IMG/VR virus record: IMGVR_UViG_3300004463_000226 | Span: 1 to 64,000 of that record | Reading direction: 5' to 3' (one strand) | Length of the DNA stretch: 64,000 nucleotides | Shown here: positions 1-64,000 of the stretch, in pieces | Position numbering within the stretch: position 1 is the first letter of the stretch | How the letters are laid out: every line of letters starts with the position of its first letter | The notes under the pieces: model-generated | Told to the model about the DNA's origin: nothing | The model's database searches: none | Seen by the model: only the letters and a program-made list of their open reading frames with translations | Program-made: the position numbers and the translations under genes

Positions 1-3000
1 AGATGCTAACAGTAAATTACCTGCGTCTATTACAGGAAATGCTGACGGTAATGCTGCTACCGCAACTAAATTATTGAATACCAGAACTTTTACTCTAACA
101 GGAGATGTTACAGGAAGCTTCACATTTGATGGTAGTGGTAATGTATCTTTTGCCACTACATATAAGGATTCTGGTGTAACAGCAGGTACTTATACGAAAG
201 TAACTGTAGATGCTAAAGGTACAGTTACTTCTGCAACAACCTTATCTGCTTCAGATATTCCTAACTTAGATGCTTCTAAAATTACTACAGGTACTATCGC
301 AGATGCTTTAATTAGTGGAACCTACACTGGCGTAAGTCTTAAACTAGGTACAACCACTAGTGTATTCAGTACACCAAGCACAGGAACACAAAACTCATCT
401 GCAAGAACAGTTTCACATTTAGCTGAATATAGGAACAGTGGATCGTCAGCAACTGGGGCGATTGTGTTTATTGCTCCGACTGGTACTGATGTAATAATGC
501 ATCGTCTAGAAATAGAAGGTATGTTATATGCGGGAGGAGCAGGATTTAAGCTTACAATCCAAGGATATAAAAATGCAGGTGCCTGGTCAAACACTAGTAA
601 GATATCTTCGGGTATCTCGAATATTCAAGTACGGTTCGGTGTTACTCCAGATGGAAAGAACTGTATTATACTGGGCGATGTTACCAGTACATGGAGTTAT
701 CCACATATATCCATAGTAAAAGCTATGTTCAGTCATAGTAACGCAACTGATGCTTACTGTGTTGGGTGGACAACTGCATTAGCAACTGATTTGAGCACAT
801 ATACGGCGGTAACTTCAGCTGTAGGTGAATCTACAAGTACTACAGTGGCAACAGCAGCAACCAAATTATCAACTGCTAGAACTGTTACTTTAACAGGAGC
901 TGTTACAGGTAACTTTAGTTTTGATGGTAATGGTGATGTATCTTTTGCTACTGCATATAAAGATTCAGGTGTAACAGCTGGAACATATCGTTCAGTTACA
1001 GTGGATGCTAAAGGTATGGTGACAGCAGGAACTAATCCAACTACATTAGCTGGATATGGTATCACAGATTCTATAACGAGATACACAACTAACGTTCAAG
1101 GACAAACATGGTCCAGAATACTTCAGTTGTCAGGTACTAGTACTTTAGGACATTCTTTTATTTTAAATCTTTCAGCTACTCGTGGAAGTGTTGTATATAA
1201 TGCAACATTTATGATTACAACATCTCATTATCGAACAGCTACCATTGTTCAAATAGGAAGCACGTCATATGCTACTAGCTTCAGTATTCGTGGTATAGTT
1301 AATGATTATGGTGATGGGTATATTGAGATATTGGACTCTTCTGCTGGTATATCGAATACATCTCAACAATCATTCTTTGTAACTGTTAGTAAAATAAGAG
1401 ATACAACTATAACACCTATTGCAACATTTACTGATGGAACTACTCTTCCTGCGAACCATGTTTCATCTAGTCAAATTACAACAGTTCCAGGGAGTTACAT
1501 CGTTGCTGACTTATCAGGTAATGCTGCTACAGCAACTAAATTAGCAACTGCTAGATCAATCACTCTCACAGGTGCAGTAACTGGATCAGTATCTTTTGAT
1601 GGTAGTGGTAACGTATCAATCACTACTGATTATAAAGATTCTGGTGTAACCGCTGGAACATATCGATCAGTTACTGTAGATGCTAAAGGTAATATTACTG
1701 CGGGTTCGAACCCAACGACATTATCAGGGTACGGTATAACAGATGCTGTTAATTCTTCTGAAGTTGTCACAACAGCTACGGCTAACAAATTGCTTAAGTT
1801 GGATTCCAATAGTAAATTACCTGCATCTATTACAGGAGATGCTGCTTCAGTTGGTGGTAATACAGTAAACGATGCATCGACAGGATCTACAATATTATGG
1901 ACATCTAATAAAATAAACACCGAATTACAGAAAGTTGTTCAAACAATTTCAGCAACACTACCAGCAACTTCTGGGTGGTATAGAATTGCACAATCCGCAG
2001 TGGGTATTGCTCGTAACAGTGCTAGATTTGAATTGGACTGGGCTGTAAGTGGACAACATGGTCAAGCAATCTTCAATGCTTCTATTATGTATTCACAGGG
2101 TGTTGAATTAAACCAGACATTATTCTCTACATTTGGTACATCGATAACAAGAGCACGTATTGTATATCATACAACATACACTGGAAACTATGCTTATCTA
2201 GAGGTATATAACTCGGCTGCTGTTGCATTAGTTGTTAATGTTCAAATGATGAGTACATTAGGATGGTCATTAGTCAACCCTAGTACAGTAGGATCTGTCC
2301 CAACAGGATATACTTCAAAAGAATTAATTTTCAACAAGGGTGTATCCACTACAGGACAGTTTAAATCGAATGTGGCGACAGGTACTGCGCCCTTTATTGT
2401 AGACTCTACTACAACAGTAGCTAACTTAAGTGCTGATTTACTTGATGGTCTGGATTCATTAGCATTCATTAAGGCTGATGGAACTGTAACTATGACAGGT
2501 GCCCACACTATCAATATTGCATCAAATCCTACAATAGGAGGAGATACCTTTGATAATGGGTGGCTTAAAGTAGGAACTTCTACTAATGGTATAACATTTG
2601 ATACAAATGAAATATATCAAACTGGTGCAGATTTAATCATTGGAACATTTGCAAGTGCTCCTGTTAACTATGGTAATATTATTTTTAGACCTCGTGCTGT
2701 TACTGCATTGACACTTGCTGATGATGGTCAAGCTACGTTTGCCAATAATGTATCATTAAGTAATAAACAATTATCAGGTGTAACAAATTTAAATGGTCAA
2801 TTTGGTACTATTGCTAGATCTATTGATGAGTGGTTGCGTTTCAATGATGACGGATCTCACACTAATGGGGTATATTTCGGTTCTAGTATTGTTAGAACAG
2901 ATGGTACTCTACAAGTAGGTAGCTCAGGTACAACAATGCAGGTAAACTCCACTACATTCACATATACTGGCGGATCGGCTGCGTTTAAGAAGTCAACTAA

Positions 3001-6000
3001 TGCCGTAACCGCTTTTCAGGTACAGAACTCATCAGGTGTAGGAGTATTTAATGTAGATACTACAAATACTAGGGTAGGTATTAACAATAACTCACCTAGT
3101 TATACTCTTGAAGTTGGTGGTATAATAGGTAACGATAACTATGTCATCTCTTATGTTGATGCTGCAAGTGGACATAACTTCTTAGGTTATCAATATGCAA
3201 CGAAGACAGCTATTACTCATTATAATTATTATGCAGGCACTCAACGGAATAATAAAACGTCTGATTCTATACGTTTAGATATGGCTAACATTACCGTTGA
3301 TAAGGTATATTATTACAATGGATCTACGTATACAGACGTTACAGTCAATGCTAAGACAGCCTTTGCGTCCACAGCATTTACAATGCTTGCTGCAACAACA
3401 AACTATCTATATTTCGGTGACGATTCTGCCACATTCAATGAATTATATGTTGATATTTCAACGGCAGGTGTCGGTGTAACATTAGCAGCTGAGTATTGGA
3501 ACGGAACAGCTTGGACTGCATTGACTATTACAGATGGAACTACTAATCTTAGTGTCGATGGTTGGATTTCTTGGTCTACTCCTGCTGGATGGACTAAAAA
3601 TGCTGTTTCTGATGCAACTACTAGATACTATATTCGATTAAAGACCACGACTACACCTTCAACCGTGCCTGTTGCTAACTATGCCAATATATCCCTATTT
3701 ACAGGAGATTTCTTAAACGCTAGGCATAATGGATCAATAATGGCACGTATAACAAATGTGGGTGATTTTGTAGGTAGGGTTTATACTTCAACAGTGGCTA
3801 CAGGAACAGCACCATTAACAGTTTCATCAACAACAGTAGTTACAAACTTAAATGCTGATAAACTTGATGGATATGATGCAACAGCTTTCGCTCAATTGTC
3901 GGGCGCTGCATTTACTGGTGGAGTATCTATGCCAAGCTCATCGAAGATTATAGGTGCTGGTACAGGATCTACTAACACAGCATGGTTAGGATTTTATGAA
4001 AGTAATGGAACGACCCGATTAGGTTGGGTTGGTGATGGATCAACAGGTAATGCTACAATGTCTCTAGCGTCTGATACTGGAGCTGTTGATTTAGTACCAG
4101 CAAGTGGATTTGATGCTACAGTAAACGGAAGTAAAATATGGACTGCGGCTAATGATGGAGCAGGAAGTACAATGGATGCTGATACTGTTGATGGTTACGA
4201 TACTAGTACTACAGCGGTAGCAAGTAAAATTCCAGTATATAATGCATCTGCACAATTAGTGGGTAGTATTACTGGTAATGCAGCAACGGCAACTAAATGG
4301 GCAACTTCTAGAACTGTTACATTAACTGGAGATGTTACAGGTAGTTTCTCTATTGATGGGTCAGGTAACGTATCATTTGCTACTACGTATAAAAACTCTG
4401 GTGTTACCGCTGGAACGTATACGAAAGTAACTGTCGACACTAAAGGTAATATTACTAGTGGAACTAGTTTAACAGCTACTGATATCACTACAGCATTAGG
4501 TTATACACCTTTAGATGATTCTGGCGATACAATGACAGGACAATTGTCTATCAACCGTACAGGTGGACAGATGATAAATCTTAAACAAAGTGATTATGCT
4601 TCTGGTCCATATAACTATATCGGTTTTGCTGATGATACTGGGTTATGGAAAGCATATGTTGGATATAACGCCGATAAAGATGGTAAATTTACAATTAATA
4701 ATAGCCTCGGAGATATAGTTTTTGCTTCTACTGGAGGATCTGTTCTTGTAAAACGACAAGCACTAAAAGTTACTAATGCTAGTGATGCATCTGTACTAAG
4801 TGTAGACGTTGTTAATAACAGAATTGGTATTAATATGGATGCACCAGCTTATGGATTTGATATGCGTGGCGGAACTATAAACAGTGATGGTCCTCATAGA
4901 TCATATATGACTACGACTTCAGATCATAACCTTATAGGTTTTAACTATGTACCAAGAACCACAATAACAGACTATAATTTGACTTTAGCGTCTCGTCAAA
5001 ATATTAAAACAAGTGCTGCTATAAATATGGATATGGCTAACCTAACTTGTGATAAAATATGGAGATATAGTGGAACTTATGAGGATGTAACAACATCAAT
5101 GAGATCATACGAATCTTCTATACTTGAGATATTTACAGCAACTTCGCATTATATGTATTTTGGGGATGCTGCTAAATTCTCAGAACTATATGTAGAAGTA
5201 TCTTATCCAGGTATGGGTGTGACATTGGTTGCTGAATACTGGAACGGTAGTGCATGGACATCTTTATCAATCACAGATGGAAGCACTAACATTACAGCTA
5301 GTGGATGGATTTCTTGGACCTCCCCTGCAAACTGGGCTATGAATGCTGTATCAGATGGTGTAAGCCGATATTATGTTCGTTTAAGATCAACGACAACACC
5401 ATCAACACCGCCAGATGTAACAACATTTAATATATCAGCATTTACTGGTAAATTTATTGCAATGGCAAACGGTAACTCTAGCCAAGCATATATTAACTAT
5501 GACGGCATGATATATGGAACATACTTCCGTTCAGATCCTAGTAGAAACTGGACAAGTAGCATGCGATATGGATTCGATTTGAATAACTCTGATATGATCG
5601 GCATTAACGCTTTATTCTTCAATGATGAATCTGCTGGAGATAGTGAAGCTATTCAGTTCCCTCATACAGGTATGTCAGGAAGCACTTCTGTATCTGACTA
5701 CGATAGTATCCGTGCATTAGATGGGAAATTCCTATTTAATAGTCAGGAAGTTGACTACATTGTAAGTAGTGGATCGAACGCCAATGGTTACTATATTAAG
5801 TATAATAGTGGTTTAATGATTTGCTGGGCTGATTTAAGTGTGGTTGCCAATACGTTAACATGGTCCAATTCAGCTATTGCTGGTGGAACTTATTATTATT
5901 GGGGATCTACATGGACATTCCCTGCAACATTTATAACAAGTAAGCACATTAGTGTACAAGCTTCTGGAGATTGTCCTATTAATGGTGTTGAGAGTCATCG

Positions 6001-6118
6001 AGCATATAATCCAACAGCTACTTCATGTAGCGTTGAACATGGTATATTATCAGCTTCTACTCCTTCAACAACAGGGACTCTCAGAAAGCAATACTTTGCT
6101 GTAGGATATTGGAAATAA
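1..6118 (+). CDS. Long tail fibre / receptor-binding protein, 5'-truncated by the window
   Basis: Frame is open from base 2 (DANSKLPASITGNADGNAATATKLL...), so 74 is not the true start. Thr/Gly/Ser-rich, with fibre repeats (GNAATATKL, SGVTAGTY.KVTVDAKG, PTTLAGYGITD, NADKLDG) and a typical fibre C-terminus (NGYYIKYNSGLMICW...WTFPATF...YFAVGYWK). Confidence 0.9.
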   Translation, partial: DANSKLPASITGNADGNAATATKLLNTRTFTLTGDVTGSFTFDGSGNVSFATTYKDSGVTAGTYTKVTVDAKGTVTSATTLSASDIPNLDASKITTGTIADALISGTYTGVSLKLGTTTSVFSTPSTGTQNSSARTVSHLAEYRNSGSSATGAIVFIAPTGTDVIMHRLEIEGMLYAGGAGFKLTIQGYKNAGAWSNTSKISSGISNIQVRFGVTPDGKNCIILGDVTSTWSYPHISIVKAMFSHSNATDAYCVGWTTALATDLSTYTAVTSAVGESTSTTVATAATKLSTARTVTLTGAVTGNFSFDGNGDVSFATAYKDSGVTAGTYRSVTVDAKGMVTAGTNPTTLAGYGITDSITRYTTNVQGQTWSRILQLSGTSTLGHSFILNLSATRGSVVYNATFMITTSHYRTATIVQIGSTSYATSFSIRGIVNDYGDGYIEILDSSAGISNTSQQSFFVTVSKIRDTTITPIATFTDGTTLPANHVSSSQITTVPGSYIVADLSGNAATATKLATARSITLTGAVTGSVSFDGSGNVSITTDYKDSGVTAGTYRSVTVDAKGNITAGSNPTTLSGYGITDAVNSSEVVTTATANKLLKLDSNSKLPASITGDAASVGGNTVNDASTGSTILWTSNKINTELQKVVQTISATLPATSGWYRIAQSAVGIARNSARFELDWAVSGQHGQAIFNASIMYSQGVELNQTLFSTFGTSITRARIVYHTTYTGNYAYLEVYNSAAVALVVNVQMMSTLGWSLVNPSTVGSVPTGYTSKELIFNKGVSTTGQFKSNVATGTAPFIVDSTTTVANLSADLLDGLDSLAFIKADGTVTMTGAHTINIASNPTIGGDTFDNGWLKVGTSTNGITFDTNEIYQTGADLIIGTFASAPVNYGNIIFRPRAVTALTLADDGQATFANNVSLSNKQLSGVTNLNGQFGTIARSIDEWLRFNDDGSHTNGVYFGSSIVRTDGTLQVGSSGTTMQVNSTTFTYTGGSAAFKKSTNAVTAFQVQNSSGVGVFNVDTTNTRVGINNNSPSYTLEVGGIIGNDNYVISYVDAASGHNFLGYQYATKTAITHYNYYAGTQRNNKTSDSIRLDMANITVDKVYYYNGSTYTDVTVNAKTAFASTAFTMLAATTNYLYFGDDSATFNELYVDISTAGVGVTLAAEYWNGTAWTALTITDGTTNLSVDGWISWSTPAGWTKNAVSDATTRYYIRLKTTTTPSTVPVANYANISLFTGDFLNARHNGSIMARITNVGDFVGRVYTSTVATGTAPLTVSSTTVVTNLNADKLDGYDATAFAQLSGAAFTGGVSMPSSSKIIGAGTGSTNTAWLGFYESNGTTRLGWVGDGSTGNATMSLASDTGAVDLVPASGFDATVNGSKIWTAANDGAGSTMDADTVDGYDTSTTAVASKIPVYNASAQLVGSITGNAATATKWATSRTVTLTGDVTGSFSIDGSGNVSFATTYKNSGVTAGTYTKVTVDTKGNITSGTSLTATDITTALGYTPLDDSGDTMTGQLSINRTGGQMINLKQSDYASGPYNYIGFADDTGLWKAYVGYNADKDGKFTINNSLGDIVFASTGGSVLVKRQALKVTNASDASVLSVDVVNNRIGINMDAPAYGFDMRGGTINSDGPHRSYMTTTSDHNLIGFNYVPRTTITDYNLTLASRQNIKTSAAINMDMANLTCDKIWRYSGTYEDVTTSMRSYESSILEIFTATSHYMYFGDAAKFSELYVEVSYPGMGVTLVAEYWNGSAWTSLSITDGSTNITASGWISWTSPANWAMNAVSDGVSRYYVRLRSTTTPSTPPDVTTFNISAFTGKFIAMANGNSSQAYINYDGMIYGTYFRSDPSRNWTSSMRYGFDLNNSDMIGINALFFNDESAGDSEAIQFPHTGMSGSTSVSDYDSIRALDGKFLFNSQEVDYIVSSGSNANGYYIKYNSGLMICWADLSVVANTLTWSNSAIAGGTYYYWGSTWTFPATFITSKHISVQASGDCPINGVESHRAYNPTATSCSVEHGILSASTPSTTGTLRKQYFAVGYWK

Positions 6119-6167
6119 TAGCATGGGTGGGGTATTAATTTATCCCACCTAAAAAGGAGGAACTAAA

Positions 6168-6446
6168 TTGATTAAAGTATTATATAGTCCACAGATCAAT
6201 ATAAAAGACTCCCTAAAATATAAATTTGAGGGAGATAAGGTAACAGCCACACTTAATGGAATGACTGACATCTTTGACTTTACAGGAATGCCTGATGGTG
6301 CGGTTGATTCAGTTGAAACAGTTTTGCCCATGGATGTCATTATTGAAGCTCAGAAAAAAGATGGTTTTTTATGGTTAACTCTATTGAAATTTATCCCTGA
6401 AAATGCTCCGCAATCTGATAGATTTCCTACATGGCAGGTGATTTAA
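6168..6446 (+). CDS. Small tail-fibre-associated protein (assembly chaperone-like)
   Basis: AGGAGG RBS with TTG start, directly after the fibre gene; RFP.W C-terminus typical of fibre-adjacent phage proteins. Confidence 0.6.
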   Translation: MIKVLYSPQINIKDSLKYKFEGDKVTATLNGMTDIFDFTGMPDGAVDSVETVLPMDVIIEAQKKDGFLWLTLLKFIPENAPQSDRFPTWQVI

Positions 6447-6447
6447 T

Positions 6448-6849
6448 ATGGGTAAAATTAACTGGAAATCAGCATCTTTCATGTTAGAAGAGAAAAGGAA
6501 ACAAAAAGTTGAGGAATTAGATCAAAAATGTACCACAACTATACTCAGTAGATTTTCTTGTGTTATCGCAGGTAAAACATATTATTTCTCCAATGATAAT
6601 GAAGCACAGAAAAACTTTGACAAAGCTGCTCGGGCTTTTGATAAAGGATTGACAAATTCATTGCCTTGGACAGCATATGATGGTGGTGGGCAAGTTACTA
6701 GGGTGACGATAAGCAAACTAGACTTTGAAACTCTATATTTAGCACATTTAATGCACATTCAAGATAATATTGCTAAATTCCGTGATACGCTGTTACCTAA
6801 AGTAATGGCTGCTAAGACAGAGGCTGATCTTAATACTATCCAATGGTAG
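6448..6849 (+). CDS. DUF4376-like tail fibre chaperone
   Basis: Ends AKTEADLNTIQW, a Tfa/DUF4376-type C-terminus; lies downstream of the fibre gene. Confidence 0.65.
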   Translation: MGKINWKSASFMLEEKRKQKVEELDQKCTTTILSRFSCVIAGKTYYFSNDNEAQKNFDKAARAFDKGLTNSLPWTAYDGGGQVTRVTISKLDFETLYLAHLMHIQDNIAKFRDTLLPKVMAAKTEADLNTIQW

Positions 6850-6860
6850 GGGATGTAATT

Positions 6861-7328
6861 ATGCTACAACAGTTTGATATTATATTGTATAAGGGTCAAT
6901 CTCTTATAGCCAAAACTATAAAAAATATATCAAACTCTAAATACAGTCACGTTGCACTGGTTTTGGATAGTCTCCATACATTAGAGTCTGATTACAAGAA
7001 TCCTGTTAATATCAGACACTTCTCTTACTTAAAAGGAAGTTATGATGTTTATGAGTTTATAACCCCCTTAACAAGAAAACAACGAGATGGAATACTCGAA
7101 TTCATTAGAGCAAATATCGGTAAAGGGTATGATTATCCATACATACTCACTAGGGGACTTAATATTCTATTTGGTACTAAGATTTATAATTCCCCTGACC
7201 GTTATAATTGTGATGAATTAATTGTAGATGCGTTCCGATCAGAAGGAATCGAATTGTTAACAGGAGATAAATTAATCCCTGAAACATTAACTCAGTCTAT
7301 TCATTATAGACTGAAAAAGAGTTGTTAA
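6861..7328 (+). CDS. Permuted papain-like amidase (YiiX/YebB-like, NlpC/P60 superfamily)
   Basis: DIILY...YSHVAL (His) precedes GKGYDY...YNCDEL (Cys), the circularly permuted dyad order; start at 6861 after a GGGG RBS. Confidence 0.8.
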   Translation: MLQQFDIILYKGQSLIAKTIKNISNSKYSHVALVLDSLHTLESDYKNPVNIRHFSYLKGSYDVYEFITPLTRKQRDGILEFIRANIGKGYDYPYILTRGLNILFGTKIYNSPDRYNCDELIVDAFRSEGIELLTGDKLIPETLTQSIHYRLKKSC

Positions 7329-7330
7329 AA

Positions 7331-7360
7331 TTAATCCCTACGTTTCTACGTAGGGATTAA
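7331..7360. terminator. Intrinsic terminator hairpin
   Basis: TTAATCCCTACG-TTTCTA-CGTAGGGATTAA perfect inverted repeat after the amidase gene. Confidence 0.75.
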
Positions 7361-7411
7361 ATTATGTATTTTTGAACTTTATATTAAAGAAGCTGAGAAG
7401 GAGGTAAATAT

Positions 7412-10054
7412 ATGATTGATGAGCAACTATTTAAAGAAGCTGAGAGTAACAGTACGTTTGATTTAGAAGCTCTAGAGAAATCACTGGCTGATATTAAGCA
7501 AACATCATTTAATTATCTATATGAATTTCAGAAGAACGCCGTCAACTATAAAAAATTTGACTTTACAATGTCTGATTTTCAATTAGATAAAAACACCAGT
7601 CGTACTCGAACAGCATCTTATCCAAAAAAATATGTTATTCATATACCAAGCAATTTCATATCCCAAAGAAAACGTTATATGTATAAGCAGTCAGCTCACT
7701 ATGGTAAAGAATTGAATGTATTCCAAGTGGCTAATGATCCTAATGTATTTACACGGGTTTATTTAGTATTCATTGATGGTAAATACTATGATACCATCAA
7801 TATCAGATGTAAAGAGAACGTTACTGAACTTATCTTAGATATTCAAGATACTAAGATAAATCCTACAGGCGTACCACAAACTCATTTTAACACCTTAGTA
7901 CAGAATAATGCTAAGGTTACTGTATTCTTTGTACCAAATGCAACATATGGTCTATACAATACGAACTACAATGTGATGAAATTGTATAAGAACCAGCTTG
8001 CATTGAGCAACTTAAATATCTCTGGTAACTTAACTACTCAGACTCAATATATTACATTCATTAACACAAATGACTTATTATTTTCATCTGTTATCACAGA
8101 TACATCAAACTCAACAGACATGCTAAGATTCTATGATAACAATCTGAGAGCATTTGATAGTAAGTACGTTCATTTGAATGTATTCGGGTTTAGAAATTTA
8201 CTAGATCAATACAATATTCCTGGGGCAACAAAGTTCTTTAAGATACCCCTCCAGGATATGCCAGTACCTGTTGAAAATTTAATGATTTTCACAAATGATG
8301 CTGATGGGAATAAAAAGTTTGCGCATGATATAAGTGTTGTCTTACACTATCCTAATATATATGAGATAGTGGGCAATACTACAAATGCAAATTTAACAAT
8401 CTATGCTTTCTATTTTGATGATAGTACTTCTCAAGGTCTAAAGTTCAATAATGACTTGGATTTATATCAGAAATTATTTGGAAGTGATGTTGGAAGGTAT
8501 ATTAATAACACAATACCTGATGTTGTTAAATCGTACCAACCAAGCTCATATAGTTATGATATCAATGACTTCCAATCGTCAATTGAGTATAACGATCATC
8601 TTAAGTATAAGATTGATAAGTTAAAAACTTGGATTACAGAAAATCCTGAAGTTCTTCGATTGTATCTTAACAATCAGATCAAGACTCCTACAGGATTTAT
8701 AATTGATGTTGCTCAAGTTAATCTCTCATCTAAACTTCGTAATAATAACTTTGCTGAAGTTGACTACGAATATGAGAAGAAAATATTCTCGGAACCGAGA
8801 TATTTATTTATTTTATCCAACGGTTCAACGGATTTATATTCTGACGTTCGTTTCTATATAGATGGATTGTTATATGTTCCTGATGAAACATATAAGGATT
8901 CTGGATATGAATATTACTATATCCCAACAGCAATAGTTAAGTCTAACTCTATTATAGAAGTTGAAAGATTTAGTGAAATTGAGTTTCAGAAGATGGTAAC
9001 TCTTAATTCACCATTAGATAAGGTCATATTAAATCCTCGTTCAGACTGGACTTTTAATGCAACTGATATATATATAGTAGATCCTACTGTAAATAAATTT
9101 ATTAGTAGGGACTCCTTTAAAGTTGTTATTACTAGAAATAACATTGATATTGAACTAGACTCTTCATCTCTAAAAAGTATAAAGGGACCTATTGGAATCC
9201 GTATCACAGATCCAGCACTACTAGCTAGACCTGTGTATGTATTCATACGACGTCATATATATTTTGATGTCAGGGATATTAAAGAGAACGACGATATTGG
9301 TACAGTTTTCTCTTTCAGGTCAAAAACTAATTTCGATGTTAAAAATGTACGGGTATTTAAAAATGGTAGATTCTTACCTAGTTCTCTATATGATATTGAC
9401 TTTGAAAATAAAGTCAATGGTATGAACTTCATAACCCCACTTATCCGTAAACAAATTGGAGATAAGTTTGTAGTCGATTGTACACCATACAAATACAAGA
9501 CAGTAACAGAGATAAATTCTATTGATCCTACTGGGTTTGTAAACTTAAGGGGTATAGTCGATAAACCATTTGATTTAAAATGGTACGATGTTTATCTGAA
9601 TGGTAGACGTCTAAACAAGAATCAGATTGAAATAGTCTCCCCTACTCTCATCTACATTAAGAATGTGACCAGTCTTAAACATTTCATTCTTATAGAAAAG
9701 GATAGGGATACTGAATATTTCAATATAGGTGCAGCAAAAACAATCAACGATACTCTATGGGATGATAATTCTGAGTTTAAAATAGCTCTGAATAATAGAC
9801 CAACAATATCTGATAGTGAAACAGATATTGTCACTGAGTTAGAGAATTCAATTGAGCTTGAAAAGATGAAGATGTTCCTTGTAATTATCGGTAGGGAGAA
9901 GTTAGTTAATCCTGATGAATTTCAAATAACAGAGGAAGATCAACAAAGATTTCCTAATATGTTTAATCCTGCTCAGGACTTCTTCTTTATTGATCCAGAT
10001 GAAAATTTTGCTGCTGTTAGTAGAATAAAAATATTTCCTGAATTTAAGTTATAA
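7412..10054 (+). CDS. Large virion structural protein (baseplate/tail, jumbo phage type)
   Basis: 880 aa with repeated beta motifs (VFIDG, FYIDG, VFKNG, VYLNG); late-type promoter variant and GGAGG RBS; tail module context. Confidence 0.6.
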   Translation: MIDEQLFKEAESNSTFDLEALEKSLADIKQTSFNYLYEFQKNAVNYKKFDFTMSDFQLDKNTSRTRTASYPKKYVIHIPSNFISQRKRYMYKQSAHYGKELNVFQVANDPNVFTRVYLVFIDGKYYDTINIRCKENVTELILDIQDTKINPTGVPQTHFNTLVQNNAKVTVFFVPNATYGLYNTNYNVMKLYKNQLALSNLNISGNLTTQTQYITFINTNDLLFSSVITDTSNSTDMLRFYDNNLRAFDSKYVHLNVFGFRNLLDQYNIPGATKFFKIPLQDMPVPVENLMIFTNDADGNKKFAHDISVVLHYPNIYEIVGNTTNANLTIYAFYFDDSTSQGLKFNNDLDLYQKLFGSDVGRYINNTIPDVVKSYQPSSYSYDINDFQSSIEYNDHLKYKIDKLKTWITENPEVLRLYLNNQIKTPTGFIIDVAQVNLSSKLRNNNFAEVDYEYEKKIFSEPRYLFILSNGSTDLYSDVRFYIDGLLYVPDETYKDSGYEYYYIPTAIVKSNSIIEVERFSEIEFQKMVTLNSPLDKVILNPRSDWTFNATDIYIVDPTVNKFISRDSFKVVITRNNIDIELDSSSLKSIKGPIGIRITDPALLARPVYVFIRRHIYFDVRDIKENDDIGTVFSFRSKTNFDVKNVRVFKNGRFLPSSLYDIDFENKVNGMNFITPLIRKQIGDKFVVDCTPYKYKTVTEINSIDPTGFVNLRGIVDKPFDLKWYDVYLNGRRLNKNQIEIVSPTLIYIKNVTSLKHFILIEKDRDTEYFNIGAAKTINDTLWDDNSEFKIALNNRPTISDSETDIVTELENSIELEKMKMFLVIIGREKLVNPDEFQITEEDQQRFPNMFNPAQDFFFIDPDENFAAVSRIKIFPEFKL

Positions 10055-10057
10055 AAG

Positions 10058-10081
10058 ACAGACCCTAGAAATAGGGTCTGT
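10058..10081 (+). terminator. Intrinsic terminator hairpin
   Basis: ACAGACCCTA-GAAA-TAGGGTCTGT followed by T. Confidence 0.7.
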
Positions 10082-10092
10082 TGAATTATTGT

Positions 10093-10104
10093 AACATTAT
10101 AATA
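10093..10104 (+). promoter_or_regulatory. Late-type phage promoter motif AACA-N6-TA (representative copy)
   Basis: AACA-TTATAA-TA just before an RBS. The same motif precedes genes at about 12256+, 16105-, 17468-, 26050-, 26437-, 29363-, 31724+, 44743-, 55584+ and 62079+, and matches the AR9 late consensus AACA-N6-TA/G. Confidence 0.7.
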
Positions 10105-10114
10105 AACAGAAGGA

Positions 10115-10774
10115 GTGAATAATATGACTACTGAATTAAACCGTTATGCCATAACGGCTCTATCTCGGAAAAACAAAGCATATGCTATTCCACATGAGAT
10201 TATGATTCATAAGGAAATCGGACAGATTTCCATCAAGACTCCAAATGGAGACATCATCTCAACAGATAGTTTGACTCGTGTACAAAACCATATTGAAAAT
10301 GTAACTAACCGTGCACGACTAGCAAACATCACAGGTGATTTATTTCTTATGGATCTTGACTTTGAATTACCTGAAGTTATTGATGAGAATGAGGACTTCT
10401 TAGGTAGTACTATCATACTAAAGGCTGCTCCTATCACATCAGGTGTAATGATTTCATTTGATATTGATGCGGTTCTTATGTCAGATAATGATAGTATAGT
10501 TGAGAGTGAGCCTATCTTAGAATTAGCTATAGATTTCAAAAGAACTCTACCAAATTCAACTATTGAACATAACCGATACAATATCTCTAAGAAGTTAAAC
10601 TCTGTGAATACAATGCGTATAGAACCAAGAGACTTCTTACCAATAACAGTGACAGATTACACTCCGTACTCATTAGTATTGGAAAGTGCAATGATTCACA
10701 GAGATTCGGCTGTATATGATGGTACTGTAACAATACGTAATATAATCCACAGCATTATAGTTGTAGCAGAATAG
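10115..10774 (+). CDS. Hypothetical virion-associated protein
   Basis: 219 aa ORF with RBS, under a late-type promoter in the tail module. Confidence 0.55.
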   Translation: MNNMTTELNRYAITALSRKNKAYAIPHEIMIHKEIGQISIKTPNGDIISTDSLTRVQNHIENVTNRARLANITGDLFLMDLDFELPEVIDENEDFLGSTIILKAAPITSGVMISFDIDAVLMSDNDSIVESEPILELAIDFKRTLPNSTIEHNRYNISKKLNSVNTMRIEPRDFLPITVTDYTPYSLVLESAMIHRDSAVYDGTVTIRNIIHSIIVVAE

Positions 10775-10786
10775 GTGGTGATAAAG

Positions 10787-11164
10787 ATGCCTCAATTAAA
10801 ATTTGTAAGAAACCTTAAAACAAATAATGCAAACATGTTTGACTTATTGGTGTCATTCGTATTCAGACGGGTAAACTTAGATATTTATCGTCCGCAGAAT
10901 ACTTACTATGAGAATAATACAATTATTATGCTTAATGCTACAACAGGTAAGTTTGAAGTTAAGCGTTGTATCGCTACATCTACAACAGGAGCATATAATG
11001 CAGCTGACTGGGTTACTGATAGCGTACAGGAATCAGCAAACAGTCAATTCATTGATACGTATACACAGTTATCAACAACTCAACCGTCCAATACATTAAA
11101 CCGTATTTGGTTACATCAAGTTAAAACACGGGGTCAAATTGATCCTGACACATTCTTATCATAA
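10787..11164 (+). CDS. Hypothetical tail-associated protein
   Basis: ORF with GGTGG RBS before MPQLKF; operonic. Confidence 0.5.
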   Translation: MPQLKFVRNLKTNNANMFDLLVSFVFRRVNLDIYRPQNTYYENNTIIMLNATTGKFEVKRCIATSTTGAYNAADWVTDSVQESANSQFIDTYTQLSTTQPSNTLNRIWLHQVKTRGQIDPDTFLS

Positions 11165-11177
11165 GGGGTGATAAATC

Positions 11178-11513
11178 ATGGCAATGACTAATACATTTGC
11201 TACGTTTATACGACAACGTCAAGAAGATGGTAGTTATATCATAGTATATCCTATCAATACTTCAGATGAAGTTTATGTGGATATAAATGCAAAACTGACT
11301 TTGACTTCTAAGATAAATACTATGGATGCGGCATTGACAAGTTCAAGAGCATCAATCATAGAAGATATGTTGTCTATGTTAGCAGCTATCTCACCTATGA
11401 TTAAAACTCCATTATTACTAAATCATGCATATGTAGATGATTTTAGTAATGAATCTAGTACGTCTATCAACGTTACTAAAGGAATAAGAATTCCTGGTAA
11501 AATTATTATATAA
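11178..11513 (+). CDS. Hypothetical tail-associated protein
   Basis: IVYPINTSDEV resembles fibre N-terminal P.T..D.V motifs; RBS present. Confidence 0.45.
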   Translation: MAMTNTFATFIRQRQEDGSYIIVYPINTSDEVYVDINAKLTLTSKINTMDAALTSSRASIIEDMLSMLAAISPMIKTPLLLNHAYVDDFSNESSTSINVTKGIRIPGKIII

Positions 11514-11528
11514 AAGGGGGTTGATTAC

Positions 11529-12212
11529 ATGCCTAAGGTTATTCATAATAATCCCCTGATTAACCGTTCAGGGACATCTGCTAGACAGGTTTTATTTCAA
11601 CTTAACTTTAATGCATATGATGCAGTTTCTGCATCTGGTACTATAACTTTTAAAGTGTCAGCTAATGAAGACTTTTCAGGCTCTTCAACAGTTACACCAA
11701 CAACATTCTATTACAGAACTACATCGAATGGAACATGGACTTCTGTTGCTGGTAACACTGTGACACTGGCTCAACAAGCATATTATTTAAGGGCTGATTT
11801 AACTGCGTTAGCGTCTGAAACAAAGCAGTATGTAAAAGTTATCTTTACTGTGGGTGGAGTAGCATATGAATCTTCGGCTATTCTATTTACTAACTTAACA
11901 GAAATAGAGTTTAACATGCAGAATCCTATTGTTACAGGAACTGTTAAACCTACTAAAGTTAAGGTAATGGATAGCATCAAGGCAACATATTCATCACCTT
12001 ATACAATTAAGGTAGAAGTATGTAACAATGCTAATGATGCAAGTCCAACATGGGAAAACGCTACAACTAAATATCTTGATGGTGATTTCTATGACTTCAC
12101 AAATAATACAAAAACAGCTTCTAACTGGGCTATTGGAGTTAAGTATTATATTAAAAAAAATAATGCTGCCGATAGCATAGAAATAACAGATTTATACATT
12201 GCATTTTTTTGA
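11529..12212 (+). CDS. Tail-associated beta-sandwich protein
   Basis: C-terminal VEVCNNANDASPTWE...FTNNTKTASNWAIGV motif seen in Firmicutes phage tail proteins; followed by a hairpin at 12219-12241 and a T-run. Confidence 0.55.
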   Translation: MPKVIHNNPLINRSGTSARQVLFQLNFNAYDAVSASGTITFKVSANEDFSGSSTVTPTTFYYRTTSNGTWTSVAGNTVTLAQQAYYLRADLTALASETKQYVKVIFTVGGVAYESSAILFTNLTEIEFNMQNPIVTGTVKPTKVKVMDSIKATYSSPYTIKVEVCNNANDASPTWENATTKYLDGDFYDFTNNTKTASNWAIGVKYYIKKNNAADSIEITDLYIAFF

Positions 12213-12296
12213 TATACTGGGTGGGATTTTATATCCCACCCTATTTTTATTGTCAACAGTATAGTAATTAAATTATAAAGGAGGAGAGAGATTGAC

Positions 12297-13355
12297 ATGT
12301 TGGGGAAACTAAAAGACAACATCAGGAACTGCCCCATGTATACTATTCCTTTAGTGATCTTCATATTACTATTGACAGCCGTAATAAATATTTACATCAC
12401 AAAGACAAATAGTGATCAATTAGATAACTATAAGGATACTGTACGGGAGCAACATTCGGAGGAAGAATGGAATCAAATATCCTCCATTATCAATCTGTCA
12501 TTTGTCGCATCTAAGCAGAATTCCAAGTTTTTAGCACAAAAAGTCGAGGTAGGATTACTCAAAGAGTATAAAGACATCGAAGTACTTCAACAAGAATTTG
12601 AGCAGGATATGTTCAGCATCAGATTCTATGATGTACTTAAGAAAAACCTTCTTTTACAGAATAGCTCAGCAAGTTCCCTATATCCAGTACCTTATAATAC
12701 AATGGTTGGTATGGAATCAGGAATCATTGGTCTATTCTCTAATGAAGCCACAACTAAGATTAAATATCCCCTAGATGAAGACCGTGTAAGCTGGGAAAGC
12801 TACATTGTTAGAAACCCTAACCCTCAGTTAGCTAAAGCTGCTGTGAAAGCGATTAAACAACGTGAAGATAGTCTAATCTTCGTCCAAAGTGAAGCAACTG
12901 AGGACGGACAATTGGAAAAAAATGGATTATTGACTATCAACACTTTGAAGAGGGCTTATTTAAAGTATGGAGTTGAAGGACTCGCATACTATAGTTTATT
13001 GTCACCGTCATACATTACAGAAAATGGTGATATTTTTAACACGGATGACAGGACATTCATGAAGCAAAACCCTAACTATAAGTTAATTTTAGTTCAAACT
13101 ATTTCACTAGCCGATGTATTGAGTAAGTATGAGAATACTATTCTTACTAGTGAAAAAAATTCAGAGTATAATAATGATTTCTTAACCGAGTTTGATCGGT
13201 TTAAGAACATTCAATCAATTATATGGTCATTCCTACTATTCGTAATATGTATAGCATTAATTAATATCTACAATACAGGCGAATATATAGGAAGAAAAAC
13301 TGATGAAGAACATCTCAAAACAGAAGGTGATGATATCAGACAAAAAAAAGAGTGA
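12297..13355 (+). CDS. Membrane protein with two TM helices flanking a large extracytoplasmic domain
   Basis: Hydrophobic segments IPLVIFILLLTAVINIYI and IIWSFLLFVICIALINIY; late-type promoter and GGAGG RBS. Confidence 0.7.
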   Translation: MLGKLKDNIRNCPMYTIPLVIFILLLTAVINIYITKTNSDQLDNYKDTVREQHSEEEWNQISSIINLSFVASKQNSKFLAQKVEVGLLKEYKDIEVLQQEFEQDMFSIRFYDVLKKNLLLQNSSASSLYPVPYNTMVGMESGIIGLFSNEATTKIKYPLDEDRVSWESYIVRNPNPQLAKAAVKAIKQREDSLIFVQSEATEDGQLEKNGLLTINTLKRAYLKYGVEGLAYYSLLSPSYITENGDIFNTDDRTFMKQNPNYKLILVQTISLADVLSKYENTILTSEKNSEYNNDFLTEFDRFKNIQSIIWSFLLFVICIALINIYNTGEYIGRKTDEEHLKTEGDDIRQKKE

Positions 13356-13373
13356 GGGAGGACAGTTGAACCC

Positions 13374-13868
13374 ATGTTGCCGCTAATGCAAGTTACGTCA
13401 GAAATGACCTTGAGTTTATTAATTTATCTTACTATAGGCACCCTACCGTTAACCTACTCAGCATTGTCAGATATGGCGATAACTTTCTTATTCTATTTCA
13501 TTATCGGTTCTTTTGGAGCATTCTTAAAGGACTTATATGAAACTATGACTAAGAAGAATGAAAGGATACGGTTGGGTGAAGTAATAATCGGTGGAGCATG
13601 TTCAACGTTTATTTGTTATGGTCTTCAAGACACATGGTTAGAGGGGTTGAGTATTAACCTCATTGTCCTCATTACGTTCATTTGCGGTATTTTAGGTTTT
13701 GAGCTTTTCGGCAACTTGACTACCATGACTAGACTTAAGCGAACCATAAATGCTGCTATCGAACTTAAAAAAATGCATGTAACATACAATGACCCAAATA
13801 GAGTAGCAAATGATGATGAACAAAAAAAGCCAGCAAGGCGTACAAGAAAAAAAACAGAAGAAGAATGA
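13374..13868 (+). CDS. Multi-TM holin-like membrane protein
   Basis: Three to four TM segments and a basic/charged C-terminal tail, at the end of the late module. Confidence 0.5.
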   Translation: MLPLMQVTSEMTLSLLIYLTIGTLPLTYSALSDMAITFLFYFIIGSFGAFLKDLYETMTKKNERIRLGEVIIGGACSTFICYGLQDTWLEGLSINLIVLITFICGILGFELFGNLTTMTRLKRTINAAIELKKMHVTYNDPNRVANDDEQKKPARRTRKKTEEE

Positions 13869-13887
13869 GTATGGTTTCCATACTCAT
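13865..13887. terminator. Bidirectional terminator between convergent genes
   Basis: ATGAGTATGG-TTT-CCATACTCAT flanked by A-rich and T-rich runs. Confidence 0.7.
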
Positions 13888-16028
13888 CCTTTTTTGCTTC
13901 GTAAACTTATCTTTGGTATACCTCTAAATTTATAGTTTCTTATAGCTTCATTCATGAAATGCTCATGTACATTGAAGTCGTTTCTTTTCTGTAGTATCTC
14001 ATAGTTACCTTTCAAATTCATCACATATGTATTTACTGAATCATTGAAATAGTTCTTTAAGATATCGAAAAGTTTATTAACAACTTCACTATCTGCAACA
14101 GGAACCATAATCTCAACCCGTCTATCTAAGTTTCTAGTCAGTAAGTCTGCACTAGAAATATAAATATTCGGATCTCCATTATTGTAGAAATAATATATCC
14201 TACTATGCTCTAAATATCTACCTATTATACTTCTTATTCTTATATTTTTATTAATAGGTTTCATAGAGCAAATTCCTCTGACAATAATATTAATCTGAAC
14301 ACCTCTTTCAGATGCTATATATAACTTCCGTATAATTCCCATATCTGATAAGGAATTGAGCTTTAATGTAATTGCTCCTTTCTTTCCTTTCTCAACATTA
14401 TTAATCTCTCGATCAATTAAATCATACAGTTTAGTACGAATGTTATAAGGAGAATAACAAACCTTAGATATTTCATCTCTAGGATCAGAGTAACCTGATA
14501 AGATATTAAAGATTGTAATAATATCTTCTCCAATTTTATTATTGGATGTAAAGAATGATAAGTCTGTATAAATACGTGCAGTCTTATCATTGTAGTTACC
14601 TGTTCCTACATGACAATATATTTTGAGTCCTGATTTCTTCTTAGATCTTCGTACAACAGCAATGAATTTACAGTGGGTTTTTAGCTCCTCTAATCCATAA
14701 ATTATTTTACATCCTGCTAGACGAAGTTTCTCAACTAGAGATATATTTCTATCTTCATCGAATCTAGCTTTAATCTCTAATAGAACATTTACCTGTTTTC
14801 CTTTTCTTGCTGCATTACATAAAGCCTCAACAATTGGAGAATCAGATGATGATACACGATATAGTGTCTGCTTGATAGCTAATACATCTTTATCTTGTGC
14901 AGCATGTTCTAGAAACTTTACTACAGGTTCAAATGATTCATATGGATGATGTAACAGAATATCGTTGTTATCAATAGCTGTAAACATATCATGCTCACCC
15001 ATAAGTTCTTCTGGATACTGTGGTTCAAATGATTCATATTCATATAAACCACTACGAATTGGCATACCTGATAAGAAAGATAAATCGACAATTGTACTTA
15101 CCTTATAAACATTTTTCTTATTCATGTCAAACATCTTTACTAACAACTTCAATAGTTGCTTTGGAATATCTGCACTAATATCCATGAAGATAGGATTACT
15201 ATTTTCACGTCGTTTTAAAGTCTGTCTCATACGGTCAATGATATATACATCCTTATTTGGATCTAATTCTATATCAGCTTCACGTACGATTCTCATACAA
15301 CCTCGATATATTATTTCTTTATTAATAAACACTCTATGGAGATTATTGAATATTATCTCCTCCAACAGAATATACTTTCTCTCCTCACTATCTTCTGATT
15401 CAATCTCATAAATTCTGTCTATACCTATATCTATAGGTATAATAGACACAACATTGTGATTTGGATTTCTCTTATCTTCTATACCAGCAATTATACTTAA
15501 CTGCTTAGAATGAATTAAGGGAAAATCCTTTGTAGTATCAAAAGTGATTGGAGTTATTAATGGATAAATTTGTCTAGTGAATAGCTTATCAACCTGAGAT
15601 TGTTCCTTCACTGTTAAGTCATGATACTTACATATAGAGATATTATTTTTCTCTAGTTTCTTTCGTATCTTGACATAACATTCTTCTTGGAGATATTTGA
15701 ATTTAACTATCTCCTTGAATAGTGCAGTATACTCATCCTCAGGTGTTAGACCAGAAATATCCATTACATAGCTTTCGTCGTATAACTTCTTTAACACAGA
15801 TGCAAATCGAACCATAATGAATTCATCAAGATTTGAGGCTGTAATTCCTAAGAATTTTAAACGCTCAAGTAACGGAACTTCATCTCTTATTGCTTGATGA
15901 AGAACACGTTTGTTGAATTCCATCCAACTCAATTCCCTATTGATATAGAAGTCTGGGTTGTTATAAATCGAGTTAAGCTCGTTTCGTTCTAAGTTGTATA
16001 TGTCTGCGATGTTCAATGTAGTATTCAT
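13884..16028 (-). CDS. ppk1: Polyphosphate kinase 1
   Basis: NRELSWMEFNKRVL, SNLDEF, HHPYESF, IKQTLYR, EIKARFDE, KTHCK (phospho-His), HVGTGNYN, GRYLEHSRIY and SADLLTRNLDRRVE are all present. Likely start 16028. Confidence 0.96.
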   Translation of the reverse strand: MNTTLNIADIYNLERNELNSIYNNPDFYINRELSWMEFNKRVLHQAIRDEVPLLERLKFLGITASNLDEFIMVRFASVLKKLYDESYVMDISGLTPEDEYTALFKEIVKFKYLQEECYVKIRKKLEKNNISICKYHDLTVKEQSQVDKLFTRQIYPLITPITFDTTKDFPLIHSKQLSIIAGIEDKRNPNHNVVSIIPIDIGIDRIYEIESEDSEERKYILLEEIIFNNLHRVFINKEIIYRGCMRIVREADIELDPNKDVYIIDRMRQTLKRRENSNPIFMDISADIPKQLLKLLVKMFDMNKKNVYKVSTIVDLSFLSGMPIRSGLYEYESFEPQYPEELMGEHDMFTAIDNNDILLHHPYESFEPVVKFLEHAAQDKDVLAIKQTLYRVSSSDSPIVEALCNAARKGKQVNVLLEIKARFDEDRNISLVEKLRLAGCKIIYGLEELKTHCKFIAVVRRSKKKSGLKIYCHVGTGNYNDKTARIYTDLSFFTSNNKIGEDIITIFNILSGYSDPRDEISKVCYSPYNIRTKLYDLIDREINNVEKGKKGAITLKLNSLSDMGIIRKLYIASERGVQINIIVRGICSMKPINKNIRIRSIIGRYLEHSRIYYFYNNGDPNIYISSADLLTRNLDRRVEIMVPVADSEVVNKLFDILKNYFNDSVNTYVMNLKGNYEILQKRNDFNVHEHFMNEAIRNYKFRGIPKISLRSKKG

Positions 16029-16163
16029 CTTGAACCCCCATATGAATTTATTCACTGTTATAATATATAAATAAAAAGGTCATTCCTATGTTGAATACCC
16101 CTTCTAACTAAATGTTATATGATGAATAAAAAGACATGTAATGGGAGTTGCCCATTACATGCA

Positions 16164-17456
16164 TTATTTTTCTTCTTCAAAATCCAACAAGTCTGATACC
16201 AATGTATTGATATACAGCATATTGACATAAATAACCATACGATATGTGGATGTGGTATTAATTACTTTTGTTGTCAATATAAAATTCTCATAATCTACAG
16301 AATACTGATCTAATTGCTCAGATAACTGCTCATTATCTTTATATACGAAAACACGAACAGCCATATCATATGGTAATCCTTTTTCTTTCTGATACGCAAG
16401 AGTTTTCTGTAGAGATTTATTTAACAACGGAGTAAAATCCAATTCATCAGGACCGTTGAATGTTTCAACCTTATAAAAAGGAGATGAATACATAACCCAT
16501 CCAGGAGGAGTTTCTTGAGTAAATAAATCTACAAGTGTATATGTGGGCTTTACTGTACTAGCATCTTCATATGTTAGATTAACATCTGTCTCAAAAGATA
16601 CCTTTTCAAAAACTGAAGGTTCTGACGCAAATAAGAAGTATAACCCTGCTGTAGTAAACTCAGTTTCAATTGTAAAACTAATTGAATATACATCATCAAC
16701 AAAACCCTTCTTAGAACCATCATCTATAGATAGATTAGTAACAACAGCATCTATCTGTGTTGGATAGTATCTAAAGAATTCATCTGTACCTGATGAGTTT
16801 CTTAGTTTATACGTTATTGGATAAATTGATACTCCGTTTAGATAATCAATAAAATCTTTAGTATTATTGATATCTATCTCTGCTACCTTGGCTACAAGAT
16901 CCATTATTGTCTTAGGAACATTACTCTCTAGTGCTGTATTTATGAAGAAAGGTACATCCTGACGAAGCATATTTTTGAAATACAGTGCTCTATTGAATTG
17001 CTCCATTTGGGACTCTACGATAATAGTTACATCAAAATTCATCTTTATCCTGTTCATTAGGTAATCCATATGAATACCTTTAACAGGATCTTTTATGAAT
17101 GGTTGTAAGTTACCTGCGTCCCTAGTGTGAAAATTATCTGACATATGAGTTGTCAGATATGTCTTGCTCAAAAATGTATCGTCATTATTAAGATCTAATC
17201 TCGGACGCACAATCAACATAGGTTTATTCTTTTTGATAAACTCTTTATTAGTATTATCAAAAATATTAAAGTGACGATATGCTATTGTCGATGCAATATT
17301 GACAGTCTTAAAGTAATTAGAAGGAAATAGCCTCTTTAAATACTCTGTGATAAAAGCTGTCACATTACCATACGTATGTGCTTGTGATGATGGCATCGAG
17401 ATATAGTCATAATCAGGAATACTATTCTCTAAATCAAACATTATATACACCTCCAC
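16164..17456 (-). CDS. Conserved jumbo-phage structural protein (putative)
   Basis: 430 aa; late-type promoter at about 17468 and GGAGG RBS; probable start 17441. Confidence 0.5.
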   Translation of the reverse strand: MEVYIMFDLENSIPDYDYISMPSSQAHTYGNVTAFITEYLKRLFPSNYFKTVNIASTIAYRHFNIFDNTNKEFIKKNKPMLIVRPRLDLNNDDTFLSKTYLTTHMSDNFHTRDAGNLQPFIKDPVKGIHMDYLMNRIKMNFDVTIIVESQMEQFNRALYFKNMLRQDVPFFINTALESNVPKTIMDLVAKVAEIDINNTKDFIDYLNGVSIYPITYKLRNSSGTDEFFRYYPTQIDAVVTNLSIDDGSKKGFVDDVYSISFTIETEFTTAGLYFLFASEPSVFEKVSFETDVNLTYEDASTVKPTYTLVDLFTQETPPGWVMYSSPFYKVETFNGPDELDFTPLLNKSLQKTLAYQKEKGLPYDMAVRVFVYKDNEQLSEQLDQYSVDYENFILTTKVINTTSTYRMVIYVNMLYINTLVSDLLDFEEEK

Positions 17457-17518
17457 GTTAAATACTTATATACTTGTTTTTACAAAAAAAGAAGAGGTAT
17501 AACCTCTTCTCCTTATTC

Positions 17519-18016
17519 TTATAGATCTAGATTAATATACATAGGACCTTCTTCTTCCTCGTCCTCTTCAGACTCTTCGTCTATGTCGTCATCCTGATCA
17601 TCAAGAAATTGCATATATTCATCGTAACGATTTTCAATTGGATTATCTGTTTCTTCCCTAAGTCTGTCTTCAGCCTGACAAGCTTCGAGAATCTTACCCA
17701 CATCAAATTGATCAGTTACGTCATCACTAACATAAAAATCTTCATCTGATAATGCTAACACATGATATTCTCCATCATAAAAATCAAGTTTAAATTCATC
17801 AGTTGACCATTCAGCATCATCAATAAATATATCCTCTTTAGTTCTAAAGCAATACTCAGTCTCAGGTACAGTAGCTCCTTCAATTTTCCAATATACTTCT
17901 GCTATTTCAGTAATACAAACTGGCAGAGTAGCTCTCTTTTCAGCTTCCTCTAGTGTTAGGTCATGTTCTTCCATTAACCATTTAACTCTAGTAAGCGGCT
18001 CATATTTATATGTCAT
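17519..18016 (-). CDS. Highly acidic hypothetical protein
   Basis: D/E-rich throughout, with a DDQDDDIDEESEEDEEEE tail; AAGGAG RBS. Confidence 0.7.
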   Translation of the reverse strand: MTYKYEPLTRVKWLMEEHDLTLEEAEKRATLPVCITEIAEVYWKIEGATVPETEYCFRTKEDIFIDDAEWSTDEFKLDFYDGEYHVLALSDEDFYVSDDVTDQFDVGKILEACQAEDRLREETDNPIENRYDEYMQFLDDQDDDIDEESEEDEEEEGPMYINLDL

Positions 18017-18089
18017 TATATTTTTCTCCTTTATAATAAAATAATAATGGATAATATAACCACTAGGCTATATTATCCATTTTTTATAC

Positions 18090-18311
18090 TTAACTGTATT
18101 GTAGAGTCTCTAAACTTGAAACTCCGATTGTGCTTAACTTAGATGTATCTATAACAACCCCATCATAATAATATCCTCCTGGTGGAATCTGGCTGTTATA
18201 GTTACGATATACATAATCTGCTAAGATAGCTGTCGCCATGTCAGCATCATGTGCTTCAATTCTAACTGTTTCCACAGGATCTTTTAATAACGAAATAACT
18301 CCAATAAACAT
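18090..18311 (-). CDS. Hypothetical protein
   Basis: ORF with GGGG RBS, followed by a hairpin near 18047-18081. Confidence 0.55.
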   Translation of the reverse strand: MFIGVISLLKDPVETVRIEAHDADMATAILADYVYRNYNSQIPPGGYYYDGVVIDTSKLSTIGVSSLETLQYS

Positions 18312-18335
18312 TCTTATTATCTTCCCCTTTATGTA

Positions 18336-18788
18336 TCAGAGCGGTTTAATTTCAGCGCCATATTTTTCAAATACATCTTTAACACCTTCAATGGAAATAA
18401 GCTCTTTGAAAAATGCTGCTGCCTTTTCATACATGTCTTCAGTAGGAGTTCCCATTGCAATTGGTAAACTAAACTGTGTATCCATTGCATGAATAACTAA
18501 TCTAGGAGCATTTATTTTAAGTCCTGTATCAGTACTTAATCTAAGATCTCCTTCTGTAGTAAAATTAACCGAAGTAATTTTACCAACCATAGGCGGCTCA
18601 TATTGAGCGTTGATATTATTCATCTTTCTAATGTCATTAATTGCAGCCAACACCTCGCCATAATTTCTAGCTTGATGGATTAAGATAAATTCAGTAAGAT
18701 TAAGTTTACGTTTTAAAACAGCTGCCATATGTGTAGCAGCAGATTCTTTGTCCATTCTTAATGATTGATCTTTATTAATTGATTCCAT
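18336..18788 (-). CDS. Hypothetical protein, paralog of 18811-19038
   Basis: N-terminal ~65 aa align with the upstream neighbour. Confidence 0.65.
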   Translation of the reverse strand: MESINKDQSLRMDKESAATHMAAVLKRKLNLTEFILIHQARNYGEVLAAINDIRKMNNINAQYEPPMVGKITSVNFTTEGDLRLSTDTGLKINAPRLVIHAMDTQFSLPIAMGTPTEDMYEKAAAFFKELISIEGVKDVFEKYGAEIKPL

Positions 18789-18810
18789 GGTTTCTCTCCC
18801 CCTGATTATT

Positions 18811-19038
18811 TTATTTGATTAATCCATTGTGTTTTGGTAGCTCAAATTGCGGCTCAACTGAATTCAATTCCATAATTTTATTAACTGCTAAACCAACCTC
18901 ATAATGTGACGCTGCTTGGTTTATGGTATTTAATTCACTGAGATTAATAGAGCGTTCCAGAATTTTTTCCACATGAGTACGAGCATCTTCCTTAGCTTGT
19001 TGCAAAGTCTTGGATTGTGTATTGTTAATATTTTCCAT
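18811..19038 (-). CDS. Hypothetical protein, paralog of 18336-18788
   Basis: GGAGG RBS; ME.IN..QS...KE.A.TH...L.R..NL.E...I.QA pattern shared with the neighbour. Confidence 0.65.
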   Translation of the reverse strand: MENINNTQSKTLQQAKEDARTHVEKILERSINLSELNTINQAASHYEVGLAVNKIMELNSVEPQFELPKHNGLIK

Positions 19039-19111
19039 TATAGTTCCCTCCCAATAAATGTTGGTGTTTTGGTATATGAAATGCTCCTGAAGAACTCAGG
19101 AGCATTCCTTT

Positions 19112-20527
19112 TTAGATGTTGTTAAACTCATATAATCCAATCATCTGGTCTTTCAATAAGTTGAAGTCATCATTGAACAAACCATCATTACGTGATACAT
19201 ACATATTCTTTCTTGGATTATATGTCTTATCATATGCTTTGGCTTGCTTCTTAGTCTTCAACGAGATGATATTAAGGATATCGCCGTCAAAGTCAGCATT
19301 CAATACTCGCAAGATTTGAATAGGTAATGACATCGTATAGTTGTCATCATATTCTCTTGGAATATCTACAATCTTCATTAGCAACATTGAACCATAGTTG
19401 ATGGTAGGATTTCGGTTAATCATTATCTTTGGTTTACGTTTCTTAACCAGATAAGCCATGATTTCATATATCTTAGCATCAAACTTGATTGTTGCTTTGT
19501 ACCAATCTTCATGAGCATTATTATGAGTAGTATTATTCATCTTAGCTAGATGAGCAATAATCTCATACTTATACAATTCCAGAAATGCCAGATATCCTAA
19601 GCGTACTTCATCTGCTCTTAGATACGGATCTGGAATTATTACGTTACGTGCTGAGAAGTTTATTCGACCACCTAGGATTTGGTCTTTAATATGACCATCC
19701 TTTTGGTTTATTTGTGAGAATATCAATTGCCATAAATCATTGACATTCTTCTGAATAGCTGACAAGATTGTTGGTTCATCCATTCTAGCACGTTTACTTC
19801 TAGGTCTGGCTTCAATCCTATTCTTTGTATTCAGTAACTGACTATCAGAGAAGATAACATTATACTTTCTATCAATGTTATTGAAGAAGAATGTTTCTCC
19901 TCTGAATGATACTGGACGAAGAACTGATGAGTATACAGGTATACAAGATGCGAATACTTTATCGCGATCTTTTCGTACATCTGTAATCAACTCATGCTTA
20001 TTCTTTTTCTTCTGCCAATAGTAATCAAGGATTTCATCGAATCGTTCCTTAAACTCAATCAAACCTATACCACGGAATGGATTTGATTTACTGGACTTAT
20101 CTTTGATATGCCCATCACGAGTCATTTCTTTCTCGATTTCGATGATTTCAATAAATTGCTTATCGCCAATGATCGACTTAAGCATTCTGTAAAACTGAGG
20201 CTGGATAATGAAGTGGTTATGTAACCTGATCCAGCCAAATATTCTCAAGTCAACATCACGGAACTTTACTTCAGTGTTACATACGGAACACACTTCTCCT
20301 TCATAAACACGACCTTTGAGTTCTTTACATTTACAAGCATATCTCTCAGCAAATGCATCTTCATCTTCCCAGTCAGTAGCAAATAAAGGAGAATGTATAC
20401 CATACATGGCTTTTTCTTCCTTAGCTTTAAAAGCTTTTTCTTTTACTTCAAAGCCTCTCCCTGTAATAATATCTTTCCTATATTCCTCATCCCAGTTAAG
20501 TTTCTCTAAATATACTTCTCTCCCCAA
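19112..20527 (-). CDS. Phage multisubunit RNA polymerase beta' N-terminal part (catalytic), probably non-virion RNAP
   Basis: Zn-binding CKC...CSVC, FGWIRL, GGRINFSARNVI.PDP, INRNPT and NADFDGD catalytic motif; lies downstream of an early-type motif at 20977. Confidence 0.93.
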   Translation of the reverse strand: MGREVYLEKLNWDEEYRKDIITGRGFEVKEKAFKAKEEKAMYGIHSPLFATDWEDEDAFAERYACKCKELKGRVYEGEVCSVCNTEVKFRDVDLRIFGWIRLHNHFIIQPQFYRMLKSIIGDKQFIEIIEIEKEMTRDGHIKDKSSKSNPFRGIGLIEFKERFDEILDYYWQKKKNKHELITDVRKDRDKVFASCIPVYSSVLRPVSFRGETFFFNNIDRKYNVIFSDSQLLNTKNRIEARPRSKRARMDEPTILSAIQKNVNDLWQLIFSQINQKDGHIKDQILGGRINFSARNVIIPDPYLRADEVRLGYLAFLELYKYEIIAHLAKMNNTTHNNAHEDWYKATIKFDAKIYEIMAYLVKKRKPKIMINRNPTINYGSMLLMKIVDIPREYDDNYTMSLPIQILRVLNADFDGDILNIISLKTKKQAKAYDKTYNPRKNMYVSRNDGLFNDDFNLLKDQMIGLYEFNNI

Positions 20528-20542
20528 AATGACTTCCTCCTA

Positions 20543-20887
20543 TTAGAAATCTTTTCTAACAAAATCTGTTAGAGAAATAATATCTCTTTTGCCAACCTCG
20601 TCTATTTTATCTTCGATAGTGACGTCATTATCATCAAAATCAAGTGCTCGAATATCCTTGGCAGTAATCTCGCCATCAGTATAATCGTCAATGAGCTGAA
20701 GGATTCTCTGTAATTGTAATTCAGCTTCATCCATATCATCACAATTATTCATGATATTAACAATGCTATCACGAATGATTGCTAGGAAAGCATGGCTTCC
20801 TTTTATATGTGTTTTCTCTGCTTCCTTGAGCCCTCGAAGGTATTCCTTTCTCATATCGGCTCTAATTGCTGATTCACTCTTTGCCAT
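20543..20887 (-). CDS. Hypothetical protein co-transcribed with RNAP beta'-N
   Basis: GGAGG RBS before MAKSES (20887); the longer ORF-track start at 20956 has no RBS. Confidence 0.6.
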   Translation of the reverse strand: MAKSESAIRADMRKEYLRGLKEAEKTHIKGSHAFLAIIRDSIVNIMNNCDDMDEAELQLQRILQLIDDYTDGEITAKDIRALDFDDNDVTIEDKIDEVGKRDIISLTDFVRKDF

Positions 20888-20976
20888 AATACAACCTCCA
20901 TTAAATTTTTTTGTATTTCTTCCTATATATAGGTTGGTGAACAAATACTTTTTCATTAATATTCATCCACGTAAAT

Positions 20977-20986
20977 ATAATATATA
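20977..20986 (-). promoter_or_regulatory. Early-type phage promoter motif TATATATTAT (representative of 13 copies)
   Basis: Exact 10-mer upstream of, and co-oriented with, genes at 16060, 20977, 22358, 28385, 34919, 41364, 46245, 48493, 49463, 51570, 55303, 62026 (all -) and 63331 (+). Resembles phiKZ/AR9-type TATATTA(C/T) early promoters. Confidence 0.8.
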
Positions 20987-21043
20987 CTTCAAAAAAATAT
21001 AAAAAAAATAGAACCCGCTAAGGTTCTATTTTCTTCTTAATGA

Positions 21044-22291
21044 TTATTGTAACTTGTTAAGATTTCCGTTACGATCCATTCTGAACTTAAGATTTCTAAT
21101 GTCGTTTGCTATCTCAACAGATGCAGATTGTTCATTCATCATTTCTTGAACTTTATTCATGATCTGCATAACTTCACTATAACGTTTTTCTAATGCTTCA
21201 TAATCTTCCTCTAAATCTCTAAGACGAGTATTCAAACGTTTGTTTTGACCTCTAAGAGACTCATTCTCTTTACGAAGATCAGTACGCTCTGAAATCATGT
21301 TAGAGATATTATCAAGGAAGTTATTTAAGTTATCAGTTTCCTGAGCCTCAATAGATTTCTTAGGAACATCTTCCATTGAATCTAATGAGTTGCCGACAAC
21401 TACTTCAACCTTAGGTAGTTTATCTCCGTCAGTATCAACACCAATTTTCTCTAATGCCGTTTTACGTCCATTATCTTTTACAAGATTTAAGAAAGGATCT
21501 TCATTATCATCTATTTTAGGAATTGGAGAAGGTCTTTCAAAGATTTTAGGCATTTCATCTCCTTTATAATTAGGTTTCACTTCAGGTCTCATTAAATCTA
21601 ACAAGCTTTCAGCAGGTTCAAATGGTATAGATGACTTAATAATATATCTTTTATCATCAGAAACATCTTCACCAAAATCTGAAACTTCTTCTGCTGCAAT
21701 TACTGATAATTCTGTTACAGGTGTTTCTTCAGTCACAGTTTTATTCTTAATACCAAATACCTTTTCAACATCAACAGGAATACCTTCGTTCTCAACTTCT
21801 TCAATAGCCTGTTGGATATGTTGTGGTTTAATAATCGCTGCTTTATCCTCAACTTTAACTACATTATCTTTGTTGAAAGAAGCACGGATCGCACGAACTT
21901 GTTCATACTCTTCGGTGTATCTTTCTTTTACAGCAGAAGTCCAACGAGCACCAATAGCTCCGATAGATCTATTAGGAAATAACTGACTCATTAAGATATA
22001 GGCATCAGTAAGATTTTGTCCCTTGGATAAAGAGTCTTTAACACATTCCCATAACATTTCATCCTCTTCATTCGTCCAACCTAAACGCTTAGGTTCACGA
22101 ATTTCAGGATGGTTAGGTTTAATAACATTTGTCCAACGATAAGCAATTGCTCCTTCGGTTCTTCCTGCCATAGTCTTAGCAAGTTCACGGTAGCAATCTG
22201 AGAAAGGTTTATCTGCTTTTGCATAAAGCTCAATTGCATCCAAAATCATTTTGTCCTCTTTAGGTGTCCAACTCTTGCCATGTTTACTCAT
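21044..22291 (-). CDS. RsfA/YlbO-family (Myb/SANT-like) transcription regulator with a duplicated DNA-binding domain
   Basis: Two WT..ED...R(T/S).GAI..RW repeats, a C-terminal coiled coil, and the RsfA-family terminal motif FRMDRNGNL. Confidence 0.8.
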   Translation of the reverse strand: MSKHGKSWTPKEDKMILDAIELYAKADKPFSDCYRELAKTMAGRTEGAIAYRWTNVIKPNHPEIREPKRLGWTNEEDEMLWECVKDSLSKGQNLTDAYILMSQLFPNRSIGAIGARWTSAVKERYTEEYEQVRAIRASFNKDNVVKVEDKAAIIKPQHIQQAIEEVENEGIPVDVEKVFGIKNKTVTEETPVTELSVIAAEEVSDFGEDVSDDKRYIIKSSIPFEPAESLLDLMRPEVKPNYKGDEMPKIFERPSPIPKIDDNEDPFLNLVKDNGRKTALEKIGVDTDGDKLPKVEVVVGNSLDSMEDVPKKSIEAQETDNLNNFLDNISNMISERTDLRKENESLRGQNKRLNTRLRDLEEDYEALEKRYSEVMQIMNKVQEMMNEQSASVEIANDIRNLKFRMDRNGNLNKLQ

Positions 22292-22353
22292 GAATAATAT
22301 CTCCTTTACGTATACAATTATTATTGATTTTTGAATATATCATCTATATCCAC

Positions 22354-22869
22354 TTATATAATATATAACTCTTCTTTGTGAAATTGCGATTTTCTCTTAT
22401 ATTCACAAAAGTAGTATACTATACCAACTTTCTTACATTCCTTACCTTTTTGTCTAGATTGCAATTCCCACTCATCCCACTTGATATCAGGGAAGAATGT
22501 ATCACCTATAAATGATTCATATATCTTTGTGATATACATCTTCTCGACATATGGTAAGAATAGTTTATATATTTCTTCTCCTCCAAAGATATATACTCTT
22601 TCATCTTTAGTAGCTTCAAGTACTTCTTCAACAGAATGAAATATTTCACAATTTTTAGCGGTATAATCTATGTTCCGAGTAAGAATAATATTACGTCTAT
22701 TGGGAAGTGCTTTCCCAATAGACTCAAAGTTTCTTCTACCCATAACAATAGTACCACCGCTTGTTGTAACCTTCACATGTTGCAGATCTTCTGGAAGATC
22801 CCACGGAAGATTATTTTTATAACCAATTACTTGATTATGATCAAATGCAACAATTAGTGATAATGGCAT
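22354..22869 (-). CDS. dfrA: Dihydrofolate reductase
   Basis: LIVA...IG..N.LPW.LPEDL, MGRRNFESIGKALPNRRNIILT, IFGG..IY, GDTFFP. Confidence 0.97.
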   Translation of the reverse strand: MPLSLIVAFDHNQVIGYKNNLPWDLPEDLQHVKVTTSGGTIVMGRRNFESIGKALPNRRNIILTRNIDYTAKNCEIFHSVEEVLEATKDERVYIFGGEEIYKLFLPYVEKMYITKIYESFIGDTFFPDIKWDEWELQSRQKGKECKKVGIVYYFCEYKRKSQFHKEELYII

Positions 22870-22870
22870 T

Positions 22871-23887
22871 TTAATTCTCCTTTAATACTTCTAGTTGCTC
22901 ACCCACAGACTTCTTCCAGTCAATTCGTAGATTATCCTCATAAAAGTGGTGTGTTATTAGTGTAGGGAATTCACTTCCTGAGGCAGACCGATGTCCGCCG
23001 CCACCAAATAAACGTTTAGAAATTTCACCTACATGTATATGGTCTTTTACTGTACGATATGAAACCTTACCAGCGCCCATGTTTACAATAACAACAAAAT
23101 CAATATCAGGATTATTTTTACACAGGGTGTTACCTAGAATTGAATGATGCTGTTCAGCATATACTACCCCAACATTATATACTGTAGCACCATCGTTTAC
23201 GATAGTTTTGAACATCTGTTTTTCCTTGTGCTCAATAAAACGCTGCTCACGCTTAGCTTCAGTATCGACTAAATATCTTTCATTTGTTGATAATACTGGA
23301 TCAAGGTCATTAGTGAATCTTTCAATAAAATCATCATGTCCAATAATCCACATTAGATCACTTAACATTTTAGGATGCTGTATACCTAGCTTATTCCAGT
23401 CCCATGTATCATACAGACGAACCACCTCAGCAAATTTACCAAGATCTCCTTTTTCAGATGGTGTTAATACAGGATTTGGATTAACAAGTAAACGCATCAT
23501 TTCACTAGTGCCGCTTGTTTTAGTACCGAAGCAAGTAGAAAATACACTAGCCCATTCATACTCATTCAACCAAGATGCTGTTTCATGATGATCGATTAGA
23601 TTTAAAGTAACTCCTGTGCGGCTACAGAAATAATCTAGCATTTCAGCTGTATCAGGTTGAACTGAAATATCCGTAATAAGGATTCTTTCGAATGGAAAGA
23701 CTTCATCTGTTGGATTACCGTCTTCATCAACATACTTAGAAAGAAACTCTTTAATTTTGTTATCAATATTATCATATCCACAAATATGATGTAAAGTGAA
23801 CTGGAAAATGTTCTTTGCCATTGTAATACATCCAATACCATCTAAATCATTATGACTAAAATGTACAACTTCTTCTAAAACCTTCAT
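22871..23887 (-). CDS. DHH/DHHA1 phosphoesterase (nanoRNase NrnB-like)
   Basis: SHNDLDG, ITDIS, IDHH, YDTWDW, VSYR, GGGH..ASG. Confidence 0.9.
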   Translation of the reverse strand: MKVLEEVVHFSHNDLDGIGCITMAKNIFQFTLHHICGYDNIDNKIKEFLSKYVDEDGNPTDEVFPFERILITDISVQPDTAEMLDYFCSRTGVTLNLIDHHETASWLNEYEWASVFSTCFGTKTSGTSEMMRLLVNPNPVLTPSEKGDLGKFAEVVRLYDTWDWNKLGIQHPKMLSDLMWIIGHDDFIERFTNDLDPVLSTNERYLVDTEAKREQRFIEHKEKQMFKTIVNDGATVYNVGVVYAEQHHSILGNTLCKNNPDIDFVVIVNMGAGKVSYRTVKDHIHVGEISKRLFGGGGHRSASGSEFPTLITHHFYEDNLRIDWKKSVGEQLEVLKEN

Positions 23888-23986
23888 TTGGTTTCTCCTC
23901 CAATATAAATATTTTTTCTATCTATATAATTATGTTAAAAGGCAAATAAAAATACACTAATACTTAAGTATTAGTGTATTCTGTAA

Positions 23987-24316
23987 TCATTTTCTATTAA
24001 GGACATTTAATCCTTGTTCAATTCCAGCAGCAACTTCATCTTCGGAAACTTTAATTCCTTTAGTTGCTAAGATTTGAACCGCTTTCTCAATAGCCCAGTC
24101 ACGTTTAACTCGTCCTTGAGAACCTTTCATTTCAACTTCAGCATAAGCAATCACACTATCAATTACATGATTGATAACTGGAAGTTGATTTTTCTTCTTA
24201 AGTTGGTCAAGAAACTTATAGGCTTTTGCTATTAATGCACTTACAGCAGCGCCCACTAAAATCGTGATAACTTCAGAAGCTAGTTGAGTTACAAGACTCA
24301 TAAGATGTTCTTGCAT
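23987..24316 (-). CDS. Phage holin, LL-H-like
   Basis: Single N-terminal TM, then V.YAE...G..K...A.E......GI.VS..E...IE pattern; late-type promoter upstream; hairpin at 23951-23980 downstream. Confidence 0.65.
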   Translation of the reverse strand: MQEHLMSLVTQLASEVITILVGAAVSALIAKAYKFLDQLKKKNQLPVINHVIDSVIAYAEVEMKGSQGRVKRDWAIEKAVQILATKGIKVSEDEVAAGIEQGLNVLNRK

Positions 24317-24348
24317 GTTGATCTCTCCTTCTCAATATTATAGTAATA

Positions 24349-24804
24349 CTATAATATTGTTATATTCACATGATAGTATTGTAGCATTTCACGGAGAGAT
24401 CTAAATTTAGTTTCATTGATAATGCTACATTCTTTTTTACTTATTTGCTCTAGACCTGATACATACTCTAGGTATTTAAATTTACCTTTAATATAGTACA
24501 TTGAACATGGAGTATTATCTAGGTCTATTTTACTAGGATCTTTTATAATTAGTGTGACTTGTTTAACCTTATCATCTTTTGGATCATCGCTGTTCTCACT
24601 GTGAGTCACACCTATTTCAACATATTTATCATCCCACGGCACACCAAAACAAGCAGCGAAACTTTCTACAGAAGATGCAAATACAACTTCACCTAAATGA
24701 GGATATGCGTATGCAATCTTTGGAGTTATTGCTGGTATATTCTGAATTGGTGAGGCATGATATAAATACTTAGTACGATAGATGTTAAGAGAACTGAATA
24801 TCAT
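24349..24804 (-). CDS. Hypothetical protein, possible ADP-ribosyltransferase fold
   Basis: LYHAS....I.P ... VFAS ... late Glu arrangement resembles H-Y/F-E ART core strands. Confidence 0.35.
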   Translation of the reverse strand: MIFSSLNIYRTKYLYHASPIQNIPAITPKIAYAYPHLGEVVFASSVESFAACFGVPWDDKYVEIGVTHSENSDDPKDDKVKQVTLIIKDPSKIDLDNTPCSMYYIKGKFKYLEYVSGLEQISKKECSIINETKFRSLREMLQYYHVNITIL

Positions 24805-24814
24805 TAAATCCCTC

Positions 24815-26023
24815 CTAAATAGTTATTTGGTCTTGTTTTATATGTGATAGTCTAGATGAAGTATCATGAAATTTCTTCATTGATAAGTTCAAAAGCGTAG
24901 AAGATACGCGAGCTCCTGTAAGACCAATATTATCAATTTCAAGTTTTTCATACATTAATCCAGCACATACACGACACATCTTTTTACCAACACAATACAT
25001 CGGAGAACGTAGTTTAATCTCTCTACCTACATAGTTCTTGATATTATCTTCTTTTAATAAGACTATCTTACCATTATCAACCGCATGACGATATAAGAAG
25101 TCTTTTACTGCACTTGGCGGTATAACCGTTTTTAACGTACCCTTAGTTCCACAATCAGAACCCTTTTTATCCAACTGAACTGCTTGTAGAGCAGCAATGA
25201 TCTGTTTACTGAAATAACCAGATGTTGCTGTTCCGATTGCTTTTGGATAAGAACCTGTGATAACAGCATTGCCGAATAAAGGAATATCTTCTTTACGAAT
25301 ACCTTCCATATAGTTTGATTCTACTACATCAAACTCTCCTGTGATAGGGTTAAAGATAGGACCTTTCATAACACTGATTGTTTTAAAGTTATTTCCAAAA
25401 GATCCACGAGCACCAGATCTATATAAGTCAAGTCCATGATCATTCTTCAATTCTTCTTCTGCTTGCTTGAGAAGCTTCTTCTCAATATTAACAGCAGCAA
25501 TAACATCACCATTTTTGATACGTTCATGGTTTTCTTTTAATAACTTATTACGTTCTTTTACAACAGAAGGTAACGGTTTTAATGTACCCATTGTAAATGA
25601 TCCGCTAATTACTGAGTGGAACTGCATTGATAACCATTGTGTGCGATTAAGATAACTAGCCATAACTTCTACTGTAATTTGGTCTAGTAGTAACGCACTA
25701 GATAAACGATCCTCAATGGCTCCTAAAGCTCCACTGTTAATAGGAGTATTCACATATCCCAACACCTGAGATAACTCACGTTCTACGATAAGTTTATTAT
25801 AAATAAATAAACCTGCATTTGTAGTTACCTTCTCAGTATTAATATATTCCCCTTTTTCTAATACAAATTCGTCACTCGTTTTCATTCGGCTAGGAATAAC
25901 TTTAACCTTACCATTCTCTACTTTAGAACGGTCACCGAATATATTAACAAGTAACTCAAAGGTAACATCCTCTGGTTTTAGACCGAGAAGATACTTCTTC
26001 TCATTATCAGGTAATTTACCCAC
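24815..26023 (-). CDS. Phage RNA polymerase beta' C-terminal part, probably virion RNAP
   Basis: SGARGS, SNYMEG, TATSGY (bridge helix), DCGT, LRSPMYC, CRVCAG, NIG and MKKFH (trigger loop). GTG start at 26023, below a late-type promoter at 26050-26061. Confidence 0.9.
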   Translation of the reverse strand: MGKLPDNEKKYLLGLKPEDVTFELLVNIFGDRSKVENGKVKVIPSRMKTSDEFVLEKGEYINTEKVTTNAGLFIYNKLIVERELSQVLGYVNTPINSGALGAIEDRLSSALLLDQITVEVMASYLNRTQWLSMQFHSVISGSFTMGTLKPLPSVVKERNKLLKENHERIKNGDVIAAVNIEKKLLKQAEEELKNDHGLDLYRSGARGSFGNNFKTISVMKGPIFNPITGEFDVVESNYMEGIRKEDIPLFGNAVITGSYPKAIGTATSGYFSKQIIAALQAVQLDKKGSDCGTKGTLKTVIPPSAVKDFLYRHAVDNGKIVLLKEDNIKNYVGREIKLRSPMYCVGKKMCRVCAGLMYEKLEIDNIGLTGARVSSTLLNLSMKKFHDTSSRLSHIKQDQITI

Positions 26024-26087
26024 GTAATTCACCACTTTCCTTATAGTATTAATAAATTGTTGTAGAAAGAAAAAAATAAAGAAGAGA

Positions 26088-26423
26088 CTAAATGTCCCTT
26101 CCATCTAGTATAGTACGACCATACAACTTCAAAAACTCTAGGAACGTACAATTTCTTATTGGCTTTACATCAACGTACCCTAGAATATCATACTTCAAAC
26201 CATAACCCATTCTTCCTATGAAAGAATCTACATCATGTAAACAAATAATACCTTCTTTTCCATTGGGTAAATCTATTCTTATTTTCTCAACAAGGATATC
26301 ATTCTTATGCATTCCTCCACGAGCTTGAAAATATATATCAGTTATAAATCCATTTTTCTTTCTTAAATATAGATTCAATAATTTAAATAAGTTCCTCCGA
26401 TAAAATTTAAAAGTTTCTAACAT
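26088..26423 (-). CDS. Hypothetical protein
   Basis: AGGAGG RBS; late-type motif at about 26437. Confidence 0.6.
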   Translation of the reverse strand: MLETFKFYRRNLFKLLNLYLRKKNGFITDIYFQARGGMHKNDILVEKIRIDLPNGKEGIICLHDVDSFIGRMGYGLKYDILGYVDVKPIRNCTFLEFLKLYGRTILDGRDI

Positions 26424-26636
26424 ACTACCCCTCCTTAATAGACTGTTTTAAATATAAAAAAAGAAAAAAAATACAAGGATTCATTTTCTAGCCCCTGTAT
26501 TTTATTTTTATAATAAACTATTAAATTCATTCTATTATTCGCTCCTTTTTTATATTTAAAACTATTCTAGTTTAGTCAAATGTAAGAAAGAAAGATATTA
26601 TTATTTAATTGATTAATATATTAAGATTGATTAGTG

Positions 26637-26708
26637 TTATCTTTGTTTTAACATGGTTTCTAGTACTCGATGTAAAGCTTTATGTGTGTTTAGCCTGGTT
26701 GGTGGCAT
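26637..26708 (-). CDS. Small ORF, 23 aa (MPPTRLNTHKALHRVLETMLKQR)
   Basis: AGGAGGGG RBS upstream; below the ORF-track cutoff. Confidence 0.4.
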   Translation of the reverse strand: MPPTRLNTHKALHRVLETMLKQR

Positions 26709-26735
26709 TAACTCTTACCCCTCCTTTTTTAATTA

Positions 26736-26840
26736 TTACTCTTCGTCGTCAAGTAAACCGATCAATTGACAGAACTCTAATGCGCTCTCAATCTCAGCAA
26801 CTTCTTCATCACTGATATCATATGGATCGAACATCAACAT
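26736..26840 (-). CDS. Small acidic ORF, 34 aa (MLMFDPYDISDEEVAEIESALEFCQLIGLLDDEE)
   Basis: AAAGGAGGTGAGG RBS; co-oriented with the operon. Confidence 0.6.
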   Translation of the reverse strand: MLMFDPYDISDEEVAEIESALEFCQLIGLLDDEE

Positions 26841-26865
26841 ATTCCTCACCTCCTTTCAATTATTC

Positions 26866-27159
26866 TTAAAGTCTATATAAGAATATATCTGGATGATGGA
26901 TGTTACCTAACTTGAAGTTACTAATAATCATGTAAATATCTTTACTGCGTATAGCAATATACATTAACGAATACAAGATGATATCTCTATTAATCTTAAA
27001 TGTTACAGGTTGTACAGTTACTGTTGCTACTACATGTTTGCTTGGAGTCACAATGTTAAACTCAAATCCACATGATACTAGATAAGCCAGTAAACTAAAG
27101 TTCATAATGAACGCAACCACGATCACAATAAGATGAATGGATAGCACTTGTATATTCAC
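26866..27159 (-). CDS. Hypothetical membrane protein
   Basis: Hydrophobic N-terminus; AAGGA RBS. Confidence 0.5.
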   Translation of the reverse strand: MNIQVLSIHLIVIVVAFIMNFSLLAYLVSCGFEFNIVTPSKHVVATVTVQPVTFKINRDIILYSLMYIAIRSKDIYMIISNFKLGNIHHPDIFLYRL

Positions 27160-27182
27160 ATCCTTTCAACCAATTATTTTTA

Positions 27183-27557
27183 TTATCGTAAAACTAATGA
27201 GAAGAACTTAACACGCATCTGATTGTTTTCTTCAAGAATTTGATTTTCCCTTGTCTTTCCTTTCTCATATCGGCGCAGCATTTTTTCTTCCAACTTTTCA
27301 TGCGCACGTTCGACTTTTTCTTTGAACGTTATGCCTAAGATACGTTGATACCAATTCGGCGGAGTTACATTTATTTGCTGGCAATCAATATACGGACGAT
27401 AGAAATTACCCATGTGTTTACGAGTGGACATTACAACAATCGCAACTTCATTTACATAATCAACAGTAGCATCTACTTCCAATGAAATCCCAAGATCAAC
27501 AAACTCCTTAACCTTAGAAACTTTGTCTACTAACCAACCCGTGAATGTTTTAATCAT
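27183..27557 (-). CDS. Hypothetical protein
   Basis: AGGAGG RBS. Confidence 0.65.
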   Translation of the reverse strand: MIKTFTGWLVDKVSKVKEFVDLGISLEVDATVDYVNEVAIVVMSTRKHMGNFYRPYIDCQQINVTPPNWYQRILGITFKEKVERAHEKLEEKMLRRYEKGKTRENQILEENNQMRVKFFSLVLR

Positions 27558-27655
27558 ATTAATTTCCTCCTATACATTTTATTGGATCATACAAAATGTG
27601 TAAGGTCTGGAAGATCTATATGAATAATTATCAAGGTTTCTCCTCTCGGTTAATA

Positions 27656-28270
27656 TTACATTGCAGAAGATGCTGTTTCTCCGATTCCAGCTAAAAGCTC
27701 ATTAAGTTCATCAAAGAATGTTTCATTTATTGTAACCATTACGCCAGTGTCGTTAAACGCACCATAATAACTTAATAACATACGAAGGTTAACTCTAGAC
27801 GCCCTATCAACCAAATTATAGATCTCGTCTACCATTTCTAATGAAATATTTTCCTCCTTTGTATTAATGATGAATCTATATTTGAATCCTTTATCCAACC
27901 ATGTATGCATTGTAATTTTAAATGGTTGGCGTAATTTTGGCTTCACCTCGATTTTAAATTTAGGTTGCCCAAGACTAGTCTTTAGGCGATTATATAAGTT
28001 CCTCACCTCCTTAGATGATCTAATTAATGGTTGCACGAATATTTCAGAGATCATATACATACCTGGCTCAGAAATGTCTTTTGTATATACTTCTTTACCA
28101 GTATCATTATATCTTTTAACCATCAATTTACCAGTGAAATCCTTTGTAAACATAACCGTACCTGCTTCCAATGCAATATTCTCTTGTGGAAATATTCTAG
28201 AATTTTTTCCATTTGTCCTATTGAATAAAGATCCATTACTAGTCACGAATACAAATAAATTTTTGTCCAT
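27656..28270 (-). CDS. Hypothetical protein, first gene of an early-type operon
   Basis: 204 aa ORF below the early motif at 28385. Confidence 0.65.
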   Translation of the reverse strand: MDKNLFVFVTSNGSLFNRTNGKNSRIFPQENIALEAGTVMFTKDFTGKLMVKRYNDTGKEVYTKDISEPGMYMISEIFVQPLIRSSKEVRNLYNRLKTSLGQPKFKIEVKPKLRQPFKITMHTWLDKGFKYRFIINTKEENISLEMVDEIYNLVDRASRVNLRMLLSYYGAFNDTGVMVTINETFFDELNELLAGIGETASSAM

Positions 28271-28473
28271 AAAATCTCGGATGTCCCGTTTTCTCCCCTT
28301 ATCCCCTAATTCTGATGACTGACTAAGTTGTACGGTTAATCCTTTAAGCCCCCTTTTAATATAATTTTTATGTTATTTACCTTTATAATATATAATAAAA
28401 TAAGCCGATTTTACGGTTTTTTACACAGAACGCAGAAAATAGGACTATAGCGTATTTGCTATAGTCCTACCTA

Positions 28474-29334
28474 TTATGATGTATAAACACGGTATAATAC
28501 TGTCAAATCCTTAGATAAAGACAGCATTTCGTTATTAATGTTAAGTTTAGAGAATAATTTCACCTGTTTATAGTCAAATGTACCATCATCAAGCTGAGCT
28601 TTGATTCCTGTACATAAACCGATAGTGTTGACACGAGTTTGTTCAACATTACCGTTTAATTCGAACCATTCACGGCAATCATCTTTGCTAACTTTAAGGT
28701 TTAGCTCAATAAATGTCTCAATTGGTTCTGTGCGTGTTGTATTATGAACTCCTGATTCTACTGAAGATCCGTCAGCATCCCCAATAGCATCCTTCCATAA
28801 TACTTTAATCTGTGGAGTAGTTTCGAATGCTTTCAGGTAATAAGATGTTTTACCTGTAACATTATCTCTCTTCTTAAACCAGTATTTTGTAGCATCAGTT
28901 GAACTTAATGCTTGGTCAGTTACACGGAATGGAATCATGCTCATGATTTCACGTTCATAGAACTTAACATCCTTAACTGATGTAATAGTATCACCTGATC
29001 CGCCGATACCTACACCGAATAAACATACGATATTATCCTTAGGGTAAATATCAGTGATGTTTGTACCTGTAGTGGCAATACCCATGATATTATTTAAATA
29101 GTCAACTGTTAGTGGTGATGGTACACCGAATAGCTTTTCAAGAACAAATAATGCTCCACCTAAAACAATACTGTTCTCTGTTTCAAATAAAGTTTCACCT
29201 AACTGTGTAATACCATTCCGATCTACATATGGGTCATATCCTCCAATAATCTGAGTACGGAACCCAGGCTTAGCCATCGTTAGATCTAGAGTATCCATTG
29301 GGTTTAAGTGATCTTGTAAATTAATTACACTCAT
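28474..29334 (-). CDS. Putative baseplate/tail structural protein
   Basis: FGVGIGG..., FR, E.GL-like beta strands and a terminal ..YRVY typical of fibre-collar/baseplate proteins; late-type promoter; terminator at 28440-28469. Confidence 0.55.
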   Translation of the reverse strand: MSVINLQDHLNPMDTLDLTMAKPGFRTQIIGGYDPYVDRNGITQLGETLFETENSIVLGGALFVLEKLFGVPSPLTVDYLNNIMGIATTGTNITDIYPKDNIVCLFGVGIGGSGDTITSVKDVKFYEREIMSMIPFRVTDQALSSTDATKYWFKKRDNVTGKTSYYLKAFETTPQIKVLWKDAIGDADGSSVESGVHNTTRTEPIETFIELNLKVSKDDCREWFELNGNVEQTRVNTIGLCTGIKAQLDDGTFDYKQVKLFSKLNINNEMLSLSKDLTVLYRVYTS

Positions 29335-29378
29335 TTATGACACTTCCTTTCAATGTTCTGCTTAATAGAATGTTTTTA

Positions 29379-31700
29379 CTATTGCTCTCTAATCAAACGA
29401 ATTGTATCTCTCAATACAGGTTTAGCCATAGTTTTATCTTTATACTTCATCTTAGAGCTAATAGATTTAAATTCCTGTATTAAAGAGTCTCTCAATTCCT
29501 CTTTGTGAGTAATTTTTGTAGTAATCTTTTTACCGACAAATCTATACATCATGTTCAATGTATTTTCATTAAAACCTAGAGTCTTAGATATTAACTCTAC
29601 ATCATGTATCATCTTTATCATATTATAATGACGACTATTCATCAGATAAAGAATATTGAATGATGAAAGATCTGTTGTATATGACTTAAAAAATCTAACT
29701 AAAGTCATAACTGCATTGAGCATTACGTTATTAGAATCATTTACTACGTAAAGATATTGGAGATCTTTTATAGCTCCATTTATTCTATATAGAATATGAT
29801 CTATGTGCTCAATTATATCATTTTCATCAACAGTCTCTACGAATGTTGATAGTAATGGATCATCATCCTCTAAATATTCAAGGAAGGTTGTAGCAATAGT
29901 ACCATCTTGTTTTTGAAATAATGCTTCTTGATGTTGTGTAACCATAAGAGTATCATGTAATTTTTTATATGCATGATATTCTTCAATATTCTGAGTATTA
30001 CCTAACCTTTCGACAATAAAATCATTAAGTTGTCTTATATTTGAAAACATTGAATTTATTTCGCTAATATCATCTATTTTCAAATCAAGAATCCATGATA
30101 ACATACGTTTGTCTAAATTAGGATTATTATTGATTTCATTCTTAATTAGAGTGAAATCTGCATAAAAATTAAATCCCATTACAGATAATATCTGTGTCGG
30201 TGATGATATTATATTACCTACCATTTTATTCTTCTTAGATATCAATGCACACATAAGTACAACAACGTTAAAGATAGGAATTTCCCGTTTATCAAACAGT
30301 TTAGGTAACTGTATAGTTACTGTACCTAGTTCATCTTTCTTATCAATTAACATTCTGAATATATAAGCCACTTCGAATAACATCTCAGTCATCTTATACA
30401 TAATATTCATATTGAGATACTTTGTCTCGACATAGTTATATTCAGAATCATAGAGAACCTTTTGTAATTCTTCGTCCTCATCCCACCAGAATGGATCGTT
30501 CTGAACTACCTGTTCATAAGTTAGCTTATTATTAATATCAGCGAGAGCTAGTGCAATATTTCTCTCACGAAGTTCTACCGTTTGGAAATATAACTCATAC
30601 ATAGCCTCATTATCTGGCACAGTAACAGTATCTCCATTGTCATCGATAATGGTCTTCGTTGCAAATATAGGACTATCATTGGAATCCATACGATGTTCTT
30701 TGATAAGGAAATACTTAAATATCTGGATGCGTTCGAATCCTAATATGTTACAAATATCATAGAGAACTTTATCCGTTGATTTGTAATGAAGTAAACTATT
30801 CATATTACGAACCAATGCTCTTTGATAATCTATGGGAAGATCTGCAATAAATGGTACATTATATGATTCCATAAGCATCTTAATAGAACCTAGGTCATAG
30901 AAGTCCCTTTGAATACCATTTTTAAATGAATTTGTTATCATACGTTGGATAGTCATGACCATAATCATCATTGCAATAAAATTATCATACAGGTCATATC
31001 TAGCAGAGAAGTCTTTATTATGAATAACAGTCATAAAGTATTCTCGACATTGTTCGTACATATTATTGAACTCATCGTAAAATGTCTCTGATACGTCTTT
31101 TGTCATTGCTAGGATAGCAAAGTTCCTAGAAGTTCTAGCTCGAAGAATATCTACCTTATTAGTACCTAAATAGTTAAGATACTTCTTAGAAGGATATTTC
31201 GCTCGAAGCTCATCCAGATATCCACGTTTCTCTAACCTAAGAATAGCTTCTTCATCTAATTGATGTACTGCTAGATCAGGATCTAAACCCAATAAAGTAT
31301 ATGTCTCGGGATCTAAAAAAACAAAATCTAAATCCTCATTATCAGGTAATCCTTGAAGAGATCTATAATAGTTATTAGTCTCCTCATAAGCACTTATAAT
31401 AAGTTTCCGTTGCTCAAGTACAATAGCTTCCCTAAACTCAATTGGTATTAGATCTTTACGAGTTGCATATAATTGGGCTAACTGTGTGTCTAGAATACCA
31501 GCATTGATTATTGCAAGTGGATTAAAGGTTTGATAAGTATGGAAAGTATCTTCCATATTTCTTGCAGATATGTATCTATCTGCATTCCTAAGGGAATCCA
31601 TGGTTTCGTTCTGTTTAGCCTTCTTTTCATATTTAATAACGACTGTATTCATAACTGTTCGCAAGTCGTTAAAAAATGTATCTAAAAAATACATGGACAC
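29379..31700 (-). CDS. Large putative structural (baseplate wedge-like) protein
   Basis: 773 aa with YEETNNYYRSL.GLP and LLHYKST..V..I..ILG motifs; adjacent to another structural gene. Confidence 0.5.
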   Translation of the reverse strand: MSMYFLDTFFNDLRTVMNTVVIKYEKKAKQNETMDSLRNADRYISARNMEDTFHTYQTFNPLAIINAGILDTQLAQLYATRKDLIPIEFREAIVLEQRKLIISAYEETNNYYRSLQGLPDNEDLDFVFLDPETYTLLGLDPDLAVHQLDEEAILRLEKRGYLDELRAKYPSKKYLNYLGTNKVDILRARTSRNFAILAMTKDVSETFYDEFNNMYEQCREYFMTVIHNKDFSARYDLYDNFIAMMIMVMTIQRMITNSFKNGIQRDFYDLGSIKMLMESYNVPFIADLPIDYQRALVRNMNSLLHYKSTDKVLYDICNILGFERIQIFKYFLIKEHRMDSNDSPIFATKTIIDDNGDTVTVPDNEAMYELYFQTVELRERNIALALADINNKLTYEQVVQNDPFWWDEDEELQKVLYDSEYNYVETKYLNMNIMYKMTEMLFEVAYIFRMLIDKKDELGTVTIQLPKLFDKREIPIFNVVVLMCALISKKNKMVGNIISSPTQILSVMGFNFYADFTLIKNEINNNPNLDKRMLSWILDLKIDDISEINSMFSNIRQLNDFIVERLGNTQNIEEYHAYKKLHDTLMVTQHQEALFQKQDGTIATTFLEYLEDDDPLLSTFVETVDENDIIEHIDHILYRINGAIKDLQYLYVVNDSNNVMLNAVMTLVRFFKSYTTDLSSFNILYLMNSRHYNMIKMIHDVELISKTLGFNENTLNMMYRFVGKKITTKITHKEELRDSLIQEFKSISSKMKYKDKTMAKPVLRDTIRLIREQ

Positions 31701-31777
31701 ATCTCCTTTCTCCGTACGGGAATAACATTATATTAAATAAATGTAGTAAAAATAAAACTGAAGGAGAGGTAATTGCT

Positions 31778-32437
31778 ATGTCACAGTTACTTAATATTGA
31801 TTTTAAGAAACCCAATAAGAATCCAACTATGGATGCTGAGACAAGTGAGTTTGAGTTACCATTCTATAAAGATGTTGAGTATTTTTCTAATATCGACAAC
31901 TTTGTAGGATTTATTAAGGCTGTTGAGCGTACTGTGCGCACGTCTAACTACTATTCTCGTTATATTGCATATATTAAAGAGGATATAGGATTAAAGAGAT
32001 GTCAAGTACTATCTAACATTGAGGAAGAAGATGAACAGGACAAGTTATTGGAGATGCACCATGGTCCAATCCTAACTTTATTCGATTACGCTGCTATTAT
32101 CACAGATTATCTACTAGCAAAGGATAAAAAAATAACAACCTTCTCAGTAGCTAATATTTTAATCCAAGAACACTATGATAATAATATCCAAGTTGTTATG
32201 TTATCCAAAACAGTACATGAACAAGTGCATGAGAATAACATTTTCCTTAACTTGAAACAGGCTTTTGGGAATCTTGACGCATTCTTAAAGAAATACCGTG
32301 AAGGTGTTCACCCTGAGCAAGTTAATAAAATCAATAAATATATTGAAGCGTCTATTAAGTATGACAGTTTTGATAAAGATGTATTGAAGTTATCGGGTTT
32401 TGTTAAAAAGTGGAAAAAAGATCACGATGAAGAATAA
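31778..32437 (+). CDS. HNH-like (His-Me finger) protein, paralog of 43927-44595
   Basis: C...EMHHGP...V.LS.TVHEQVH. True start is MSQLL at 31778 (GAGGT RBS), below a late-type motif at 31724. Confidence 0.6.
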   Translation: MSQLLNIDFKKPNKNPTMDAETSEFELPFYKDVEYFSNIDNFVGFIKAVERTVRTSNYYSRYIAYIKEDIGLKRCQVLSNIEEEDEQDKLLEMHHGPILTLFDYAAIITDYLLAKDKKITTFSVANILIQEHYDNNIQVVMLSKTVHEQVHENNIFLNLKQAFGNLDAFLKKYREGVHPEQVNKINKYIEASIKYDSFDKDVLKLSGFVKKWKKDHDEE

Positions 32438-32461
32438 TTAATTACTAGGAGGGCAACTAAA

Positions 32462-32851
32462 ATGAACTATCAATTACTATTTATTATAGCTTTATTATAT
32501 GTATCGACAATGGCTTTTGGATTTTTCTTCTTAAGACCAAGGAAGGAGAAGGAACAGTTAGTTCCTTCTAACTCCTATCCAGAACTGATGGGTATCCTCG
32601 AAGCAACCATTCAGAGAGAAATAGAGTATAAACATAACATGGATTATAAATTAAAGGATATAAGGATTATTTATGATTTTCAGAAGGATTTAAAGGAACT
32701 CACTGACAAGGTGATGAATTCTTTGGCTCCTTCTTTCCTTGAAGAGTTAGCATTCTATCATTCAAGGAAATATATCATCACTCATGTGACTAGATATATT
32801 CAAAATTTCCTTATTGAATACACGAGACAAAACAAAATAAAGACTAAGTAG
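32462..32851 (+). CDS. Membrane-anchored hypothetical protein
   Basis: N-terminal TM; GGAGG RBS; bidirectional hairpin at 32836-32877. Confidence 0.65.
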   Translation: MNYQLLFIIALLYVSTMAFGFFFLRPRKEKEQLVPSNSYPELMGILEATIQREIEYKHNMDYKLKDIRIIYDFQKDLKELTDKVMNSLAPSFLEELAFYHSRKYIITHVTRYIQNFLIEYTRQNKIKTK

Positions 32852-32880
32852 ACGATGATATCTACTTAGTCTTTATTCTT

Positions 32881-33123
32881 TTACTCTTCATACAATTCGT
32901 AAGTGCTTTCAAACACATGTGGCTTACAAGGGTAACGTTCGCCATCTAATCCTGTGATAACGTAATCATCTTCATCAATAAATGCTTTACCCTGATGAGT
33001 ATTAATATATGGTTTTACAGGATGATTGCTTCTTTCATCAAAGATTTTCTCGAATCCATCCTCCATACCTCTCTCATAAACTTCAGCTTTAATAGGAAAC
33101 CGCTTCTTTACATATAAAGGCAT
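32881..33123 (-). CDS. Conserved small phage protein (GE.YPCKP..F..TY family)
   Basis: YVKK..PI.A...I.T..G....DYVITG.DGERYPCKPHVFESTYE. Confidence 0.7.
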   Translation of the reverse strand: MPLYVKKRFPIKAEVYERGMEDGFEKIFDERSNHPVKPYINTHQGKAFIDEDDYVITGLDGERYPCKPHVFESTYELYEE

Positions 33124-33136
33124 AATTTTACCTCCT

Positions 33137-33409
33137 TTAATATATAATTTTTTGAAGTTCTTCTAGGCTGTTAGCTGAATAACATGAAACAATGTAAATT
33201 GTATTCGAGTGTTTATGAACAAGCTCATCATCATATGTCTTACACCAATAATCTAATTTAGGTATAAAATTTGCAGTTTCATTAATAATAACTTCATCTT
33301 TGGGAAATCCTTCCATTCTTACAACAATAGCAAAAAATTTAAAATCTTTCACTAGAGCAGCCTTGACATGCTCTGTTAAAAGCTGTTTCCTAGTCTTTCT
33401 TTCAGACAT
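33137..33409 (-). CDS. Conserved Bacillus phage hypothetical protein
   Basis: True start MSERK (GGAGG RBS); EVIIN...NF..KLDY...YD..L motif. Confidence 0.6.
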   Translation of the reverse strand: MSERKTRKQLLTEHVKAALVKDFKFFAIVVRMEGFPKDEVIINETANFIPKLDYWCKTYDDELVHKHSNTIYIVSCYSANSLEELQKIIY

Positions 33410-33420
33410 GGTAATTCCTC

Positions 33421-33825
33421 CTATATATAATATGATACTGCTAATGAAATAATAAGAATACGAAGTAAATGGAATGTTTGATCTATTTCTATGAGTACAA
33501 AAAACGGTAACTCTTCGATAACAAACCATTTATTACGCATAATTTTCTCTTCAAAAAATGTCTTCCACCAAATAACAGGCTTTCTAGTATCGACAATCAT
33601 ATGCTCAACAAATGTACCTAGAAATATGATTGCTGCTACGGTGTAGCTGACCAAAGGTACTACAAAACAAAAAGTAACTAATGAATATATTAGGCAATGT
33701 CTAAACCGATGTTTAAATGATTTGGCTTTGTTTGCTGCATCAGCATCAGATTGAAGAGGATAGTCCCCTATCTTATGTGCAACAAATTGAACTATAAATA
33801 ATGCACAAAAATGTAATAAGTCCAT
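33421..33825 (-). CDS. DUF3307-family membrane protein
   Basis: AH..GDY.LQ, H...Y, H..VD and DQ.FH motifs with TM helices. Confidence 0.8.
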   Translation of the reverse strand: MDLLHFCALFIVQFVAHKIGDYPLQSDADAANKAKSFKHRFRHCLIYSLVTFCFVVPLVSYTVAAIIFLGTFVEHMIVDTRKPVIWWKTFFEEKIMRNKWFVIEELPFFVLIEIDQTFHLLRILIISLAVSYYI

Positions 33826-33933
33826 TAAAATTTCCTCCCCATGATTCTTGGTAATTTTGGTTTCTTTATTTCCTTAATACATCCACAATCTTTATTAATA
33901 TGTGGAGTTTCGAGTTTAATAATCCTTCTTGGT

Positions 33934-34272
33934 TCAATACGTTTCTTTAGCAAATTCAATCACCAACTGGATGATAGATGCAATACCTGCAATAGCTAAT
34001 GTAACAATTATAAGGTTCTGTGGGTCTATGTAGTAGATAAATGCTACGATTAAGGCACACCAAAATCCCATACACCAATGACAACTGAGTAGATATCCTA
34101 TTCTACCTTTAGGAATAAGATAAATTTCACCTGATGCTGTTATGGTATTCGTATCTTCCCTGAAAAATGGAGCTCTTAGCCCATCAAAAGCAGCGTCAAA
34201 CATAAATAGACGCATTAATCTGAAAGTAGCTAGAGACATAATAATTAAATCTGTAATAGTATAATAATGCAT
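33934..34272 (-). CDS. DUF1360-family membrane protein (sporulation protein YjcA-like)
   Basis: LATFRL.RL...D..F..LR.PF, G.LLSCHWCMGFW and LAIAG motifs. Confidence 0.8.
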   Translation of the reverse strand: MHYYTITDLIIMSLATFRLMRLFMFDAAFDGLRAPFFREDTNTITASGEIYLIPKGRIGYLLSCHWCMGFWCALIVAFIYYIDPQNLIIVTLAIAGIASIIQLVIEFAKETY

Positions 34273-34337
34273 GTTTCTCCCTCCTTTTTATATTAACTGT
34301 TTCCGTGATAATAAAAAACAAAAAAATAAACCTAGAC

Positions 34338-34436
34338 TTAATGTCTAGGTTTACCTTTCTCTTGTATTATAATATCATATAACCATGTTAAAGCTCCAGC
34401 CATTATTAAACAGAAGACAACTTTATTCCAGTCCAT
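34338..34436 (-). CDS. Small membrane peptide, 32 aa (MDWNKVVFCLIMAGALTWLYDIIIQEKGKPRH)
   Basis: GGGGT RBS; single hydrophobic helix; stop codon lies in a terminator hairpin at 34328-34353. Confidence 0.45.
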   Translation of the reverse strand: MDWNKVVFCLIMAGALTWLYDIIIQEKGKPRH

Positions 34437-34478
34437 TAACAATCTACCCCATTACCTTTTTTAAATGAAGCAGCTAAC

Positions 34479-34877
34479 TTATTCTTGAATAAGTTTCGGC
34501 GTGTGAGCACCAAATCCGATTTCTCTATCTGGATCATGTTCTTTTTTCTTTTTCTTCTTGAGATGATCAACGGCTTCTTTGACAACATTCCCAACCATCT
34601 CCCTTTCTATGTTAAAATTAGCGATCTTAAGTTTTAACTCTGGTGTAAATACCGTAACACGGAAATCACCTTCAAGTAGTTCATATACTCTATGTTTATG
34701 TACTACATCTTCGGTGGGAGGAATACCTGGTATCCCACGATTTTTTAATATAGTATAGAAATCACCATAGAAATTCATCTTCACTGATAAATCACTTGAT
34801 TCTACGTATAATACATCTTCGGTGAGAATAGTTGATTCCCCTACTACATATCCTGATACCTTGTTGAATTTACTCAT
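34479..34877 (-). CDS. Hypothetical protein (early)
   Basis: Early motif at 34919, leader box and GGAGGT RBS before MSKFN. Confidence 0.65.
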   Translation of the reverse strand: MSKFNKVSGYVVGESTILTEDVLYVESSDLSVKMNFYGDFYTILKNRGIPGIPPTEDVVHKHRVYELLEGDFRVTVFTPELKLKIANFNIEREMVGNVVKEAVDHLKKKKKKEHDPDREIGFGAHTPKLIQE

Positions 34878-34942
34878 AATAATTACCTCCAAATAAATTT
34901 ATTATTGATTACCTATTTATAATATATAATTAGTACCACTGA

Positions 34943-35701
34943 CTATACTAAAATAGAAATCAGTGGTACTACGTAGTTCATATAATTATAAGAGATATCA
35001 ATATTATTCTTTTCCTTAGTATATTGGAGTCCAACCTTCTCACCAAATAATCTTTCATGAATTTTAAATAATGATTGAGTATTCAGTTCCCTATAGTAGC
35101 CGATATTTAACTCTTTGTTTTTATAATAATAAGCAAAGTCTTTTATTAATTCTATAACTTTCTTTCTATCAGCTATCTCATTCATCTTAAAGAAGTTATA
35201 TAAGAAGTCTAGCATATACTCTTTATGCAGTTCTAACAAATCATCACCGATACCCTTAACATCAATAGTATCCTTATTATAGTAGAACTCATAGTTGTTA
35301 AGATAATAATATGAAGTATATATATTCTTTTCAGCAAAGAGTATATTATCAAACTCTAATTCAAAGCACCGCTTAGTTGTTATAATAGCGTCTTTCTTAA
35401 CAGATAATATATGGTCATCTTCTATATTATTATTTTCAAAAAACCATTTACGAACTTCCATGAATTTTTCATTGAGCTTCTTGACGAGAGTTCTATCTTG
35501 TCTTTGATACATTCCTATCTGAATTTGTCTTTGTTTCTTTCCCAGAGTTTCGAGATATCTTATCTTATCATCATCTAGAAGTTTATATTTCTTCATAATA
35601 TTAAATCCAGCGGATTGGATATCGTACTCAATTATTTCATTAGCGATTATGTACTCTACATCCTTATTGAGATAACTATGTTTCTTATACAATGTTGACA
35701 T
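34943..35701 (-). CDS. Small protein resembling a family B DNA polymerase palm domain
   Basis: IEYDIQSAG (motif A-like D..S) and SVKKDAII (motif C-like Asp) at a suitable spacing; only 252 aa. Confidence 0.4.
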   Translation of the reverse strand: MSTLYKKHSYLNKDVEYIIANEIIEYDIQSAGFNIMKKYKLLDDDKIRYLETLGKKQRQIQIGMYQRQDRTLVKKLNEKFMEVRKWFFENNNIEDDHILSVKKDAIITTKRCFELEFDNILFAEKNIYTSYYYLNNYEFYYNKDTIDVKGIGDDLLELHKEYMLDFLYNFFKMNEIADRKKVIELIKDFAYYYKNKELNIGYYRELNTQSLFKIHERLFGEKVGLQYTKEKNNIDISYNYMNYVVPLISILV

Positions 35702-36086
35702 ATTTTCTATCCCTTGACATATATAATGATTTTAGCACTGTCAACGAAATATGATATATTGCATATCTGGCTATGTCTAGGTTATTAGCATCTTTACCAT
35801 ATTTCTTTTTTACCCTAGCAAGGTCTATGTCATTAAATTTAGTAGATGATATTACAAGGTCAATCAGCATTTCAATTATCTCAGTATCATCATAATTAAC
35901 AAAATAATTATTAGCAAATATAGTAGCATATACATCTACGTGCTCTTCAGTCATCTCAACACAATTTGGTGATATGTCTCTACTAGAAAATTCCTTTACT
36001 GATAAGAATCTTGGATCTTGACCGATAGATGATTTAATAGTGTAACAAAAACTTCTCCAATATTCATAGTGTCCTACTATATTCAT
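35685..36086 (-). CDS. Hypothetical protein
   Basis: AGGAGGAG RBS before MNIVG. Confidence 0.6.
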   Translation of the reverse strand: MNIVGHYEYWRSFCYTIKSSIGQDPRFLSVKEFSSRDISPNCVEMTEEHVDVYATIFANNYFVNYDDTEIIEMLIDLVISSTKFNDIDLARVKKKYGKDANNLDIARYAIYHISLTVLKSLYMSRDRKYVNIV

Positions 36087-36131
36087 ATTTTTCTCCTCCT
36101 GTTGCAAAAAGGGTAGACTTATGTCTACCCT

Positions 36132-36560
36132 TTATTCTGAATATGTTTCATTCAATTCTCTATATATTACATCAGCAAAATCTTCTTGATCATCGCCGAA
36201 TATAATCTTGAAATCTGTTATTCCTGAGTCAACAATTCTACTATACTGCTCTTGTCTAGCTTCAGTACCAATACTCAGTGGTCTAACTGGTTTCTCTCTA
36301 TAAACCCATTCAATTTGATCATCATCTTCTATGGATGGGAACGCTTCTAAGTCCATCCACCAGTCATTTCCTACAACTTTTAAATCTGATGGTACTGCTA
36401 CAAGTCCTGCAAACCCAGCATCTAAGTTCTCTTCATCTTCAGCCATTGCACTGAACTCGTCCCAGGTTAACTCAATATCCTCTGTACCAATCCATACTAC
36501 ATCACTTACATCTTTACCATTGTCTGCTAATACATCTAATGTGTGTTCTAAGAAGTTCAT
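36132..36560 (-). CDS. Acidic conserved phage protein
   Basis: MNFL..T..VL..NGK...DV.WIG...DL.VVG.DWW pattern seen in many phages; terminator at 36110-36131. Confidence 0.65.
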   Translation of the reverse strand: MNFLEHTLDVLADNGKDVSDVVWIGTEDIELTWDEFSAMAEDEENLDAGFAGLVAVPSDLKVVGNDWWMDLEAFPSIEDDDQIEWVYREKPVRPLSIGTEARQEQYSRIVDSGITDFKIIFGDDQEDFADVIYRELNETYSE

Positions 36561-36607
36561 ATTAACACCCCTAGTAAATTATTTTTTTACTCAAGCAACA
36601 TTATATT

Positions 36608-36706
36608 GAGGGAGCATGGTCCTTCGTCCACAGGCATCCGACAATGTTTTTTCTACGGTTGATAAGTGTATAGTGTAGGAGCTATACACTTATCTTATAG
36701 TTTTTT
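36608..36706 (+). ncRNA. Candidate ~100-nt small RNA, antisense to the flanking operon
   Basis: AACA-TTATAT-TG at 36597, 5' hairpin GAGGGA/TCCTTC, and a 13-bp terminator (36661-36694) with a T-run. Confidence 0.5.
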
Positions 36707-36762
36707 CAAAAATTACTTTTAACAAAAAAATATGACTCTAGGGATTCCCTAGAGTCATTTTA

Positions 36763-37059
36763 TTACCCAATATCTTCAAATATCAATCGTTTGATTCTTA
36801 ACTTATTAACATCAGCATCTTTAATTGTTTTGAATCGGCTTTTTCCGTTTTCATCAAATAACCCTTGAAGAAACATCTTAGCGTTATCTTTATCTAAGAA
36901 AACAGTGTCGCCAACATGACCTGTCCATAGAATAGTCATTTTCTTAGGATCTGGTTCAGGTTTCATAAGATAAGCGTTATTTGTATCTTCATGAAACTTG
37001 ATATTGAGAAACAATACTTTCTTACCTAAGTCTAACATAATCACAAATTGATCGAACAT
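36763..37059 (-). CDS. Hypothetical protein
   Basis: GGGGG RBS; terminator at 36732-36758. Confidence 0.6.
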   Translation of the reverse strand: MFDQFVIMLDLGKKVLFLNIKFHEDTNNAYLMKPEPDPKKMTILWTGHVGDTVFLDKDNAKMFLQGLFDENGKSRFKTIKDADVNKLRIKRLIFEDIG

Positions 37060-37083
37060 TTCATTTCCCCCAATATTATATTA

Positions 37084-37743
37084 TTAAGCTAAGAGCTTCT
37101 TAAGAAGCTGCTTAGCCATTTTTTCAGTGCCTAAATCTTTGTCAATCTTAACTCCTCTAGCTTTAGCTAGTTGTTTCATACCTTTCTTACCGAGCTTCTT
37201 AAGCTCTTTAAGATATCTTTCTTTATTACTTTCTGTATCTAATCTCACACCCTGACGTTCAGCTTTCTCAAACTTCTTAGCTAAGATCTTTTTAATCTCA
37301 TCTTTATTCTTAACCTTCAAAGCTTTATCAGGGTCTTTCATATACTTCTTATATGAATATGTCTTGAGCTTAAATACCGCTTCAATATATTCGCAAAGCA
37401 TTGATATGTACTCCAGCTCATCTTCTGAATGGGAGCATATTAAAACTATTTTCATATCTTTCTCCACTGCCGCCTTAACAATGATTGCAAGCAATGCTTC
37501 ATTGTCTGGTGTCTGTAGATAGCTTAGATATTGTCTTTTATACTCCTTCATATTATTCTCAAGAAACTGTGCAATGATCTTAGGAGTTGGCATTAAGCTG
37601 CTAATAGCTTTTACATTCTTGAATTTATCTTTTGTTGTAATGTAATCACTAATCAAGACAAACTCATACTTCATAGGATCTTCCACTTCTTGAATAAACT
37701 TATTTAAAAATTTCTTTGAATCCATACTAATAACTACACCCAT
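37084..37743 (-). CDS. Hypothetical protein with basic C-terminal helical (SAP/Rho-N-like) tail
   Basis: Lys-rich LKKLGKKGMKQLAKARGVKI C-terminus; AAGGAG RBS and leader box. Confidence 0.6.
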   Translation of the reverse strand: MGVVISMDSKKFLNKFIQEVEDPMKYEFVLISDYITTKDKFKNVKAISSLMPTPKIIAQFLENNMKEYKRQYLSYLQTPDNEALLAIIVKAAVEKDMKIVLICSHSEDELEYISMLCEYIEAVFKLKTYSYKKYMKDPDKALKVKNKDEIKKILAKKFEKAERQGVRLDTESNKERYLKELKKLGKKGMKQLAKARGVKIDKDLGTEKMAKQLLKKLLA

Positions 37744-37814
37744 TTTGCCGCTCTCCTTTAAATACTTATTATTGATTAGCTAGGTAGAGAGATAACCCTC
37801 TACCTAGAAATATC

Positions 37815-39602
37815 TCATCTCCAGTCTCTATTACCTCGACGTGGATCTTCATCTTCTTCTTCAAGATGCATAAACTCTTCAGATAGCTGCTTAACACGGT
37901 CTTCATCAATGATCTCACCGTCAGTAGGCTCAATATCACCTTCTAACTCTCTACGAAGACGTTCAGCTTCATCTTCATTGTTAACTTTCACTTTAACAGT
38001 ATTTTCAATCTCGATATTATCATCTACCCTGATTGTATTACTGTATACTACTTCAGAATCATGTTCATTATCATCGAAATCTTGACCGTTGTTAGCATCC
38101 ATAATTGCATGCAGAGCTAAATCAGATTCACTAAGACCGTCTGTGAAATCTGAAGGATCAATTGATGCTGTTGCCATTAATGGAGATCTGAATGAAACTT
38201 CCATTGGATCAATAAATGCTTCAACTAACCCGTCACCATCTACGTCGCCAACAGTAACTTCAGTAACTACTTCAGAAGAATCATTTGCTTCCATGATGCT
38301 TACATAAGGATCTTCTTCTGAATGTTCAGAAACAATCTCCTTAACATCTTCTTCTACTTCTTCAATCAGTTCTGCCGCACTAACAATAGTATCGGCTACA
38401 CCTTCAGTACCTAATGCAAGATCAATTAACATAGCACCCATAGGTAGCTCATCATCCTTGGCAGGAATATCACCATCAGTATCACCATATGTTTTAGTGA
38501 TAATACGCATATGGGTTTCCTCAGTTTCAGTCTTCTTGTCAACCTCAATGATGTTAGTTTTCACTAGAGTAGATTCGGCTTCAGTGACTGCTTCCTCCTC
38601 TTTAATTTCCTCAATAGCATCTTTAAAAGATGATAATTCTTGATCATCATCGTCTTCATCAACAGGCTCAACATATTGAGGAGCTGCTTGAAGATCAATA
38701 CCTTTCATAGCTTCAAGCATTGCTAGTGTTTCATCGAATGCTTCATCTTGCGTTTCTTTATCAATAAAAGTTTCTTCTTCATACTTTCTTCTCATAGCTT
38801 TTACCTCCTTAGGATTTACATGTATAGTATTGTAAGGATACTCTAGTTTTTCTTCTTCTGGTTGCTCGGTGTCGTCTTCATCATCCCTAAACTCTTGTTC
38901 GGGTTTAGTGAGTTTATAAGCAAACTCCTTAGCAATCATGTTCTCATGTCTTTCTTGCTCCATCGTAATCTTTCTGCGAACATCCATAGCCGAATATTTC
39001 TTACGACACATAGGGCAATATAAGTTATGGAAGTCCTCATCATAATCTAAGATGGATTGATCTTGGGAACATAGTAACTCATCTCCTTGTACTCTATAGA
39101 TGTATGCAAAATCAAGAATTACTAAATCTCCATTATCACGATAACCCCAGTTGGTAAAGTTCTTCTTAACTGTTCCAACATCTCCAAGAAGATAACTAGT
39201 AGCGAGTTCAGCTAACACTTCCCTCAAATCTTCTTTTCTTTCATCAAACTCTTCCCTAGAGATAACAGTTACGTATTCACAAACTGATAGTAATTCGTTT
39301 GTTTCATATGTTTTAATAACATAAGGTTGTAATTCTTGTGATAATGTGAACTCATTGAGATTGTCCTGTAGACCCCATTTGTCTAGGGCAATCTTAAATA
39401 CATAGTTGTCAATGAGTATAGCTAGGCGGTTAGTACCTGGACCTAGCTCTGTATAATTAATACCATAAGCATTGAGGGTGTCTAGCATAGCAGACACCTT
39501 CATGTTATTGTCAGATATTACTACGTTCTTACATACCTTGTATAAGGCATCTAGAACTTCAGGTCTAAAATATTGATGAATACGACTTCTAATTCTAACC
39601 AT
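37815..39602 (-). CDS. Protein-kinase-like domain + Zn ribbon + long acidic tail
   Basis: ELGPGTNR (Gly loop), VFKIA (Lys), NLNE (alphaC Glu), LGDV...NWG (catalytic D/N), ILDFAY (DFG-like), C..D...CPMC. Confidence 0.7.
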   Translation of the reverse strand: MVRIRSRIHQYFRPEVLDALYKVCKNVVISDNNMKVSAMLDTLNAYGINYTELGPGTNRLAILIDNYVFKIALDKWGLQDNLNEFTLSQELQPYVIKTYETNELLSVCEYVTVISREEFDERKEDLREVLAELATSYLLGDVGTVKKNFTNWGYRDNGDLVILDFAYIYRVQGDELLCSQDQSILDYDEDFHNLYCPMCRKKYSAMDVRRKITMEQERHENMIAKEFAYKLTKPEQEFRDDEDDTEQPEEEKLEYPYNTIHVNPKEVKAMRRKYEEETFIDKETQDEAFDETLAMLEAMKGIDLQAAPQYVEPVDEDDDDQELSSFKDAIEEIKEEEAVTEAESTLVKTNIIEVDKKTETEETHMRIITKTYGDTDGDIPAKDDELPMGAMLIDLALGTEGVADTIVSAAELIEEVEEDVKEIVSEHSEEDPYVSIMEANDSSEVVTEVTVGDVDGDGLVEAFIDPMEVSFRSPLMATASIDPSDFTDGLSESDLALHAIMDANNGQDFDDNEHDSEVVYSNTIRVDDNIEIENTVKVKVNNEDEAERLRRELEGDIEPTDGEIIDEDRVKQLSEEFMHLEEEDEDPRRGNRDWR

Positions 39603-39625
39603 GAGCCACCTCTTATTAAATTATA

Positions 39626-40315
39626 TTATAACCCTACCCTTTGTGCTCTATGCAGTAGATCTAATTTAACTTTAGATCCGATTCTTTTTCTAATATACTC
39701 TTTAACATACATATCTGAAACATGAGTATCTATTCCATAATGCATAACGGATAATACAAATCTACGTGCATATCTAATAATCATATCAATGAACTCAGGA
39801 GTCATGATCTTATAATTGTAGAACTCACATATAGCGTTAGTGTACCTACTAATAAGATCAAATAATTCACGAGTATCTTTGTCTTCTGGGTATTGTTTAG
39901 CAAGCTCTGCAATTTCTTCTTGTTGTTCACGGGTCATCTTTTTGAGACCTTTCAAAGGTGGATTTACTCCTTCAGGAATAAATACATCCTCTACAAAAAT
40001 ATAACGATATTGAAGCTTCTTATATATCATAACATCTATAAGCTTTTTCATCGCTGGAATAGATTTATCTTCCCCTCCTTTATAATTATATACAAGAACC
40101 TGTATTAGTTTAGCACGAATATCCATATAAAGGTGGAAAGACAAAGCATCTTCAAGTACATCGAACTTTATAAGACTGTCCATTTCACGTAAACGATCTT
40201 TTGTATAAGCGTATAGTATTGTAAGATCTTCACGCCAAGGAGCACGGTACGCATCCACACGACTTTGTTTTCGAATTTCCATTTCACACTGTTCTTTTTC
40301 AGTTCTCTTTGTCAT
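39626..40315 (-). CDS. Hypothetical protein
   Basis: GGAGG RBS; operonic. Confidence 0.65.
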   Translation of the reverse strand: MTKRTEKEQCEMEIRKQSRVDAYRAPWREDLTILYAYTKDRLREMDSLIKFDVLEDALSFHLYMDIRAKLIQVLVYNYKGGEDKSIPAMKKLIDVMIYKKLQYRYIFVEDVFIPEGVNPPLKGLKKMTREQQEEIAELAKQYPEDKDTRELFDLISRYTNAICEFYNYKIMTPEFIDMIIRYARRFVLSVMHYGIDTHVSDMYVKEYIRKRIGSKVKLDLLHRAQRVGL

Positions 40316-40346
40316 TTTTGGCTTCCTCCAATAGAAATTATATTTT

Positions 40347-41327
40347 TTAGCCTCGCATTATATTAGCTGCTGTAAAGTTTGACATCTCTTCCTGATATGA
40401 ACCAAAGCTATCATGGTCATTATCCATACCCAGAGATATAAAGAATGCATCCCCAGCAGCATCCATCATCTTAGTTTTATCTTCGTCCTTATCTTTATTC
40501 TTCTTAGTTTGAGCTTTAAGAACTTTAGTCATACGCTTACTTAAACCTTTCTCTTTCATAAGCTTAACAGAGTTCCATCCACGCTCACCAAGATCTTGAT
40601 AAATACGTAAATCTTCAACAGTCTGACGATCCATATAGTTACCACGATAATAGATGATATCATCATCTTCTGTAGTATCTCTGACCATCTCATCGTATTT
40701 ACCATTAGCTATAGCTGTTACACTGATAGAGGCAACTTCCTCCTCTTCTTCCTCACGTTGTATAGAGTTCTTAGTTGCAAAATATTCTTCAAGGAAATCA
40801 ATGTTATCAATCTCCTTAACCTTATTGATACTGACTCGGTTGAAATGTCCTTTCTTGATTAACTTCTTAGCAATCTTATCCTCTTCCATGTCAGTATCAG
40901 CAACGATTTCTTCTTCTCCAGTCAAATCTTCTTCAAGGGCATCAAGAGTATCCTCTAGATTATCATAGTTAATCTTATTGATATTAATACTACTAACCAT
41001 GATTCCCTTCTTAAGAAGCATCTTATTATGCGGTGTATTCTTCATCCTTGGTTTAGCTGGAATGAAATCATCAATCGCATCATTATCAATCTTGATCTTT
41101 AGTAATTGTGGACTACCGTGTTTTACTGCAAGCATTGCCATATACTCATTATATATAGCAAGAGCAGCCATATAGTCTGCAATACTTTTATAACGCCGTC
41201 TTATTCTACGAGCTTCTTTCTCCAGTTCAGACGATGGTTCATCTTCAGTTCGATGATAATTATCTCCGAAGTCTGTAACATAAACTGTCTGTAGAAGTAA
41301 GACCTCTTCTCCCAACGAAATACGCAT
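40347..41327 (-). CDS. Hypothetical protein (early)
   Basis: Early motif at 41364; AGGAGGT RBS before MRISLG. Confidence 0.65.
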   Translation of the reverse strand: MRISLGEEVLLLQTVYVTDFGDNYHRTEDEPSSELEKEARRIRRRYKSIADYMAALAIYNEYMAMLAVKHGSPQLLKIKIDNDAIDDFIPAKPRMKNTPHNKMLLKKGIMVSSININKINYDNLEDTLDALEEDLTGEEEIVADTDMEEDKIAKKLIKKGHFNRVSINKVKEIDNIDFLEEYFATKNSIQREEEEEEVASISVTAIANGKYDEMVRDTTEDDDIIYYRGNYMDRQTVEDLRIYQDLGERGWNSVKLMKEKGLSKRMTKVLKAQTKKNKDKDEDKTKMMDAAGDAFFISLGMDNDHDSFGSYQEEMSNFTAANIMRG

Positions 41328-41435
41328 TGATTTACCTCCTAGCATTTATTCTTCTACCTCTATATAATATATACTTTTAATTCATAATGAAAATTGTTAA
41401 CACAATGAATCTCTCACTGTGTTAACAATCGTAAA

Positions 41436-42716
41436 TTAATTCTTACTTACTCTATCAAGCACCAACTTAGACCAATCATCTAATTGGTGTCTGAAACTAT
41501 CGTACATCATGAAATCTAAGAGCTTGATATTATGCTTATTCTCTTCACCTGAAGATAGTTTGTAGAACAGACCTGTGCAATCAGGTACTTTAAATTCAAA
41601 GACTACTCCAAAATGCTCTAGTCCTACATGGTTCTTTCTATCGTTGATGAGGAACTTAGGTGTAATGTCAAAAGTAAGTTCGCCATCATATTTAACTTCC
41701 TCTCTAAACTCACGTTCAAGATTTCTAGAAAGGAATTCTAGCTGTGACGTAATATAAGCTTCTGGTCCAAAATCAACATGTCCTTGAACCATGGTGTATT
41801 TATTTTGTATGCGGTTTTCAGAGCTACCATTAGTATCAAGTAAGATAACTCTGTTTCCATCAGTAATATATGCTGCAACAACCAACTGCTTATATTCAGG
41901 ATTGTATTCAAGATGCTTTCTCTTCATATATGTAAATCTACTATCCTCAGGGAAAGACATTGTATTTGAGAAATATACCTGGTTACTAAATTCATTTGGA
42001 TATGCTGCAATACCGTCAACATCATTAAGCTCTGTAAGAAGAAGTCTAAATTCATCAGAATGAAACCAACTATTCATTCTTGACTTGAATGCGATAACAT
42101 ATTCATCATACTTTGGATCTGTGAGTTTCTTTGTTATTTCTTCACGAATCACAAAGTGCTCATCTGAATTTATAGGGTAGTTATACAATTCTACCTTCAA
42201 CTCATCCAAAGACATTGAAGCAAAACTAGATATTTTACTTACAGTAATGTCTGGTTCAATGACATTTACAGCAACTGCTTTATTAGATATGTCCTCGGAT
42301 TGAACAGAAGCATCCATTAGAGATGCTGTAAACCCAGATACATCAAATTTCCTTTGTTTATCAAGAAGCATTTCATTTATCTTGGATACTGATTCCAATA
42401 CTTTCGGATCAGGATTAGTTAGTGCTTCATGTACAGTTTCAGGATTCAAACCTAAACCCTTGATTATTGTATCAAACATGCCTTCAACGCCATTAAGTAA
42501 ACCATTTTTATTAACATCATTAGATGTTCTTAGTTCTAATATACGTTCATTGAATAGTGCCAGTGGCTGCACTATTTCAGGATCAGATAAAATCCTCTCG
42601 AACAATTCTTGATCATAAGAGTTTAATTTTCTCAACATAGAGCCTAGCATTGATCTCATTGTTGTTTCAACCAATTTCATTTCTGCTCCAGTTTCCATTA
42701 GATTTTCATTTTCCAT
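41436..42716 (-). CDS. Nudix-fold hydrolase with N-terminal extension
   Basis: YKQLVV..YI, QGHVD...LEREFREEV Nudix box, HFGVVF, DWS; paralog of 60718-61515. Confidence 0.75.
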   Translation of the reverse strand: MENENLMETGAEMKLVETTMRSMLGSMLRKLNSYDQELFERILSDPEIVQPLALFNERILELRTSNDVNKNGLLNGVEGMFDTIIKGLGLNPETVHEALTNPDPKVLESVSKINEMLLDKQRKFDVSGFTASLMDASVQSEDISNKAVAVNVIEPDITVSKISSFASMSLDELKVELYNYPINSDEHFVIREEITKKLTDPKYDEYVIAFKSRMNSWFHSDEFRLLLTELNDVDGIAAYPNEFSNQVYFSNTMSFPEDSRFTYMKRKHLEYNPEYKQLVVAAYITDGNRVILLDTNGSSENRIQNKYTMVQGHVDFGPEAYITSQLEFLSRNLEREFREEVKYDGELTFDITPKFLINDRKNHVGLEHFGVVFEFKVPDCTGLFYKLSSGEENKHNIKLLDFMMYDSFRHQLDDWSKLVLDRVSKN

Positions 42717-43430
42717 TTAAATTTCCTCCTTTAATCTATCTAACATACTGTTCTGGGGCTTTTTACTTTTCACATAGACGCCATATCCCTCTTGAATTGC
42801 TTTATCACATAAAGCATTCTGTAGATAAATAAATAGAAACTGGTCTTTAGTGAGTTTAACCTTATTAAACTTCTCGAACTTCTTCTTCAAATCATCTACA
42901 TTCTTTTTAGCTATGTGTGAGTTAATGTGGAAGAAACTAACTGTATGACCAGCGTTACGTATCTTAGTGAGAAATTTAAAAGCCCTTTTAAATTCTTCCT
43001 GATGCATAACTGGTTGCTTAGTGCTTGATATAAACACACCTTTTTTAGCAGTACGTATCCAGTTATATATCCATTTAGTTAATGACATATAGCAAAGCAT
43101 TGAATCTGTGTAAAGCTTTATATTAACATTCTTAAGAACCCCGCCTTCAACGTATAACCAAGTATGCTCTAATGCATTTGCAATTGCATTGATTTCAGCA
43201 AACTGATTACTACCTCTGCGATATGTAAGATTCTTGTGGACAAGTTCTTTCTTATCATTGAAAAACCTAAATGAACTTATAGACAGATATTTCCGTCTAA
43301 CTTCATCTTCTGGATCTTTCTCCTCATCTTTTTTCTCATCCTCATTTTCTTTCTTAGGAAGCTCATCATCAAATGAGCCTCCGTCAGTAAATAGTAATAT
43401 TTCTTTAGTTAAATGCATATATTCACCCAT
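42717..43430 (-). CDS. rnhA: Ribonuclease HI
   Basis: LFTDGGS, NQFAEI.A, LYTDS, W...W, HINSH and N..CD give the DEDD catalytic set. Confidence 0.9.
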   Translation of the reverse strand: MGEYMHLTKEILLFTDGGSFDDELPKKENEDEKKDEEKDPEDEVRRKYLSISSFRFFNDKKELVHKNLTYRRGSNQFAEINAIANALEHTWLYVEGGVLKNVNIKLYTDSMLCYMSLTKWIYNWIRTAKKGVFISSTKQPVMHQEEFKRAFKFLTKIRNAGHTVSFFHINSHIAKKNVDDLKKKFEKFNKVKLTKDQFLFIYLQNALCDKAIQEGYGVYVKSKKPQNSMLDRLKEEI

Positions 43431-43434
43431 ATTA

Positions 43435-43758
43435 TCACCCTACCCGAAGAATACTGTGAGTATTTCCATCTTTGAATATTGCAGACCATACTTCAATTTT
43501 ACTACTATAATCATATGGTCTAGTTCCAGGATCTGTTTCAATTTTAACAAACATACCTTTATTTTTAAATACATCAGCAATGACAGTAATTATTTCAGGT
43601 GTTAATTGATCTCTGACAGCAAATGCTTGTTCTATTGCTGTGAAAAACATTGTAGGACCTTTCTTTCTCTTAATAATTGCCCCGTGTGCAGATTGTCTGT
43701 CACTTAATCCTTTGTGCGTAAACATATCTCTTACTGCATTTACTTTATTTACTCCCAT
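43435..43758 (-). CDS. Hypothetical protein
   Basis: GAGGA RBS; operonic. Confidence 0.6.
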   Translation of the reverse strand: MGVNKVNAVRDMFTHKGLSDRQSAHGAIIKRKKGPTMFFTAIEQAFAVRDQLTPEIITVIADVFKNKGMFVKIETDPGTRPYDYSSKIEVWSAIFKDGNTHSILRVG

Positions 43759-43926
43759 TTAATTCCTCTCCCTTTTTTGACAATTTAGTGTATAAAAAAC
43801 TTAAACTATAAATTAATAATCACACCCGTTGTGTGTTTATGTGGCTTTTGTCATTTAGTTGCCCTCCGTATTCGCAAGATAAAAACATATACTCTAGTTT
43901 ATTCTAGAGTATATGTTTTTAACGTT

Positions 43927-44595
43927 TTACTTTTCTATTACATCACTTAATGGTTGAGGGAAACTCATGCCATCTACTTCAAGATAAATATACTTTTTTT
44001 CTAGAATAGACGTATCTTGTGCAGCAACATCCTTAGACATTGATAATTTGATTTCTAGCATATCTAATAAATCTTGAGAAATATATGGTTCATATTCTTG
44101 TAAGAACTCAATGAACTCTCCTTTTACAGATTGTAAAGGTATGAATACTTTTCCCATATGAACAAGATCATGAACTGTAATTGATAGCGGAATCAATCCA
44201 ACCTTATTCTGGAAGTGAACTTTCATTACTTCTTCAGCAATTAAAATAGGATTGAGCTTTTGCTCATTCTGTATCCACTTCTCTAATATAATTTGAGTAA
44301 TATCAAATAAAGTGAATGGTTCATGATGGATCTCAATAGAAACTTTTGCTCCATCTTTCTTGGTAATGTTGTTAAAGTATGAGCACTGAGTCATGTCTAT
44401 ATATTTACGTAGGAACGCAATATATTCCTTGTACTCCATAGAACTGCGAACAGTTTGCTCAATCTTTTTAATAAACTTGACTTTATCCCTGTCAGTTAGA
44501 ATATTGATATGTGGTTCTATCTTAGGGACATCTTTAATCTTGACTGTCTCGAACAATGAGTCGTTTTTGTAATTTTCTAGATCGGGTAACCTCAT
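43927..44595 (-). CDS. HNH-like protein, paralog of 31778-32437
   Basis: FIK.IE.TVR.S.EY..YI, C, EIHHEPFTLFD, V.L..LS.TVHDLVH; terminator at 43881-43920. Confidence 0.6.
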   Translation of the reverse strand: MRLPDLENYKNDSLFETVKIKDVPKIEPHINILTDRDKVKFIKKIEQTVRSSMEYKEYIAFLRKYIDMTQCSYFNNITKKDGAKVSIEIHHEPFTLFDITQIILEKWIQNEQKLNPILIAEEVMKVHFQNKVGLIPLSITVHDLVHMGKVFIPLQSVKGEFIEFLQEYEPYISQDLLDMLEIKLSMSKDVAAQDTSILEKKYIYLEVDGMSFPQPLSDVIEK

Positions 44596-44722
44596 TGTAT
44601 TTCACCTCTCTTTCTTTAGAATGTTCAGTTTCCCAAATAAAATATGACAATGACCCTGGCTTATGGGGATTAAAAATACCCGTGACAGCCGCTTTGATAT
44701 GGTAATCTAAACTACGTATCAC
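44534..44722 (-). CDS. Small ORF overlapping the start of the HNH-like gene
   Basis: GAGGTG RBS with GTG start, directly below a late-type motif at about 44743. Confidence 0.35.
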   Translation of the reverse strand: MIRSLDYHIKAAVTGIFNPHKPGSLSYFIWETEHSKEREVKYNEVTRSRKLQKRLIVRDSQD

Positions 44723-44754
44723 TATATCACCTCACTTATTTATTTAAACTATTG

Positions 44755-45204
44755 TTATTTCAGTGCAAATAATAAGTCGATGATACTATCCATATTAAAG
44801 TAGTCTTCGACAAATACACATGACTCTGGTGTAGTTAAATCCTCTTCCATTCGGTTAAATAGAGAAAATAATTTACTTACTATTATCTTCTCTTCAATAC
44901 TAAGTTTAACAAATTCCAATTCATTTAATAATTCTTTAGTAGACTCCATGATATTTCTTAGTCTATCTCTTCCTATAATAGATAGATCCATTAAATCTTG
45001 CTCACAGAGAACCTTCCCGTAATGATCATATACAGACAACTCCATTATATGGAAATCATTACTAGTCTTAAACTGCTCGCTTAATATTCGAGGGTCTACT
45101 TCTTGTACAGAGTACTTGTTGGGTCTTTCTTTTAAGAAACGCTTTAAGATTTTTTTCTCTTCTGTATATCCTACAAACTTGTCACGTCTGAATATGAGAT
45201 ACAT
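44755..45204 (-). CDS. Hypothetical protein, paralog family A
   Basis: Shares an N-terminal beta-hairpin/helix and an LNE..F.K....E...V helix with 45492-45971 and 50146-50664. Confidence 0.65.
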   Translation of the reverse strand: MYLIFRRDKFVGYTEEKKILKRFLKERPNKYSVQEVDPRILSEQFKTSNDFHIMELSVYDHYGKVLCEQDLMDLSIIGRDRLRNIMESTKELLNELEFVKLSIEEKIIVSKLFSLFNRMEEDLTTPESCVFVEDYFNMDSIIDLLFALK

Positions 45205-45219
45205 GAATATTTCACTTCC

Positions 45220-45489
45220 TTAAGGTATGAATAACTTCATTTTCCCTGATATCAAATAGCTATAGTCATATTGCTGTACTCGATAATTAGTGGCATCTTT
45301 TAGCCCAAACTCAACAGTTACAGTTCCTTGATTGGCATTACTGTAGACAATAACACCTAACTCTTCTTTACCATTGTCCTCAATAGTAACAAACTTTCCT
45401 GATAGATTATAATAAAAATATTGACCTAATTGAAGAAGCTCTTCGTGGATCTGTTTAGCTCTTAATAATTTTTCCCCAAGGTCTTTCAT
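45220..45489 (-). CDS. Hypothetical protein (SH3/KOW-like beta barrel possible)
   Basis: GKFVTI...GVIV...VTVEF strand pattern. Confidence 0.55.
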   Translation of the reverse strand: MKDLGEKLLRAKQIHEELLQLGQYFYYNLSGKFVTIEDNGKEELGVIVYSNANQGTVTVEFGLKDATNYRVQQYDYSYLISGKMKLFIP

Positions 45490-45491
45490 CT

Positions 45492-45971
45492 CTATCTCTC
45501 CTCTTTATATAATTCCTTTAAAACATCAATAATAAATTCTTCTGGATTGAAGAATTTATAATGAGGATCTTGCTCACAAGTATACTCTTCATAAATATTC
45601 TCTGTCATCATAGCTATCTCTCTGAGAAAAGGAACTACTACATCTAATTCATCATCTTTAAACTTAATAAATTTGATTTCATTTAGCATTACTGTGAGCA
45701 TATCTATTATTTCTAAATATAACTCATAACACTTAGTATGGACATCATCTTCCTCAAACTCAAATAAATAGACTCCCTGATATTCAAATATATCAGTACC
45801 TGAAAGATACAAATCCCTCTTACCTTTTTCATCAAAGAACTTTTCCTTAAACTTCTCAACAAAAAGTGGTTGGAAGTATCTTCTCTGTTTAACGATTCCT
45901 TCAGCCATATGCTTAAAGGTGGTGTGTCCCATGAACTTACCTTTTCTATTATATAAGACGTATATTGCCAT
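45492..45971 (-). CDS. Hypothetical protein, paralog family A
   Basis: See 44755-45204. Confidence 0.65.
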   Translation of the reverse strand: MAIYVLYNRKGKFMGHTTFKHMAEGIVKQRRYFQPLFVEKFKEKFFDEKGKRDLYLSGTDIFEYQGVYLFEFEEDDVHTKCYELYLEIIDMLTVMLNEIKFIKFKDDELDVVVPFLREIAMMTENIYEEYTCEQDPHYKFFNPEEFIIDVLKELYKEER

Positions 45972-46213
45972 TATTGACGCAACCCACTTTTCTCATATAG
46001 TTTCTTAAGTTTAATCACCTTCTTTAAATCATCTTCATCCTCAGCTTTCTTCATCTTCTTAACTTTACTCTTAAGTATACTTAAAGCATGTTTTCTAAGG
46101 TCTTCATTCTGTGAACTAAGCTTTAGATGCTCAGAATGCTTCTCCCATTGTTTGAGAGCACCATCAATATTATTGACATATCTTTCAACTACATGAGCTT
46201 CTGATTTTTTCAT
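45971..46213 (-). CDS. Basic helical hypothetical protein (early)
   Basis: Early motif at 46245; AGGAGG RBS. Confidence 0.65.
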   Translation of the reverse strand: MKKSEAHVVERYVNNIDGALKQWEKHSEHLKLSSQNEDLRKHALSILKSKVKKMKKAEDEDDLKKVIKLKKLYEKSGLRQ

Positions 46214-46286
46214 GTGCCATTCCTCCTATCTGTTTATCACACTTATAATATATAAATATAAAAAAAATAAGGGTAAAGCTTTACCC

Positions 46287-47255
46287 TTATATATCCCTTA
46301 CGTCTTTAATAAATGCAAGTTCTGGTCTACTTAGTGGGAATGATAAGTACCCGCCAGAAGATTTATATATTGGTCGGAACTCTCCACTAAGGTTAGTAAC
46401 TGCATAGAAGATATTGCCTTTATCTGTAACTACTTGACGAATCATTGAGTGAGCTACATCTTCATCCAGATATGATTTAGCAATATAACTATCAATATCC
46501 CATTTGTGTAATGGTGTTAATTCTTTACCGTCAACGAATATAACATTTGAAGTTCTGAACTTCTTAGAGAAGAATACTCGGAATAATCCTCCATTAGTAA
46601 CTTCACCATCAACAAGTCTTGCTTTAGAGTTAGCATTAAGGATTAACTTCTTGCCATTATTGAAGAAACTTTCAACCTCATTCTTTTCATTACGCTCAAA
46701 TAAACGTAATGAAACTAATCTGTTGGGGTTAAAGCAATACTTAGGGATCAACTGTTCAACCATTTCACAATCAAATACTTCTATAGCATGATGAACTGCA
46801 CCGAATAACTGAAATGGTATTGTATCAATAGATGAGAATTTATATAAAGCTACAACTTCCATCATATCCATTCCCATTGTCCCTTGAGGCTGAACATTAG
46901 TTACTTGGAATACTACGAATTTAATAGGATCATAGTATTTATCAAACGGTAGCTTGTATCCATATACTATATAGTTACCTTGATCCACATAAATCTTAGA
47001 AAGATGGAATGGCTGGAATCCGTCACGTTCACAATCATTTGTAGCAATAGCAAACGGTTTAGTGCCATCAAATCTTGTCATTAAATGAATTTCTCTATTT
47101 CTATAAAGATACTCTTTGAAGTAAGTGTTTAGAGATCCTTTATAAATACCTCGTTCAATAACACCAGCGATCATATACTTAATTCCCACTTTTACATCAC
47201 ATGGTTTAGTTTGATCAGTTGCCATTAACTTGTCTTGTGTCTCGAATAGTAACAT
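46287..47255 (-). CDS. Hypothetical protein
   Basis: GGGGGT RBS before MLLFET; the ORF-track start at 47312 runs through the upstream terminator (47290-47309). Confidence 0.65.
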   Translation of the reverse strand: MLLFETQDKLMATDQTKPCDVKVGIKYMIAGVIERGIYKGSLNTYFKEYLYRNREIHLMTRFDGTKPFAIATNDCERDGFQPFHLSKIYVDQGNYIVYGYKLPFDKYYDPIKFVVFQVTNVQPQGTMGMDMMEVVALYKFSSIDTIPFQLFGAVHHAIEVFDCEMVEQLIPKYCFNPNRLVSLRLFERNEKNEVESFFNNGKKLILNANSKARLVDGEVTNGGLFRVFFSKKFRTSNVIFVDGKELTPLHKWDIDSYIAKSYLDEDVAHSMIRQVVTDKGNIFYAVTNLSGEFRPIYKSSGGYLSFPLSRPELAFIKDVRDI

Positions 47256-47315
47256 ATTTATACCCCCAGTAAATTTATCAAATAAAATAGGACTAGCATA
47301 TGCTAGTCCCATGTA

Positions 47316-48041
47316 TTACGCAATGTTTTCAAAAGCTTTAAAGTTAGTCCGTAGAAAATCCACTATCGTTTCATGGATTGTATCTATAGGTAACATTTCA
47401 CCATTAGGTGTACATTCAATACGATGCCAGCCGCAGTACTTAATAACACGGTCTCTGACACCATATACATCTTTTAGATGGTCAATATTTTCATGAATAT
47501 CTTCCATCGGTTTACCTTCATATCGCTTCATAATATTAGATACAGATATTTCAGGTTTTACATCCAAGTAGAACACTGCATCTGGATGAGGTAATCCTAA
47601 GTCAATATACTCAAGTTCCTCAATCCATTGAATATAACCTTCAATGTTATTCTTGTTAGTGAGGTTACCTGCTTGGTGAAGAATATTTGAAGTAGTATAT
47701 CTGTCACAGATTACATGTGTTCCTTCTTTGAGATGTTCAATGAGGGATTTACCGCTATACACCTGCTCAATAAATGATGAAACACGGTCAACAGCATAAA
47801 ACGATGATATCTGTTTAATATATTGGATATTGTCTTCCTGATGATACATGTTCTTAAACTGTCCGTCCAAGTATTTCCTAACAAGAACTGAAGATTCATT
47901 AGCATAGTTAGGAAATGATACAATAATAACAGGGATATTAGAAGCCTCTAGTCTTCTATATAACTTTATCGCCTGTGTATTTTTACCACTACCATCTAGC
48001 CCTTCAATGCCAATAACTCTTCCTGAATATCCTAGTGTCAT
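47316..48041 (-). CDS. tmk: Thymidylate (dTMP) kinase
   Basis: IEGLDGSGK.TQ P-loop, FP.Y, YAVDR, CDRY..SN, P.PD.VFYLD. Confidence 0.92.
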   Translation of the reverse strand: MTLGYSGRVIGIEGLDGSGKNTQAIKLYRRLEASNIPVIIVSFPNYANESSVLVRKYLDGQFKNMYHQEDNIQYIKQISSFYAVDRVSSFIEQVYSGKSLIEHLKEGTHVICDRYTTSNILHQAGNLTNKNNIEGYIQWIEELEYIDLGLPHPDAVFYLDVKPEISVSNIMKRYEGKPMEDIHENIDHLKDVYGVRDRVIKYCGWHRIECTPNGEMLPIDTIHETIVDFLRTNFKAFENIA

Positions 48042-48129
48042 GTTTATACAACTCCTTCTTTTTCTACTATTAAATAGTTAGGCTAGAAATAAAAAATAAA
48101 AAGGAGATGGGAATCCATCTCCTTGGTTA

Positions 48130-48456
48130 TTATAGAGAAAATACTTCAGCGTTGTATCTTGACTCAGCGTATTCAATACCTTCAGGATCATAAATAGTAA
48201 CAGCTATACCACGCATAATTTCACACTTCCAAAGATACACGCGGACGTTAATGATATCTCCGTTATGGTTCATTGCACCACAATCAACAATAGCCTTATC
48301 CCTCTTACCTTCTTTAATCTCATTATATGTCAGGATAGTATTAAAATTATCACATCTAACCATATCATGACCAAAAAATGTTTCTAAGAATCCGTGAGCA
48401 TATACTCCTTCCAATAAAGCTGCATCTCTAGTAGTGTCGTAATTGTAAATCATTTC
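48130..48456 (-). CDS. Hypothetical protein (early)
   Basis: The early motif at 48493 and the leader box lie inside the ORF-track N-terminus, so the true start follows the GGAGG RBS. Confidence 0.6.
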   Translation of the reverse strand, partial: EMIYNYDTTRDAALLEGVYAHGFLETFFGHDMVRCDNFNTILTYNEIKEGKRDKAIVDCGAMNHNGDIINVRVYLWKCEIMRGIAVTIYDPEGIEYAESRYNAEVFSL

Positions 48457-48509
48457 CATTCCTCCAAACAAATTATTATTGATTACACGTTTATAATATA
48501 TAAATGGCA

Positions 48510-48914
48510 TTACTGATTATACGATTCCCTTGAGGTATATATTTCATAGCGGGAACGTAGAAACCTTTCTTTTATAGGAGGATCAATGGTAAGGGCTGTT
48601 GACAATACATAAATATCATCTCTTTTTATTAACTTAGTAAATTCAGCCAAATACTGTCTAGATTTCCCTAGATCATCTAATATCTTAATAGTTACTTTAT
48701 CAAAGATATTTCCTTTGAGAAATAAATGGGTATTTTCATGAATATCAAAAAATAGGTTTTTATATATTGGAGCATTCTCACTAAATAGTACTAAGCCGTC
48801 TAATTCTATAGTCATCTCATAGTATGTATTTGGATCTGGTATTTCACGACACAAGCGAATTATTCCATGTTCAAATGGCTCATATCTATCTTTCTTCATT
48901 ACACTTGTTAACAT
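48510..48914 (-). CDS. Hypothetical protein
   Basis: AGGAGGGG RBS before MLTSV. Confidence 0.6.
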   Translation of the reverse strand: MLTSVMKKDRYEPFEHGIIRLCREIPDPNTYYEMTIELDGLVLFSENAPIYKNLFFDIHENTHLFLKGNIFDKVTIKILDDLGKSRQYLAEFTKLIKRDDIYVLSTALTIDPPIKERFLRSRYEIYTSRESYNQ

Positions 48915-48964
48915 GGTTTCCCCTCCTTTTAATAAAAAAATAAGCATCCGAAGATGCTCATTAG

Positions 48965-49423
48965 TTATCCATGTGAACGTTCATAATCACCAGTATATGT
49001 AAGTGGCTGACTCCATCTCCATTGGTTTATTGTTGAATACTGTCCATCGTTAATATCTACTATAATGAATGGAATATATTGATCATTGACTGTACAAGCG
49101 AGCACCAGATACATAGTCTGATCGTCTATTTTATATGGTCTAGTTTCCCTAAGAATGACAGTCTTTGTTTTTCTATCATATCCTTGACTTTCAATATACC
49201 TTAAAGGGAATGTAGGAATAAAGCCTTTATCTAATAGTGTTTTAAATAGATCTACTATTGTATCATATTTTGTATTAACTAACTCAATCTCATCGTCCAT
49301 CGTCAATATCTGCTGCGACTCAACTCCTTCAATAGTTGCTGGTGTTATAGGACAAAAGAAATATGAAAGTCGGTCTCCTTTCTCATACATTTCTAACATA
49401 GTTTTAAAGTTTTGAATAGGCAT
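48965..49423 (-). CDS. Hypothetical protein (early)
   Basis: Early motif at 49463; AGGAGG RBS. Confidence 0.65.
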   Translation of the reverse strand: MPIQNFKTMLEMYEKGDRLSYFFCPITPATIEGVESQQILTMDDEIELVNTKYDTIVDLFKTLLDKGFIPTFPLRYIESQGYDRKTKTVILRETRPYKIDDQTMYLVLACTVNDQYIPFIIVDINDGQYSTINQWRWSQPLTYTGDYERSHG

Positions 49424-49503
49424 ATTAAAGCCCTCCTTAGAATTATATTGTATTACCTATTTATAATATATACTTAAAAAGAATGACTATCCGAAGATAG
49501 TCA

Positions 49504-49761
49504 TTATATAGTTAGCTGATGTAGTGATTCCTTCTTAACCAGTTCATGCATTAACTCGACGATAAAATTCTTCGATGGACTGAATCCTAGAATGGTTTTG
49601 GCAGCTTCTTCATTATCTGGTTTCCATTGAAGATCGTCCATTTTAATATAGTGTAAATTAAAAGTTCGATGATAAAGATGCCATTTATCATCAATTGCAA
49701 CTTCGGAGATACATTTGTCTTCACAATCATTTACATATACTCTACGCCATTTAATATCCAT
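49504..49761 (-). CDS. Hypothetical protein
   Basis: GAGGTG RBS. Confidence 0.6.
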   Translation of the reverse strand: MDIKWRRVYVNDCEDKCISEVAIDDKWHLYHRTFNLHYIKMDDLQWKPDNEEAAKTILGFSPSKNFIVELMHELVKKESLHQLTI

Positions 49762-49770
49762 GTTTTCACC

Positions 49771-50139
49771 TCATGAAAATATCTTTTTCCAGAATGGTTT
49801 ATCATCTTCTTGTTTCCATTGATCAAGAATAGCCTGAGCCGATTCTTCAGTATGTGAATTCTGACTAAGTTTTTCTCCTAGTTTTTTATCAGTGTAACAG
49901 TTGAACTGATCGGTGTCAACATCATATGCTATTCTATAGATGTATAGGGTTTCACCAGCTAATACAATACTTTTCTTTTCCTTTAATTCAATTGATAGTT
50001 CTCTAGTTTCAAAAGGAATCCATTTACTCCATACACTTCGATTTATTTCATATACAAGACCACTTGCTCCATATGGAGCATTATATCTATCTGGTTTTAA
50101 TGTTATTACGTCCTCTTTACCAAAGAATACATATTTCAT
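49771..50139 (-). CDS. Hypothetical protein with a C-terminal amphipathic helix (KPFWKKIFS)
   Basis: AGGAG RBS. Confidence 0.6.
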   Translation of the reverse strand: MKYVFFGKEDVITLKPDRYNAPYGASGLVYEINRSVWSKWIPFETRELSIELKEKKSIVLAGETLYIYRIAYDVDTDQFNCYTDKKLGEKLSQNSHTEESAQAILDQWKQEDDKPFWKKIFS

Positions 50140-50145
50140 AAGTAT

Positions 50146-50664
50146 CTACTCCTTTAAGTTAATAAATAAGTACATTTTTTCTTTTACATCATGTAACTTA
50201 TCTCTGAACACATTAACAACATTTTTACTCTTGCTAATATATCCGATGAATTGCTTAAGGTTAATTACCTTTTTCAGTCTCTTTTTAGACCTAGCCGAGT
50301 GGAGTATCTCGTATGCTTCTAATAAGGTCTTTTTCTCTTTTTTCTTTAAATTATAGTCCTTAATATAGTGCTCTAGCTCAAGTAGTGTTGAGCTAATTCT
50401 TCCTCTTTCTTCTCCAATAATGTCTCTAACCATTTGTAATTCAACTCTTGTTAAAACCATATCTAGTTCATCATCATGCTCTAGATATAAGTCATCAAAA
50501 TCTACTAATAAACCATTAATGTGTTTCTCTTTCTTAATCTTGGAGCAGAAATACTCTTCTGTATCAAATTCCTTCTGTAACATATAGTTCTGAACATCTT
50601 TAGATGATTCACTAATAGCTACAACTTTCTGTGAACTGGTTTGTATAATGACAAATAGTTTCAT
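50146..50664 (-). CDS. Hypothetical protein, paralog family A
   Basis: GGAGG RBS before MKLFVII; same architecture as 44755 and 45492. Confidence 0.6.
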   Translation of the reverse strand: MKLFVIIQTSSQKVVAISESSKDVQNYMLQKEFDTEEYFCSKIKKEKHINGLLVDFDDLYLEHDDELDMVLTRVELQMVRDIIGEERGRISSTLLELEHYIKDYNLKKKEKKTLLEAYEILHSARSKKRLKKVINLKQFIGYISKSKNVVNVFRDKLHDVKEKMYLFINLKE

Positions 50665-50706
50665 ATTCCCATCCTCCAAAAAAATGAAGCTGAGTTTCAG
50701 CTTCAT

Positions 50707-51042
50707 TTATCTATGTGCTAATTTATCAGGATAAAGTTCTACAATCTCATTGTTGGGACGTAGAAACGCTTTTTTAATGTAATAGAACGTATATACTTCA
50801 TCATCTTTAAAGTCAGTCTTATATGTTGTATGTGCTGTAAACTCAATAGTTGTTCCATCTTTCTTACGGAACGTCACAACCATAAACTGATCATTGTTAG
50901 GCATGTCAGTATAGTATTGAAATGCCATATCCTCAGCAAGATGTTTCTTGTGTGGAATATTCATTGCTATCAGTACAGTAACTGAAATTAATGTAATTGT
51001 AGCTAGTATTCCGAATATAACCTTGTAAAATAAATTATTCAT
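50707..51042 (-). CDS. Membrane-anchored hypothetical protein
   Basis: N-terminal TM helix. Confidence 0.6.
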   Translation of the reverse strand: MNNLFYKVIFGILATITLISVTVLIAMNIPHKKHLAEDMAFQYYTDMPNNDQFMVVTFRKKDGTTIEFTAHTTYKTDFKDDEVYTFYYIKKAFLRPNNEIVELYPDKLAHR

Positions 51043-51074
51043 ATTGATTAACTCTCTCCCTTTTATGTCTTCAA

Positions 51075-51512
51075 TTATATGTTTGCGAGTGTTTTAAATT
51101 CTATATTGTAAGTAAGGGTATCTTTAAGATCTAAATTTAATCTAGTAATTCCTTCTTTTATATAAATTATAGGACATGCTTCTATTCCTTTATCATGTCG
51201 ATATACCCATACAAATAAAACATGGTCAAATCTCATTCGTCTTGTTGCTTTAGTTTTAGCATCTATTATCAGATACTCATCATCTAGTGCATAGTCTATA
51301 GTTTTATATTGACTATTGTTAATAATGAAGTGGTTCTCTGATAAATATTTTAAAAGATCTGTTATAGGTAAACCTTTATCAAGATCCCTAAATATTGAGT
51401 TAACTGATAATTGTCTTTTATGTATATCTGTAATATACATCACAGTTAATCCTATTTCCTTAGGATGTGGAAATTCCTCCCTGAATTTGAGTAAATTGTT
51501 TAACATTATCAT
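51075..51512 (-). CDS. Hypothetical protein (early)
   Basis: Early motif at 51570; GAGGT RBS. Confidence 0.6.
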   Translation of the reverse strand: MIMLNNLLKFREEFPHPKEIGLTVMYITDIHKRQLSVNSIFRDLDKGLPITDLLKYLSENHFIINNSQYKTIDYALDDEYLIIDAKTKATRRMRFDHVLFVWVYRHDKGIEACPIIYIKEGITRLNLDLKDTLTYNIEFKTLANI

Positions 51513-51589
51513 TTTTTACCTCTCCCTAATAAATATATTGGATACATAGCAGAACTATGTATCCAATATATAATATATAACTAAAATAA

Positions 51590-51732
51590 AAGAATAATCG
51601 GTCTAAGGGATTTGGACCAAATCAATGAGGGAAAACGGCGCGACTCATCGCAATCAATGTGTTCCACTAGTAAGAACACGAAAAGGTTTTATTCCCTGAT
51701 CGGTCCAGGAAATCCCAATAGTGTTATCTATT
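51590..51732 (-). ncRNA. Candidate ~140-nt structured RNA (long rod capped by a three-way junction)
   Basis: Nested stems GGGAUUU/AAAUCCC, GGACC/GGUCC, AUCA/UGAU, GGGAA/UUCCC and AAC/GUU enclose hairpins GUGUUC/GAACAC and GCGA/UCGC. AACT-N6-TA motif at 51732-51743; U-rich 3' end; no ORF. Confidence 0.65.
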
Positions 51733-51748
51733 AATTAATAGTTCAAAA

Positions 51749-52057
51749 TTATTTTCGTCTAAATGGTAATTTAAACTTCGGTCGAGTAGTCTTTGTAATG
51801 TACGGAATTAGCACATATACGATAACAATTATGCAAGGTAATATGATAAACCCAGCATTTATAATTAACTGAGCCACACCATATCCAAACTGGACTATAC
51901 CAAGTTCAGGTTCAATGAACACAAATGCAATTCCAATAATAACATTAAATATACCTTGTACAACTGTAACTCCAGCATATAATATAGTGGCACAGAATAA
52001 TGCAATTGACACATAACAAAGTAACTTCATCAATAATTTATCTCTAAATTTCTCCAT
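51749..52057 (-). CDS. Hypothetical membrane protein
   Basis: Two to three long hydrophobic segments. Confidence 0.65.
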   Translation of the reverse strand: MEKFRDKLLMKLLCYVSIALFCATILYAGVTVVQGIFNVIIGIAFVFIEPELGIVQFGYGVAQLIINAGFIILPCIIVIVYVLIPYITKTTRPKFKLPFRRK

Positions 52058-52063
52058 AATACA

Positions 52064-52552
52064 CTACTCCTTACCTTTACTTGGGAATAAATCAGGTCTT
52101 GCTCTTCTAGCAACTCTAGCCATAAGCATTTTTTGAATATCGTTAATAGCATTTGTAAATTCTTGTTGATCTAGTGGATGGGTCGGGTTCAGAGACATAT
52201 ATAAGTTATACATGTCAGAACTTAATTTAACAAGCTCTCCTTCAACTTCACGGGCATATATATCCTCCAATAGATCACATTTAGCAGCTTCATAATAATA
52301 TCCGTCCCTAGCATGAGATCCACACTTATCACATATGAAGATAGGGTCTCTCATTGAAATATTTCTTTCTTTATATACATAATGCTGTACTTCACCTCTT
52401 TCTTCAGACAACGTCATTCTTCTTTTACCTAAACAATTCTCATTGGAGCAAAACATTAGATAGTTACCTTCACTATCAAAACGATCGCCTCTTCCAATAG
52501 AATCAAATAAGTGAAGACCAAACAAATGACTCATATTATCGTCTATATTCAT
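52064..52552 (-). CDS. Zn-ribbon-containing hypothetical protein
   Basis: CSNENC...CDKCG plus a helical C-terminal HP.D..EF...I..IQ...AR domain. Confidence 0.6.
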   Translation of the reverse strand: MNIDDNMSHLFGLHLFDSIGRGDRFDSEGNYLMFCSNENCLGKRRMTLSEERGEVQHYVYKERNISMRDPIFICDKCGSHARDGYYYEAAKCDLLEDIYAREVEGELVKLSSDMYNLYMSLNPTHPLDQQEFTNAINDIQKMLMARVARRARPDLFPSKGKE

Positions 52553-52559
52553 AACAACA

Positions 52560-53102
52560 TCACTCCTTTAATAGTTTTATACATTGGTCTAACGATGCTC
52601 TTATTTCCTTCCTTATATTCTCTTGCTGTCTCGTACAAGCTCTTTTAATGGCTTTATAATCAATAACAGTTCTTTCATATAGACCAAAGAAATACTTGTA
52701 TTGTTTTATTACATCTTTTGATTGAAATCGTATTCTTATTATATTGGTTTTATCATTAGAGAAATCTATTATTTTGAAATCCACATAAAATATGTTCTCC
52801 CAGTCAGCATGAATACTGTCCCACTTAACTATACACGGATTTCTGTGTCTAATATTACCTGTAGCATAATTCTTATCTACCATTATAGCTAGTGAAGGTT
52901 CAAAATAATTTGTATCACCTTCAGTTATATCAACTGCTTGACTTGTATAAAATCTCCTGTTACTTTTTATTTCCAGAAATATCATTAGATTCACAAATGA
53001 AAATAAATCACTTACAATTGTATCCCTCATATTAAAACTATTGAATAGGTATCTTGTTTTTTCTATGTCCATAGGTTTTTTTAAAAAAGATGGTAGCTTC
53101 AC
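52560..53102 (-). CDS. Hypothetical protein
   Basis: GGAGG RBS, GTG start. Confidence 0.6.
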   Translation of the reverse strand: MKLPSFLKKPMDIEKTRYLFNSFNMRDTIVSDLFSFVNLMIFLEIKSNRRFYTSQAVDITEGDTNYFEPSLAIMVDKNYATGNIRHRNPCIVKWDSIHADWENIFYVDFKIIDFSNDKTNIIRIRFQSKDVIKQYKYFFGLYERTVIDYKAIKRACTRQQENIRKEIRASLDQCIKLLKE

Positions 53103-53209
53103 TTATTTCCCTCCAATGCAATGTATTCTTATAATAAAGTTAAGAGGATTATAAATACTTACTAAAAGACTTTAAATATAGACATAGGATTATTTTCCTA
53201 TGTCCGCCA

Positions 53210-53335
53210 GATAATATTATCTATTTTTCATTAAATAAATATATAATAACATTAATAAGTAAATAATACTATTAAATGTTATTATATATACTAATATTAT
53301 CTATTTATATAATCTCTATATATCTCATAAAAAAT
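53210..53335. other. Extremely AT-rich tract with a 15-bp inverted repeat (candidate DNA-unwinding element)
   Basis: ATATATAATAACATT (53239-53253) / AATGTTATTATATAT (53275-53289); ATTATCTATTT direct repeats at about 53216 and 53296. Confidence 0.5.
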
Positions 53336-53515
53336 CTCCAACATATATCTTTATATCCTTGCCCCCCCTATCCCCCCCATAACACCGTAAAAGGGTGCTA
53401 TGAGGAGAACAAGGTGTGTGTCTGGGATAAATAAAGATACGACGAATGAAAGTCCATCTTTTCATCAATGCGATATTTTTGTTGGGAGACAAATATATCT
53501 AAGTTTGACTAGATT
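53320..53515 (-). ncRNA. Candidate ~200-nt structured RNA with a 21-bp G-U-rich helix and a G7-AUA-G7 tract
   Basis: AACA-TTAAAG-TA at 53515-53526 (-). CCUUGUUCUCCUCAUAGCACC pairs fully with GGUGUUAUGGGGGGGAUAGGG only on the - strand (6 G-U pairs). Outer stems UAUCUUUAU/AUAAAGAUA and UCUCC(C)AACA/UGUUGGAGA. Confidence 0.7.
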
Positions 53516-53565
53516 ACTTTAATGTTCCCCATTAGTAAAAAATAATTGAACATTTTTTTGCTTAC

Positions 53566-53780
53566 AAAAACCCCTAATAGATCCAGCGAGGTCTATTAGG
53601 GAATTTTTGCATATGGGAAATGTGATAGAGCATGAGTACCAGTTTTTTATCTCCCAAGCAGTTAGATAAGAATTTGGTTCATGGTCATGGTTCTGAAACG
53701 TCCGCGTTTCAACAGTCTGTTTGATTTTAATATATGCCTTCTATACAGGGGCCTGGTAATACTTGGAAATATATCCAATT
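53566..53780 (-). ncRNA. Candidate ~215-nt multi-branched RNA with its own promoter and terminator
   Basis: AACA-TAATAG-TA at 53780-53791. Closing stem UACCAG/CUGGUA around three hairpins (including UGAAACG-CGGA-CGUUUCA and UUAUCU/AGAUAA). Terminator CCCUAAUAGA/UCUAUUAGGG plus a U-run; no ORF with an RBS. Confidence 0.65.
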
Positions 53781-53926
53781 ACTATTATGTTACTATAGTA
53801 ATTAAATAAAATTAAAAAAATAGACCTTGCCAATAAGCAAGGTCGAAATAATATAAAACATAGGAAGAAATAAATTTAAAATGGAGTTAAATCTATTACT
53901 TATCTTGTTTAATAATTAGTAACTTA

Positions 53927-54211
53927 TTATTTAGATTTCTTTATACAACCGTAATTATTACTAAACCCATTACCGTGCCAAGTTTCACTTACAACTCCCC
54001 ATTTACCACCCATTAATTTACACTTCTCTTTCTTTAATTCAATAATTTTGTTTTCATGTATAGCTAAAGGAATAAATGGTGCAAAGAAAGTAAATATTAA
54101 TACAATCATACCTATTGCACGAATATGTATATTTCTACCCATTAGAGCAATATACACTCCAATACCTGCGCTAATAAGTCCAAATATAAACCAAATTAAA
54201 AATGTTTTCAT
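53927..54211 (-). CDS. Small membrane protein
   Basis: Two TM helices and a C..MGG...Y.C tail. Confidence 0.6.
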   Translation of the reverse strand: MKTFLIWFIFGLISAGIGVYIALMGRNIHIRAIGMIVLIFTFFAPFIPLAIHENKIIELKKEKCKLMGGKWGVVSETWHGNGFSNNYGCIKKSK

Positions 54212-54256
54212 ATTATCATATCCTTTCTTAATACAAAAAATAAAAACCTTGTCGAA

Positions 54257-54703
54257 TTAACGACAAGGCGAAAAGATTTTGCGCTGAATCATTTTCATGA
54301 ATGCCAATATATCATCTTCTTTTACTTCAGTTTTAACTGTAATTTGTTTTCTGCTATTCATGAACTCTTCTCTACGTTTCATACGATCATTATGGCGTTT
54401 CTTGATGAAGTCAGGTGCATGTCTTTCCACCTTGGGATCTGTTATCGTTTGAATATTTAATACTCTTGGTTTTCTTCTAGTAAAAGCAGGCATTGTGTCT
54501 ATTTCTTTCATATTATATATCGGCTCTTCAATAACCTTTGTGATCACAATAGGTTCTTCAACTACTTCTACAGTTGTTACACCCATTACAAAATCAGCTT
54601 CAGCTTTAAGAGCCTCAGATTCACCTTGGAAGAATTTCTTTATGCTATCAGTATCAATCTTTGTTGTTGAAACTACTACATTTTTATTTTCGATAATTTT
54701 CAT
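54257..54703 (-). CDS. Hypothetical protein
   Basis: GGGAG RBS with a leader box at 54726. Confidence 0.6.
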   Translation of the reverse strand: MKIIENKNVVVSTTKIDTDSIKKFFQGESEALKAEADFVMGVTTVEVVEEPIVITKVIEEPIYNMKEIDTMPAFTRRKPRVLNIQTITDPKVERHAPDFIKKRHNDRMKRREEFMNSRKQITVKTEVKEDDILAFMKMIQRKIFSPCR

Positions 54704-54745
54704 TATCTATCACTCCCAATTTTTATTATTATTGATTAGTTGAAT

Positions 54746-55255
54746 CTATTTTATTTTCTTAGAGATTCTTGTCTTTTCCTTAGACACTGCCTCATTGAAA
54801 ATATTTACTAATTCTGGGAAGGATTGAAATGCAGCAACTATTGCTTGACCGTAAAGGAAATAGCAAAAGAAAGATATAGTCTCTCTACATAATTTATTAA
54901 AGAAGTCTTTAAATTCTCCTGTAAGTAAAGAATATGCCAATGCAAATATATTAGCCTCAACTTCAACACGTTGATATCTATACTTACGCATACCCCAATA
55001 ACTATCTTCATGATTGACATACTTGACATTTTTATATAGCCACATATTGCTTCTTTTATTTTGCCAAGCATGAAACATTTCATGAGAAAGTGTAGTTGAT
55101 CTACTATCCTTATAAACAAGAACCTGATCTATCATAGGAACATAGTAACCATTAGAAGATTCAGGTTTTCTAGTCTCAGGATCAAGGTACATGACACTCG
55201 TCTTAGACAATCTTAAAATCCTTCTTAAAATCTTTTCATGTGTTGTTAATTTCAT
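54746..55255 (-). CDS. Zincin-like metallopeptidase (HExxH)
   Basis: LSHEMFHAWQ...EVEAN; early motif at 55303. Confidence 0.65.
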   Translation of the reverse strand: MKLTTHEKILRRILRLSKTSVMYLDPETRKPESSNGYYVPMIDQVLVYKDSRSTTLSHEMFHAWQNKRSNMWLYKNVKYVNHEDSYWGMRKYRYQRVEVEANIFALAYSLLTGEFKDFFNKLCRETISFFCYFLYGQAIVAAFQSFPELVNIFNEAVSKEKTRISKKIK

Positions 55256-55365
55256 AATGCTTTACCCCCAAATTATTATTGATTATTATATTACTTACAA
55301 ATATAATATATACTTGACATTTTTCAAAAAACTAATTTTTTAAAATTTATCTTAAACATAAAATT

Positions 55366-55551
55366 AATGGGGTTATCCCCCAGGAGGCTTTAGATGACGT
55401 TCGGCAAAGACCACGCTCTACTGTATCAAAACCTTATTTTTACCCAATAGATTTAGTGGTACGGCTTCTAGATTGAGGGACCTTTTATATAAATGATTCT
55501 ATTCATCAGTATTCTTTATTCAGAAGAATGTTGATGAATAGAATTGTTTTT
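55366..55551 (+). ncRNA. Candidate fold-back RNA containing an 18-codon ORF with a sequestered RBS
   Basis: AACA-TAAAAT-TA at 55355. Nested pairs GGU..UCCC/GGGACC, GGAGGC/GCUUCU, ACCAC/GUGGU and UCUA/UAGA. AGGAGG precedes an ORF at 55394-55450. Long terminator hairpin at 55494-55548. Confidence 0.55.
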
Positions 55552-55624
55552 AATGTTCATAGATTATAACATTTTCGTTCACCAACATTCTATTAAATCA
55601 TATTAGAATAAGAGGTGAACGAAA

Positions 55625-58600
55625 TTGCTATCTGTTTCGGAGATACCACACTTAAGGGTATATAAGCAAAGAACTATACTTCCTTTTGATAAAAAGGTTC
55701 AAAGTATGTATGGAATGGTATTTATCAATAACAATTCAATTGAGTCTGCTATTGAGTTAATGAATAGTCAGGCTATTTCTTCAGCTGGTAAATATCATAT
55801 CTATTATCTAGATAACCTTTATTCAGGAAGATTATTCGGTAAATCATACCGAGAAGTATTAAATAAAGAACGTGAAGAAATTTACGCTGAAGTTGAATCA
55901 AAGGCAAAGTTTATTAAGACAGAGAAATCTCTTATCTCAGTTAATAGCCGTAACATGTATTTTGATCTTCAGCACCACAATGATATTTTCTTTAGATTAG
56001 GAAATAGAACGTCTTCCTATATTAAGAAAGTGAATGATTATGCTTCTTTCCTTAAAGATATTATTAATGACGAAAGATTCTCTAAGTATAAAGAGAAGAT
56101 TGTCGCCATTAATGTCGATACATGGGTATCACAAGTTAGGAAGGAAATGACTAAAGGTTCTAAATTAGATAATCCTATTATGATTATCTATTATGCTCTT
56201 ATCAAATCTCTAGAGGAGTTTAAATCAATTGGTAATATTGATATTATTCTATACTCTGGAAGTTCAATGGTAAGAGTGAATCCTTCATTATGTGACAAGA
56301 AGTCGTACTATTTATATCGCCAAGAGGTTTCTAAACTTCATACTTCTATTACATTAGAAGATGAAGCCACCATTGAAAAGCAAGTTGAGCTCGATGCTGT
56401 TTATCAAAAAGTAGCCAAGAATTTCTCAGAGCACTTTAACTTCACTGGCGATGATGAAGAAGAAGGAGATGAGGAAATTGAGGAGAAAGCTAAAGAACGT
56501 CTTGAAGAGATTGTTGAAGAGGAGCCTGAAGAAGGTGTTACTGGTAGGGAACTAGAGAAGGAACTTACAAACAAGCTAATCAATGACGAGAAACTTCTCA
56601 AAGATGTTTACTCATATACTCAAGAGAAAAAGACTGGAAATTCAGCTGTTTCTTCAAAGCGCGACCAGGAACTAAGAGATAAACAAAAACAAATTAAAAT
56701 TGAAAATATGACTATTGAGGATATTAGAAATATTAACTCTAAGACAGTTAAACTGGACAAAGTTGATGTTTCTACTAAGGTTAAAACGACTAATAAGAAT
56801 GTTACGACAATTCATTATCCTCATTTTGAAAAGTCATATAATGAGCATTTATTGAAGAAGGATATGATTGATGTATTAATGCATCTTAATGACAGTTCAA
56901 TTCCTGTATTTGTCCGCAATATTGATGTTGTTGATAGTTCAGACGAATTGAACCATAAGGAAACTTATACTGTCGACTTAGAAGATGCTAATCGTGTTCG
57001 CCACCGTTTAAAATTCGATATGCCTAAATTTACTGACGATAAGTTCATGTACCTAAATGGTAATAAGAAACTCATTGTCAAGCAGCTTTATATGAAACCT
57101 ATTGTCAAAAATGGTCCAGATGAAGTTCAGGTTGTAGGTAGCTACAATAAGATCTTTATTCGCCGTCATGGAGGAAAGGTTTCTGCTAAAATAGAAAGAT
57201 TTAAAAAGGCTGTCTTAAAAGAAATAAAAGGTGTTGTTGTTAAATATGGCAATAATATTTCTACAAATAATGATTTTAAGACTACTATTGAGTACGATGA
57301 AATTTCTAAAGACATTACTTATATTCGTATAGGAGTTACGGAGTTTTACTTTAACCAAGAAGAAGTTCAGAAGTTGGTCAAAGACCGTAAGATAAAAATA
57401 AGTGATGATGAAATGTGTATTGGATTTATTAATAAAAAAGATCCAATCACTGTTAAATACGATACTCAACGCGTTGGTCCAGATATGGATATTGTTGACT
57501 TCATATTGTCAGTCGGTAAAGGTGAACTAGTTACTAGTTTCGATGCTGCAACAACAGGTAAGAAGTTTATCTATAGCCGCGCAACGGTTATGTCTAAACA
57601 AATCCCATTAGTTTTACTATTAGGGTACTTTGAAGGATTGAGTTCTGTTTTACGTAAAGCAGGCATTAAACATTACTTCACAGATACACGTCCTAAATTA
57701 GATGTTAATCAAGGTTCTATACAATTTGCAAATGGACATCTAGTATTTGATAGATATCCTTTTGAAAACTCATTACTAATGAATGCTTTTGCTGATATTC
57801 CAACCAGAGCATTCAACTATGAGGATTTTGATGAAAGAGAAGTTTACCTATCTATTTTTGACGTTATGTTTAAACAACGTAACTTAGGTAACGCTCTCTT
57901 GAACTACTATGAATTTATGATTGATCCTATTATGAAAGAAGTATTAGAGGATCTGAACTATCCAACAGGATTCGTAGAAGTTATGTTATATGCAAACGCA
58001 TTATTAACAGATAACTCATTTATTCGTGAGACTGATATGAGTAACTATCGTGTTCGTTCTAATGAGTTAATTAATGCATATCTATATAAAGCAATTGCTG
58101 ATGCTTATGGTTCTTATCGTGCAACAGCTAATAACAATAACCCAGTTAAAATCTCTATTCCACAAGATGCGATTACTAAGAAACTATTAATGTCTCAAAC
58201 TGTTGAAGACTATAGTATTCTTAACCCTATTGTTGAATTGGAGAAATCTCGGGCTATTACTCCTAAAGGACATTCTGGTATGAACTTGGATGATGCCTAT
58301 ACACAGGATAAACGTGCATTCGATCCATCTATGATGGGTATTATGGCAATGTCAACATCTCCTGATGCTAACTGTGGTATCGTTCGTGAGTTAACTCTAG
58401 AACCTAATATATTAAGTCCACGGGGTTATATTGACATCAAGAATGACAAACTTAAAGAATTAACTGATGCTAACTTGTTCTCTGCGGCAGAATTATTATC
58501 TCCTCTCGGAGTTTCAAGGGACGATAGTATCCGTACAGCAATGGCAACTAAACAATCAAAACACATTATCCCTATCGAGAAATCTTCTCCAGTTCTAATC

Positions 58601-59773
58601 TCAAATGGAGCTGAACAGATTATACATTATCATTTATCTAATGACTTTACAGTTGTTGCAAAGTATGATGGTAAAGTAGTGGAAGTCAATGAAGATGCAG
58701 GGGTAATGATTGTAGAATACAGCGATCCTAAAGGTATCCCACAGCCAGGTGGTGGAAAGAAAACAATACTCCATCAAGCTGTCGATATTAGTCCTAGAGT
58801 AGTGAAAAACGGTGCGGGTGGATTCTTCTTAACAAACCAACTTACAAGTAACTATAAAGTTGGTCAGAAGTTTAAGAAGAGTGATATTATTGCATCTGAT
58901 AAGAAATTCTTCACTAACTCAGATATTCATGGAAACCGATTCAATATCGGATCATTGCAGAAAGTAGCATGTATGAGTACGTTTGCAACTTATGAGGATT
59001 CTACATTTATTACTAAGAAACTGAGTGAAGAGATGGCTTCAGACATCGTAATGCAGAAAGCAATTACATTAGGTAAGAATGCCAATGTTGACTTTATTGT
59101 CAAAGTAGGTGACCATATTTCTGTAGGTGATGAATTAATCCGTTTCGAGTCTTCATTCGAAGACGATTCACTTAATAAGTTCTTAACACATATTGGAGAT
59201 GAGTTAAAAGAGGATATCAAGTCTCTAGGTAAAACTCCGATTAAATCAAAGTATACTGGAGAAGTTGTTGATATCAAAATATACTCTACAGTAGATCTAG
59301 ATGAGCTATCTCCAACATTGAGAAAGCTTGTTAGTGCATATTATGCTCAAATTAATAAAAAGAAAAAGACTATCGAGAAATACGATAAGTCTAATGAAGT
59401 TCATAAACTAGGAGTTCTATTAAATGAGCCTACTAGTAAGATTGAAACTAAAGATGGTAAGGTTAAAGGTATGGAAGTTGGGGAAGGTGTATTAATTGAG
59501 TTCTATATCAGCCATAAAGACATTATGGGTGTTGGTGATAAATTAACATTCTTCACAGCCTTAAAATCTATCATCGGGGATGTTATCCCAGAAGGTTACG
59601 AACCATATTCTCAATTCCGTCCTGAAGAAGAGATATCTTCATTCATAGCACCTGGAGCTGTATTAGCACGTATGACACCATCTATCTTGTTAACAATGTT
59701 TGGTAATAAGGTATTGGTTGAGCTTAAACGCCAATTACAGGAAATATATACAGGTAAACCATGGAAACCGTAA
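55625..59773 (+). CDS. Phage RNA polymerase beta subunit (large N-terminal/middle part), probably virion RNAP
   Basis: FMYLNG...Q, TSPDANCGIVRELT (TPEG.N.G equivalent), DD..RTAMATKQSKH, YEDS, GDKL...K and ARMT motifs. About 450-aa N-terminal extension; late-type promoter at 55584; size similar to phiKZ gp178-type subunits. Confidence 0.92.
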   Translation: MLSVSEIPHLRVYKQRTILPFDKKVQSMYGMVFINNNSIESAIELMNSQAISSAGKYHIYYLDNLYSGRLFGKSYREVLNKEREEIYAEVESKAKFIKTEKSLISVNSRNMYFDLQHHNDIFFRLGNRTSSYIKKVNDYASFLKDIINDERFSKYKEKIVAINVDTWVSQVRKEMTKGSKLDNPIMIIYYALIKSLEEFKSIGNIDIILYSGSSMVRVNPSLCDKKSYYLYRQEVSKLHTSITLEDEATIEKQVELDAVYQKVAKNFSEHFNFTGDDEEEGDEEIEEKAKERLEEIVEEEPEEGVTGRELEKELTNKLINDEKLLKDVYSYTQEKKTGNSAVSSKRDQELRDKQKQIKIENMTIEDIRNINSKTVKLDKVDVSTKVKTTNKNVTTIHYPHFEKSYNEHLLKKDMIDVLMHLNDSSIPVFVRNIDVVDSSDELNHKETYTVDLEDANRVRHRLKFDMPKFTDDKFMYLNGNKKLIVKQLYMKPIVKNGPDEVQVVGSYNKIFIRRHGGKVSAKIERFKKAVLKEIKGVVVKYGNNISTNNDFKTTIEYDEISKDITYIRIGVTEFYFNQEEVQKLVKDRKIKISDDEMCIGFINKKDPITVKYDTQRVGPDMDIVDFILSVGKGELVTSFDAATTGKKFIYSRATVMSKQIPLVLLLGYFEGLSSVLRKAGIKHYFTDTRPKLDVNQGSIQFANGHLVFDRYPFENSLLMNAFADIPTRAFNYEDFDEREVYLSIFDVMFKQRNLGNALLNYYEFMIDPIMKEVLEDLNYPTGFVEVMLYANALLTDNSFIRETDMSNYRVRSNELINAYLYKAIADAYGSYRATANNNNPVKISIPQDAITKKLLMSQTVEDYSILNPIVELEKSRAITPKGHSGMNLDDAYTQDKRAFDPSMMGIMAMSTSPDANCGIVRELTLEPNILSPRGYIDIKNDKLKELTDANLFSAAELLSPLGVSRDDSIRTAMATKQSKHIIPIEKSSPVLISNGAEQIIHYHLSNDFTVVAKYDGKVVEVNEDAGVMIVEYSDPKGIPQPGGGKKTILHQAVDISPRVVKNGAGGFFLTNQLTSNYKVGQKFKKSDIIASDKKFFTNSDIHGNRFNIGSLQKVACMSTFATYEDSTFITKKLSEEMASDIVMQKAITLGKNANVDFIVKVGDHISVGDELIRFESSFEDDSLNKFLTHIGDELKEDIKSLGKTPIKSKYTGEVVDIKIYSTVDLDELSPTLRKLVSAYYAQINKKKKTIEKYDKSNEVHKLGVLLNEPTSKIETKDGKVKGMEVGEGVLIEFYISHKDIMGVGDKLTFFTALKSIIGDVIPEGYEPYSQFRPEEEISSFIAPGAVLARMTPSILLTMFGNKVLVELKRQLQEIYTGKPWKP

Positions 59774-59823
59774 AAATATAAAAAAATAAGAGGATATAGT
59801 GTCCTCTTATTTTTCTTTTTCTC

Positions 59824-60072
59824 TTAAAGGTGTTTAAACTCAATAGCAATAAGTTTATCTGGTTTAAAACATATTGTATTGAAATCCGTAATTGGTAAGT
59901 CAATAAATCCATATTTGTTTGGCTGAGTCATCGTTGTCTGTATAGTATTTTTTCTCTTTAAAGCTTCTGCTTCTTTAGTAGACCCTGCTGGTACAATGAT
60001 ATTATACTGTTTAATAATAGAATAGTCACCTTCAAAAACAAATTTAACTGTTAATACAAAACTTTCTGACAT
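59824..60072 (-). CDS. Hypothetical protein
   Basis: GGAGGT RBS; convergent terminator at 59785-59812. Confidence 0.6.
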   Translation of the reverse strand: MSESFVLTVKFVFEGDYSIIKQYNIIVPAGSTKEAEALKRKNTIQTTMTQPNKYGFIDLPITDFNTICFKPDKLIAIEFKHL

Positions 60073-60094
60073 ATTAATTACCTCCCGTTTCTAA

Positions 60095-60700
60095 TTAAGC
60101 TTTTGTAAAATATGTACTTCCCTCAGCATCATGCTCTTTAGCACAACTATCACATAAATCAAGATTCTTCATATCACCCCCTTTAATAAAAAGCCGTTGA
60201 GTAGCAGCGTCTTTTCTAAAACAACCATCACATAATACAACATCTTCATTGATTCTAGCCAACCATTTTACATCGACAATTTTATTACCGATATGATATT
60301 TTCCTTGAACAACATCAGCACCAGTTCCTTTATGTTGTTTTAATTCTTGTATCTCTATAGGAGATAAACCAACACGAGGCTCTTGTTCATAATTAAATGG
60401 ACCACATATGACTTCTAATTGTGTAATAGCCTCCTTCATAGAAACAAATCCAACTTTACCATCCATTAAAAATAACCATATAGGACGTGTACTAGTAACA
60501 ACCGCTAATTTATAAGCATCATCACTATCCACATAAATACAATGAGGGTATACTCCTTTCATGCCTTGATCTTCGATACCGTGTTCAGGATGATAAGATT
60601 TTAGACGCTGAGTTTTACCTTCAGCATCTACCCAATAGCGGCTACCTTTGGATGTTTCGAACGTTAATACTGGTTTGATATCTAAGTTTAAATTTTTCAT
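60095..60700 (-). CDS. Hypothetical protein with a C-terminal Zn finger
   Basis: FETSKGS.Y...G.T.R.K domain plus CDGC...LCDSC. Confidence 0.6.
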   Translation of the reverse strand: MKNLNLDIKPVLTFETSKGSRYWVDAEGKTQRLKSYHPEHGIEDQGMKGVYPHCIYVDSDDAYKLAVVTSTRPIWLFLMDGKVGFVSMKEAITQLEVICGPFNYEQEPRVGLSPIEIQELKQHKGTGADVVQGKYHIGNKIVDVKWLARINEDVVLCDGCFRKDAATQRLFIKGGDMKNLDLCDSCAKEHDAEGSTYFTKA

Positions 60701-60717
60701 TTTATTTATCCCCTTTA

Positions 60718-61500
60718 TTATAAGTATTTTTCGATTGCATGAAACCAGTGATGAGTATCTGATTTACCAAGTAATTTTTCTTTACCAGATATGAAAATAA
60801 CGTCATGTTTTTCAGGTTCGCCTGTTTTAAGTGTCTCAAATATACGCTCTGCATTATTAACTTGTATCTTATAAACAAATGCAGCATGAAATAGGTCATT
60901 AAACTTATTAAACGTATTAACAAAGCAAATAGGTTCTTTAGGAACAAATAGCTGTTTCTTATGCTTTATTTCTTCGTCAACCTCTTTCTGAATAGCTAAT
61001 CTAAGAATATCTATTTGACTGGTTTGATACGCATCAAGACTATAATCAACATGTCCACCAATCATTGTTATTGTACGATCTTCCTTCTTTCTCAGCACAA
61101 TATAGTCCTTACCATCAGTAATAAATGCGAATACACCAATTTGTTTCCAATTAAAATTGTACTCGGCTTCTTCACGCGAGATGAAACTAAATTGATCATC
61201 TTCAAAGAATGTTTTTGATGAGCTTATTGCATTTACCCTGAAAAAATCAGTTACTGAATCGTATCTACTTAAACTCTTAGCAGTTGTCATATCTGAAAAC
61301 TTATTAGGAACACACAAAACGAATTGACCAGGATATTTCTTTTCGATTTTCTTAGAAATAGCCTTACGAATCTTATGATGCTTATCACTACCAAACGGAT
61401 ATTTTTTTAACTTATTGATTAGCTCAGGTAACTGTGGACCTTCTGGTGCTTTAATTCCTTTACGAATTTCCTTGATTTTTTCTTTTGATTTATTTCCCAT
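60718..61500 (-). CDS. Nudix-fold hydrolase, paralog of 41436-42716
   Basis: WKQI, IGGHVD...IQKEVDEEI, FHAAFVY, GE..KH; start MGNK after GGAGGT. Confidence 0.75.
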   Translation of the reverse strand: MGNKSKEKIKEIRKGIKAPEGPQLPELINKLKKYPFGSDKHHKIRKAISKKIEKKYPGQFVLCVPNKFSDMTTAKSLSRYDSVTDFFRVNAISSSKTFFEDDQFSFISREEAEYNFNWKQIGVFAFITDGKDYIVLRKKEDRTITMIGGHVDYSLDAYQTSQIDILRLAIQKEVDEEIKHKKQLFVPKEPICFVNTFNKFNDLFHAAFVYKIQVNNAERIFETLKTGEPEKHDVIFISGKEKLLGKSDTHHWFHAIEKYL

Positions 61501-61563
61501 TTTTAAGACCTCCAATGTTTTATTACAAGAAAAATAAGGGCTGGAAGCTCCAACCCTTTTATA

Positions 61564-61968
61564 TTATTGAACAGCTTCTTCTTTTTTGATGCGGTGGAAA
61601 CAAGATACTCTATCTTTAGGAAACTCACGGGAACGTACATCTTTAATCAGTCCAGACACAGCTTCAACAATCAATCTCATTGGATCACGTTTAGTTGCTT
61701 TAGCAATCTTATACACACTACCGACATAAATTGTGACACTGTTAAGCTCTTTCAAAGTTTTACGACCAGTTTCAAGGTTTTCTGAGCAGCTACCATTAAA
61801 ACCAAAAGCAACAAGTCGCTCAGCATTTTCAACTTCACGAACAGCATAATGATTTGACTTAGCATTGATCTGAACAGCAGCATTATAAGTATCGAATACT
61901 TCTTTATCAGAATTTATCATTTGATGAGCTACCACTGCCATTTGTTTTAATTTTAAAGATTTGAACAT
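61564..61968 (-). CDS. Hypothetical protein (early)
   Basis: Early motif at 62026, leader box at 61987, AGGGGG RBS. Confidence 0.65.
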   Translation of the reverse strand: MFKSLKLKQMAVVAHQMINSDKEVFDTYNAAVQINAKSNHYAVREVENAERLVAFGFNGSCSENLETGRKTLKELNSVTIYVGSVYKIAKATKRDPMRLIVEAVSGLIKDVRSREFPKDRVSCFHRIKKEEAVQ

Positions 61969-62125
61969 AATTAATTCCCCCTAGGTTTATTATTGATTTT
62001 GAATATATTATTTATATTCACTATTATAATATATAGGTGATATTGCCGACTTTACGAATTAACATTTATTACCAGTAAAACAGTTATGTAAGAAATACAT
62101 ATCAATGAGAGGGGAACATACTAAA

Positions 62126-63073
62126 ATGGGTCAATTTGATAAAGAATGGAATAGGGTATTAGAGAATATTATGTTAAATGGAGTATGGCAGAAAGAAGAA
62201 CATGTCCGTGCTAAATGGGACGATGGTACTCCAGCTCCAGCTAAATTTGTTACAGGAGAAAAGATGGTATTTGATAATAGTGAAGCTCTAGTCCCAACGA
62301 CTAAAGAAATTAAACGTAAGAGTCCATTACGTGAACTAAAATGGATCTGGTTCCTTAAATCAAACGTGGTTCAGAAACTTCGTGATTTGGGAAGTAGTAT
62401 TTGGGATAAATGGGAAATTAAAGAAGGTGAATGGACAGGTACAATTGGTCCAGCTTACGGACATCAATTAGGTAAACAATGTAGGAAATTTCCAGTAGAA
62501 AAACTTCGCTGGGAACATCTACATCCTGAGCATGCTGTTGAGTTAAGACAAATGATAGAGGATGCTTTAGCACAAGGTTTTATTATTAAATATGTAATGC
62601 TGGATCAGGTAGACTTCCTCATCCAAGGTCTTCTTACTAACCCTGGTTCTCGCCGATATATTCTATCACTATGGGGTATTGAAGATCTTGACTACATGGC
62701 ACTAGAACCATGTGTATGGAAGACAGGGTGGCAATATGTTGATGGTAAAATTGATTTAATAACTGGTGTACGTTCAAATGATATCTGTGTAGGAAATCCT
62801 TTTAATGTGTTTCAATATCAGGTGTTATGGAATCTTATCTGTCAGGTAACAGGTCACACACCAGGGAAGATTCAATTTGATCTCGATAATCCACATATTT
62901 ATGACAGACACATTCCTGAGGCTATGAAACAGTTAGTGTATCCTCAAAAAACAGCTCCAAAACTTTGGATTAATCCTGATATTAAAAACTTTTATGACTT
63001 TAATCCAGATACTGATGTTAAATTGATTGACTATGAACACGGTCCAGACCGTTACTATGAGGTGGCTGAATAA
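62126..63073 (+). CDS. thyA: Thymidylate synthase (B. subtilis ThyA / phi3T ThyP3 type)
   Basis: M.QFDK, R.KW.DGTPA, IWD.W, IG.AYG.Q, SRR, ALEPCV (catalytic Cys), RSND...GNPFNVFQY, HIYDRH. Confidence 0.96.
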   Translation: MGQFDKEWNRVLENIMLNGVWQKEEHVRAKWDDGTPAPAKFVTGEKMVFDNSEALVPTTKEIKRKSPLRELKWIWFLKSNVVQKLRDLGSSIWDKWEIKEGEWTGTIGPAYGHQLGKQCRKFPVEKLRWEHLHPEHAVELRQMIEDALAQGFIIKYVMLDQVDFLIQGLLTNPGSRRYILSLWGIEDLDYMALEPCVWKTGWQYVDGKIDLITGVRSNDICVGNPFNVFQYQVLWNLICQVTGHTPGKIQFDLDNPHIYDRHIPEAMKQLVYPQKTAPKLWINPDIKNFYDFNPDTDVKLIDYEHGPDRYYEVAE

Positions 63074-63237
63074 TGAAATATATTCGTAGACTTATTCATA
63101 AGATGATTGTTGCATATTTATTAAAATCAGGTAAAACTTTCCACCACGGTAAGTATGAAGACGGTGGTCAGTATGTAGTATTAATGGATGAGTATCAATA
63201 TAACTTATTCACCAATTATGTAGATAACGGTTATTAA
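63073..63237 (+). CDS. Small hypothetical protein, 54 aa
   Basis: TAATG stop/start overlap with thyA; GAGGTGG RBS; terminator at 63242-63269. Confidence 0.6.
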   Translation: MKYIRRLIHKMIVAYLLKSGKTFHHGKYEDGGQYVVLMDEYQYNLFTNYVDNGY

Positions 63238-63380
63238 TTAAATAGAGTATAGGGAAACCTATACTCTATATTATTTGTTACTATAGGTGTAACAAATATG
63301 TAGAACGAATAAGTCAATTCATATATCGTTTATATATTATAAAGACGTGAATCAATAATAATTCATAGTCTATCAAGGAG

Positions 63381-63647
63381 GTGAACGATATGAAAGGTTT
63401 TAATTCTGATGAGTTCTGTATTGATGATGTTCTTTCTAACCTTAAAAAGTTCAAGAAGAAAGATAAAGGTAAGAAAAAGAAAGAAAGTCATGATGAAAAA
63501 GTAGCTAGAGAAGTTGGTGAACAGCTTAAAAAGAATAAGCGTAAAGCAGCTGATGATTTAGAGCGAGAAGCTCATGAAGATCTAATGCAATACCAACGTG
63601 AAAAAGCTATTGAAGATGGAGCAATGTATGTTAATATTCCGTTGTAA
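63381..63647 (+). CDS. Charged hypothetical protein (early)
   Basis: Early motif at 63331, leader box at 63350, AGGAGG RBS. Confidence 0.65.
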   Translation: MNDMKGFNSDEFCIDDVLSNLKKFKKKDKGKKKKESHDEKVAREVGEQLKKNKRKAADDLEREAHEDLMQYQREKAIEDGAMYVNIPL

Positions 63648-63718
63648 TAAATTATTACACGGTAAACTTTATAGTAATGGTATTAACCAATTTTACTTAA
63701 TATTAGGAGGAAACTAAA

Positions 63719-64000
63719 ATGGCACAATCTTTTACTGAAGTATTCGAGGAAATTAAATCTAATCTTACAACATCTAAAGCAGGTAAAACAGTTAAATCAT
63801 TCAACCGCAGTCAATTCGACAAGCTGGCTAAAGCTTATTTGAACTCTACTGACTATACAATTGAAGTAGCTGGCACTAAAGGCGGCGAATTAGTTAAAAC
63901 TACAATTGAGCCTGTAAAAGCATTCCGCGGTATGCTTAAACGTATCTTGATCGAGTTCGGTGTGGACAAGCAAGAAGCTGAAACAATTCTTGATTCTTCT
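63719..64000 (+). CDS. Hypothetical protein, 3'-truncated by the window (MAQSFTEVFEEIK...)
   Basis: AGGAGG RBS, AACT-N6-TA motif at about 63665, and a frame open to the window end. Confidence 0.7.
   Translation, partial: MAQSFTEVFEEIKSNLTTSKAGKTVKSFNRSQFDKLAKAYLNSTDYTIEVAGTKGGELVKTTIEPVKAFRGMLKRILIEFGVDKQEAETILDSS

What the first reader, a model, noticed from the sequence alone, without database searches (positions are those of the whole stretch)
36597..55551. A set of five stand-alone, late-promoter-driven structured RNA genes
Seen: the motif AAC(A/T)-N6-T(A/G), which precedes structural and virion RNAP genes, also sits at the 5' edge of five GC-enriched, strongly base-paired intergenic islands: 36608+, 51732-, 53515-, 53780- and 55366+. 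Three end in clear terminator hairpins and one in a U-rich run. None looks like tRNA, tmRNA, SRP, 6S or a hammerhead by eye. The motif alone should occur by chance roughly once per kb per strand in DNA this AT-rich, so the evidence is its coincidence with fold boundaries and terminators. Inference: a phage-encoded ncRNA repertoire expressed by the phage's own RNAP. Possible roles are the early-to-late switch, decoys or antitoxin mimics against host defence, or virion-packaged RNAs.
Basis: partly seen in the sequence, partly recalled or inferred. Interest (0 to 1): 0.8.

Follow-up and report, generated by a model that had tools for sequence, protein, structure and literature searches.

The report
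Small noncoding RNA units in jumbo phage
An uncultivated soil relative of the giant Bacillus phage AR9 carries several short, protein-free units, each starting at a phage-type promoter; comparison with related phages shows one is a new, conserved folded RNA and one is a conserved G-rich element that may mark a replication origin, while the rest are weaker.

Summary
The window is the first 64 kb of an AR9/PBS1-like jumbo phage contig from rhizosphere. All five motif sites exist and the islands are GC-enriched. The loose motif is not enriched overall, and only two island bodies fold better than shuffles once terminator hairpins are removed.

Thirteen related genomes split the set:
- Site 55366+ is a real, new RNA family. 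It is found in 12 genomes, always starts at AACA-N6-TA, and has five helices (93% of cells paired; 22 of 31 pairs compensatory). It has no Rfam match and no conserved reading frame. It sits upstream of the RNA polymerase beta-like gene.
- Site 53515- is conserved in 11 of 13 genomes as a late promoter followed by G5-7/N2-5/G5-7, usually the 3' strand of a G·U-rich hairpin. A purine-rich stretch and the most AT-rich DNA of the locus follow, at the GC-skew minimum. This looks like an R-loop-primed origin.
- Site 51732- is a three-way-junction RNA shared only with the closest relative, with a few compensatory changes.
- Sites 53780- and 36608+ are promoter-to-terminator units with no detectable fold or conservation.

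No transcript data could be found.

The parts
36597..36608 (+). Site 1 promoter motif AACATTATATTG. It fits the AR9 consensus AACA-N6-TG, with the start at G36608.
   Evidence: It fails the window-trained matrix only because it ends in G. AR9 accepts A or G at that position (PMC5312081).
36608..36706 (+). Site 1 unit, about 95 nt. It has a weak hairpin plus U6 (36610-36652) and then a plus-strand terminator (36661-36694) with a T run. It lies between minus-strand genes, antisense to the upstream region of gene 36132-36560.
   Evidence: Body z = -0.5. No comparators could be found.
51732..51743 (-). Site 2 promoter motif AACTATTAATTA.
   Evidence: It is conserved, with its upstream flank, in L013.
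51607..51716 (-). Site 2 core: a three-way junction of a long closing stem and two hairpins.
   Evidence: (z -2.5 to -3.2). Across 27 pairs in two sequences there are 2 compensatory changes, 3 one-sided changes and no broken pair.
51533..51571 (-). AT-rich 16-17 bp hairpin that closes site 2. Its arms differ from those in L013 but stay complementary. An early-type promoter (51563-51579, minus strand) overlaps its upstream arm.
53780..53791 (-). Site 4 promoter motif AACATAATAGTA.
   Evidence: 11.5 bits. The promoter and the first ~30 nt align with L013.
53565..53780 (-). Site 4 unit. The 176-nt body shows no significant fold. It ends at the bidirectional terminator 53572-53601.
   Evidence: body z -0.9. 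No homologue and no coding remnant.
53515..53526 (-). Site 3 promoter motif AACATTAAAGTA.
   Evidence: 11.9 bits. An AACA-N6-TA motif lies 11-137 nt 5' of the G motif in 11/11 genomes.
53329..53515 (-). Site 3 transcript: a rod-like fold closed by a stem and followed by U6.
   Evidence: z -5.2; antisense -2.1.
53357..53414 (-). Long G·U-rich hairpin. Its 3' strand carries the conserved motif G7-ATA-G7 (53362-53378).
53205..53330 (.). The most AT-rich DNA of the whole 64 kb (8% GC at 53211-53310). A 15-nt direct repeat (53212 and 53292) flanks a palindrome with 23-nt arms (53239-53289).
55355..55366 (+). Site 5 promoter motif AACATAAAATTA, with the start at A55366.
   Evidence: An AACA-N6-TA motif is present at the same place in 12/12 family members.
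55366..55486 (+). Site 5 conserved RNA motif. In order: P1 hairpin with a variable loop; CAGGAGG (55381-55387); P2 (two helix segments) containing the NUG at 55394-55396; P3 enclosing the P4 hairpin with loop UACGG; UUGAGGGA (55473-55480); U run.
55497..55543 (+). Strong 20-bp terminator after site 5. A separate terminator of this kind is present in only some relatives.
55572..55624 (+). Inverted repeat (arms 55572-55583 and 55614-55624). It encloses the proximal late promoter (55584-55595) and covers the ribosome-binding site of the RNAP beta-like gene, up to the base before its TTG start (55625).

Best explanation
The five sites are short transcription units without conserved reading frames. 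Each begins at an AR9-type non-virion-RNAP promoter (AACA/T-N6-T-A/G) and most end at a hairpin. They are heterogeneous.

Shown by comparison with relatives:
- Site 5 (55366-55486+) is a new, conserved ~120-nt RNA with five covarying helices and a nearly invariant CAGGAGG junction. It is made just upstream of the RNAP beta-like gene. In this phage it is ended by a strong terminator, so the main product is a discrete ~180-nt RNA.
- Site 3 (53515-53329, minus strand) is a conserved module of late promoter plus G-tract pair. The G tracts usually form the 3' strand of a long G·U-rich hairpin.
- Site 2 is a three-way-junction RNA that travels as an independent module between different flanking genes in the two closest genomes.

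Inferred:
- Site 5 acts as a protein- or ribosome-binding regulatory RNA linked to expression of the RNAP beta-like subunit. An inverted repeat that hides that gene's ribosome-binding site only in read-through transcripts insulates the gene from site 5's promoter.
- Site 3's transcript forms a stable RNA-DNA hybrid at the G-rich and purine-rich stretch next to the AT-richest DNA, and primes or opens a replication origin.
- Sites 1 and 4 are short, unstructured base-pairing or antisense RNAs, or have no function of their own.
For: Phage identity. The RNAP beta-like gene matches PBS1, Goe21 and Staphylococcus and Listeria jumbo phages at 35-39%. The window's early motif (11 matches against 0.29 expected) and late motif match those mapped by dRNA-seq in AR9.

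Site 5. nhmmer finds it in 8 relatives. A covariance model built from 9 sequences finds 3 more that were not used to build it (E 1e-16 to 2e-10). 93.4% of cells pair, against 38-48% when partners are slid. 22 of 31 pairs carry compensatory changes, and 0 of 500 shuffles reach the observed values. The promoter is conserved in 12/12. Indels of 1-3 nt after the NUG break the reading frame.

Site 3. The G motif lies on the same strand, 0.4-2.3 kb from the RNAP gene, in 11/13 genomes, and a late motif lies 5' of it in 11/11. It is mostly paired in the minimum-energy fold in 9/11. The upstream complement beats 95% of random segments in 6/11, with one more borderline at 0.11.

Site 2. The promoter, core and closing hairpin are conserved in L013 between different neighbouring genes.

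A ~94% identical soil relative is 5-8% diverged in coding DNA. It differs by about 1% over roughly 53435-53651 and by 1.6% over 55364-55877.
Against: No transcript evidence: no RNA run was listed. The phage is uncultivated, and 'late' rests on analogy with AR9.

The bodies of sites 1, 4 and 5 fold no better than shuffles as single sequences. Sites 1 and 4 have no homologues.

Site 2 rests on two sequences only, and a covariance model and pattern scans found no others.

The G motif lacks a convincing pairing partner in 4 of 11 genomes, so the hairpin is not the universal feature.

The alignment used for the pair counts was fitted to the model, which favours the structure.
Confidence: 0.6

Rival explanations
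1. Sites 5 and 2 are cis-acting 5' leaders (riboswitch-like or operator-like) of the genes downstream of them, not stand-alone RNA genes. Site 5 would control the RNAP beta-like gene by regulated termination or read-through.
For: Site 5 is always upstream of, and in the same direction as, the RNAP beta-like gene. Only about half of the relatives have a separate terminator after it; in the others only P3/P4 plus a U run lies before the gene. A covarying hairpin hides the gene's ribosome-binding site in read-through transcripts only. AR9 has 5' UTRs of up to 491 nt.
Against: A conserved proximal late promoter lies between site 5 and the gene in 11/12 genomes. In L022 a 220-aa gene, and in L021 550 nt, separate the two. 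I found no consistent alternative pairing between the motif and the hairpin. Site 2 has different downstream genes in the window and in L013.
Confidence: 0.25
2. Site 3 is not an RNA gene. It is the transcribed part of a replication origin. The late promoter drives a transcript whose G tracts and purine-rich tail form a persistent RNA-DNA hybrid, possibly a hybrid G-quadruplex with the non-template strand, next to an AT-rich unwinding element. The hybrid primes leftward leading-strand synthesis.
For: In 11 of 13 genomes the promoter lies 5' of the G5-7/N2-5/G5-7 motif, which is always on the non-template strand. The next 60 nt are 55-78% purine, and the lowest-GC 100-nt window of the whole locus lies 100-260 nt downstream in 7/11. 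In the window that tract holds direct repeats around a palindrome. The cumulative GC-skew minimum (55445) and the point where gene orientation diverges lie about 2 kb from site 3, within the same noncoding cluster. T4 oriF and oriG are a promoter plus an AT-rich unwinding element, use R-loop primers, and sit at transcription divergence and skew shifts (PMC3016281).
Against: The skew is confounded with gene orientation. Intergenic DNA is AT-rich in general. In most genomes the G tracts are predicted to be paired within the RNA, which would compete with hybrid formation. There is no replication data, and the promoter class is 'late'.
Confidence: 0.3
3. Sites 1 and 4 are chance promoter-like motifs next to terminators that belong to neighbouring genes. 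They make no functional RNA.
For: The loose motif occurs about as often as expected by chance. The bodies are not structured. They are not conserved in relatives beyond the promoter and ~30 nt for site 4. The terminator at 53572-53601 is bidirectional.
Against: The plus-strand terminator at 36661-36694 has no plus-strand gene to serve. The site 4 promoter scores 11.5 bits, among the best in the window. Relatives carry other short promoter-to-terminator units in the same slot. The 3' part of site 4 is nearly invariant in the ~94% identical relative.
Confidence: 0.35
4. The islands encode very small proteins. For example, site 5 would encode the 18-codon frame 55394-55450, which has an AGGAGG 6 nt upstream.
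For: A perfect ribosome-binding sequence is followed by ATG, GTG or TTG at the same column in all 12 members.
Against: Indels of 1-3 nt shift the frame, and predicted peptide length varies from 9 to more than 35 residues with only the first two residues shared. The start codon and the following bases are in helix P2 and covary as base pairs. tblastx gives no protein-level signal for sites 1, 3 and 4.
Confidence: 0.05

Closest known systems
AR9 late (non-virion RNAP) transcription units and late antisense RNAs (Lavysh et al. 2017, PMC5312081)
   Same: The promoter consensus AACA-N6-T(A/G), with the last base as the start, is the same, and so is the early consensus TATATATTAT-N6-G. AR9 also has late promoters that drive antisense transcripts and long 5' UTRs.
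   Different: The AR9 study assigned start sites to annotated genes and does not use the term noncoding. PBS1 has a different gene order around its RNAP beta gene, and the site 5 model gives no significant match there.
5'UTR-derived sRNAs of giant Pseudomonas phages (201phi2-1 sRNA005 and its phiKZ counterpart; PMC11512511)
   Same: A start site is followed closely by a terminator upstream of a conserved late gene. The location and fold are conserved among related giant phages. The function is unknown.
   Different: That is a different phage lineage with a different promoter type and a different gene (a tail protein). Sequence relatedness was not tested. Those sRNAs were seen as transcripts, whereas the ones here were not.
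Phage T4 oriF/oriG R-loop origins (PMC3016281)
   Same: A phage promoter is followed by an AT-rich unwinding element, located where transcription diverges and nucleotide skew shifts.
   Different: The T4 origins have no conserved G-tract pair. Function here is untested, and the promoter class here is 'late'.
Mitochondrial conserved sequence block II and ColE1 RNA II primers (from my own knowledge, not checked with the tools here)
   Same: A G-run interrupted by one to a few bases lies on the non-template strand about 100 nt downstream of a promoter. In those systems it stabilises an RNA-DNA hybrid or hybrid G-quadruplex that yields a replication primer.
   Different: There is no sequence relationship, the polymerase is of a different type, and here the G tracts usually have an RNA pairing partner.
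ncRNAs annotated in jumbo phage PA5oct (PMC7318152)
   Same: A jumbo phage genome annotated with a few noncoding RNAs from RNA-seq.
   Different: According to the abstract that phage relies on the host polymerase. I made no comparison of sequence or structure.

Membership tests
AR9-type non-virion RNAP ('late') promoter | AACA (or near variant), an exact 6-nt spacer, then T followed by the A/G start base | tested here: met
   All five sites match. Site 2 has AACT and site 1 ends in TG. The consensus is taken from PMC5312081.
AR9-type non-virion RNAP ('late') promoter | Concentrated in front of genes and in intergenic DNA | tested here: met
AACA-N6-TA occurs at 1.76 per kb-strand in intergenic DNA and 0.36 in coding DNA.
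AR9-type non-virion RNAP ('late') promoter | Motif kept at the same position in related genomes | tested here: met
   Site 5 12/12, site 3 11/11, site 2 2/2, site 4 in L013. Site 1 has no comparator.
AR9-type non-virion RNAP ('late') promoter | Transcription starts at the last base, late in infection, on uracil-containing DNA | not testable with these tools
   No RNA run was listed and the phage is uncultivated.
Intrinsic terminator | G+C-containing hairpin followed by a U run on the transcribed strand | tested here: met
   Sites 1, 4 and 5 meet it. The site 2 hairpin is AT-rich, with a U-rich tail, and covaries with L013. Site 3 has a closing stem plus U6 in the window only.
Any Rfam 15 family, tRNA or tmRNA | Score at or near the family threshold | tested here: not met
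   The only matches are miRNA-like hits on the terminator hairpins.
Conserved structured RNA (covariation-supported) | Helices kept through compensatory changes across genomes, above the controls | tested here: met
   Site 5. Site 2: only two sequences, so inconclusive. Site 3: variable hairpin, partly supported. Sites 1 and 4: no homologues.
Riboswitch or cis-regulatory leader | Conserved domain directly joined to the regulated reading frame, with alternative pairing to an expression platform | tested here: not met
   A conserved proximal promoter lies between site 5 and the gene in 11/12 genomes, other DNA is inserted in L021 and L022, and I found no consistent alternative pairing.
Small protein gene | Reading frame and length conserved among homologues | tested here: not met
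   Frame-shifting indels; peptide lengths of 9 to more than 35 residues.
R-loop-primed phage origin (T4 oriF/oriG type) | Promoter followed by an AT-rich unwinding element | tested here: met
R-loop-primed phage origin (T4 oriF/oriG type) | Located at transcription divergence and a shift in nucleotide skew | tested here: inconclusive
   The skew minimum at 55445 and the strand switch at 55.3-55.6 kb lie about 2 kb from site 3. Skew is confounded with gene orientation.
R-loop-primed phage origin (T4 oriF/oriG type) | Persistent RNA-DNA hybrid and origin activity | not testable with these tools
   This needs hybrid mapping, marker-frequency analysis or a plasmid replication assay.

The most novel reading that the evidence does not exclude
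The conserved module of late promoter, G5-7/N2-5/G5-7 motif, purine-rich stretch and extreme AT tract (53.2-53.5 kb) is the replication origin of this clade of AR9-like jumbo phages. It would fire through a transcript made by the phage's own multisubunit RNAP, which forms an R-loop or hybrid G-quadruplex in the manner of mitochondrial CSB II. The family at 55366+ would be a dedicated regulatory RNA of the virion RNAP gene sitting beside that origin.
Probability: 0.2. Interest if true: 0.8.

Novelty: new member of a known kind. Interest (0 to 1): 0.6.

Why it matters
AR9-like and phiKZ-like jumbo phages run their own multisubunit RNA polymerases, but almost nothing is known about their noncoding RNAs or where they start replication. 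This work gives:
- one well-supported new RNA family with a defined promoter, fold and genomic partner (the RNAP beta-like gene);
- one conserved G-tract module that makes a concrete, testable proposal for an origin;
- evidence that a whole noncoding cluster sits at the point where transcription diverges.

It also shows that promoter motif plus folding energy in one genome misjudges such sites. The best-supported RNA had no single-sequence folding signal, and two sites that looked well folded owed it to their terminators.

Tried and rejected
- blastn, near and distant modes, against 50,697 phage records: no homologues of the islands.
- The search for related loci with the RNAP gene in IMG/VR and JGI metagenomes: only 41-44% identical relatives, without synteny or the elements. 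Closer relatives came only from the protein database plus contig look-ups.
- RNA sequencing runs: none was listed. The single read-laying run gave DNA contigs only, and its variant table was cut short, so base-by-base covariation with the 94% identical relative could not be read.
- Paralogy among the five sites: none.
- Covariance model of site 2: no further members. Pattern scans for site 2: only the window's own contig.
- Pattern scan for site 5 in bacterial and archaeal genomes: 5 matches, all by chance since none matches the model.
I used per-sequence folds and duplex statistics instead.
- Comparators for site 1: only the window's own contig.
- Mimicry or alternative pairing between site 5 and the hairpin at the RNAP gene's ribosome-binding site: examined by eye across genomes; not consistent, so dropped.
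- PBS1 locus: different gene order and no equivalent elements.
- First genome-wide z-score scan timed out. It was repeated with 15 shuffles per window, so single values are noisy.
Full report
**What the window is.** The window is the first 64 kb of IMG/VR contig 3300004463_000226, which is 234 kb long and comes from rhizosphere. Its 1382-aa ORF at 55625-59773 is an RNA polymerase beta-like protein. It matches Bacillus phages PBS1 and Goe21 and Staphylococcus, Listeria and Yersinia jumbo phages at 31-39% identity. Two promoter-like motifs recur in front of genes. One is TATATATTAT-N6-G, with 11 matches against 0.29 expected. The other is AACA-N6-TA. They match the early (virion RNAP) and late (non-virion RNAP) consensus sequences mapped by dRNA-seq in AR9, where the last A/G of AACA-N6-T(A/G) is the start site (PMC5312081). 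'Late', however, is an analogy. Genes with the motif here include a virion protein but also thymidylate kinase-like, thymidylate synthase-like and DHH phosphoesterase genes.

**Checking the observation.** The motif ends exactly at the five stated coordinates, and all five lie in gene-free gaps.
- The loose motif occurs 247 times against 263 expected, so it carries no information by itself.
- The strict form AACA-N6-TA is about five times denser in intergenic than in coding DNA.
- A matrix trained on 15 gene-proximal sites scores sites 3, 4, 5 and 2 at 11.9, 11.5, 10.0 and 9.5 bits. Site 1 fails only because it ends in G, which AR9 accepts.
- The islands are GC-enriched: 0.37-0.52, against 0.29 for intergenic DNA.
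- Terminator-like hairpins close sites 1, 4 and 5.
- Rfam and ARAGORN find nothing, even with lax filters on each island alone.

**Folding energy.** With terminators included, all five fold better than shuffles, with z from -2.8 to -5.8. With terminators removed, the bodies of sites 1, 4 and 5 give z of -0.5, -0.9 and +0.1. Only site 2 (-3.2) and site 3 (-5.2, strand-specific) remain. Across the genome, 120-nt windows average z -0.73 with a 5th percentile of -4.1, so only site 3 is in the tail.

**Finding relatives.** DNA searches and the IMG/VR and JGI scans gave only distant relatives (41-44% identity) with different gene order. A protein search with the RNAP gene found relatives at 55-78% identity. 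I fetched twelve of their contigs as loci L013-L024. All keep the same layout: minus-strand genes, then large gene-free gaps, then the plus-strand RNAP gene. The small genes between 51 and 55 kb are poorly conserved.

**Site 5 (55366+).**
- nhmmer finds it in 8 relatives. A covariance model built from 9 sequences finds all of these plus three that were not used to build it: L022, L024 and L019, with E from 1e-16 to 2e-10.
- The RNA starts AAUGR directly after a conserved AACA-N6-TA in 12/12 genomes.
- Its fold is, in order: P1 with a variable loop; a nearly invariant CAGGAGG whose ends belong to P1 and P2; a long P2 (two helix segments) that contains an NUG; P3 enclosing the P4 hairpin with loop UACGG; UUGAGGGA; and a U run.
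- 93.4% of cells pair, against 38-48% when partners are slid. 22 of 31 pairs carry compensatory changes. No shuffle out of 500 reaches the observed values.
- The AGGAGG-N6-NUG looks like a translation start. However, indels of 1-3 nt shift the frame, predicted peptides range from 9 to more than 35 residues, and the start codon covaries as a base pair. It is an RNA, not a peptide gene.
- It is absent from the 41-44% identical relatives, from PBS1 and from GTDB representative genomes.
- A separate strong terminator follows it in the window, L015, L021 and L022. In the others only P3/P4 plus U's lies before the next element.

**The RNAP gene's own control region.** The RNAP beta-like gene has its own top-scoring late promoter, 55584-55595. 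In 9 of 13 genomes this promoter is enclosed by a covarying inverted repeat whose downstream arm covers the ribosome-binding site, ending at the base before the start codon. The upstream arm is transcribed only from upstream promoters, so read-through transcripts from site 5 would be translationally silent. I read this as insulation. It argues that site 5 is a separate product rather than a simple leader, although a cis role is not excluded.

**Site 3 (53515-).** Sequence searches found no homologue. A simple pattern did: G5-7, then 2-5 bases, then G5-7. It lies on the same strand, 0.4-2.3 kb from the RNAP gene, in 11 of 13 genomes and essentially nowhere else in those loci (absent from L019 and L022).
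- An AACA-N6-TA lies 11-137 nt upstream of it in each of the 11 genomes, usually after a terminator.
- In 9 of 11 the G tracts are mostly paired in the minimum-energy fold with an upstream C/U-rich tract, around an apical hairpin of variable sequence. In at least L015 and L020 the central triplet changes together with its partner.
- The upstream complement beats 95% of random segments in 6 of 11, with one more borderline at 0.11. The hairpin is therefore common but not universal. The G tracts themselves are the conserved feature.
- The next 60 nt downstream are 55-78% purine. In 7 of 11 loci the single lowest-GC 100-nt window of the whole locus lies 100-260 nt further on. In the window this is 53211-53310 at 8% GC, the lowest in 64 kb. 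It contains a 15-nt direct repeat around a palindrome with 23-nt arms.
- The cumulative GC skew of the window peaks at 13874 and bottoms at 55445. These are the points where gene orientation converges and diverges.

This combination is the architecture of T4 oriF and oriG: a promoter plus an AT-rich unwinding element, an R-loop primer, and a location at transcription divergence (PMC3016281). From my own knowledge, the interrupted G run on the non-template strand also recalls mitochondrial CSB II and ColE1 RNA II. I rate the origin reading at about 0.3. It is attractive but rests on layout alone.

**Site 2 (51732-).** The promoter, a 110-nt three-way junction and an AT-rich closing hairpin are conserved in L013, the closest relative. 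There the flanking genes are different, which argues for an independent module. Of the 27 predicted pairs, 2 change on both sides, 3 change on one side and none breaks. The closing hairpin keeps its pairing with different arm sequences. An early-type promoter for the downstream gene overlaps the upstream arm of this hairpin, so early transcripts would lack the full hairpin. No further members were found.

**Sites 4 and 1.** Site 4 has a good promoter and a bidirectional terminator, but its body is unstructured and has no homologue. Only the promoter and ~30 nt align with L013. Relatives carry other short promoter-to-terminator units in the same slot. Site 1 is a plus-strand motif and a plus-strand terminator inside a block of minus-strand genes, antisense to the upstream region of gene 36132-36560. 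It has no fold beyond the terminator and no comparators. AR9 is known to make late antisense RNAs. These two sites remain plausible but unproven.

**Independent conservation hint.** A soil run from a different study (X12) holds a ~94% identical relative. Its coding pieces differ by 5-8%. A piece covering roughly 53435-53651 differs by one substitution and one insertion, and the piece at 55364-55877 differs by 1.6%. The variant table was cut short, so positions could not be analysed further.

**Comparison with what is known, and verdict.** Noncoding RNAs are already reported in jumbo phages. PA5oct has four (PMC7318152). 201phi2-1 has eleven sRNAs, one of which is conserved by location upstream of a tail gene across giant phages (PMC11512511). 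The kind is therefore known. What is new here is a specific family with strong covariation, and a conserved G-tract module, in an unstudied clade of AR9-like phages. There are two or three real conserved noncoding elements rather than five equivalent structured RNA genes, and none of the proposed roles has been tested.

Noticed in passing
window 55572-55624 (+): An inverted repeat (TTTTCGTTCACC / GGTGAACGAAA) encloses the proximal late promoter of the RNAP beta-like gene and covers its ribosome-binding site. It covaries in 9 of 13 related genomes. An inner stem pairs part of the promoter with the 5' UTR and leaves the AAC of the motif unpaired. It can form only in read-through RNA or in single-stranded DNA.
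   Followed up: partly
window, 9 sites (e.g. 34899-34910-, 48473-48484-, 55273-55284-, 63350-63361+): AATCAATAATAA occurs 9 times against 0.18 expected. Most copies lie shortly downstream of an early-type promoter, so it is probably a shared 5' UTR element of early transcripts.
   Followed up: partly
window 53815-53905 (-): A further short unit sits just after the stop of gene 53927-54211: a pyrimidine-rich stretch (TCCATTT..ATTTCTTCCT) and then the terminator GACCTTGC...GCAAGGTC. It aligns with units in L013 and L015, where a proper late motif precedes it. Here the AACA-to-TA spacing is 7. nhmmer support is weak (E 0.27).
   Followed up: partly
A plus-strand AACTATAAATTA (9.3 bits) and, about 65 nt later, an 18-bp hairpin lie between minus-strand genes. 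It is among the most stable 120-nt windows of the scan.
   Followed up: partly
window 841-960 (+), inside the 2014-aa ORF 74-6118: This window gave the lowest folding z-score of the whole scan (-10, -40 kcal/mol for 120 nt). That scan used only 15 shuffles per window.
   Followed up: no
window 28295-28306 (-): A weaker G-tract pair (GGGGATAAGGGG) lies in the 200-nt leader of gene 27656-28270, downstream of an early-type promoter.
   Followed up: no
window 47316-48041 (-) and 62105-63073 (+): Thymidylate kinase-like and thymidylate synthase-like genes carry late-type motifs. This may bear on whether this phage, like AR9 and PBS1, uses uracil or another base in its DNA.
   Followed up: no
window 55625-59773 (+) compared with L027 (PBS1): The RNAP beta-like gene here is one uninterrupted 1382-aa frame. 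Its first ~400 residues have no match in known phages. In PBS1 the homologue is split into two annotated parts with an HNH endonuclease gene between them.
   Followed up: no

What the first reader, a model, noticed from the sequence alone, without database searches (positions are those of the whole stretch)
47316..63073. AR9-type late promoters in a phage equipped to make thymine DNA
Known: AR9/PBS1 have uracil-substituted DNA, and AR9 non-virion RNAP recognises AACA-N6-TA promoters through template-strand uracils opposite the AA. Seen: this phage uses the same consensus yet encodes a complete dTTP route: thyA with the dUMP-specifying Asn in GNPFN, dfrA (22354) and tmk. Inference: a T-DNA relative whose promoter-specificity subunit reads thymine, a natural comparison for how uracil-dependent recognition evolved.
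Basis: partly seen in the sequence, partly recalled or inferred. Interest (0 to 1): 0.6.

Follow-up and report, generated by a model that had tools for sequence, protein, structure and literature searches.

The report
Thymine-DNA cousins of uracil phage AR9
This uncultivated 234-kb jumbo phage uses the same promoter words as the uracil-DNA phage AR9 but, like all its close relatives, makes its own thymidylate, so it almost certainly has ordinary thymine DNA and offers a natural test of how uracil-dependent promoter reading evolved.

Summary
AACA-N6-TA is not enriched in the raw window (62 sites against 79 expected). It is strongly enriched, with exact spacing and orientation, upstream of genes across the 234-kb genome: 65 sense sites against 14.7 expected, a profile like AR9's own. 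An AR9-type early motif, TATATATTAT, is also present and dominates the stated coordinates.

thyA, dfr and tmk are real, and a ComEB-type dCMP deaminase completes the route. ThyA is a true thymidylate synthase, not a hydroxymethylase.

- None of five uracil-type relatives has ThyA, ThyX, DHFR, Tmk or dUTPase.
- All 16 surveyed genomes of this metagenomic clade carry ThyA or ThyX, never both.

The gp226 homologue lies at genome 129402-130892, outside the window. Its 2.1bis helix is remodelled. The uracil-discriminating Val206 is Leu here and varies across the clade. Tyr210 is replaced by Gln in nearly all members.

Thymine DNA and thymine-tolerant promoter reading are therefore well supported by inference, but unproven: there is no base analysis and no TSS data. 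This is a new variant of a known system.

The parts
62126..63073 (+). thyA, a thymidylate synthase of the ThyA1/ThyP3 type. The ORF opens at 62105; the start at 62126 fits the RBS and the alignment to B. subtilis ThyA.
   Evidence: Pfam 3.8e-57 and TIGR03284 above cut-off. Best solved structure is B. subtilis ThyA 1B02, 2.6e-76, with the catalytic Cys-Val, RSND..GNPFN and C-terminal EVA conserved. Identity to phi3T ThyP3 is 50% in the MAFFT alignment (44% by tblastn); to SPO1 gp29 hydroxymethylase it is 20%.
62079..62090 (+). AACAGTTATGTA, a late-type AACA-N6-TA site 35 nt upstream of the thyA start. The predicted TSS is the final A.
47316..48041 (-). tmk, a divergent thymidylate-kinase-family protein.
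   Evidence: Pfam Thymidylate_kin 2.6e-22. It falls below the NCBIfam dTMP-kinase cut-offs. PDB hits are all thymidylate kinases, at 1e-10 or weaker. The family is present in 12 of 15 relatives and in 0 of 5 uracil-type phages.
22354..22869 (-). dfr, a dihydrofolate reductase. It lies downstream of a DHH phosphoesterase gene (22871-23887) that carries an AACA-N6-TA site at 23925-23936(-).
   Evidence: Pfam DHFR_1 6e-57 and phrog_316.
55584..55595 (+). AACATTCTATTA, a late-type site 29 nt upstream of the virion RNAP beta gene.
   Evidence: The AR9 homologue g189 is a late gene (PMC5312081).
55625..59773 (+). Virion RNA polymerase beta-like subunit, homologue of AR9 g189.
   Evidence: tblastn to AR9 152969-154534, 38% identity, 7.6e-87.
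19112..20527 (-). Non-virion RNA polymerase beta' N-terminal subunit, homologue of AR9 g270.
   Evidence: tblastn 31% identity, 2.9e-38.
24815..26104 (-). Virion RNA polymerase subunit, homologue of AR9 g264.
   Evidence: tblastn 36% identity, 5.6e-80.
48493..48500 (-). Early-type promoter core TATATTAT (AR9 early consensus AAATATATATTAT-N6-G), heading the operon in which tmk lies. Similar sites lie at 49463, 51570, 55303 and 62026 (-) and at 63333 (+).
   Evidence: 54 intergenic copies genome-wide, 2.87/kb against 0.17/kb in coding DNA. AR9 consensus from PMC5312081.
23925..23936 (-). AACATAATTATA, a late-type site 37 nt upstream of the DHH-dfr gene pair.

Best explanation
The window belongs to a complete 234-kb metagenomic jumbo phage. 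It is a distant relative of the uracil-DNA phages AR9, PBS1, S6, LPJP1 and phiR1-37, sharing 22-45% protein identity with them.

Like AR9, it carries two multisubunit RNA polymerases and two promoter classes:
- An early class, TATATATTAT-N6-G, presumably read by the injected virion polymerase.
- A late class, AACA-N6-TA, presumably read by the non-virion polymerase through its sigma-like subunit, the gp226 homologue at genome 129402-130892.

Unlike AR9, it makes dTTP: dCMP deaminase, then ThyA with DHFR recycling the folate, then Tmk. Its DNA therefore most likely contains thymine.

The sigma-like subunit keeps the gp226 fold and the partner residues in the beta subunit, but its 2.1bis helix is remodelled. 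Here the helix reads N-R-L-I-W-E-Q-R-E; the clade consensus is N-K-x-[I/L]-W-x-Q-R-E, against S-D-x-V-I-W-x-Y in uracil-type phages. The same AACA word can thus be recognised on thymine-containing template DNA.

Shown: the genes, the motif statistics, the comparative distribution and the residue changes.
Inferred: T in virion DNA, TSS use, template-strand reading and how the methyl groups are accommodated.
For: Relationship to AR9. 63 of 291 proteins match AR9, including all four non-virion polymerase core subunits and four virion polymerase pieces. The gp226 homologue matches at E 2e-19. hhalign gives 99.8% probability over 441 columns. The AF2 model (pLDDT 84.7) has AR9 gp226 7S01_A as its top Foldseek hit, E 1.6e-18.

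Promoter motifs. Both motifs are enriched as strongly as in AR9, where they are mapped promoters (PMC5312081). They are also enriched in relatives: pooled loci 2.41/kb against 0.64/kb, G011 3.26 against 0.49, G015 4.93 against 0.84.

Thymidylate genes.
- ThyA, ThyX, DHFR, Tmk and dUTPase are found in 0 of 5 in AR9, phiR1-37, S6, LPJP1 and BpSp.
- In the clade, ThyA occurs in 7 genomes and ThyX in 9, so 16 of 16 have exactly one type.
- DHFR occurs only alongside ThyA. Tmk is in 13 of 16 and dUTPase in 3 of 16.
- Absence of thymidylate synthase, Thy1 and dUTPase is the published genomic signature of U-DNA (PMC7824862).
- ThyA is a genuine synthase.
- The deaminase is of the cellular dCMP-deaminase type: 2HVV at 5e-39.

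gp226 residues. Val206 and Tyr/Phe210 are invariant in 4 of 4 uracil-type phages. In 116 clade homologues position 206 is V33, L21, T14, R10, P9, G9 and others, and position 210 is Gln in 107. The gp105 pocket residues R363 and K375 are conserved.
Against: - There is no direct base-composition or transcript data.
- The Val206 equivalent here is Leu, which still has a C-beta. By the published steric argument it would not obviously admit a 5-methyl group (PMC9209446).
- The phage keeps a distant homologue (27% identity) of AR9 g151. AR9 g151 is probably the orthologue of the PBS1 dTMP phosphatase, though that orthology was not verified. The homologue lies at genome 134232-134957 and occurs in 12 of 15 relatives (PMC12697855). 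Its specificity is unknown.
- Tmk is too divergent to assign a substrate.
- No dUTPase, UDG or ribonucleotide reductase was found in this genome.
Confidence: 0.75

Rival explanations
1. The DNA still contains uracil, as in AR9. On this view thyA, dfr and tmk serve some other purpose, for example manipulating host nucleotide pools, and the polymerase remains uracil-dependent.
For: All characterised members of the supergroup have dU DNA (PMC7598289, PMC8460666). Leu at the Val206 position keeps a C-beta. A homologue of the AR9 HAD nucleotidase is retained. No dUTPase is present in this genome.
Against: A thymidylate synthase drains dUMP and would work against dU substitution. 16 of 16 clade genomes keep one, through non-orthologous replacement, against 0 of 5 uracil-type phages. 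Three relatives encode dUTPase. The deaminase is not of the Dcd_PBS1 type. No Ugi homologue was found. The conserved uracil-type signature V206 plus Y/F210 is lost.
Confidence: 0.07
2. The DNA contains 5-hydroxymethyluracil or a hypermodified thymidine. On this view the ThyA homologue is a dUMP hydroxymethylase and Tmk is an hmdUMP kinase.
For: The thymidylate synthase family includes hydroxymethylases. Tmk is divergent and below equivalog cut-offs. A nucleotidase homologue could remove dTMP.
Against: ThyA passes the thymidylate synthase equivalog model and is 44-50% identical to phi3T ThyP3, against 20% to SPO1 gp29, which lacks the PFN motif. SPO1 gp29 and T4 gp42 score 78 and 58 bits on the Pfam model, against 194 here. 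DHFR accompanies ThyA and often lies next to it in relatives, which only makes sense if dihydrofolate is produced. ThyX replaces ThyA in 9 relatives, and dTMP synthesis is the only activity the two families share.
Confidence: 0.06
3. The DNA contains thymine, but AACA-N6-TA is read differently from AR9. It may be read on the non-template strand or as duplex DNA, or partly by other factors, so the subunit does not read thymine in AR9-like template-strand pockets.
For: Tyr210, which stacks on -9G in AR9, is Gln or Lys throughout the clade, and position 206 is unconstrained. This suggests different pocket geometry. The AR9 gp226 N-terminal domain also binds the complementary non-template AACA (PMC9209446).
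Against: The consensus, the spacing and the distance to genes are unchanged. gp105 R363 and K375, which form the -10 pocket, are conserved, as are I207 and W208.
Confidence: 0.12

Closest known systems
Bacillus phage AR9/PBS1 non-virion RNA polymerase with gp226, and its AACA-N6-TA/G late promoters (PMC5449584, PMC9209446, PMC5312081)
   Same: - Split beta/beta' core plus a gp226-like fifth subunit with the same fold.
- The same late consensus, spacing and position before genes.
- The same early consensus core, TATATTAT-N6-G.
- An early promoter directly upstream of the gp226 gene in both phages.
- gp105 R363 and K375, and gp226 I207 and W208, are conserved.
   Different: - The genome encodes thymidylate synthesis, whereas AR9 and four other uracil-type relatives encode none.
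- gp226 Val206 is Leu here and variable across the clade. Tyr210 is Gln and Asp204 is Asn.
- No Ugi and no Dcd_PBS1-type deaminase.
- Protein identities are only 22-45%.
AR9 gp226 V206G engineered mutant (PMC9209446)
   Same: A gp226 variant that accepts T at -10 while keeping the same promoter word. It shows that a small change in the 2.1bis helix can relax uracil dependence.
   Different: - The natural clade rarely uses Gly (9 of 116) and changes several helix positions at once.
- The engineered enzyme still needed U at -11. A thymine-DNA phage must tolerate T at both positions.
phiKZ-type jumbo phages (thymine DNA, two multisubunit RNAPs, gp68 sigma-like subunit, PhuZ tubulin, chimallin nucleus)
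   Same: - Thymine DNA.
- Virion plus non-virion polymerases.
- A structurally related fifth subunit (8QUE_B is the third Foldseek hit).
- A tubulin-family gene is present.
   Different: - The phiKZ late promoter is TATG, not AACA-N6-TA.
- No chimallin homologue is detectable by sequence here.
- The tubulin is closest to phage c-st TubZ.

Membership tests
AR9/PBS1-type two-RNAP jumbo phages (supergroup) | Split beta and beta' homologues for both a virion and a non-virion RNA polymerase. | tested here: met
   Homologues of AR9 g105, g089, g154 and g270 (non-virion) and of g264, g189, g145 and g078 (virion), at E from 1e-29 to 1e-119.
AR9/PBS1-type two-RNAP jumbo phages (supergroup) | A gp226-family promoter-specificity subunit. 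| tested here: met
   blastp 2e-19. phrog_25005 8e-28. hhalign 99.8%. Foldseek 7S01_A 1.6e-18.
AR9-type late promoter (AACA-N6-TA/G, TSS at the last base) | The consensus, with exact 6-nt spacing, is enriched upstream of genes and co-oriented with them. | tested here: met
   65 sense sites, 16 antisense, 14.7 expected. The N5 and N7 spacings are at background. The profile equals AR9's.
AR9-type late promoter (AACA-N6-TA/G, TSS at the last base) | Transcripts start at the terminal A/G. | not testable with these tools
No RNA data were obtained.
Uracil-dependent template-strand recognition (AR9 mechanism) | gp226 Val206 and aromatic residue 210 in the 2.1bis helix are conserved. | tested here: not met
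   Leu222 and Gln226 here. Position 206 is variable and position 210 is Gln in 107 of 116 clade homologues. The uracil-type phages are 4 of 4 for V plus Y/F.
dU-DNA phages | Absence of thymidylate synthase (ThyA or ThyX) and of dUTPase (PMC7824862). | tested here: not met
   ThyA is present and genuine. 16 of 16 clade genomes have ThyA or ThyX, against 0 of 5 uracil-type phages.
dU-DNA phages | A dCTP deaminase of the Dcd_PBS1 type, plus a dT-nucleotide-removing enzyme (NT5C, YfbR-HD or Ham1 family) (PMC12697855). | tested here: inconclusive
   The deaminase is ComEB/S. mutans-like. The Pfam families NT5C, YfbR and Ham1 are not found above cut-off. A 27%-identical homologue of the AR9 g151 nucleotidase does exist.
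dU-DNA phages | A uracil-DNA glycosylase inhibitor (Ugi). | tested here: inconclusive
   There is no blast match to AR9 Ugi. Ugi-like proteins are small and diverge fast, so absence by blast is weak evidence.
Thymidylate synthase ThyA (EC 2.1.1.45) | Catalytic Cys, phosphate-binding Arg, DxxxGxPFN with the dUMP-specifying Asn, and an equivalog score above cut-off. | tested here: met
   TIGR03284 120.8 against 108.35. Alignment to 1B02 shows these motifs.

The most novel reading that the evidence does not exclude
Uracil dependence of AR9-type promoter recognition is a derived speciality. A large, uncultivated radiation of AR9-like jumbo phages with thymine DNA uses the same early and late promoter words. 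More than 240 sigma-like subunit homologues were found, on contigs up to 258-264 kb. Some sit in a bin labelled as Clostridia, and the phage tubulin is closest to that of a Clostridium phage.

Their sigma-like subunit would read thymines in the template strand through a remodelled 2.1bis helix. Having lost uracil as the mark of self DNA, they would need another way to keep the polymerase off host DNA. One possibility is a tubulin-organised compartment, since a TubZ/PhuZ-type tubulin is present in 12 of 16 of them and in 0 of 5 uracil-type phages.
Probability: 0.4. Interest if true: 0.8.

Novelty: new variant of a known kind. Interest (0 to 1): 0.66.

Why it matters
AR9 is the only system where a multisubunit RNA polymerase is known to read a promoter through uracils in the template strand. 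The published view is that this lets nucleus-less jumbo phages tell their own DNA from the host's. So far, thymine tolerance has been shown only in one engineered point mutant.

A natural clade with the same promoter words, a recognisable gp226 homologue and clade-wide thymidylate synthesis supplies three things:
- Hundreds of natural sequences for working out which changes switch U-reading to T-reading.
- A polarity for the change. With phiKZ as a thymine outgroup, uracil dependence looks derived once.
- A sharper question: how does a 6-base promoter stay specific once the uracil mark is gone?

It also gives a simple genomic rule for calling dU against dT genomes among uncultivated AR9-like phages: presence of ThyA or ThyX, together with the 2.1bis helix signature.

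Tried and rejected
- Megablast of the region against cultured phages found no match.
- tblastn of the gp226 homologue against the phage collection found no match, although a local blast finds AR9 gp226. I take this as a sensitivity or filter issue.
- A single-protein pattern scan of IMG/VR found nothing. The profile version worked.
There is no TSS or DNA-run evidence.
- phiKZ chimallin gp54 gave no match in any genome. This is uninformative.
- The 595-aa early protein at 37815-39602 was examined as a possible shell protein. The PDB and Atlas look-ups gave nothing usable.
- Pfam found nothing in ten small early-block ORFs.
- There are no tRNAs or Rfam families in the window.
- A weak dUTPase-like match at 28079-28210 (12.6 bits) was not confirmed by Pfam scanning of the ORF.
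- The idea that the uracil-type clade is nested inside the thymidylate-synthase-bearing lineages appears in the best tree but is not established. The AU test does not reject the alternative, p 0.42.
- The big representative search, complex prediction and read laying were not used.


Full report
**What the window is.** The window is the first 64 kb of a single 234,335-bp contig with 33.7% G+C. IMG/VR classes the contig as a virus with direct terminal repeats, and CheckV rates it 100% complete. It has no near relative among cultured phages. A six-frame comparison with Bacillus phage AR9 (KU878088, fetched) gives matches for 63 of about 291 predicted proteins, at 21-66% identity and mostly 22-45%.

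The matches include all four core pieces of the non-virion RNA polymerase:
- beta-N at 184278-185957
- beta-C at 196482-198752
- beta'-N at 19112-20527, inside the window
- beta'-C at 146140-148125

They also include four pieces of the virion polymerase, two of them in the window (24815-26104 and 55625-59773). The major capsid protein is only 22-27% identical to those of AR9/PBS1, BpSp, the staphylococcal S6 group, Listeria LPJP1 and Yersinia phiR1-37. It matches nothing else in the cultured-phage collection. The phage is therefore a deep, uncultivated branch of the AR9 supergroup.

**The motif.** Counted naively, AACA-N6-TA is not enriched in the window: 62 sites against 79 +/- 8 in shuffles. 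The signal is positional.
- Across the genome, 80 sites lie in the 8% of sequence that is intergenic: 4.25/kb against 0.69/kb in coding DNA. Changing the spacer to 5 or 7 drops the intergenic density to 1.2-1.3/kb.
- In the 80 nt upstream of 290 genes there are 65 sites in the sense orientation and 16 antisense. A first-order Markov model of the same windows gives 14.7 +/- 3.8, with a maximum of 27 in 300 runs.
- The motif ends a median of 29 nt before the start codon.
- The same crude pipeline on AR9 gives a very similar profile: 3.25/kb against 0.86/kb, with N5 at 0.69 and N7 at 0.97. In AR9, 94 mapped late TSSs carry AACA-N6-TA/G (PMC5312081).

A second enriched word, TATATATTAT, is followed six bases later by G. 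It has 54 intergenic copies, 2.87/kb against 0.17/kb, and it matches the AR9 early consensus AAATATATATTAT-N6-G.

Well-placed late sites there are few:
- 55584-55595, before the virion polymerase beta gene
- 62079-62090, before thyA
- 55355, 53515 and 53780

Sigma-70-like sites are fewer than chance in this stretch, and terminator-like hairpins are more frequent. No transcript data could be obtained, so the sites remain predicted promoters.

**The dTTP route.**
- thyA (62126-63073) matches Pfam at 3.8e-57 and passes the NCBIfam thymidylate synthase equivalog cut-off. Its best solved relative is B. subtilis ThyA (2.6e-76), with the catalytic Cys-Val, RSND..GNPFN and the C-terminal EVA conserved, plus a 32-residue insert. 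It is 44% (tblastn) to 50% (MAFFT alignment) identical to phi3T ThyP3. It is about 20% identical to the SPO1 dUMP hydroxymethylase, which lacks the PFN motif, and 26% over part of its length to T4 dCMP hydroxymethylase. On the Pfam model those two hydroxymethylases score 78 and 58 bits, against 194 here.
- dfr (22354-22869) is a clear DHFR (6e-57).
- tmk (47316-48041) is a divergent member of the thymidylate kinase family. It falls below equivalog cut-offs, so its substrate is inferred.
- A dCMP deaminase at genome 178058-178606 is closest to the S. mutans and cyanophage enzymes rather than to the PBS1 dCTP deaminase lineage (PMC12697855).

thyA and the DHH-dfr pair sit behind AACA-N6-TA sites. 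tmk lies in an operon headed by an early-type site.

**Comparison across relatives.** None of AR9, phiR1-37, S6, LPJP1 or BpSp contains a ThyA, ThyX, DHFR, Tmk-family or dUTPase gene. A word search with the gp226 homologue found more than 240 metagenomic relatives at 43-85% identity, some on contigs of 200-258 kb. A profile scan of IMG/VR returned 45 loci. Fifteen large records were searched whole, with these results:

| Gene family | Distribution in the clade |
|---|---|
| ThyA | 6 of 15 relatives, plus this genome |
| ThyX | the other 9 relatives |
| DHFR | only in ThyA-bearing genomes |
| Tmk | 12 of 15 relatives |
| dUTPase | 3 of 15 relatives |

So 16 of 16 genomes carry exactly one kind of thymidylate synthase. 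The ThyA genes belong to at least two subtypes. The function has therefore been kept through repeated replacement. Iyer et al. give the absence of thymidylate synthase, Thy1 and dUTPase as the genomic condition for uracil DNA (PMC7824862). This clade fails that condition throughout.

**The promoter-specificity subunit.** The gp226 homologue is at genome 129402-130892, outside the window, with an early-type promoter just upstream as in AR9. Homology is secure: hhalign gives 99.8% over 441 columns, and the AlphaFold model has AR9 gp226 as its top structural hit, followed by phiKZ gp68.

In AR9, uracil specificity at -10 rests on Val206. A V206G change lets T in. Tyr210 stacks on -9G, and gp105 R363 and K375 complete the pocket (PMC9209446).
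- Here gp105 R363 and K375 are conserved, as are I207 and W208 of gp226.
- The helix reads S-D-x-V-I-W-x-Y/F in all four uracil-type phages examined. Here it reads N-R-L-I-W-E-Q-R-E, and the clade consensus is N-K-x-[I/L]-W-x-Q-R-E.
- Position 206 is Leu here. Across 116 homologues it is V33, L21, T14, R10, P9, G9 and others. Position 210 is Gln in 107.

The residues that define uracil reading are thus released from constraint exactly where thymidylate synthase appears. Leu at 206 does not by itself explain how a methyl group fits. The pocket must differ in ways that sequence cannot show.

**Evolutionary direction.** A tree of the polymerase beta-C N-terminal region, rooted with phiKZ, recovers the uracil-type phages as one group (support 89/92). 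That group is sister to two ThyX-bearing lineages, G011 and G015, and lies among the other thymidylate-synthase-bearing lineages. The backbone is weak, and an AU test does not reject a single thymine clade (p 0.42). G011 and G015 also show both promoter words at AR9-like densities. Under either topology, with a thymine outgroup, the simplest reading is this: the common ancestor already used AACA-N6-TA, and uracil dependence arose once.

**Caveats.**
- There is no chemistry and no RNA evidence.
- The phage keeps a 27%-identical homologue of AR9 g151, which is probably the counterpart of the PBS1 dTMP phosphatase. This homologue occurs in 12 of 15 relatives. Its specificity is unknown, and neither protein is recognised by the NT5C Pfam model.
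- This genome has no dUTPase, UDG or ribonucleotide reductase.
- A soft point in favour of ordinary DNA: native LPJP1 DNA defeated a standard library preparation until a uracil-tolerant method was used (PMC8460666). This clade, by contrast, is assembled abundantly from routine metagenomes.

**Novelty.** In the literature searched, uracil is presented as the way nucleus-less AR9-like phages direct their polymerase to their own DNA. I found no description of a thymine-DNA AR9-like lineage with AACA-N6-TA promoters. I rate this a new variant of a known system and of real interest to the field. The probability that the DNA is thymine-containing and that the sites are functional late promoters is about 0.75.

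Noticed in passing
window 13884-16055 (-): A full-length polyphosphate kinase 1, with all four PPK domains (E down to 2e-69). This is an unusual phage gene. It is preceded by both an early-type site (16060-16067) and an AACA-N6-TA site (16105-16116). It could supply NTPs or dNTPs from polyphosphate.
   Followed up: partly
G000 202751-203881 (-), L122:850-1980: A TubZ/PhuZ-type tubulin. Its best solved relatives are the phage c-st TubZ entries 4XCQ and 3V3T. The tubulin family is present in 12 of 16 thymidylate-synthase-bearing genomes, in phiKZ, and in 0 of 5 uracil-type phages. phiKZ chimallin gives no sequence match, so whether a compartment forms remains open.
   Followed up: partly
window 53103-53926: An 824-bp stretch without a convincing ORF. 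It holds two minus-strand AACA-N6-TA sites (53515, 53780) and terminator-like hairpins. There is no tRNA and no Rfam match. It may encode a small non-coding transcript.
   Followed up: partly
G000 134232-134957 (-), L006:9233-9958: A distant homologue (27% identity) of the AR9 g151 5'(3')-deoxyribonucleotidase, which belongs to the likely family of the PBS1 dTMP phosphatase. It is conserved in 12 of 15 relatives although they make thymidylate. Its substrate is unknown.
   Followed up: partly
relatives G001, G002, G004, G008, G011, G015: ThyX sits in 420-490-aa ORFs with two Thy1 matches each, so it appears duplicated or fused. ThyA genes in the clade belong to at least two subtypes, which implies repeated acquisition.
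   Followed up: no
L084-L094 and L071/L073: The non-virion polymerase beta-C genes of G001, G002, G004, G008, G013 and BpSp are split into separate pieces. This suggests introns or inteins, as are known in AR9 polymerase genes.
   Followed up: no
L017 (Listeria phage LPJP1 216550-217797): The gp226 homologue in the deposited LPJP1 record carries an in-frame TAA.
   Followed up: no
window 48041-48130 (-): tmk follows a strong terminator-like hairpin (48124-48101). A near-consensus AACTATTTAATA lies 27 nt before its start, so it may have its own weak late-type promoter as well as early read-through.
   Followed up: no
window 1-34 and G000 234302-234335: The first 34 bases of the contig recur at its end, inside a 2,000-aa ORF. 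This fits a circularly permuted or terminally redundant assembly.
   Followed up: no

Follow-up and report, generated by a model that had tools for sequence, protein, structure and literature searches.

We examined an ORF-free gap of a jumbo phage in which a promoter-like motif points through two adjacent G-runs into extremely AT-rich DNA. The DNA examined (hereafter 'the window') comprises the first 64,000 nucleotides of IMG/VR contig UViG_3300004463_000226 (234,335 bp; window and contig coordinates coincide), and represents 27% of the genome. The original prediction, made from the sequence alone, was that the minus strand of this gap encodes a promoter-driven, structured G7-AUA-G7 RNA running into an AT-rich cruciform, and that the region is a candidate RNA-primed (R-loop) replication origin.

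The locus and its setting

The window derives from an uncultured, AT-rich (33% GC) AR9/PBS1-like jumbo phage that carries a multisubunit RNA polymerase beta-like gene (RNAP-beta). Its nearest cultured relatives are Bacillus PBS1/AR9-like, Staphylococcus S6/MarsHill-like and Listeria LPJP1 phages, at 35–39% amino acid identity; the RNAP-beta of AR9/PBS1 is only 38–39% identical. The 824-bp gap is the largest complete ORF-free gap in the window (a 927-bp gap at 63074–64000 is cut by the window end). It lies inside a 40-kb run of minus-strand genes, 2 kb from the main divergence of gene orientation. The features of the locus are collected in the table.

Positions of features at the twin G-run locus and of associated genes (window coordinates)
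Feature	Position	Strand	Remarks
ORF-free gap	53103–53926		824 bp
Unit A, probably a small RNA of the same cluster	53565–53791	-	Late-type motif AACATAATAGTA (53791–53780), then a ~215-nt ORF-free stretch ending at the terminator below; fold z about -3.3 on both strands, so the strand rests on the promoter and terminator
Intrinsic terminator	53572–53601	-	12-bp GC-containing stem plus a T-run; reads as a terminator on both strands; ends the upstream unit and insulates the twin-G unit from upstream transcription
Late-type (AR9 nvRNAP-like) promoter motif	53515–53526	-	AACATTAAAGTA; inferred start site is the A at 53515
6-bp hairpin	53497–53514	-	At the inferred 5' end of the RNA
Two enclosing helices	53334–53490	-	53440–53425 with 53359–53345, and 53490–53480 with 53343–53334; close the whole domain in the minimum-energy and centroid folds
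21-bp RNA helix	53366–53414	-	Uninterrupted; 5' arm 53414–53394 (C/U-rich) with 3' arm 53386–53366 (first G-run, AUA linker and part of the second G-run); 6 G-U pairs; 7-nt loop
Twin G-run G7-AUA-G7	53362–53378	-	Non-template (sense) strand; C7-TAT-C7 on the plus strand
U6	53329–53334	-	Directly after the outermost helix; a possible 3' end of the RNA in this phage only
AT tract, candidate DNA unwinding element	53211–53335		9.6% GC; exact 15-mer direct repeat (53212–53226 and 53292–53306, 80 bp apart); inverted repeat (53239–53261 / 53267–53289; 23 nt, 87%)
9-bp hairpin	53181–53205	-	GACATAGGA / TCCTATGTC; between the AT tract and the promoter below; role unknown
Sigma-70-like promoter of the next gene	53176–53148	-	Promoter-like site
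RNase HI gene	42717–43430	-	PF00075, E 4e-11; PHROG 531; could process an R-loop primer (association only)
RNAP-beta-like gene	55625–59773	+	

Sequence and predicted structure of the minus-strand unit

We first examined each element of the original description and found every one of them to be present, so that the observation itself is confirmed. The promoter motif fits the AR9 non-virion RNA polymerase (nvRNAP) late-promoter consensus AACA-(6N)-TA/G, of which the last base is the start site (PMC5312081). RNA folding of the minus strand from 53515 to 53330 gave -62 kcal/mol and a z-score of -5.85, with none of 200 shuffled sequences folding as well, whereas the plus strand gave a z-score of -1.92; for the hairpin alone the corresponding values were -4.9 and -1.0. 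When the same sequence was folded as DNA the asymmetry was weaker (z -2.8 against -1.7), so the structure is an RNA property. The second pairing register that had been proposed (CCUUG.. with ..G7-CAAGG) is visible in the sequence.

The twin G-run contains the only G or C runs of six or more in the 64 kb, where about 0.1–0.4 runs of seven are expected from composition. The adjacent AT tract is both the AT-richest and the thermodynamically least stable 125 bp of the whole window (-115.8 against -125.6 kcal/mol for the next). Its 15-mer was considered as a genome-wide motif, but it occurs only locally. The U6 that directly follows the outermost helix was not part of the original description; in this phage the RNA could therefore end at the edge of the AT tract. 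It does not correspond to a canonical intrinsic terminator: a terminator scan called none between 53572 and 53103 on the minus strand, and the U6 follows only a long-range closing stem, 35 nt after the hairpin, rather than a compact GC-rich hairpin.

The whole gap is base-for-base identical in six independent assemblies and the G-runs are internal in position, which excludes a poly-G assembly artefact. A protein-coding role also found no support: only short ORFs of 40–55 codons are present (including a 46-codon frame), none has the GGAGG-type ribosome-binding site that real genes here have, and the region shows no reading-frame conservation in relatives.

Searches for known families returned no match. 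No Rfam family (riboswitches, ribozymes, 6S, Y RNA, tmRNA, retron msr and others) reached its gathering threshold in the window or in six relatives, the best hit on the minus strand of the element at E ≤ 10 had E 3.3, and no tRNA or tmRNA was found; a CRISPR-DR13-like hit at 53706–53731 (E 3.4) is attributable to chance. Searches with blastn and megablast against 50,697 phage genomes found no match even at E ≤ 10, and exact scans for G7ATAG7 and G7N3G7 in IMG/VR and GTDB recovered only the source contig plus unrelated GC-rich or repeat-element hits.

Conservation of the module in related phages

Conservation of the helix or G-runs in relatives had been named in advance as a point on which the prediction could fail, and we sought related loci. 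The two closest flanking genes were of no use as anchors: the downstream neighbor found only itself in a word-based search of 5.8 billion proteins, the exact-match cluster of the upstream neighbor holds only itself, and the contigs recovered through them were the same phage with zero substitutions and so gave no covariation information. IMG/VR relatives found with a single-protein query were too distant (42–44%). A search with RNAP-beta, in contrast, yielded homologs at 55–78% identity, whose contigs were retrieved.

Seven relatives (designated here by their locus labels, L247 to L308) carry twin G-runs on the strand opposite to RNAP-beta and 1–2 kb upstream of it, the position equivalent to that in the window (G7-ATA-G7). 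These are, with the identity of their RNAP-beta to that of the window, G5-TA-G5 in L247 (78%), G6-TTT-G6 in L248 (72%), G6-ATA-G6 in L249 (67%), G6-TTT-G6 in L250 (68%), G5-TA-G5 in L253 (62%), G5-ATATA-G5 in L305 (62%) and G6-TTT-G6 in L308 (63%). There is one copy per locus. Wider synteny is kept (a dTMP-kinase-like gene and others), but the genes immediately flanking the element are not homologous. PBS1 was also examined as a comparator; its locus is not syntenic and has no twin G-runs.

The order and orientation of the parts are the same in every case examined. In 8/8 phages an AACA-N6-TA motif (consensus about AACAWWAAAGTAAT) lies 11–136 nt upstream of the twin G-runs, which are always on the sense strand of that promoter; the chance per locus is 0.08–0.15, with a product of 5e-8, although the loci are not fully independent and the match is to a motif only. 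In the window and in the four relatives scanned (L248, L249, L250 and L308) a canonical terminator sits just upstream of the promoter and none follows the G-runs, and those four relatives have no U-run equivalent to the U6 of the window.

The tract just downstream of the G-runs is the AT-richest 100 bp of its 14–64 kb locus in 6/8 phages (GC 0–11%; L250 has about 200 nt at 0–1%) and ranks second in the other two. These tracts are conserved in composition but not in sequence, and the inverted repeat originally described as a cruciform is not conserved. The one sequence feature that they share is an oriented excess of AGATAA (13 against 3.1 expected, with its complement not enriched), a motif that was found post hoc and comes mostly from one relative.

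A hairpin maintained by compensatory changes in five of eight phages

Covariation across related phages had likewise been proposed as a check of the helix. In the window, L248, L249, L308 and L253, a C/U-rich upstream arm pairs with the twin G-runs and their linker, with z-scores of -4.0 to -5.7 on the minus strand against -1.0 to -3.4 on the plus strand. Alignment of these hairpins with MAFFT misplaced the arms, and we instead used a single-sequence covariance model and a linker-anchored comparison. The model, built from the window alone, recovered L248 (E 0.005, all 21 pairs standard) and L249 (E 1.8) at the expected places. The linker is always paired and its partner co-varies (UGU/AUA, UAU/AUA, GAA/UUU (twice), AAA/UUU and UA/UA), while the loop-proximal stems differ completely yet stay paired. 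In an ungapped 16-column core of four sequences, 62/64 cells pair, and 4/16 columns plus most loop-proximal columns carry double changes; the set of eight phages, some of them closely related, was too small for a formal R-scape-type test. Sliding the C/U-rich arm by 1–3 nt still left 55–77% of cells paired, which quantifies the two registers. An outer CCUUUG/CAAAGG-type helix also encloses the hairpin in L248 and L249.

The remaining three phages show no significant hairpin involving the G-runs (L250, z -1.7; L305, +0.1; L247, +0.3), yet they keep the twin G-runs and the AT tract. In L247, the closest relative, the homologous hairpin survives without G-runs, and a separate G5-UA-G5 sits 11 nt after a second promoter, next to the AT tract. 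The universal core is therefore the promoter, the twin G-tract and the AT tract, with the hairpin as a frequent addition selected at the RNA level. The G-runs stay G even where they pair with U, so they are constrained beyond base pairing.

A candidate transcription-activated origin

The interpretation of the locus as a transcription-activated origin is partly supported: the proposed architecture is real and conserved, while nothing in the analysis shows replication, an R-loop or even the transcript. We tentatively favor, with less than even confidence, a transcription-activated, R-loop-type replication origin shared by a clade of AR9/PBS1-like jumbo phages. [quoted passage not shown] The very stable rG:dC hybrid, and/or a DNA:RNA hybrid G-quadruplex built from the two RNA and two DNA G-tracts, would keep the transcript on the template, and the R-loop would spread into, or hold open, the adjacent AT tract. 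RNase HI would then trim the RNA to a 3'-OH that primes leftward leading-strand synthesis, co-directional with the 40-kb block of minus-strand genes. In five of the eight phages the G-tracts could instead be locked into the long G-U-rich hairpin, which would act as a competing, slippery alternative structure that tunes how often the transcript stays on the DNA.

The sequence anatomy, its statistical exceptionality, its strand specificity, its conservation and its covariation are shown by the analyses described above, whereas the transcript and its ends, promoter activity, the R-loop or G-quadruplex and any role in replication are inferences; there are no transcript, R-loop or replication data, and K+-dependent quadruplex formation, a transcription stop and an RNA-to-DNA transition were not assayed. 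Several details argue for caution. The hairpin would sequester the G-tracts, and its compensatory changes show selection on the RNA itself; the closing stem plus U6 precedes the AT tract in the window, so that the RNA may end there; the promoter is of the late class; and the unit is the last member of a cluster of small promoter-plus-terminator units, and could be one more RNA gene. A GC-skew inflection had also been suggested as a test: the cumulative minimum of the window lies near 55–56 kb, 2 kb from the element, but coincides with the switch of gene orientation and is uninformative. Because most of the genome lies outside the window, a better origin candidate elsewhere is not excluded.

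Full-text literature searches found no described replication origin for jumbo phages with their own multisubunit RNA polymerases. The element offers a precise, conserved and experimentally tractable candidate of about 330 bp with three separable parts. If it is an origin, it links the unusual transcription machinery of these phages to replication initiation and shows convergent use of a twin G-tract, as at the mitochondrial origin. A stronger form of this reading, which we consider unlikely but not excluded, is that the clade starts DNA replication the way mitochondria do, with a transcript from the phage polymerase trapped by the twin G-tract (as a hybrid G-quadruplex or R-loop) at the edge of an extreme AT unwinding element and the slippery hairpin acting as the off-switch; this would be the first origin defined for AR9/PBS1-like phages and a bacterial-virus counterpart of CSB II. 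If it is not an origin, it is still a new, conserved, strand-specific structured RNA with constrained G-tracts, at the end of a previously unnoticed late-promoter small-RNA cluster.

Comparison with characterized systems

The layout matches that which defines bacteriophage T4 oriF (uvsY) and oriG (34), namely a phage promoter plus an A+T-rich unwinding element; there, transcripts form persistent R-loops and the primer, the sequence of the element is free and can be swapped for a heterologous one, and a phage RNase H is thought to process the primer (PMC3016281). The T4 origins are about 100 bp, with the unwinding element directly after the promoter and without G-tracts or a long hairpin, whereas here 45–185 nt, containing twin G-runs and usually a long hairpin, lie between the two. 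The polymerase would be a phage multisubunit RNAP rather than host RNAP with MotA.

The twin G-tract resembles mitochondrial CSB II; in both, two adjacent long G-tracts separated by 1–5 nt lie on the non-template strand downstream of a promoter. Two or more such tracts generally form co-transcriptional DNA:RNA hybrid G-quadruplexes, which at CSB II stabilize the R-loop and stop transcription to make the primer, with either the mitochondrial or the T7 polymerase (PMC3488243; PMC4176368). There is no common ancestry, and in the phage the G-tracts are usually paired to an upstream C/U-rich arm in the RNA and are followed by an extreme AT tract. If the origin reading holds, the element would be a promoter-plus-unwinding-element origin with a CSB II-like G-tract.

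The ColE1 RNA II primer is also a promoter-driven, highly folded pre-primer RNA, in which a G-rich segment helps it to stay hybridized to a C-rich template stretch near the origin and RNase H makes the 3' end. RNA II is about 550 nt; no antisense RNA I-like partner, Rom-like control, or sequence or Rfam similarity was seen here. At the phage T7 primary origin, tandem promoters for the phage's own RNA polymerase are followed by an AT-rich region, and the window likewise has two tandem late-type motifs upstream of its AT tract. T7 uses a single-subunit RNAP and its origin has no G-tracts or hairpin, and in the window a terminator separates the two promoters.

Alternative explanations

The strongest alternative, although in our view unlikely, is a stand-alone structured non-coding RNA of ~185 nt (53515 to ~53330), made from a late promoter as the last member of the small-RNA cluster and acting, for example, by binding a protein or another nucleic acid through its exposed or switchable G-tracts, with the AT tract being only the spacer or regulatory zone before the next gene. 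The strand-specific fold, the compensatory changes, the 5' hairpin, the closing stem plus U6, the neighboring units with the same promoter type and terminators and the lack of a plausible ORF agree with this reading. It is disfavored by the three phages that keep the G-runs and AT tract without a significant hairpin, by the separation of hairpin and G-runs in L247, by the absence of a terminator after the G-runs in the relatives scanned and by the lack of an Rfam match, and it does not explain why the adjacent DNA is the AT-richest of the locus in 6/8.

Less likely still is a long structured 5' leader, in which the late promoter drives the downstream genes (53102 to 51749), the hairpin stabilizes or regulates the mRNA and the A/U-rich stretch acts as a translational enhancer or attenuator. 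No canonical terminator lies between the promoter and the next gene in the window or the four relatives scanned, the downstream genes have no early-promoter motif of their own (the nearest are at 55312 and 51579), AR9 5' UTRs reach 491 nt (PMC5312081), and the alternative registers could form a switch. However, the downstream genes are not homologous among the eight phages whereas the 'leader' is conserved, no other gene in the 64 kb has such a leader, a 100–300-nt stretch of 0–11% GC is far beyond what a leader needs, and the window has its own sigma-70-like promoter and a hairpin between the AT tract and the gene.

A DNA-level site unrelated to initiation (a packaging (pac) site, a partition or nucleoid-protein binding site, or a transcription insulator, recognized as C7-TAT-C7 plus bent or easily melted AT DNA) is improbable. 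The single copy per locus, the G-runs conserved as sequence, the AT tract conserved as composition, the oriented AGATAA repeats and the break of one related assembly inside the homologous AT repeat (as well explained by poor assembly of AT repeats) would fit it, but it does not explain the conserved promoter aimed at the site or the RNA-specific G-U pairing with compensatory changes, and no terminase gene is nearby. A single-stranded DNA hairpin is also less likely, since the DNA folds are weak and up to 10 of about 31 pairs would be G-T mismatches.

Promoter motifs and neighboring units

The window also uses an AR9-like early motif, TATATATTAT, which occurs 13 times, 12 of them just upstream of minus-strand genes, and resembles the AR9 early consensus AAATATATATTAT. 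It is absent from the gap, which rules out early promoters in the AT tract. The late-type pattern AACA-N6-TW is enriched in intergenic DNA, with 31 of 150 occurrences falling in 12% of the sequence, and precedes many genes; the bare 12-mer pattern, however, is not enriched window-wide, and the promoter call at the twin-G unit therefore rests on context and on conservation. The gap holds two tandem units (unit A and the twin-G unit), each starting with AAU plus a 6-bp hairpin, and L308 has about 10 such tandem units.

Additional features of the window and related loci

We also observed a cluster of small ORF-free units, each comprising an AACATA-N4-GTA late-type promoter, 80–110 nt and a hairpin followed by a T-run. 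The locus of one relative (L308) contains about 10 such units in tandem, several of which share the hairpin CCCATACCAGTTAGGTATGGG, while the window contains one (unit A). The unit bearing the twin G-runs is always the last of the cluster. No tRNA or Rfam match was found.

An early-promoter-like motif, TATATATTAT, which resembles the AR9 early consensus, is present at 13 sites in the window. It lies in front of genes and is often followed about 12 nt later by a conserved 5'-UTR element, AATCAATAATAA (10 copies). A 9-bp hairpin and a sigma-70-like promoter (TTTAAA-17-TATAAT) are located between the AT tract and the gene at 53102, which is odd for a phage group thought to be independent of host RNA polymerase.

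Coordinates of additional features (window positions unless a relative's locus is named)
Feature	Position	Strand
Small ORF-free units, L308	7799-9305	-
Small ORF-free unit (unit A)	53565-53791	-
Small ORF-free unit, L248 (relative)	9050-9150	-
Early-promoter-like motif (examples)	55312, 51579, 49472, 48502, 34928	-
Early-promoter-like motif (example)	63331	+
9-bp hairpin	53181-53205	-
Sigma-70-like promoter	53148-53176	-
AT repeat at contig start, L251	1-130	
Thymidylate-synthase-like gene	62105-63073	+
Thymidylate/deoxynucleoside-kinase-like gene	47316-48041	-
Polyphosphate kinase 1 gene	13884-16055	-

In the AT tracts of the window and of relatives L247, L248, L249, L305 and L308, AGATAA (read on the transcribed strand) is enriched, with 13 occurrences against 3.1 expected (0/500 shuffles), while its reverse complement is not. 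These could be iteron-like protein sites, although the motif was found post hoc and comes mostly from L247. A further 212-kb contig (L251, equivalent to L287; RNAP-beta 63%) starts inside an ATTAATAATAAT-type AT repeat 3.1 kb upstream of RNAP-beta, where the homologous AT tract would lie. The assembly broke there, and no twin G-run is present in the part of the locus that was recovered.

The 17-mer G7ATAG7 recurs in unrelated bacteria (loci L127–L246, from GTDB genomes, and L007 and L010, from IMG/VR), with flanks that are unrelated to the phage element. In Comamonadaceae MAGs it comes as inverted pairs 300–470 bp apart (MITE-like), in cyanobacteria, Nitrospira and others it appears as C7-N3-6-G7ATAG7, and in L007 it is part of a 53-nt tandem repeat.

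The thymidylate-synthase-like and thymidylate/deoxynucleoside-kinase-like genes of the window are both syntenic in relatives, and bear on whether this clade, like AR9/PBS1, has non-canonical pyrimidines in its DNA. The phage also encodes a full-length polyphosphate kinase 1, containing all four PPK1 Pfam domains (E down to 2e-69).

What the first reader, a model, noticed from the sequence alone, without database searches (positions are those of the whole stretch)
53566..53791. Multi-branched ~215-nt RNA arranged in tandem upstream of the G-tract RNA
Seen: a complete unit of promoter, 5' hairpin UUGGA/UCCAA, closing helix UACCAG/CUGGUA around three hairpins, a single-stranded ACCAUG-ACCAUG-AACCA repeat, and a strong terminator. 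It has no RBS-supported ORF and is insulated upstream by another terminator (53823-53844). Inference: a dedicated ncRNA gene, possibly working with the adjacent RNA; the short repeats suggest protein-binding sites.
Basis: partly seen in the sequence, partly recalled or inferred. Interest (0 to 1): 0.7.

Follow-up and report, generated by a model that had tools for sequence, protein, structure and literature searches.

The report
Orphan late small-RNA unit in jumbo phage
The stretch looks like a self-contained, non-coding, late-expressed transcription unit of an uncultivated AR9/PBS1-like giant phage, but it is one lineage-specific cassette in a variable array of such units, and its proposed branched fold and partnership with the neighbouring G-tract RNA are not supported.

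Summary
The window is the first 64 kb of a 234-kb jumbo phage from rhizosphere and soil metagenomes. It is a distant relative of Bacillus phages PBS1/AR9 and Listeria phage LPJP1.

**What holds up**
- On the minus strand, 53791-53566 carries a near-consensus AR9-type late promoter (AACA-N6-TA, start at A 53780).
- It encodes a 215-nt transcript with no Shine-Dalgarno-led ORF.
- It ends in a strong two-way terminator (53601-53572).
- The promoter motif is clearly used genome-wide, and this copy ranks 27th of about 470,000 positions.

**What does not hold up**
- Without the terminator, the body folds no better than shuffled sequence (z = -1.2).
- Part of the ACCAUG repeat is paired in the best fold.
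- No Rfam family matches, and no homolog exists in any collection or in eight related phages.
- No target stands out, and pairing with the G-tract RNA is no better than chance.

**Context**
Relatives carry, at the same locus, arrays of 1 to 12 promoter-plus-terminator mini-units. Each array ends in a conserved G-tract element. The upstream unit and the G-tract unit are conserved, but the middle unit is not. A soil strain that is 5-8% diverged in flanking genes has no change in the 85 nt of this unit it covers.

**Verdict:** probably a real late non-coding RNA of unknown role.

The parts
53823..53844 (-). Intrinsic terminator upstream of the unit. It is the terminator of a separate, conserved small RNA ('RNA0', about 53897 to 53815, with CU-rich UUUCUUCCU at 53870-53862).
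   Evidence: Terminator scan. RNA0 aligns with units in L008, L009 and L010.
53780..53791 (-). AR9-type late promoter AACATAATAGTA. The predicted start is A at 53780.
   Evidence: Consensus AACA-(6N)-TA/G, with the last base as start site, from PMC5312081. The motif is enriched 10-50 nt upstream of gene starts (59, against 6-12 in other bins and 11-16 for permuted cores). This site ranks 27th genome-wide by a weight matrix trained only on gene-proximal sites.
53566..53780 (-). Predicted 215-nt non-coding transcript ('RNA1'), the finding itself.
   Evidence: Bounded by the promoter and terminator. No RBS-led ORF. No Rfam match. Fold.
53763..53778 (-). 5' hairpin UUGGA-UAUAUU-UCCAA.
   Evidence: Pairing probability about 1.
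53694..53711 (-). Hairpin UGAAACG-CGGA-CGUUUCA.
   Evidence: Stable in both the best and the centroid folds.
53675..53691 (-). ACCAUG-ACCAUG-AACCA short repeat.
   Evidence: Read directly from the sequence. The first copy is unpaired and the later copies pair with UGGUACUCAUG in the best fold. The 19-mer matches elsewhere only by chance.
53644..53672 (-). Hairpin UUAUCU ... AGAUAA with flanking pairs.
   Evidence: Best and centroid folds.
53753..53758 (-).
   Evidence: Complementary to 53642-53637, but pairing probability is 0.012.
53637..53642 (-). In the best fold it pairs with the ACCA repeat instead.
53566..53601 (.). Strong two-way intrinsic terminator: 12-bp stem at 53601-53572, with a U5 run to 53566 on the minus strand.
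   Evidence: Identical in the diverged soil strain in run X11.
53515..53526 (-). Next late promoter, AACATTAAAGTA, which drives the adjacent G-tract RNA (53515 to about 53330; G7AUAG7 at 53378-53362).
   Evidence: (rank 117). It is orthologous to the promoter region in L010.

Best explanation
RNA1 is an independent, late-expressed, non-coding transcription unit of an AR9/PBS1-like jumbo phage.

**Proposed mechanism**
1. The phage's own non-virion multisubunit RNA polymerase starts at A 53780 from a near-consensus AACA-N6-TA promoter.
2. It makes a transcript of about 215 nt.
3. It stops at a strong intrinsic terminator.
4. The upstream RNA0 terminator and RNA1's own two-way terminator isolate the unit from the flanking early operons and from the G-tract RNA.

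**Place in the locus**
The unit is one lineage-specific cargo in a locus that, across this phage clade, holds a variable array of promoter-plus-terminator mini-units. These lie between a conserved CU-rich small RNA and a conserved G-tract element.

**Shown and inferred**
- Shown: the sequence signals, genome-wide use of the promoter motif, absence of coding signals, the array context, and local sequence constancy between strains.
- Inferred: that the transcript accumulates and acts in trans as a small RNA, on a host-specific RNA or protein partner rather than on a phage mRNA.
For: - The phage clade is set by RNA polymerase beta similarity to PBS1, LPJP1 and S6.
- The AR9 late consensus is AACA-(6N)-TA/G with the last base as the start site (PMC5312081).
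- In this genome, 59 of 399 motif copies have a same-strand gene start 10-50 nt downstream. Other equal-width bins give 6-12, and permuted cores give 11-16.
- The RNA1 promoter ranks 27th of about 470,000 positions by a matrix it did not help train.
- The terminator has a 12-bp stem plus a U run.
- No RBS-led ORF, no coding remnant by tblastx, and no tRNA.
- 53103-53926 is the longest non-coding gap of the genome.
- The same locus in L008-L013, L015 and LPJP1 holds small promoter/terminator units.
- Soil strain X11 shows 25 differences in 502 nt and 8 in 101 nt in flanking genes. Over 53436-53650 it shows only one substitution and one insertion. Both lie in the spacer, and none lies in the 85 nt of RNA1 covered (Fisher p = 0.003).
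Against: - No RNA data: no RNA run could be listed.
- No homolog in any relative or collection, so there is no covariation test.
- The closest relative (78% RNA polymerase beta identity) lacks the unit.
- The body folds no better than shuffles.
- No target in phage translation-initiation regions or by antisense matching beyond chance.
- The strain comparison covers only the 3' 40% of the unit. It could also reflect a recently exchanged segment.
Confidence: 0.55

Rival explanations
1. The transcript is a by-product. The selected parts are the composite terminator-plus-promoter modules, which insulate early operons and the G-tract element or serve as recombination sites, as PeSL cassettes do in T4-type phages. 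The 170-nt body between them is filler or scrap with no sequence-specific role.
For: - Unit number and content vary freely among relatives (1 to 12 units) while promoters and terminators persist.
- The L015 array repeats a composite promoter/U-tract motif 7 times and one terminator hairpin 5 times.
- RNA1's promoter 15-mer is identical to the one driving the G-tract unit in L008 and L015.
- The body's fold is not better than chance.
- No target was found.
- PeSL precedent: PMC2839356, PMC4122927.
Against: - There is no change in the 44 non-terminator nucleotides of RNA1 covered by the diverged strain, while the adjacent spacer changed twice.
- PeSLs carry early promoters and ORF cargo, unlike here.
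- A 215-nt filler is long compared with the other units (47-110 nt).
Confidence: 0.25
2. The stretch is not transcribed as a unit. The promoter match is fortuitous, and the hairpin at 53601-53572 merely ends other transcripts.
For: - About 340 of 399 AACA-N6-T[AG] copies in the genome are not gene-proximal.
- There are no expression data.
Against: - The site scores in the top 30 genome-wide and lies in non-coding DNA.
- It sits 31 nt after a terminator, exactly as in the units of the relatives.
- Upstream transcription is already stopped at 53844-53823.
Confidence: 0.1
3. It is a small-protein mRNA. Candidates are the 38-aa basic ORF starting at UUG 53778 (near-leaderless), the 8-aa ORF at the ACCAUG repeat, or the 19-aa ORF that runs into the terminator.
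For: - These ORFs exist (and direct reading).
- A neighbouring late unit at 55366 (+) does carry AGGAGG plus an 18-aa ORF.
Against: - None has a Shine-Dalgarno sequence at a working distance.
- A UUG start at +3 is a poor leaderless start.
- No protein similarity by tblastx.
- The real genes of this phage have strong GGAGG sites.
Confidence: 0.05
4. RNA1 works with the adjacent G-tract RNA by base pairing. Its C-rich stretches (GCCCC loop, UUUCCC) would bind the G tracts, like C-rich sRNA and G-track sponge pairs in Firmicutes.
For: - The two are adjacent in tandem.
- RNA1 has CCCC and UCCC motifs.
- A 12-bp complement (UUGGGAGAUAAA / UUUGUCUCCCAA) links RNA1 to the 5' arm of RNA2's closing helix (and direct reading).
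Against: - Best duplex with the G-tract core is -19.3 kcal/mol, against a shuffled mean of -20.2; 116 of 200 shuffles do as well.
- The same holds for every unit in five relatives.
- The 12-bp match is about the length expected by chance for RNAs of this size and composition.
- Relatives keep the G-tract unit without any RNA1.
Confidence: 0.05

Closest known systems
Late transcription units of Bacillus phage AR9 (non-virion RNA polymerase promoters, AACA-(6N)-TA/G; PMC5312081, PMC5449584)
   Same: The core promoter motif is identical, with the start site at its last base. The AR9 early-promoter core TATATATTAT is also the most over-represented non-coding 10-mer in this genome.
   Different: AR9 late promoters were mapped in front of genes, and no non-coding units or arrays were reported in the passages read. 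The phage here is only 35-39% identical in RNA polymerase beta. Whether its DNA contains uracil is unknown.
Intergenic small RNAs of jumbo phages (201phi2-1: 11 sRNAs, three of them intergenic; phiKZ; PMC11512511, PMC8244752)
   Same: They are short promoter-to-terminator units without a coding sequence in giant phages that use their own multisubunit polymerases, and their functions are unknown.
   Different: Those come from Pseudomonas phages, were defined from transcript data, and one is conserved across genera. This unit is predicted from sequence only, has no homolog, and sits in a tandem array.
PeSL promoter/stem-loop cassettes of T4-type phages (PMC2839356, PMC4122927)
   Same: Composite terminator-plus-promoter motifs flank variable cargo in a hyperplastic locus. 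Cargo differs between related genomes, and the motifs are repeated within arrays.
   Different: PeSLs use early host-type promoters and carry ORFs. Here the promoters are phage late type and the cargo is non-coding.
C-rich sRNA and G-track sponge pairs of Firmicutes (RsaE with RsaI, RoxS with RosA; from my own knowledge, not checked in papers here)
   Same: A G-tract RNA lies beside RNAs that carry C-rich or CU-rich stretches.
   Different: Pairing is no better than for shuffled sequences. There is no Rfam match to RsaE, RsaOG or RoxS.

Membership tests
Any Rfam 15 family (ribozymes, riboswitches, 6S, tmRNA, known Firmicute sRNAs) | Covariance-model score at or above the family's gathering threshold | tested here: not met
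   No hit in the whole window at gathering thresholds. At E up to 10 over 52900-54300, nothing falls inside the RNA1 body on the minus strand except a 19.5-bit CRISPR-DR13 chance hit.
AR9/PBS1-type late promoter | AACA, a 6-nt spacer, then T and A/G, with the last base as the start site | tested here: met
   AACATAATAGTA at 53791-53780. Consensus from PMC5312081.
AR9/PBS1-type late promoter | The motif functions as a promoter in this genome, shown by positional enrichment before genes | tested here: met
   59 copies lie 10-50 nt upstream of same-strand starts, against 6-12 in control bins and 11-16 for permuted cores. The site ranks 27th by weight matrix.
AR9/PBS1-type late promoter | Transcription actually starts at the predicted base late in infection | not testable with these tools
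   No RNA run could be listed. The phage is uncultivated.
Intrinsic (factor-independent) terminator | GC-containing stem-loop followed by a U run | tested here: met
   12-bp stem with 5 GC pairs at 53572-53601, with U5 on both strands.
Trans-acting base-pairing sRNA | An accessible region complementary to a target beyond chance | tested here: not met
   The longest antisense match in the phage genome is 13 nt, E = 0.47. The best translation-initiation-region duplex is -31.2 kcal/mol, inside the range of shuffled minima, -27.8 to -33.5. Host targets could not be tested because the host is unknown.
Structured RNA with a conserved fold | Fold more stable than shuffles, and covariation among homologs | tested here: not met
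   The body gives z = -1.16. There are no homologs for a covariation test.
C-rich sRNA / G-track sponge pair | Specific pairing between the C-rich RNA and the G tracts | tested here: not met
   116 of 200 shuffles pair as well.
PeSL-type shuffling cassette | Composite stem-loop plus promoter on both flanks, and a cargo that is present or absent among relatives | tested here: met
   The flanks are terminator 53844-53823 with promoter 53791-53780, then terminator 53601-53572 with promoter 53526-53515. The cargo is absent or different in L008-L011.
PeSL-type shuffling cassette | Early host-type promoter and protein-coding cargo | tested here: not met
   The promoter is a late phage type and no ORF has an RBS.
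Small-protein mRNA | A start codon preceded by a Shine-Dalgarno sequence at 5-10 nt | tested here: not met
   Read directly from 53780-53566. GGGAGA lies 17 nt before the nearest AUG.
Type III antitoxin (ToxI-like) repeat RNA | Tandem repeats of about 30-36 nt next to a toxin gene | tested here: not met
   No tandem repeat in 53566-53791. The only repeat is a 6-nt unit present 2.8 times.
tRNA / tmRNA | Cloverleaf detected by ARAGORN | tested here: not met
   No gene found in the window.

The most novel reading that the evidence does not exclude
RNA1 is one interchangeable cargo of a hypervariable array of strongly late-expressed small RNAs. In a whole clade of AR9/PBS1-like jumbo phages, including cultured Listeria phage LPJP1, the array is tethered to a single-copy element made of a CU-rich strand, a variable hairpin and a G5-7-N-G5-7 tract, followed by 200-530 nt of AT-rich DNA. 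The variable units would be host-specific RNA decoys or regulators, for example against defence systems, that turn over by cassette shuffling. The G-tract element would be a fixed cis-acting site, such as a transcription-primed (R-loop) replication origin or an insulator.
Probability: 0.12. Interest if true: 0.75.

Novelty: new member of a known kind. Interest (0 to 1): 0.4.

Why it matters
Small RNAs of giant phages that run their own polymerases are barely charted, and none has a known function. If this unit is expressed, it adds a sequence-defined late non-coding RNA to the AR9/PBS1 group.

The locus around it matters more. It shows a recurring design: arrays of promoter-terminator mini-units next to a single-copy G-tract element. 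That design could be studied in a cultured relative, Listeria phage LPJP1.

The analysis also shows that the AR9 early and late promoter codes extend to distant uncultivated relatives. That makes promoter-based annotation of such metagenomic phages possible.

Tried and rejected
- **Rfam:** searches at gathering and permissive thresholds found nothing.
- **Phage DNA collections:** megablast and blastn against 50,697 phage records found no match.
- **Exact-motif scans:**
  - The one viral-contig hit lies in a coding region and is a chance match.
  - All 13 metagenome-contig hits are limited to the 19-mer.
  - The one genome-contig hit is a palindromic hairpin in a GC-rich Bryobacteraceae MAG, also chance.
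- **Flanking proteins:** they have no relatives in IMG/VR. The 94-aa upstream protein has no relative in the 5.8-billion-protein set.
- **False lead:** a 16-nt match to the ACCAUG repeat, about 2 kb upstream of RNA polymerase beta in L003, L005 and L007, looked syntenic. It lies inside a gene on the other strand and was rejected.
- **Similarity to other units:** local alignment of RNA1 to all 27 units of the relatives gave a best z of 2.6, not significant. A shared GUACUCAUG with the middle unit of L009 is suggestive at most. tblastx found no coding remnants.
- **Pairing with neighbours:** whole-length duplex folding of RNA1 with RNA2 and RNA0 is not informative and no better than shuffles. 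A first co-fold script timed out.
- **G-tract alignment:** MAFFT plus RNAalifold on the G-tract elements failed to register the hairpins, so no formal covariation count was made.
- **GC skew:** it follows gene orientation and does not locate an origin.
- **RNA runs:** none was listed. The second set of DNA runs held only identical low-coverage contigs.

Full report
**Origin of the window**

The window is the first 64 kb of a 234,335-bp virus record with direct terminal repeats. It has 33.7% G+C. Near-identical sequence is held by a dozen rhizosphere metagenome runs and one soil run. The 1382-aa ORF at 55625-59773 is a phage multisubunit RNA polymerase beta subunit. Its best cultured relatives are Bacillus phages PBS1 and vB_BsuM-Goe21, Listeria phage LPJP1 and the Staphylococcus S6 group, at 35-39% identity. 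The phage is therefore an uncultivated, distant member of the AR9/PBS1-like jumbo phages, which transcribe their genomes with two polymerases of their own.

**The observation**

All features lie on the minus strand, as do all neighbouring genes.
- the 5' hairpin (53778-53763);
- the complementary hexamers UACCAG and CUGGUA;
- the ACCAUGACCAUGAACCA repeat (53691-53675);
- the strong terminator (53601-53572, with U runs on both strands);
- the upstream terminator (53844-53823).

No ORF in the unit has a Shine-Dalgarno sequence. The candidates are a 38-aa ORF starting with UUG at +3, an 8-aa ORF at the repeat, and a 19-aa ORF running into the terminator (and direct reading). The stretch 53103-53926 is the longest non-coding gap in the whole genome.

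**The promoter**

No sigma-70-like site was found at this place. The sequence AACATAATAGTA at 53791-53780 fits the AR9 late-promoter consensus AACA-(6N)-TA/G, whose last base is the start site (PMC5312081).

The motif is a real signal in this genome:
- 59 of its 399 copies have a same-strand gene start 10-50 nt downstream.
- Other equally wide bins hold 6-12 copies, and cores with permuted letters give 11-16.
- A weight matrix built only from gene-proximal copies ranks the RNA1 site 27th among about 470,000 positions. The site before the G-tract RNA (53526-53515) ranks 117th.

The AR9 early-promoter core TATATATTAT is also the most over-represented non-coding 10-mer. Both promoter codes therefore carry over to this phage.

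**The fold**

From the predicted start, the 215-nt RNA has a best fold of -51.3 kcal/mol. The 5' hairpin, the UGAAACG/CGUUUCA hairpin, the UUAUCU/AGAUAA hairpin and the terminator are all stable. In the preferred fold, CUGGUACUCAUG pairs with the second and third ACCA(UG) copies instead.

With the terminator included, the z-score is -3.5. Without it, the 174-nt body scores -1.16, and 27 of 200 shuffles fold as well. The branched architecture is possible but not supported. The significant structure is the terminator.

**Known families**

- Rfam gives nothing at gathering thresholds, and nothing credible at E up to 10.
- ARAGORN finds no tRNA or tmRNA.
- There are no tandem repeats of the ToxI kind.

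**Relatives**

DNA searches of phage records, IMG/VR and JGI metagenome contigs found no homolog of RNA1.

A search with the polymerase beta subunit found a graded series of relatives at 78% down to 55% identity. I fetched eight loci. All but one (L014, where no G-tract or array was seen) have a non-coding gap 1-2 kb upstream of the polymerase gene. The gap holds small units, each with an AACA-N6-T[AG] promoter, often in the extended form AACAUAAnAGUAAUUG, and a hairpin plus U-run terminator.

Two members recur:
- **RNA0.** A unit with UCCAUUU...AUUUCUUCCU and the terminator GACCUUGC/GCAAGGUC. It runs from 53897 to 53815 in the window and aligns with units in L008, L009 and L010.
- **The G-tract unit.** It has a CU-rich strand, a hairpin whose sequence differs in each phage, and then G5-7-N2-5-G5-7. 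It is followed by 200-530 nt of AT-rich DNA.

The G-tract motif occurs once in this genome and once in Listeria phage LPJP1, again beside the polymerase gene.

What lies between the two conserved members differs from phage to phage:

| Phage locus | Units ahead of the G-tract unit |
|---|---|
| L010 | RNA0 only; nothing between it and the G-tract unit |
| L009 | RNA0 and an unrelated 70-nt unit |
| L011 | two other units |
| L008 | RNA0 and a unit that looks like the 5' half of the G-tract RNA |
| L015 | eleven units |

No unit resembles RNA1 (best z 2.6 over 27 comparisons). tblastx finds no coding remnant. RNA1 is therefore a lineage-specific cassette. Its promoter 15-mer is identical to the one that drives the G-tract unit itself in L008 and L015. 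The L015 array repeats composite promoter and terminator motifs. Both facts fit shuffling at these signals, as described for PeSL cassettes of T4-type phages (PMC2839356, PMC4122927).

**Constraint between strains**

The soil run X11 holds a variant strain. Its contigs differ from the window at 25 of 502 positions over 53799-54300 and at 8 of 101 over 53000-53100. Over 53436-53650 they differ by only one substitution (53550) and one inserted base (after 53559). Both lie in the spacer between the RNA1 terminator and the next promoter. None of the 85 covered nucleotides of RNA1, nor the 80 of RNA2, has changed.

- Fisher p = 0.003 for the block against the flanks.
- The chance of no change in 85 nt at 5.5% divergence is 0.008.

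This suggests selection on the 3' part. It covers only 40% of the unit, and a recently exchanged segment could mimic it. The other runs hold identical sequence.

**Function**

I looked for partners and found none:
- The longest antisense match in the phage genome is 13 nt (E = 0.47).
- The best duplex with any of 281 translation-initiation regions is -31.2 kcal/mol. That is inside the range of the best values from shuffled RNA1.
- Pairing of RNA1 with the G-tract core is no better than for shuffles. The same holds for every unit of five relatives.

GGA motifs, the ACCAUG repeat and the C-rich stretches are no more frequent than composition predicts, or cannot be tested here. No RNA run could be listed, so expression is unproven.

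**Conclusion**

The best reading (0.55) is an independent late non-coding RNA made by the phage's non-virion polymerase. It is insulated by terminators on both sides and acts in trans on a host-specific partner. Only the signals, the non-coding nature, the context and the local constancy are shown.

The rivals, in order:
1. The transcript is a by-product of terminator-promoter cassettes, which are what selection keeps (0.25).
2. The unit is not transcribed at all (0.10).
3. It is a small-protein mRNA (0.05).
4. It pairs with the G-tract RNA (0.05).

Intergenic small RNAs in jumbo phages are a known kind with unknown functions (PMC11512511, PMC8244752), so this is a new member of that kind. The more interesting result is the recurring array-plus-G-tract locus.

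Noticed in passing
window 53815-53897 (-): A separate small unit ('RNA0') with the CU-rich stretch UUUCUUCCU (53870-53862) and the terminator at 53844-53823. It is conserved in sequence in relatives L008, L009 and L010, whose polymerase is only 67-78% identical. In the window its promoter has a 7-nt spacer and no terminator separates it from the upstream gene, so it may be derived from a 3' UTR.
   Followed up: partly
window 53330-53515 (-); G7AUAG7 at 53362-53378: The G-tract RNA has a conserved design in L009-L013, L015 and cultured Listeria phage LPJP1: a CU-rich strand, a hairpin of different sequence in each phage, then G5-7-N2-5-G5-7. The motif is single-copy in this genome and in LPJP1, and 200-530 nt of AT-rich DNA always follows it. 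The G runs can pair with the CU strand, or could form a G3-N1-G3-N3-G3-N1-G3 quadruplex. It could be an R-loop-primed origin or an insulator. Logan contigs of several runs break at this tract.
   Followed up: partly
window 53103-53330 (-): An AT-rich tract with tandem repeats (periods 13-20) and an AR9 early-promoter-like site, TAATATTAT-N6-G, at 53219. It lies upstream of gene 52560-53102. A 34-nt piece (53263-53296) recurs in other contigs with 3 differences, so it is a repeated element.
   Followed up: partly
whole genome (G000): TATATATTAT is the most over-represented non-coding 10-mer: 36 of its 44 copies lie in the 7.7% of the genome that is non-coding. It matches the AR9 early-promoter core. 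TATATTAT-N6-G occurs 43 times, 35 of them in non-coding DNA.
   Followed up: partly
window 55366-55551 (+): Another late-promoter unit lies just upstream of the polymerase beta promoter. It consists of AACATAAAATTA, then AGGAGG plus an 18-aa ORF (55394-55450, MTFGKDHALLYQNLIFTQ), then a long hairpin terminator.
   Followed up: no
window 36608-36706 (+): An orphan high-scoring late promoter (rank 21) is followed by a well-folded RNA of about 100 nt and a terminator. It lies on the strand opposite to all surrounding genes.
   Followed up: no
L015 3985-5265 (-): An array of 12 promoter-plus-terminator mini-units (47-157 nt) ends in the G-tract unit. Five terminators share the loop CCAGUUAGG with covarying stems, and 7 copies of a composite promoter/U-tract motif are present.
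   Followed up: partly
G000 213524-214122 and 154228 (+), outside the window: A 599-nt gap without an ORF or an obvious unit remains unexplained. A further late unit of about 90 nt starts with AAUUG and has a terminator.
   Followed up: no
window 53000-54300, run X11: A 2024 soil metagenome holds a strain that is 5-8% diverged in the flanking genes but nearly identical over 53436-53650.
   Followed up: yes
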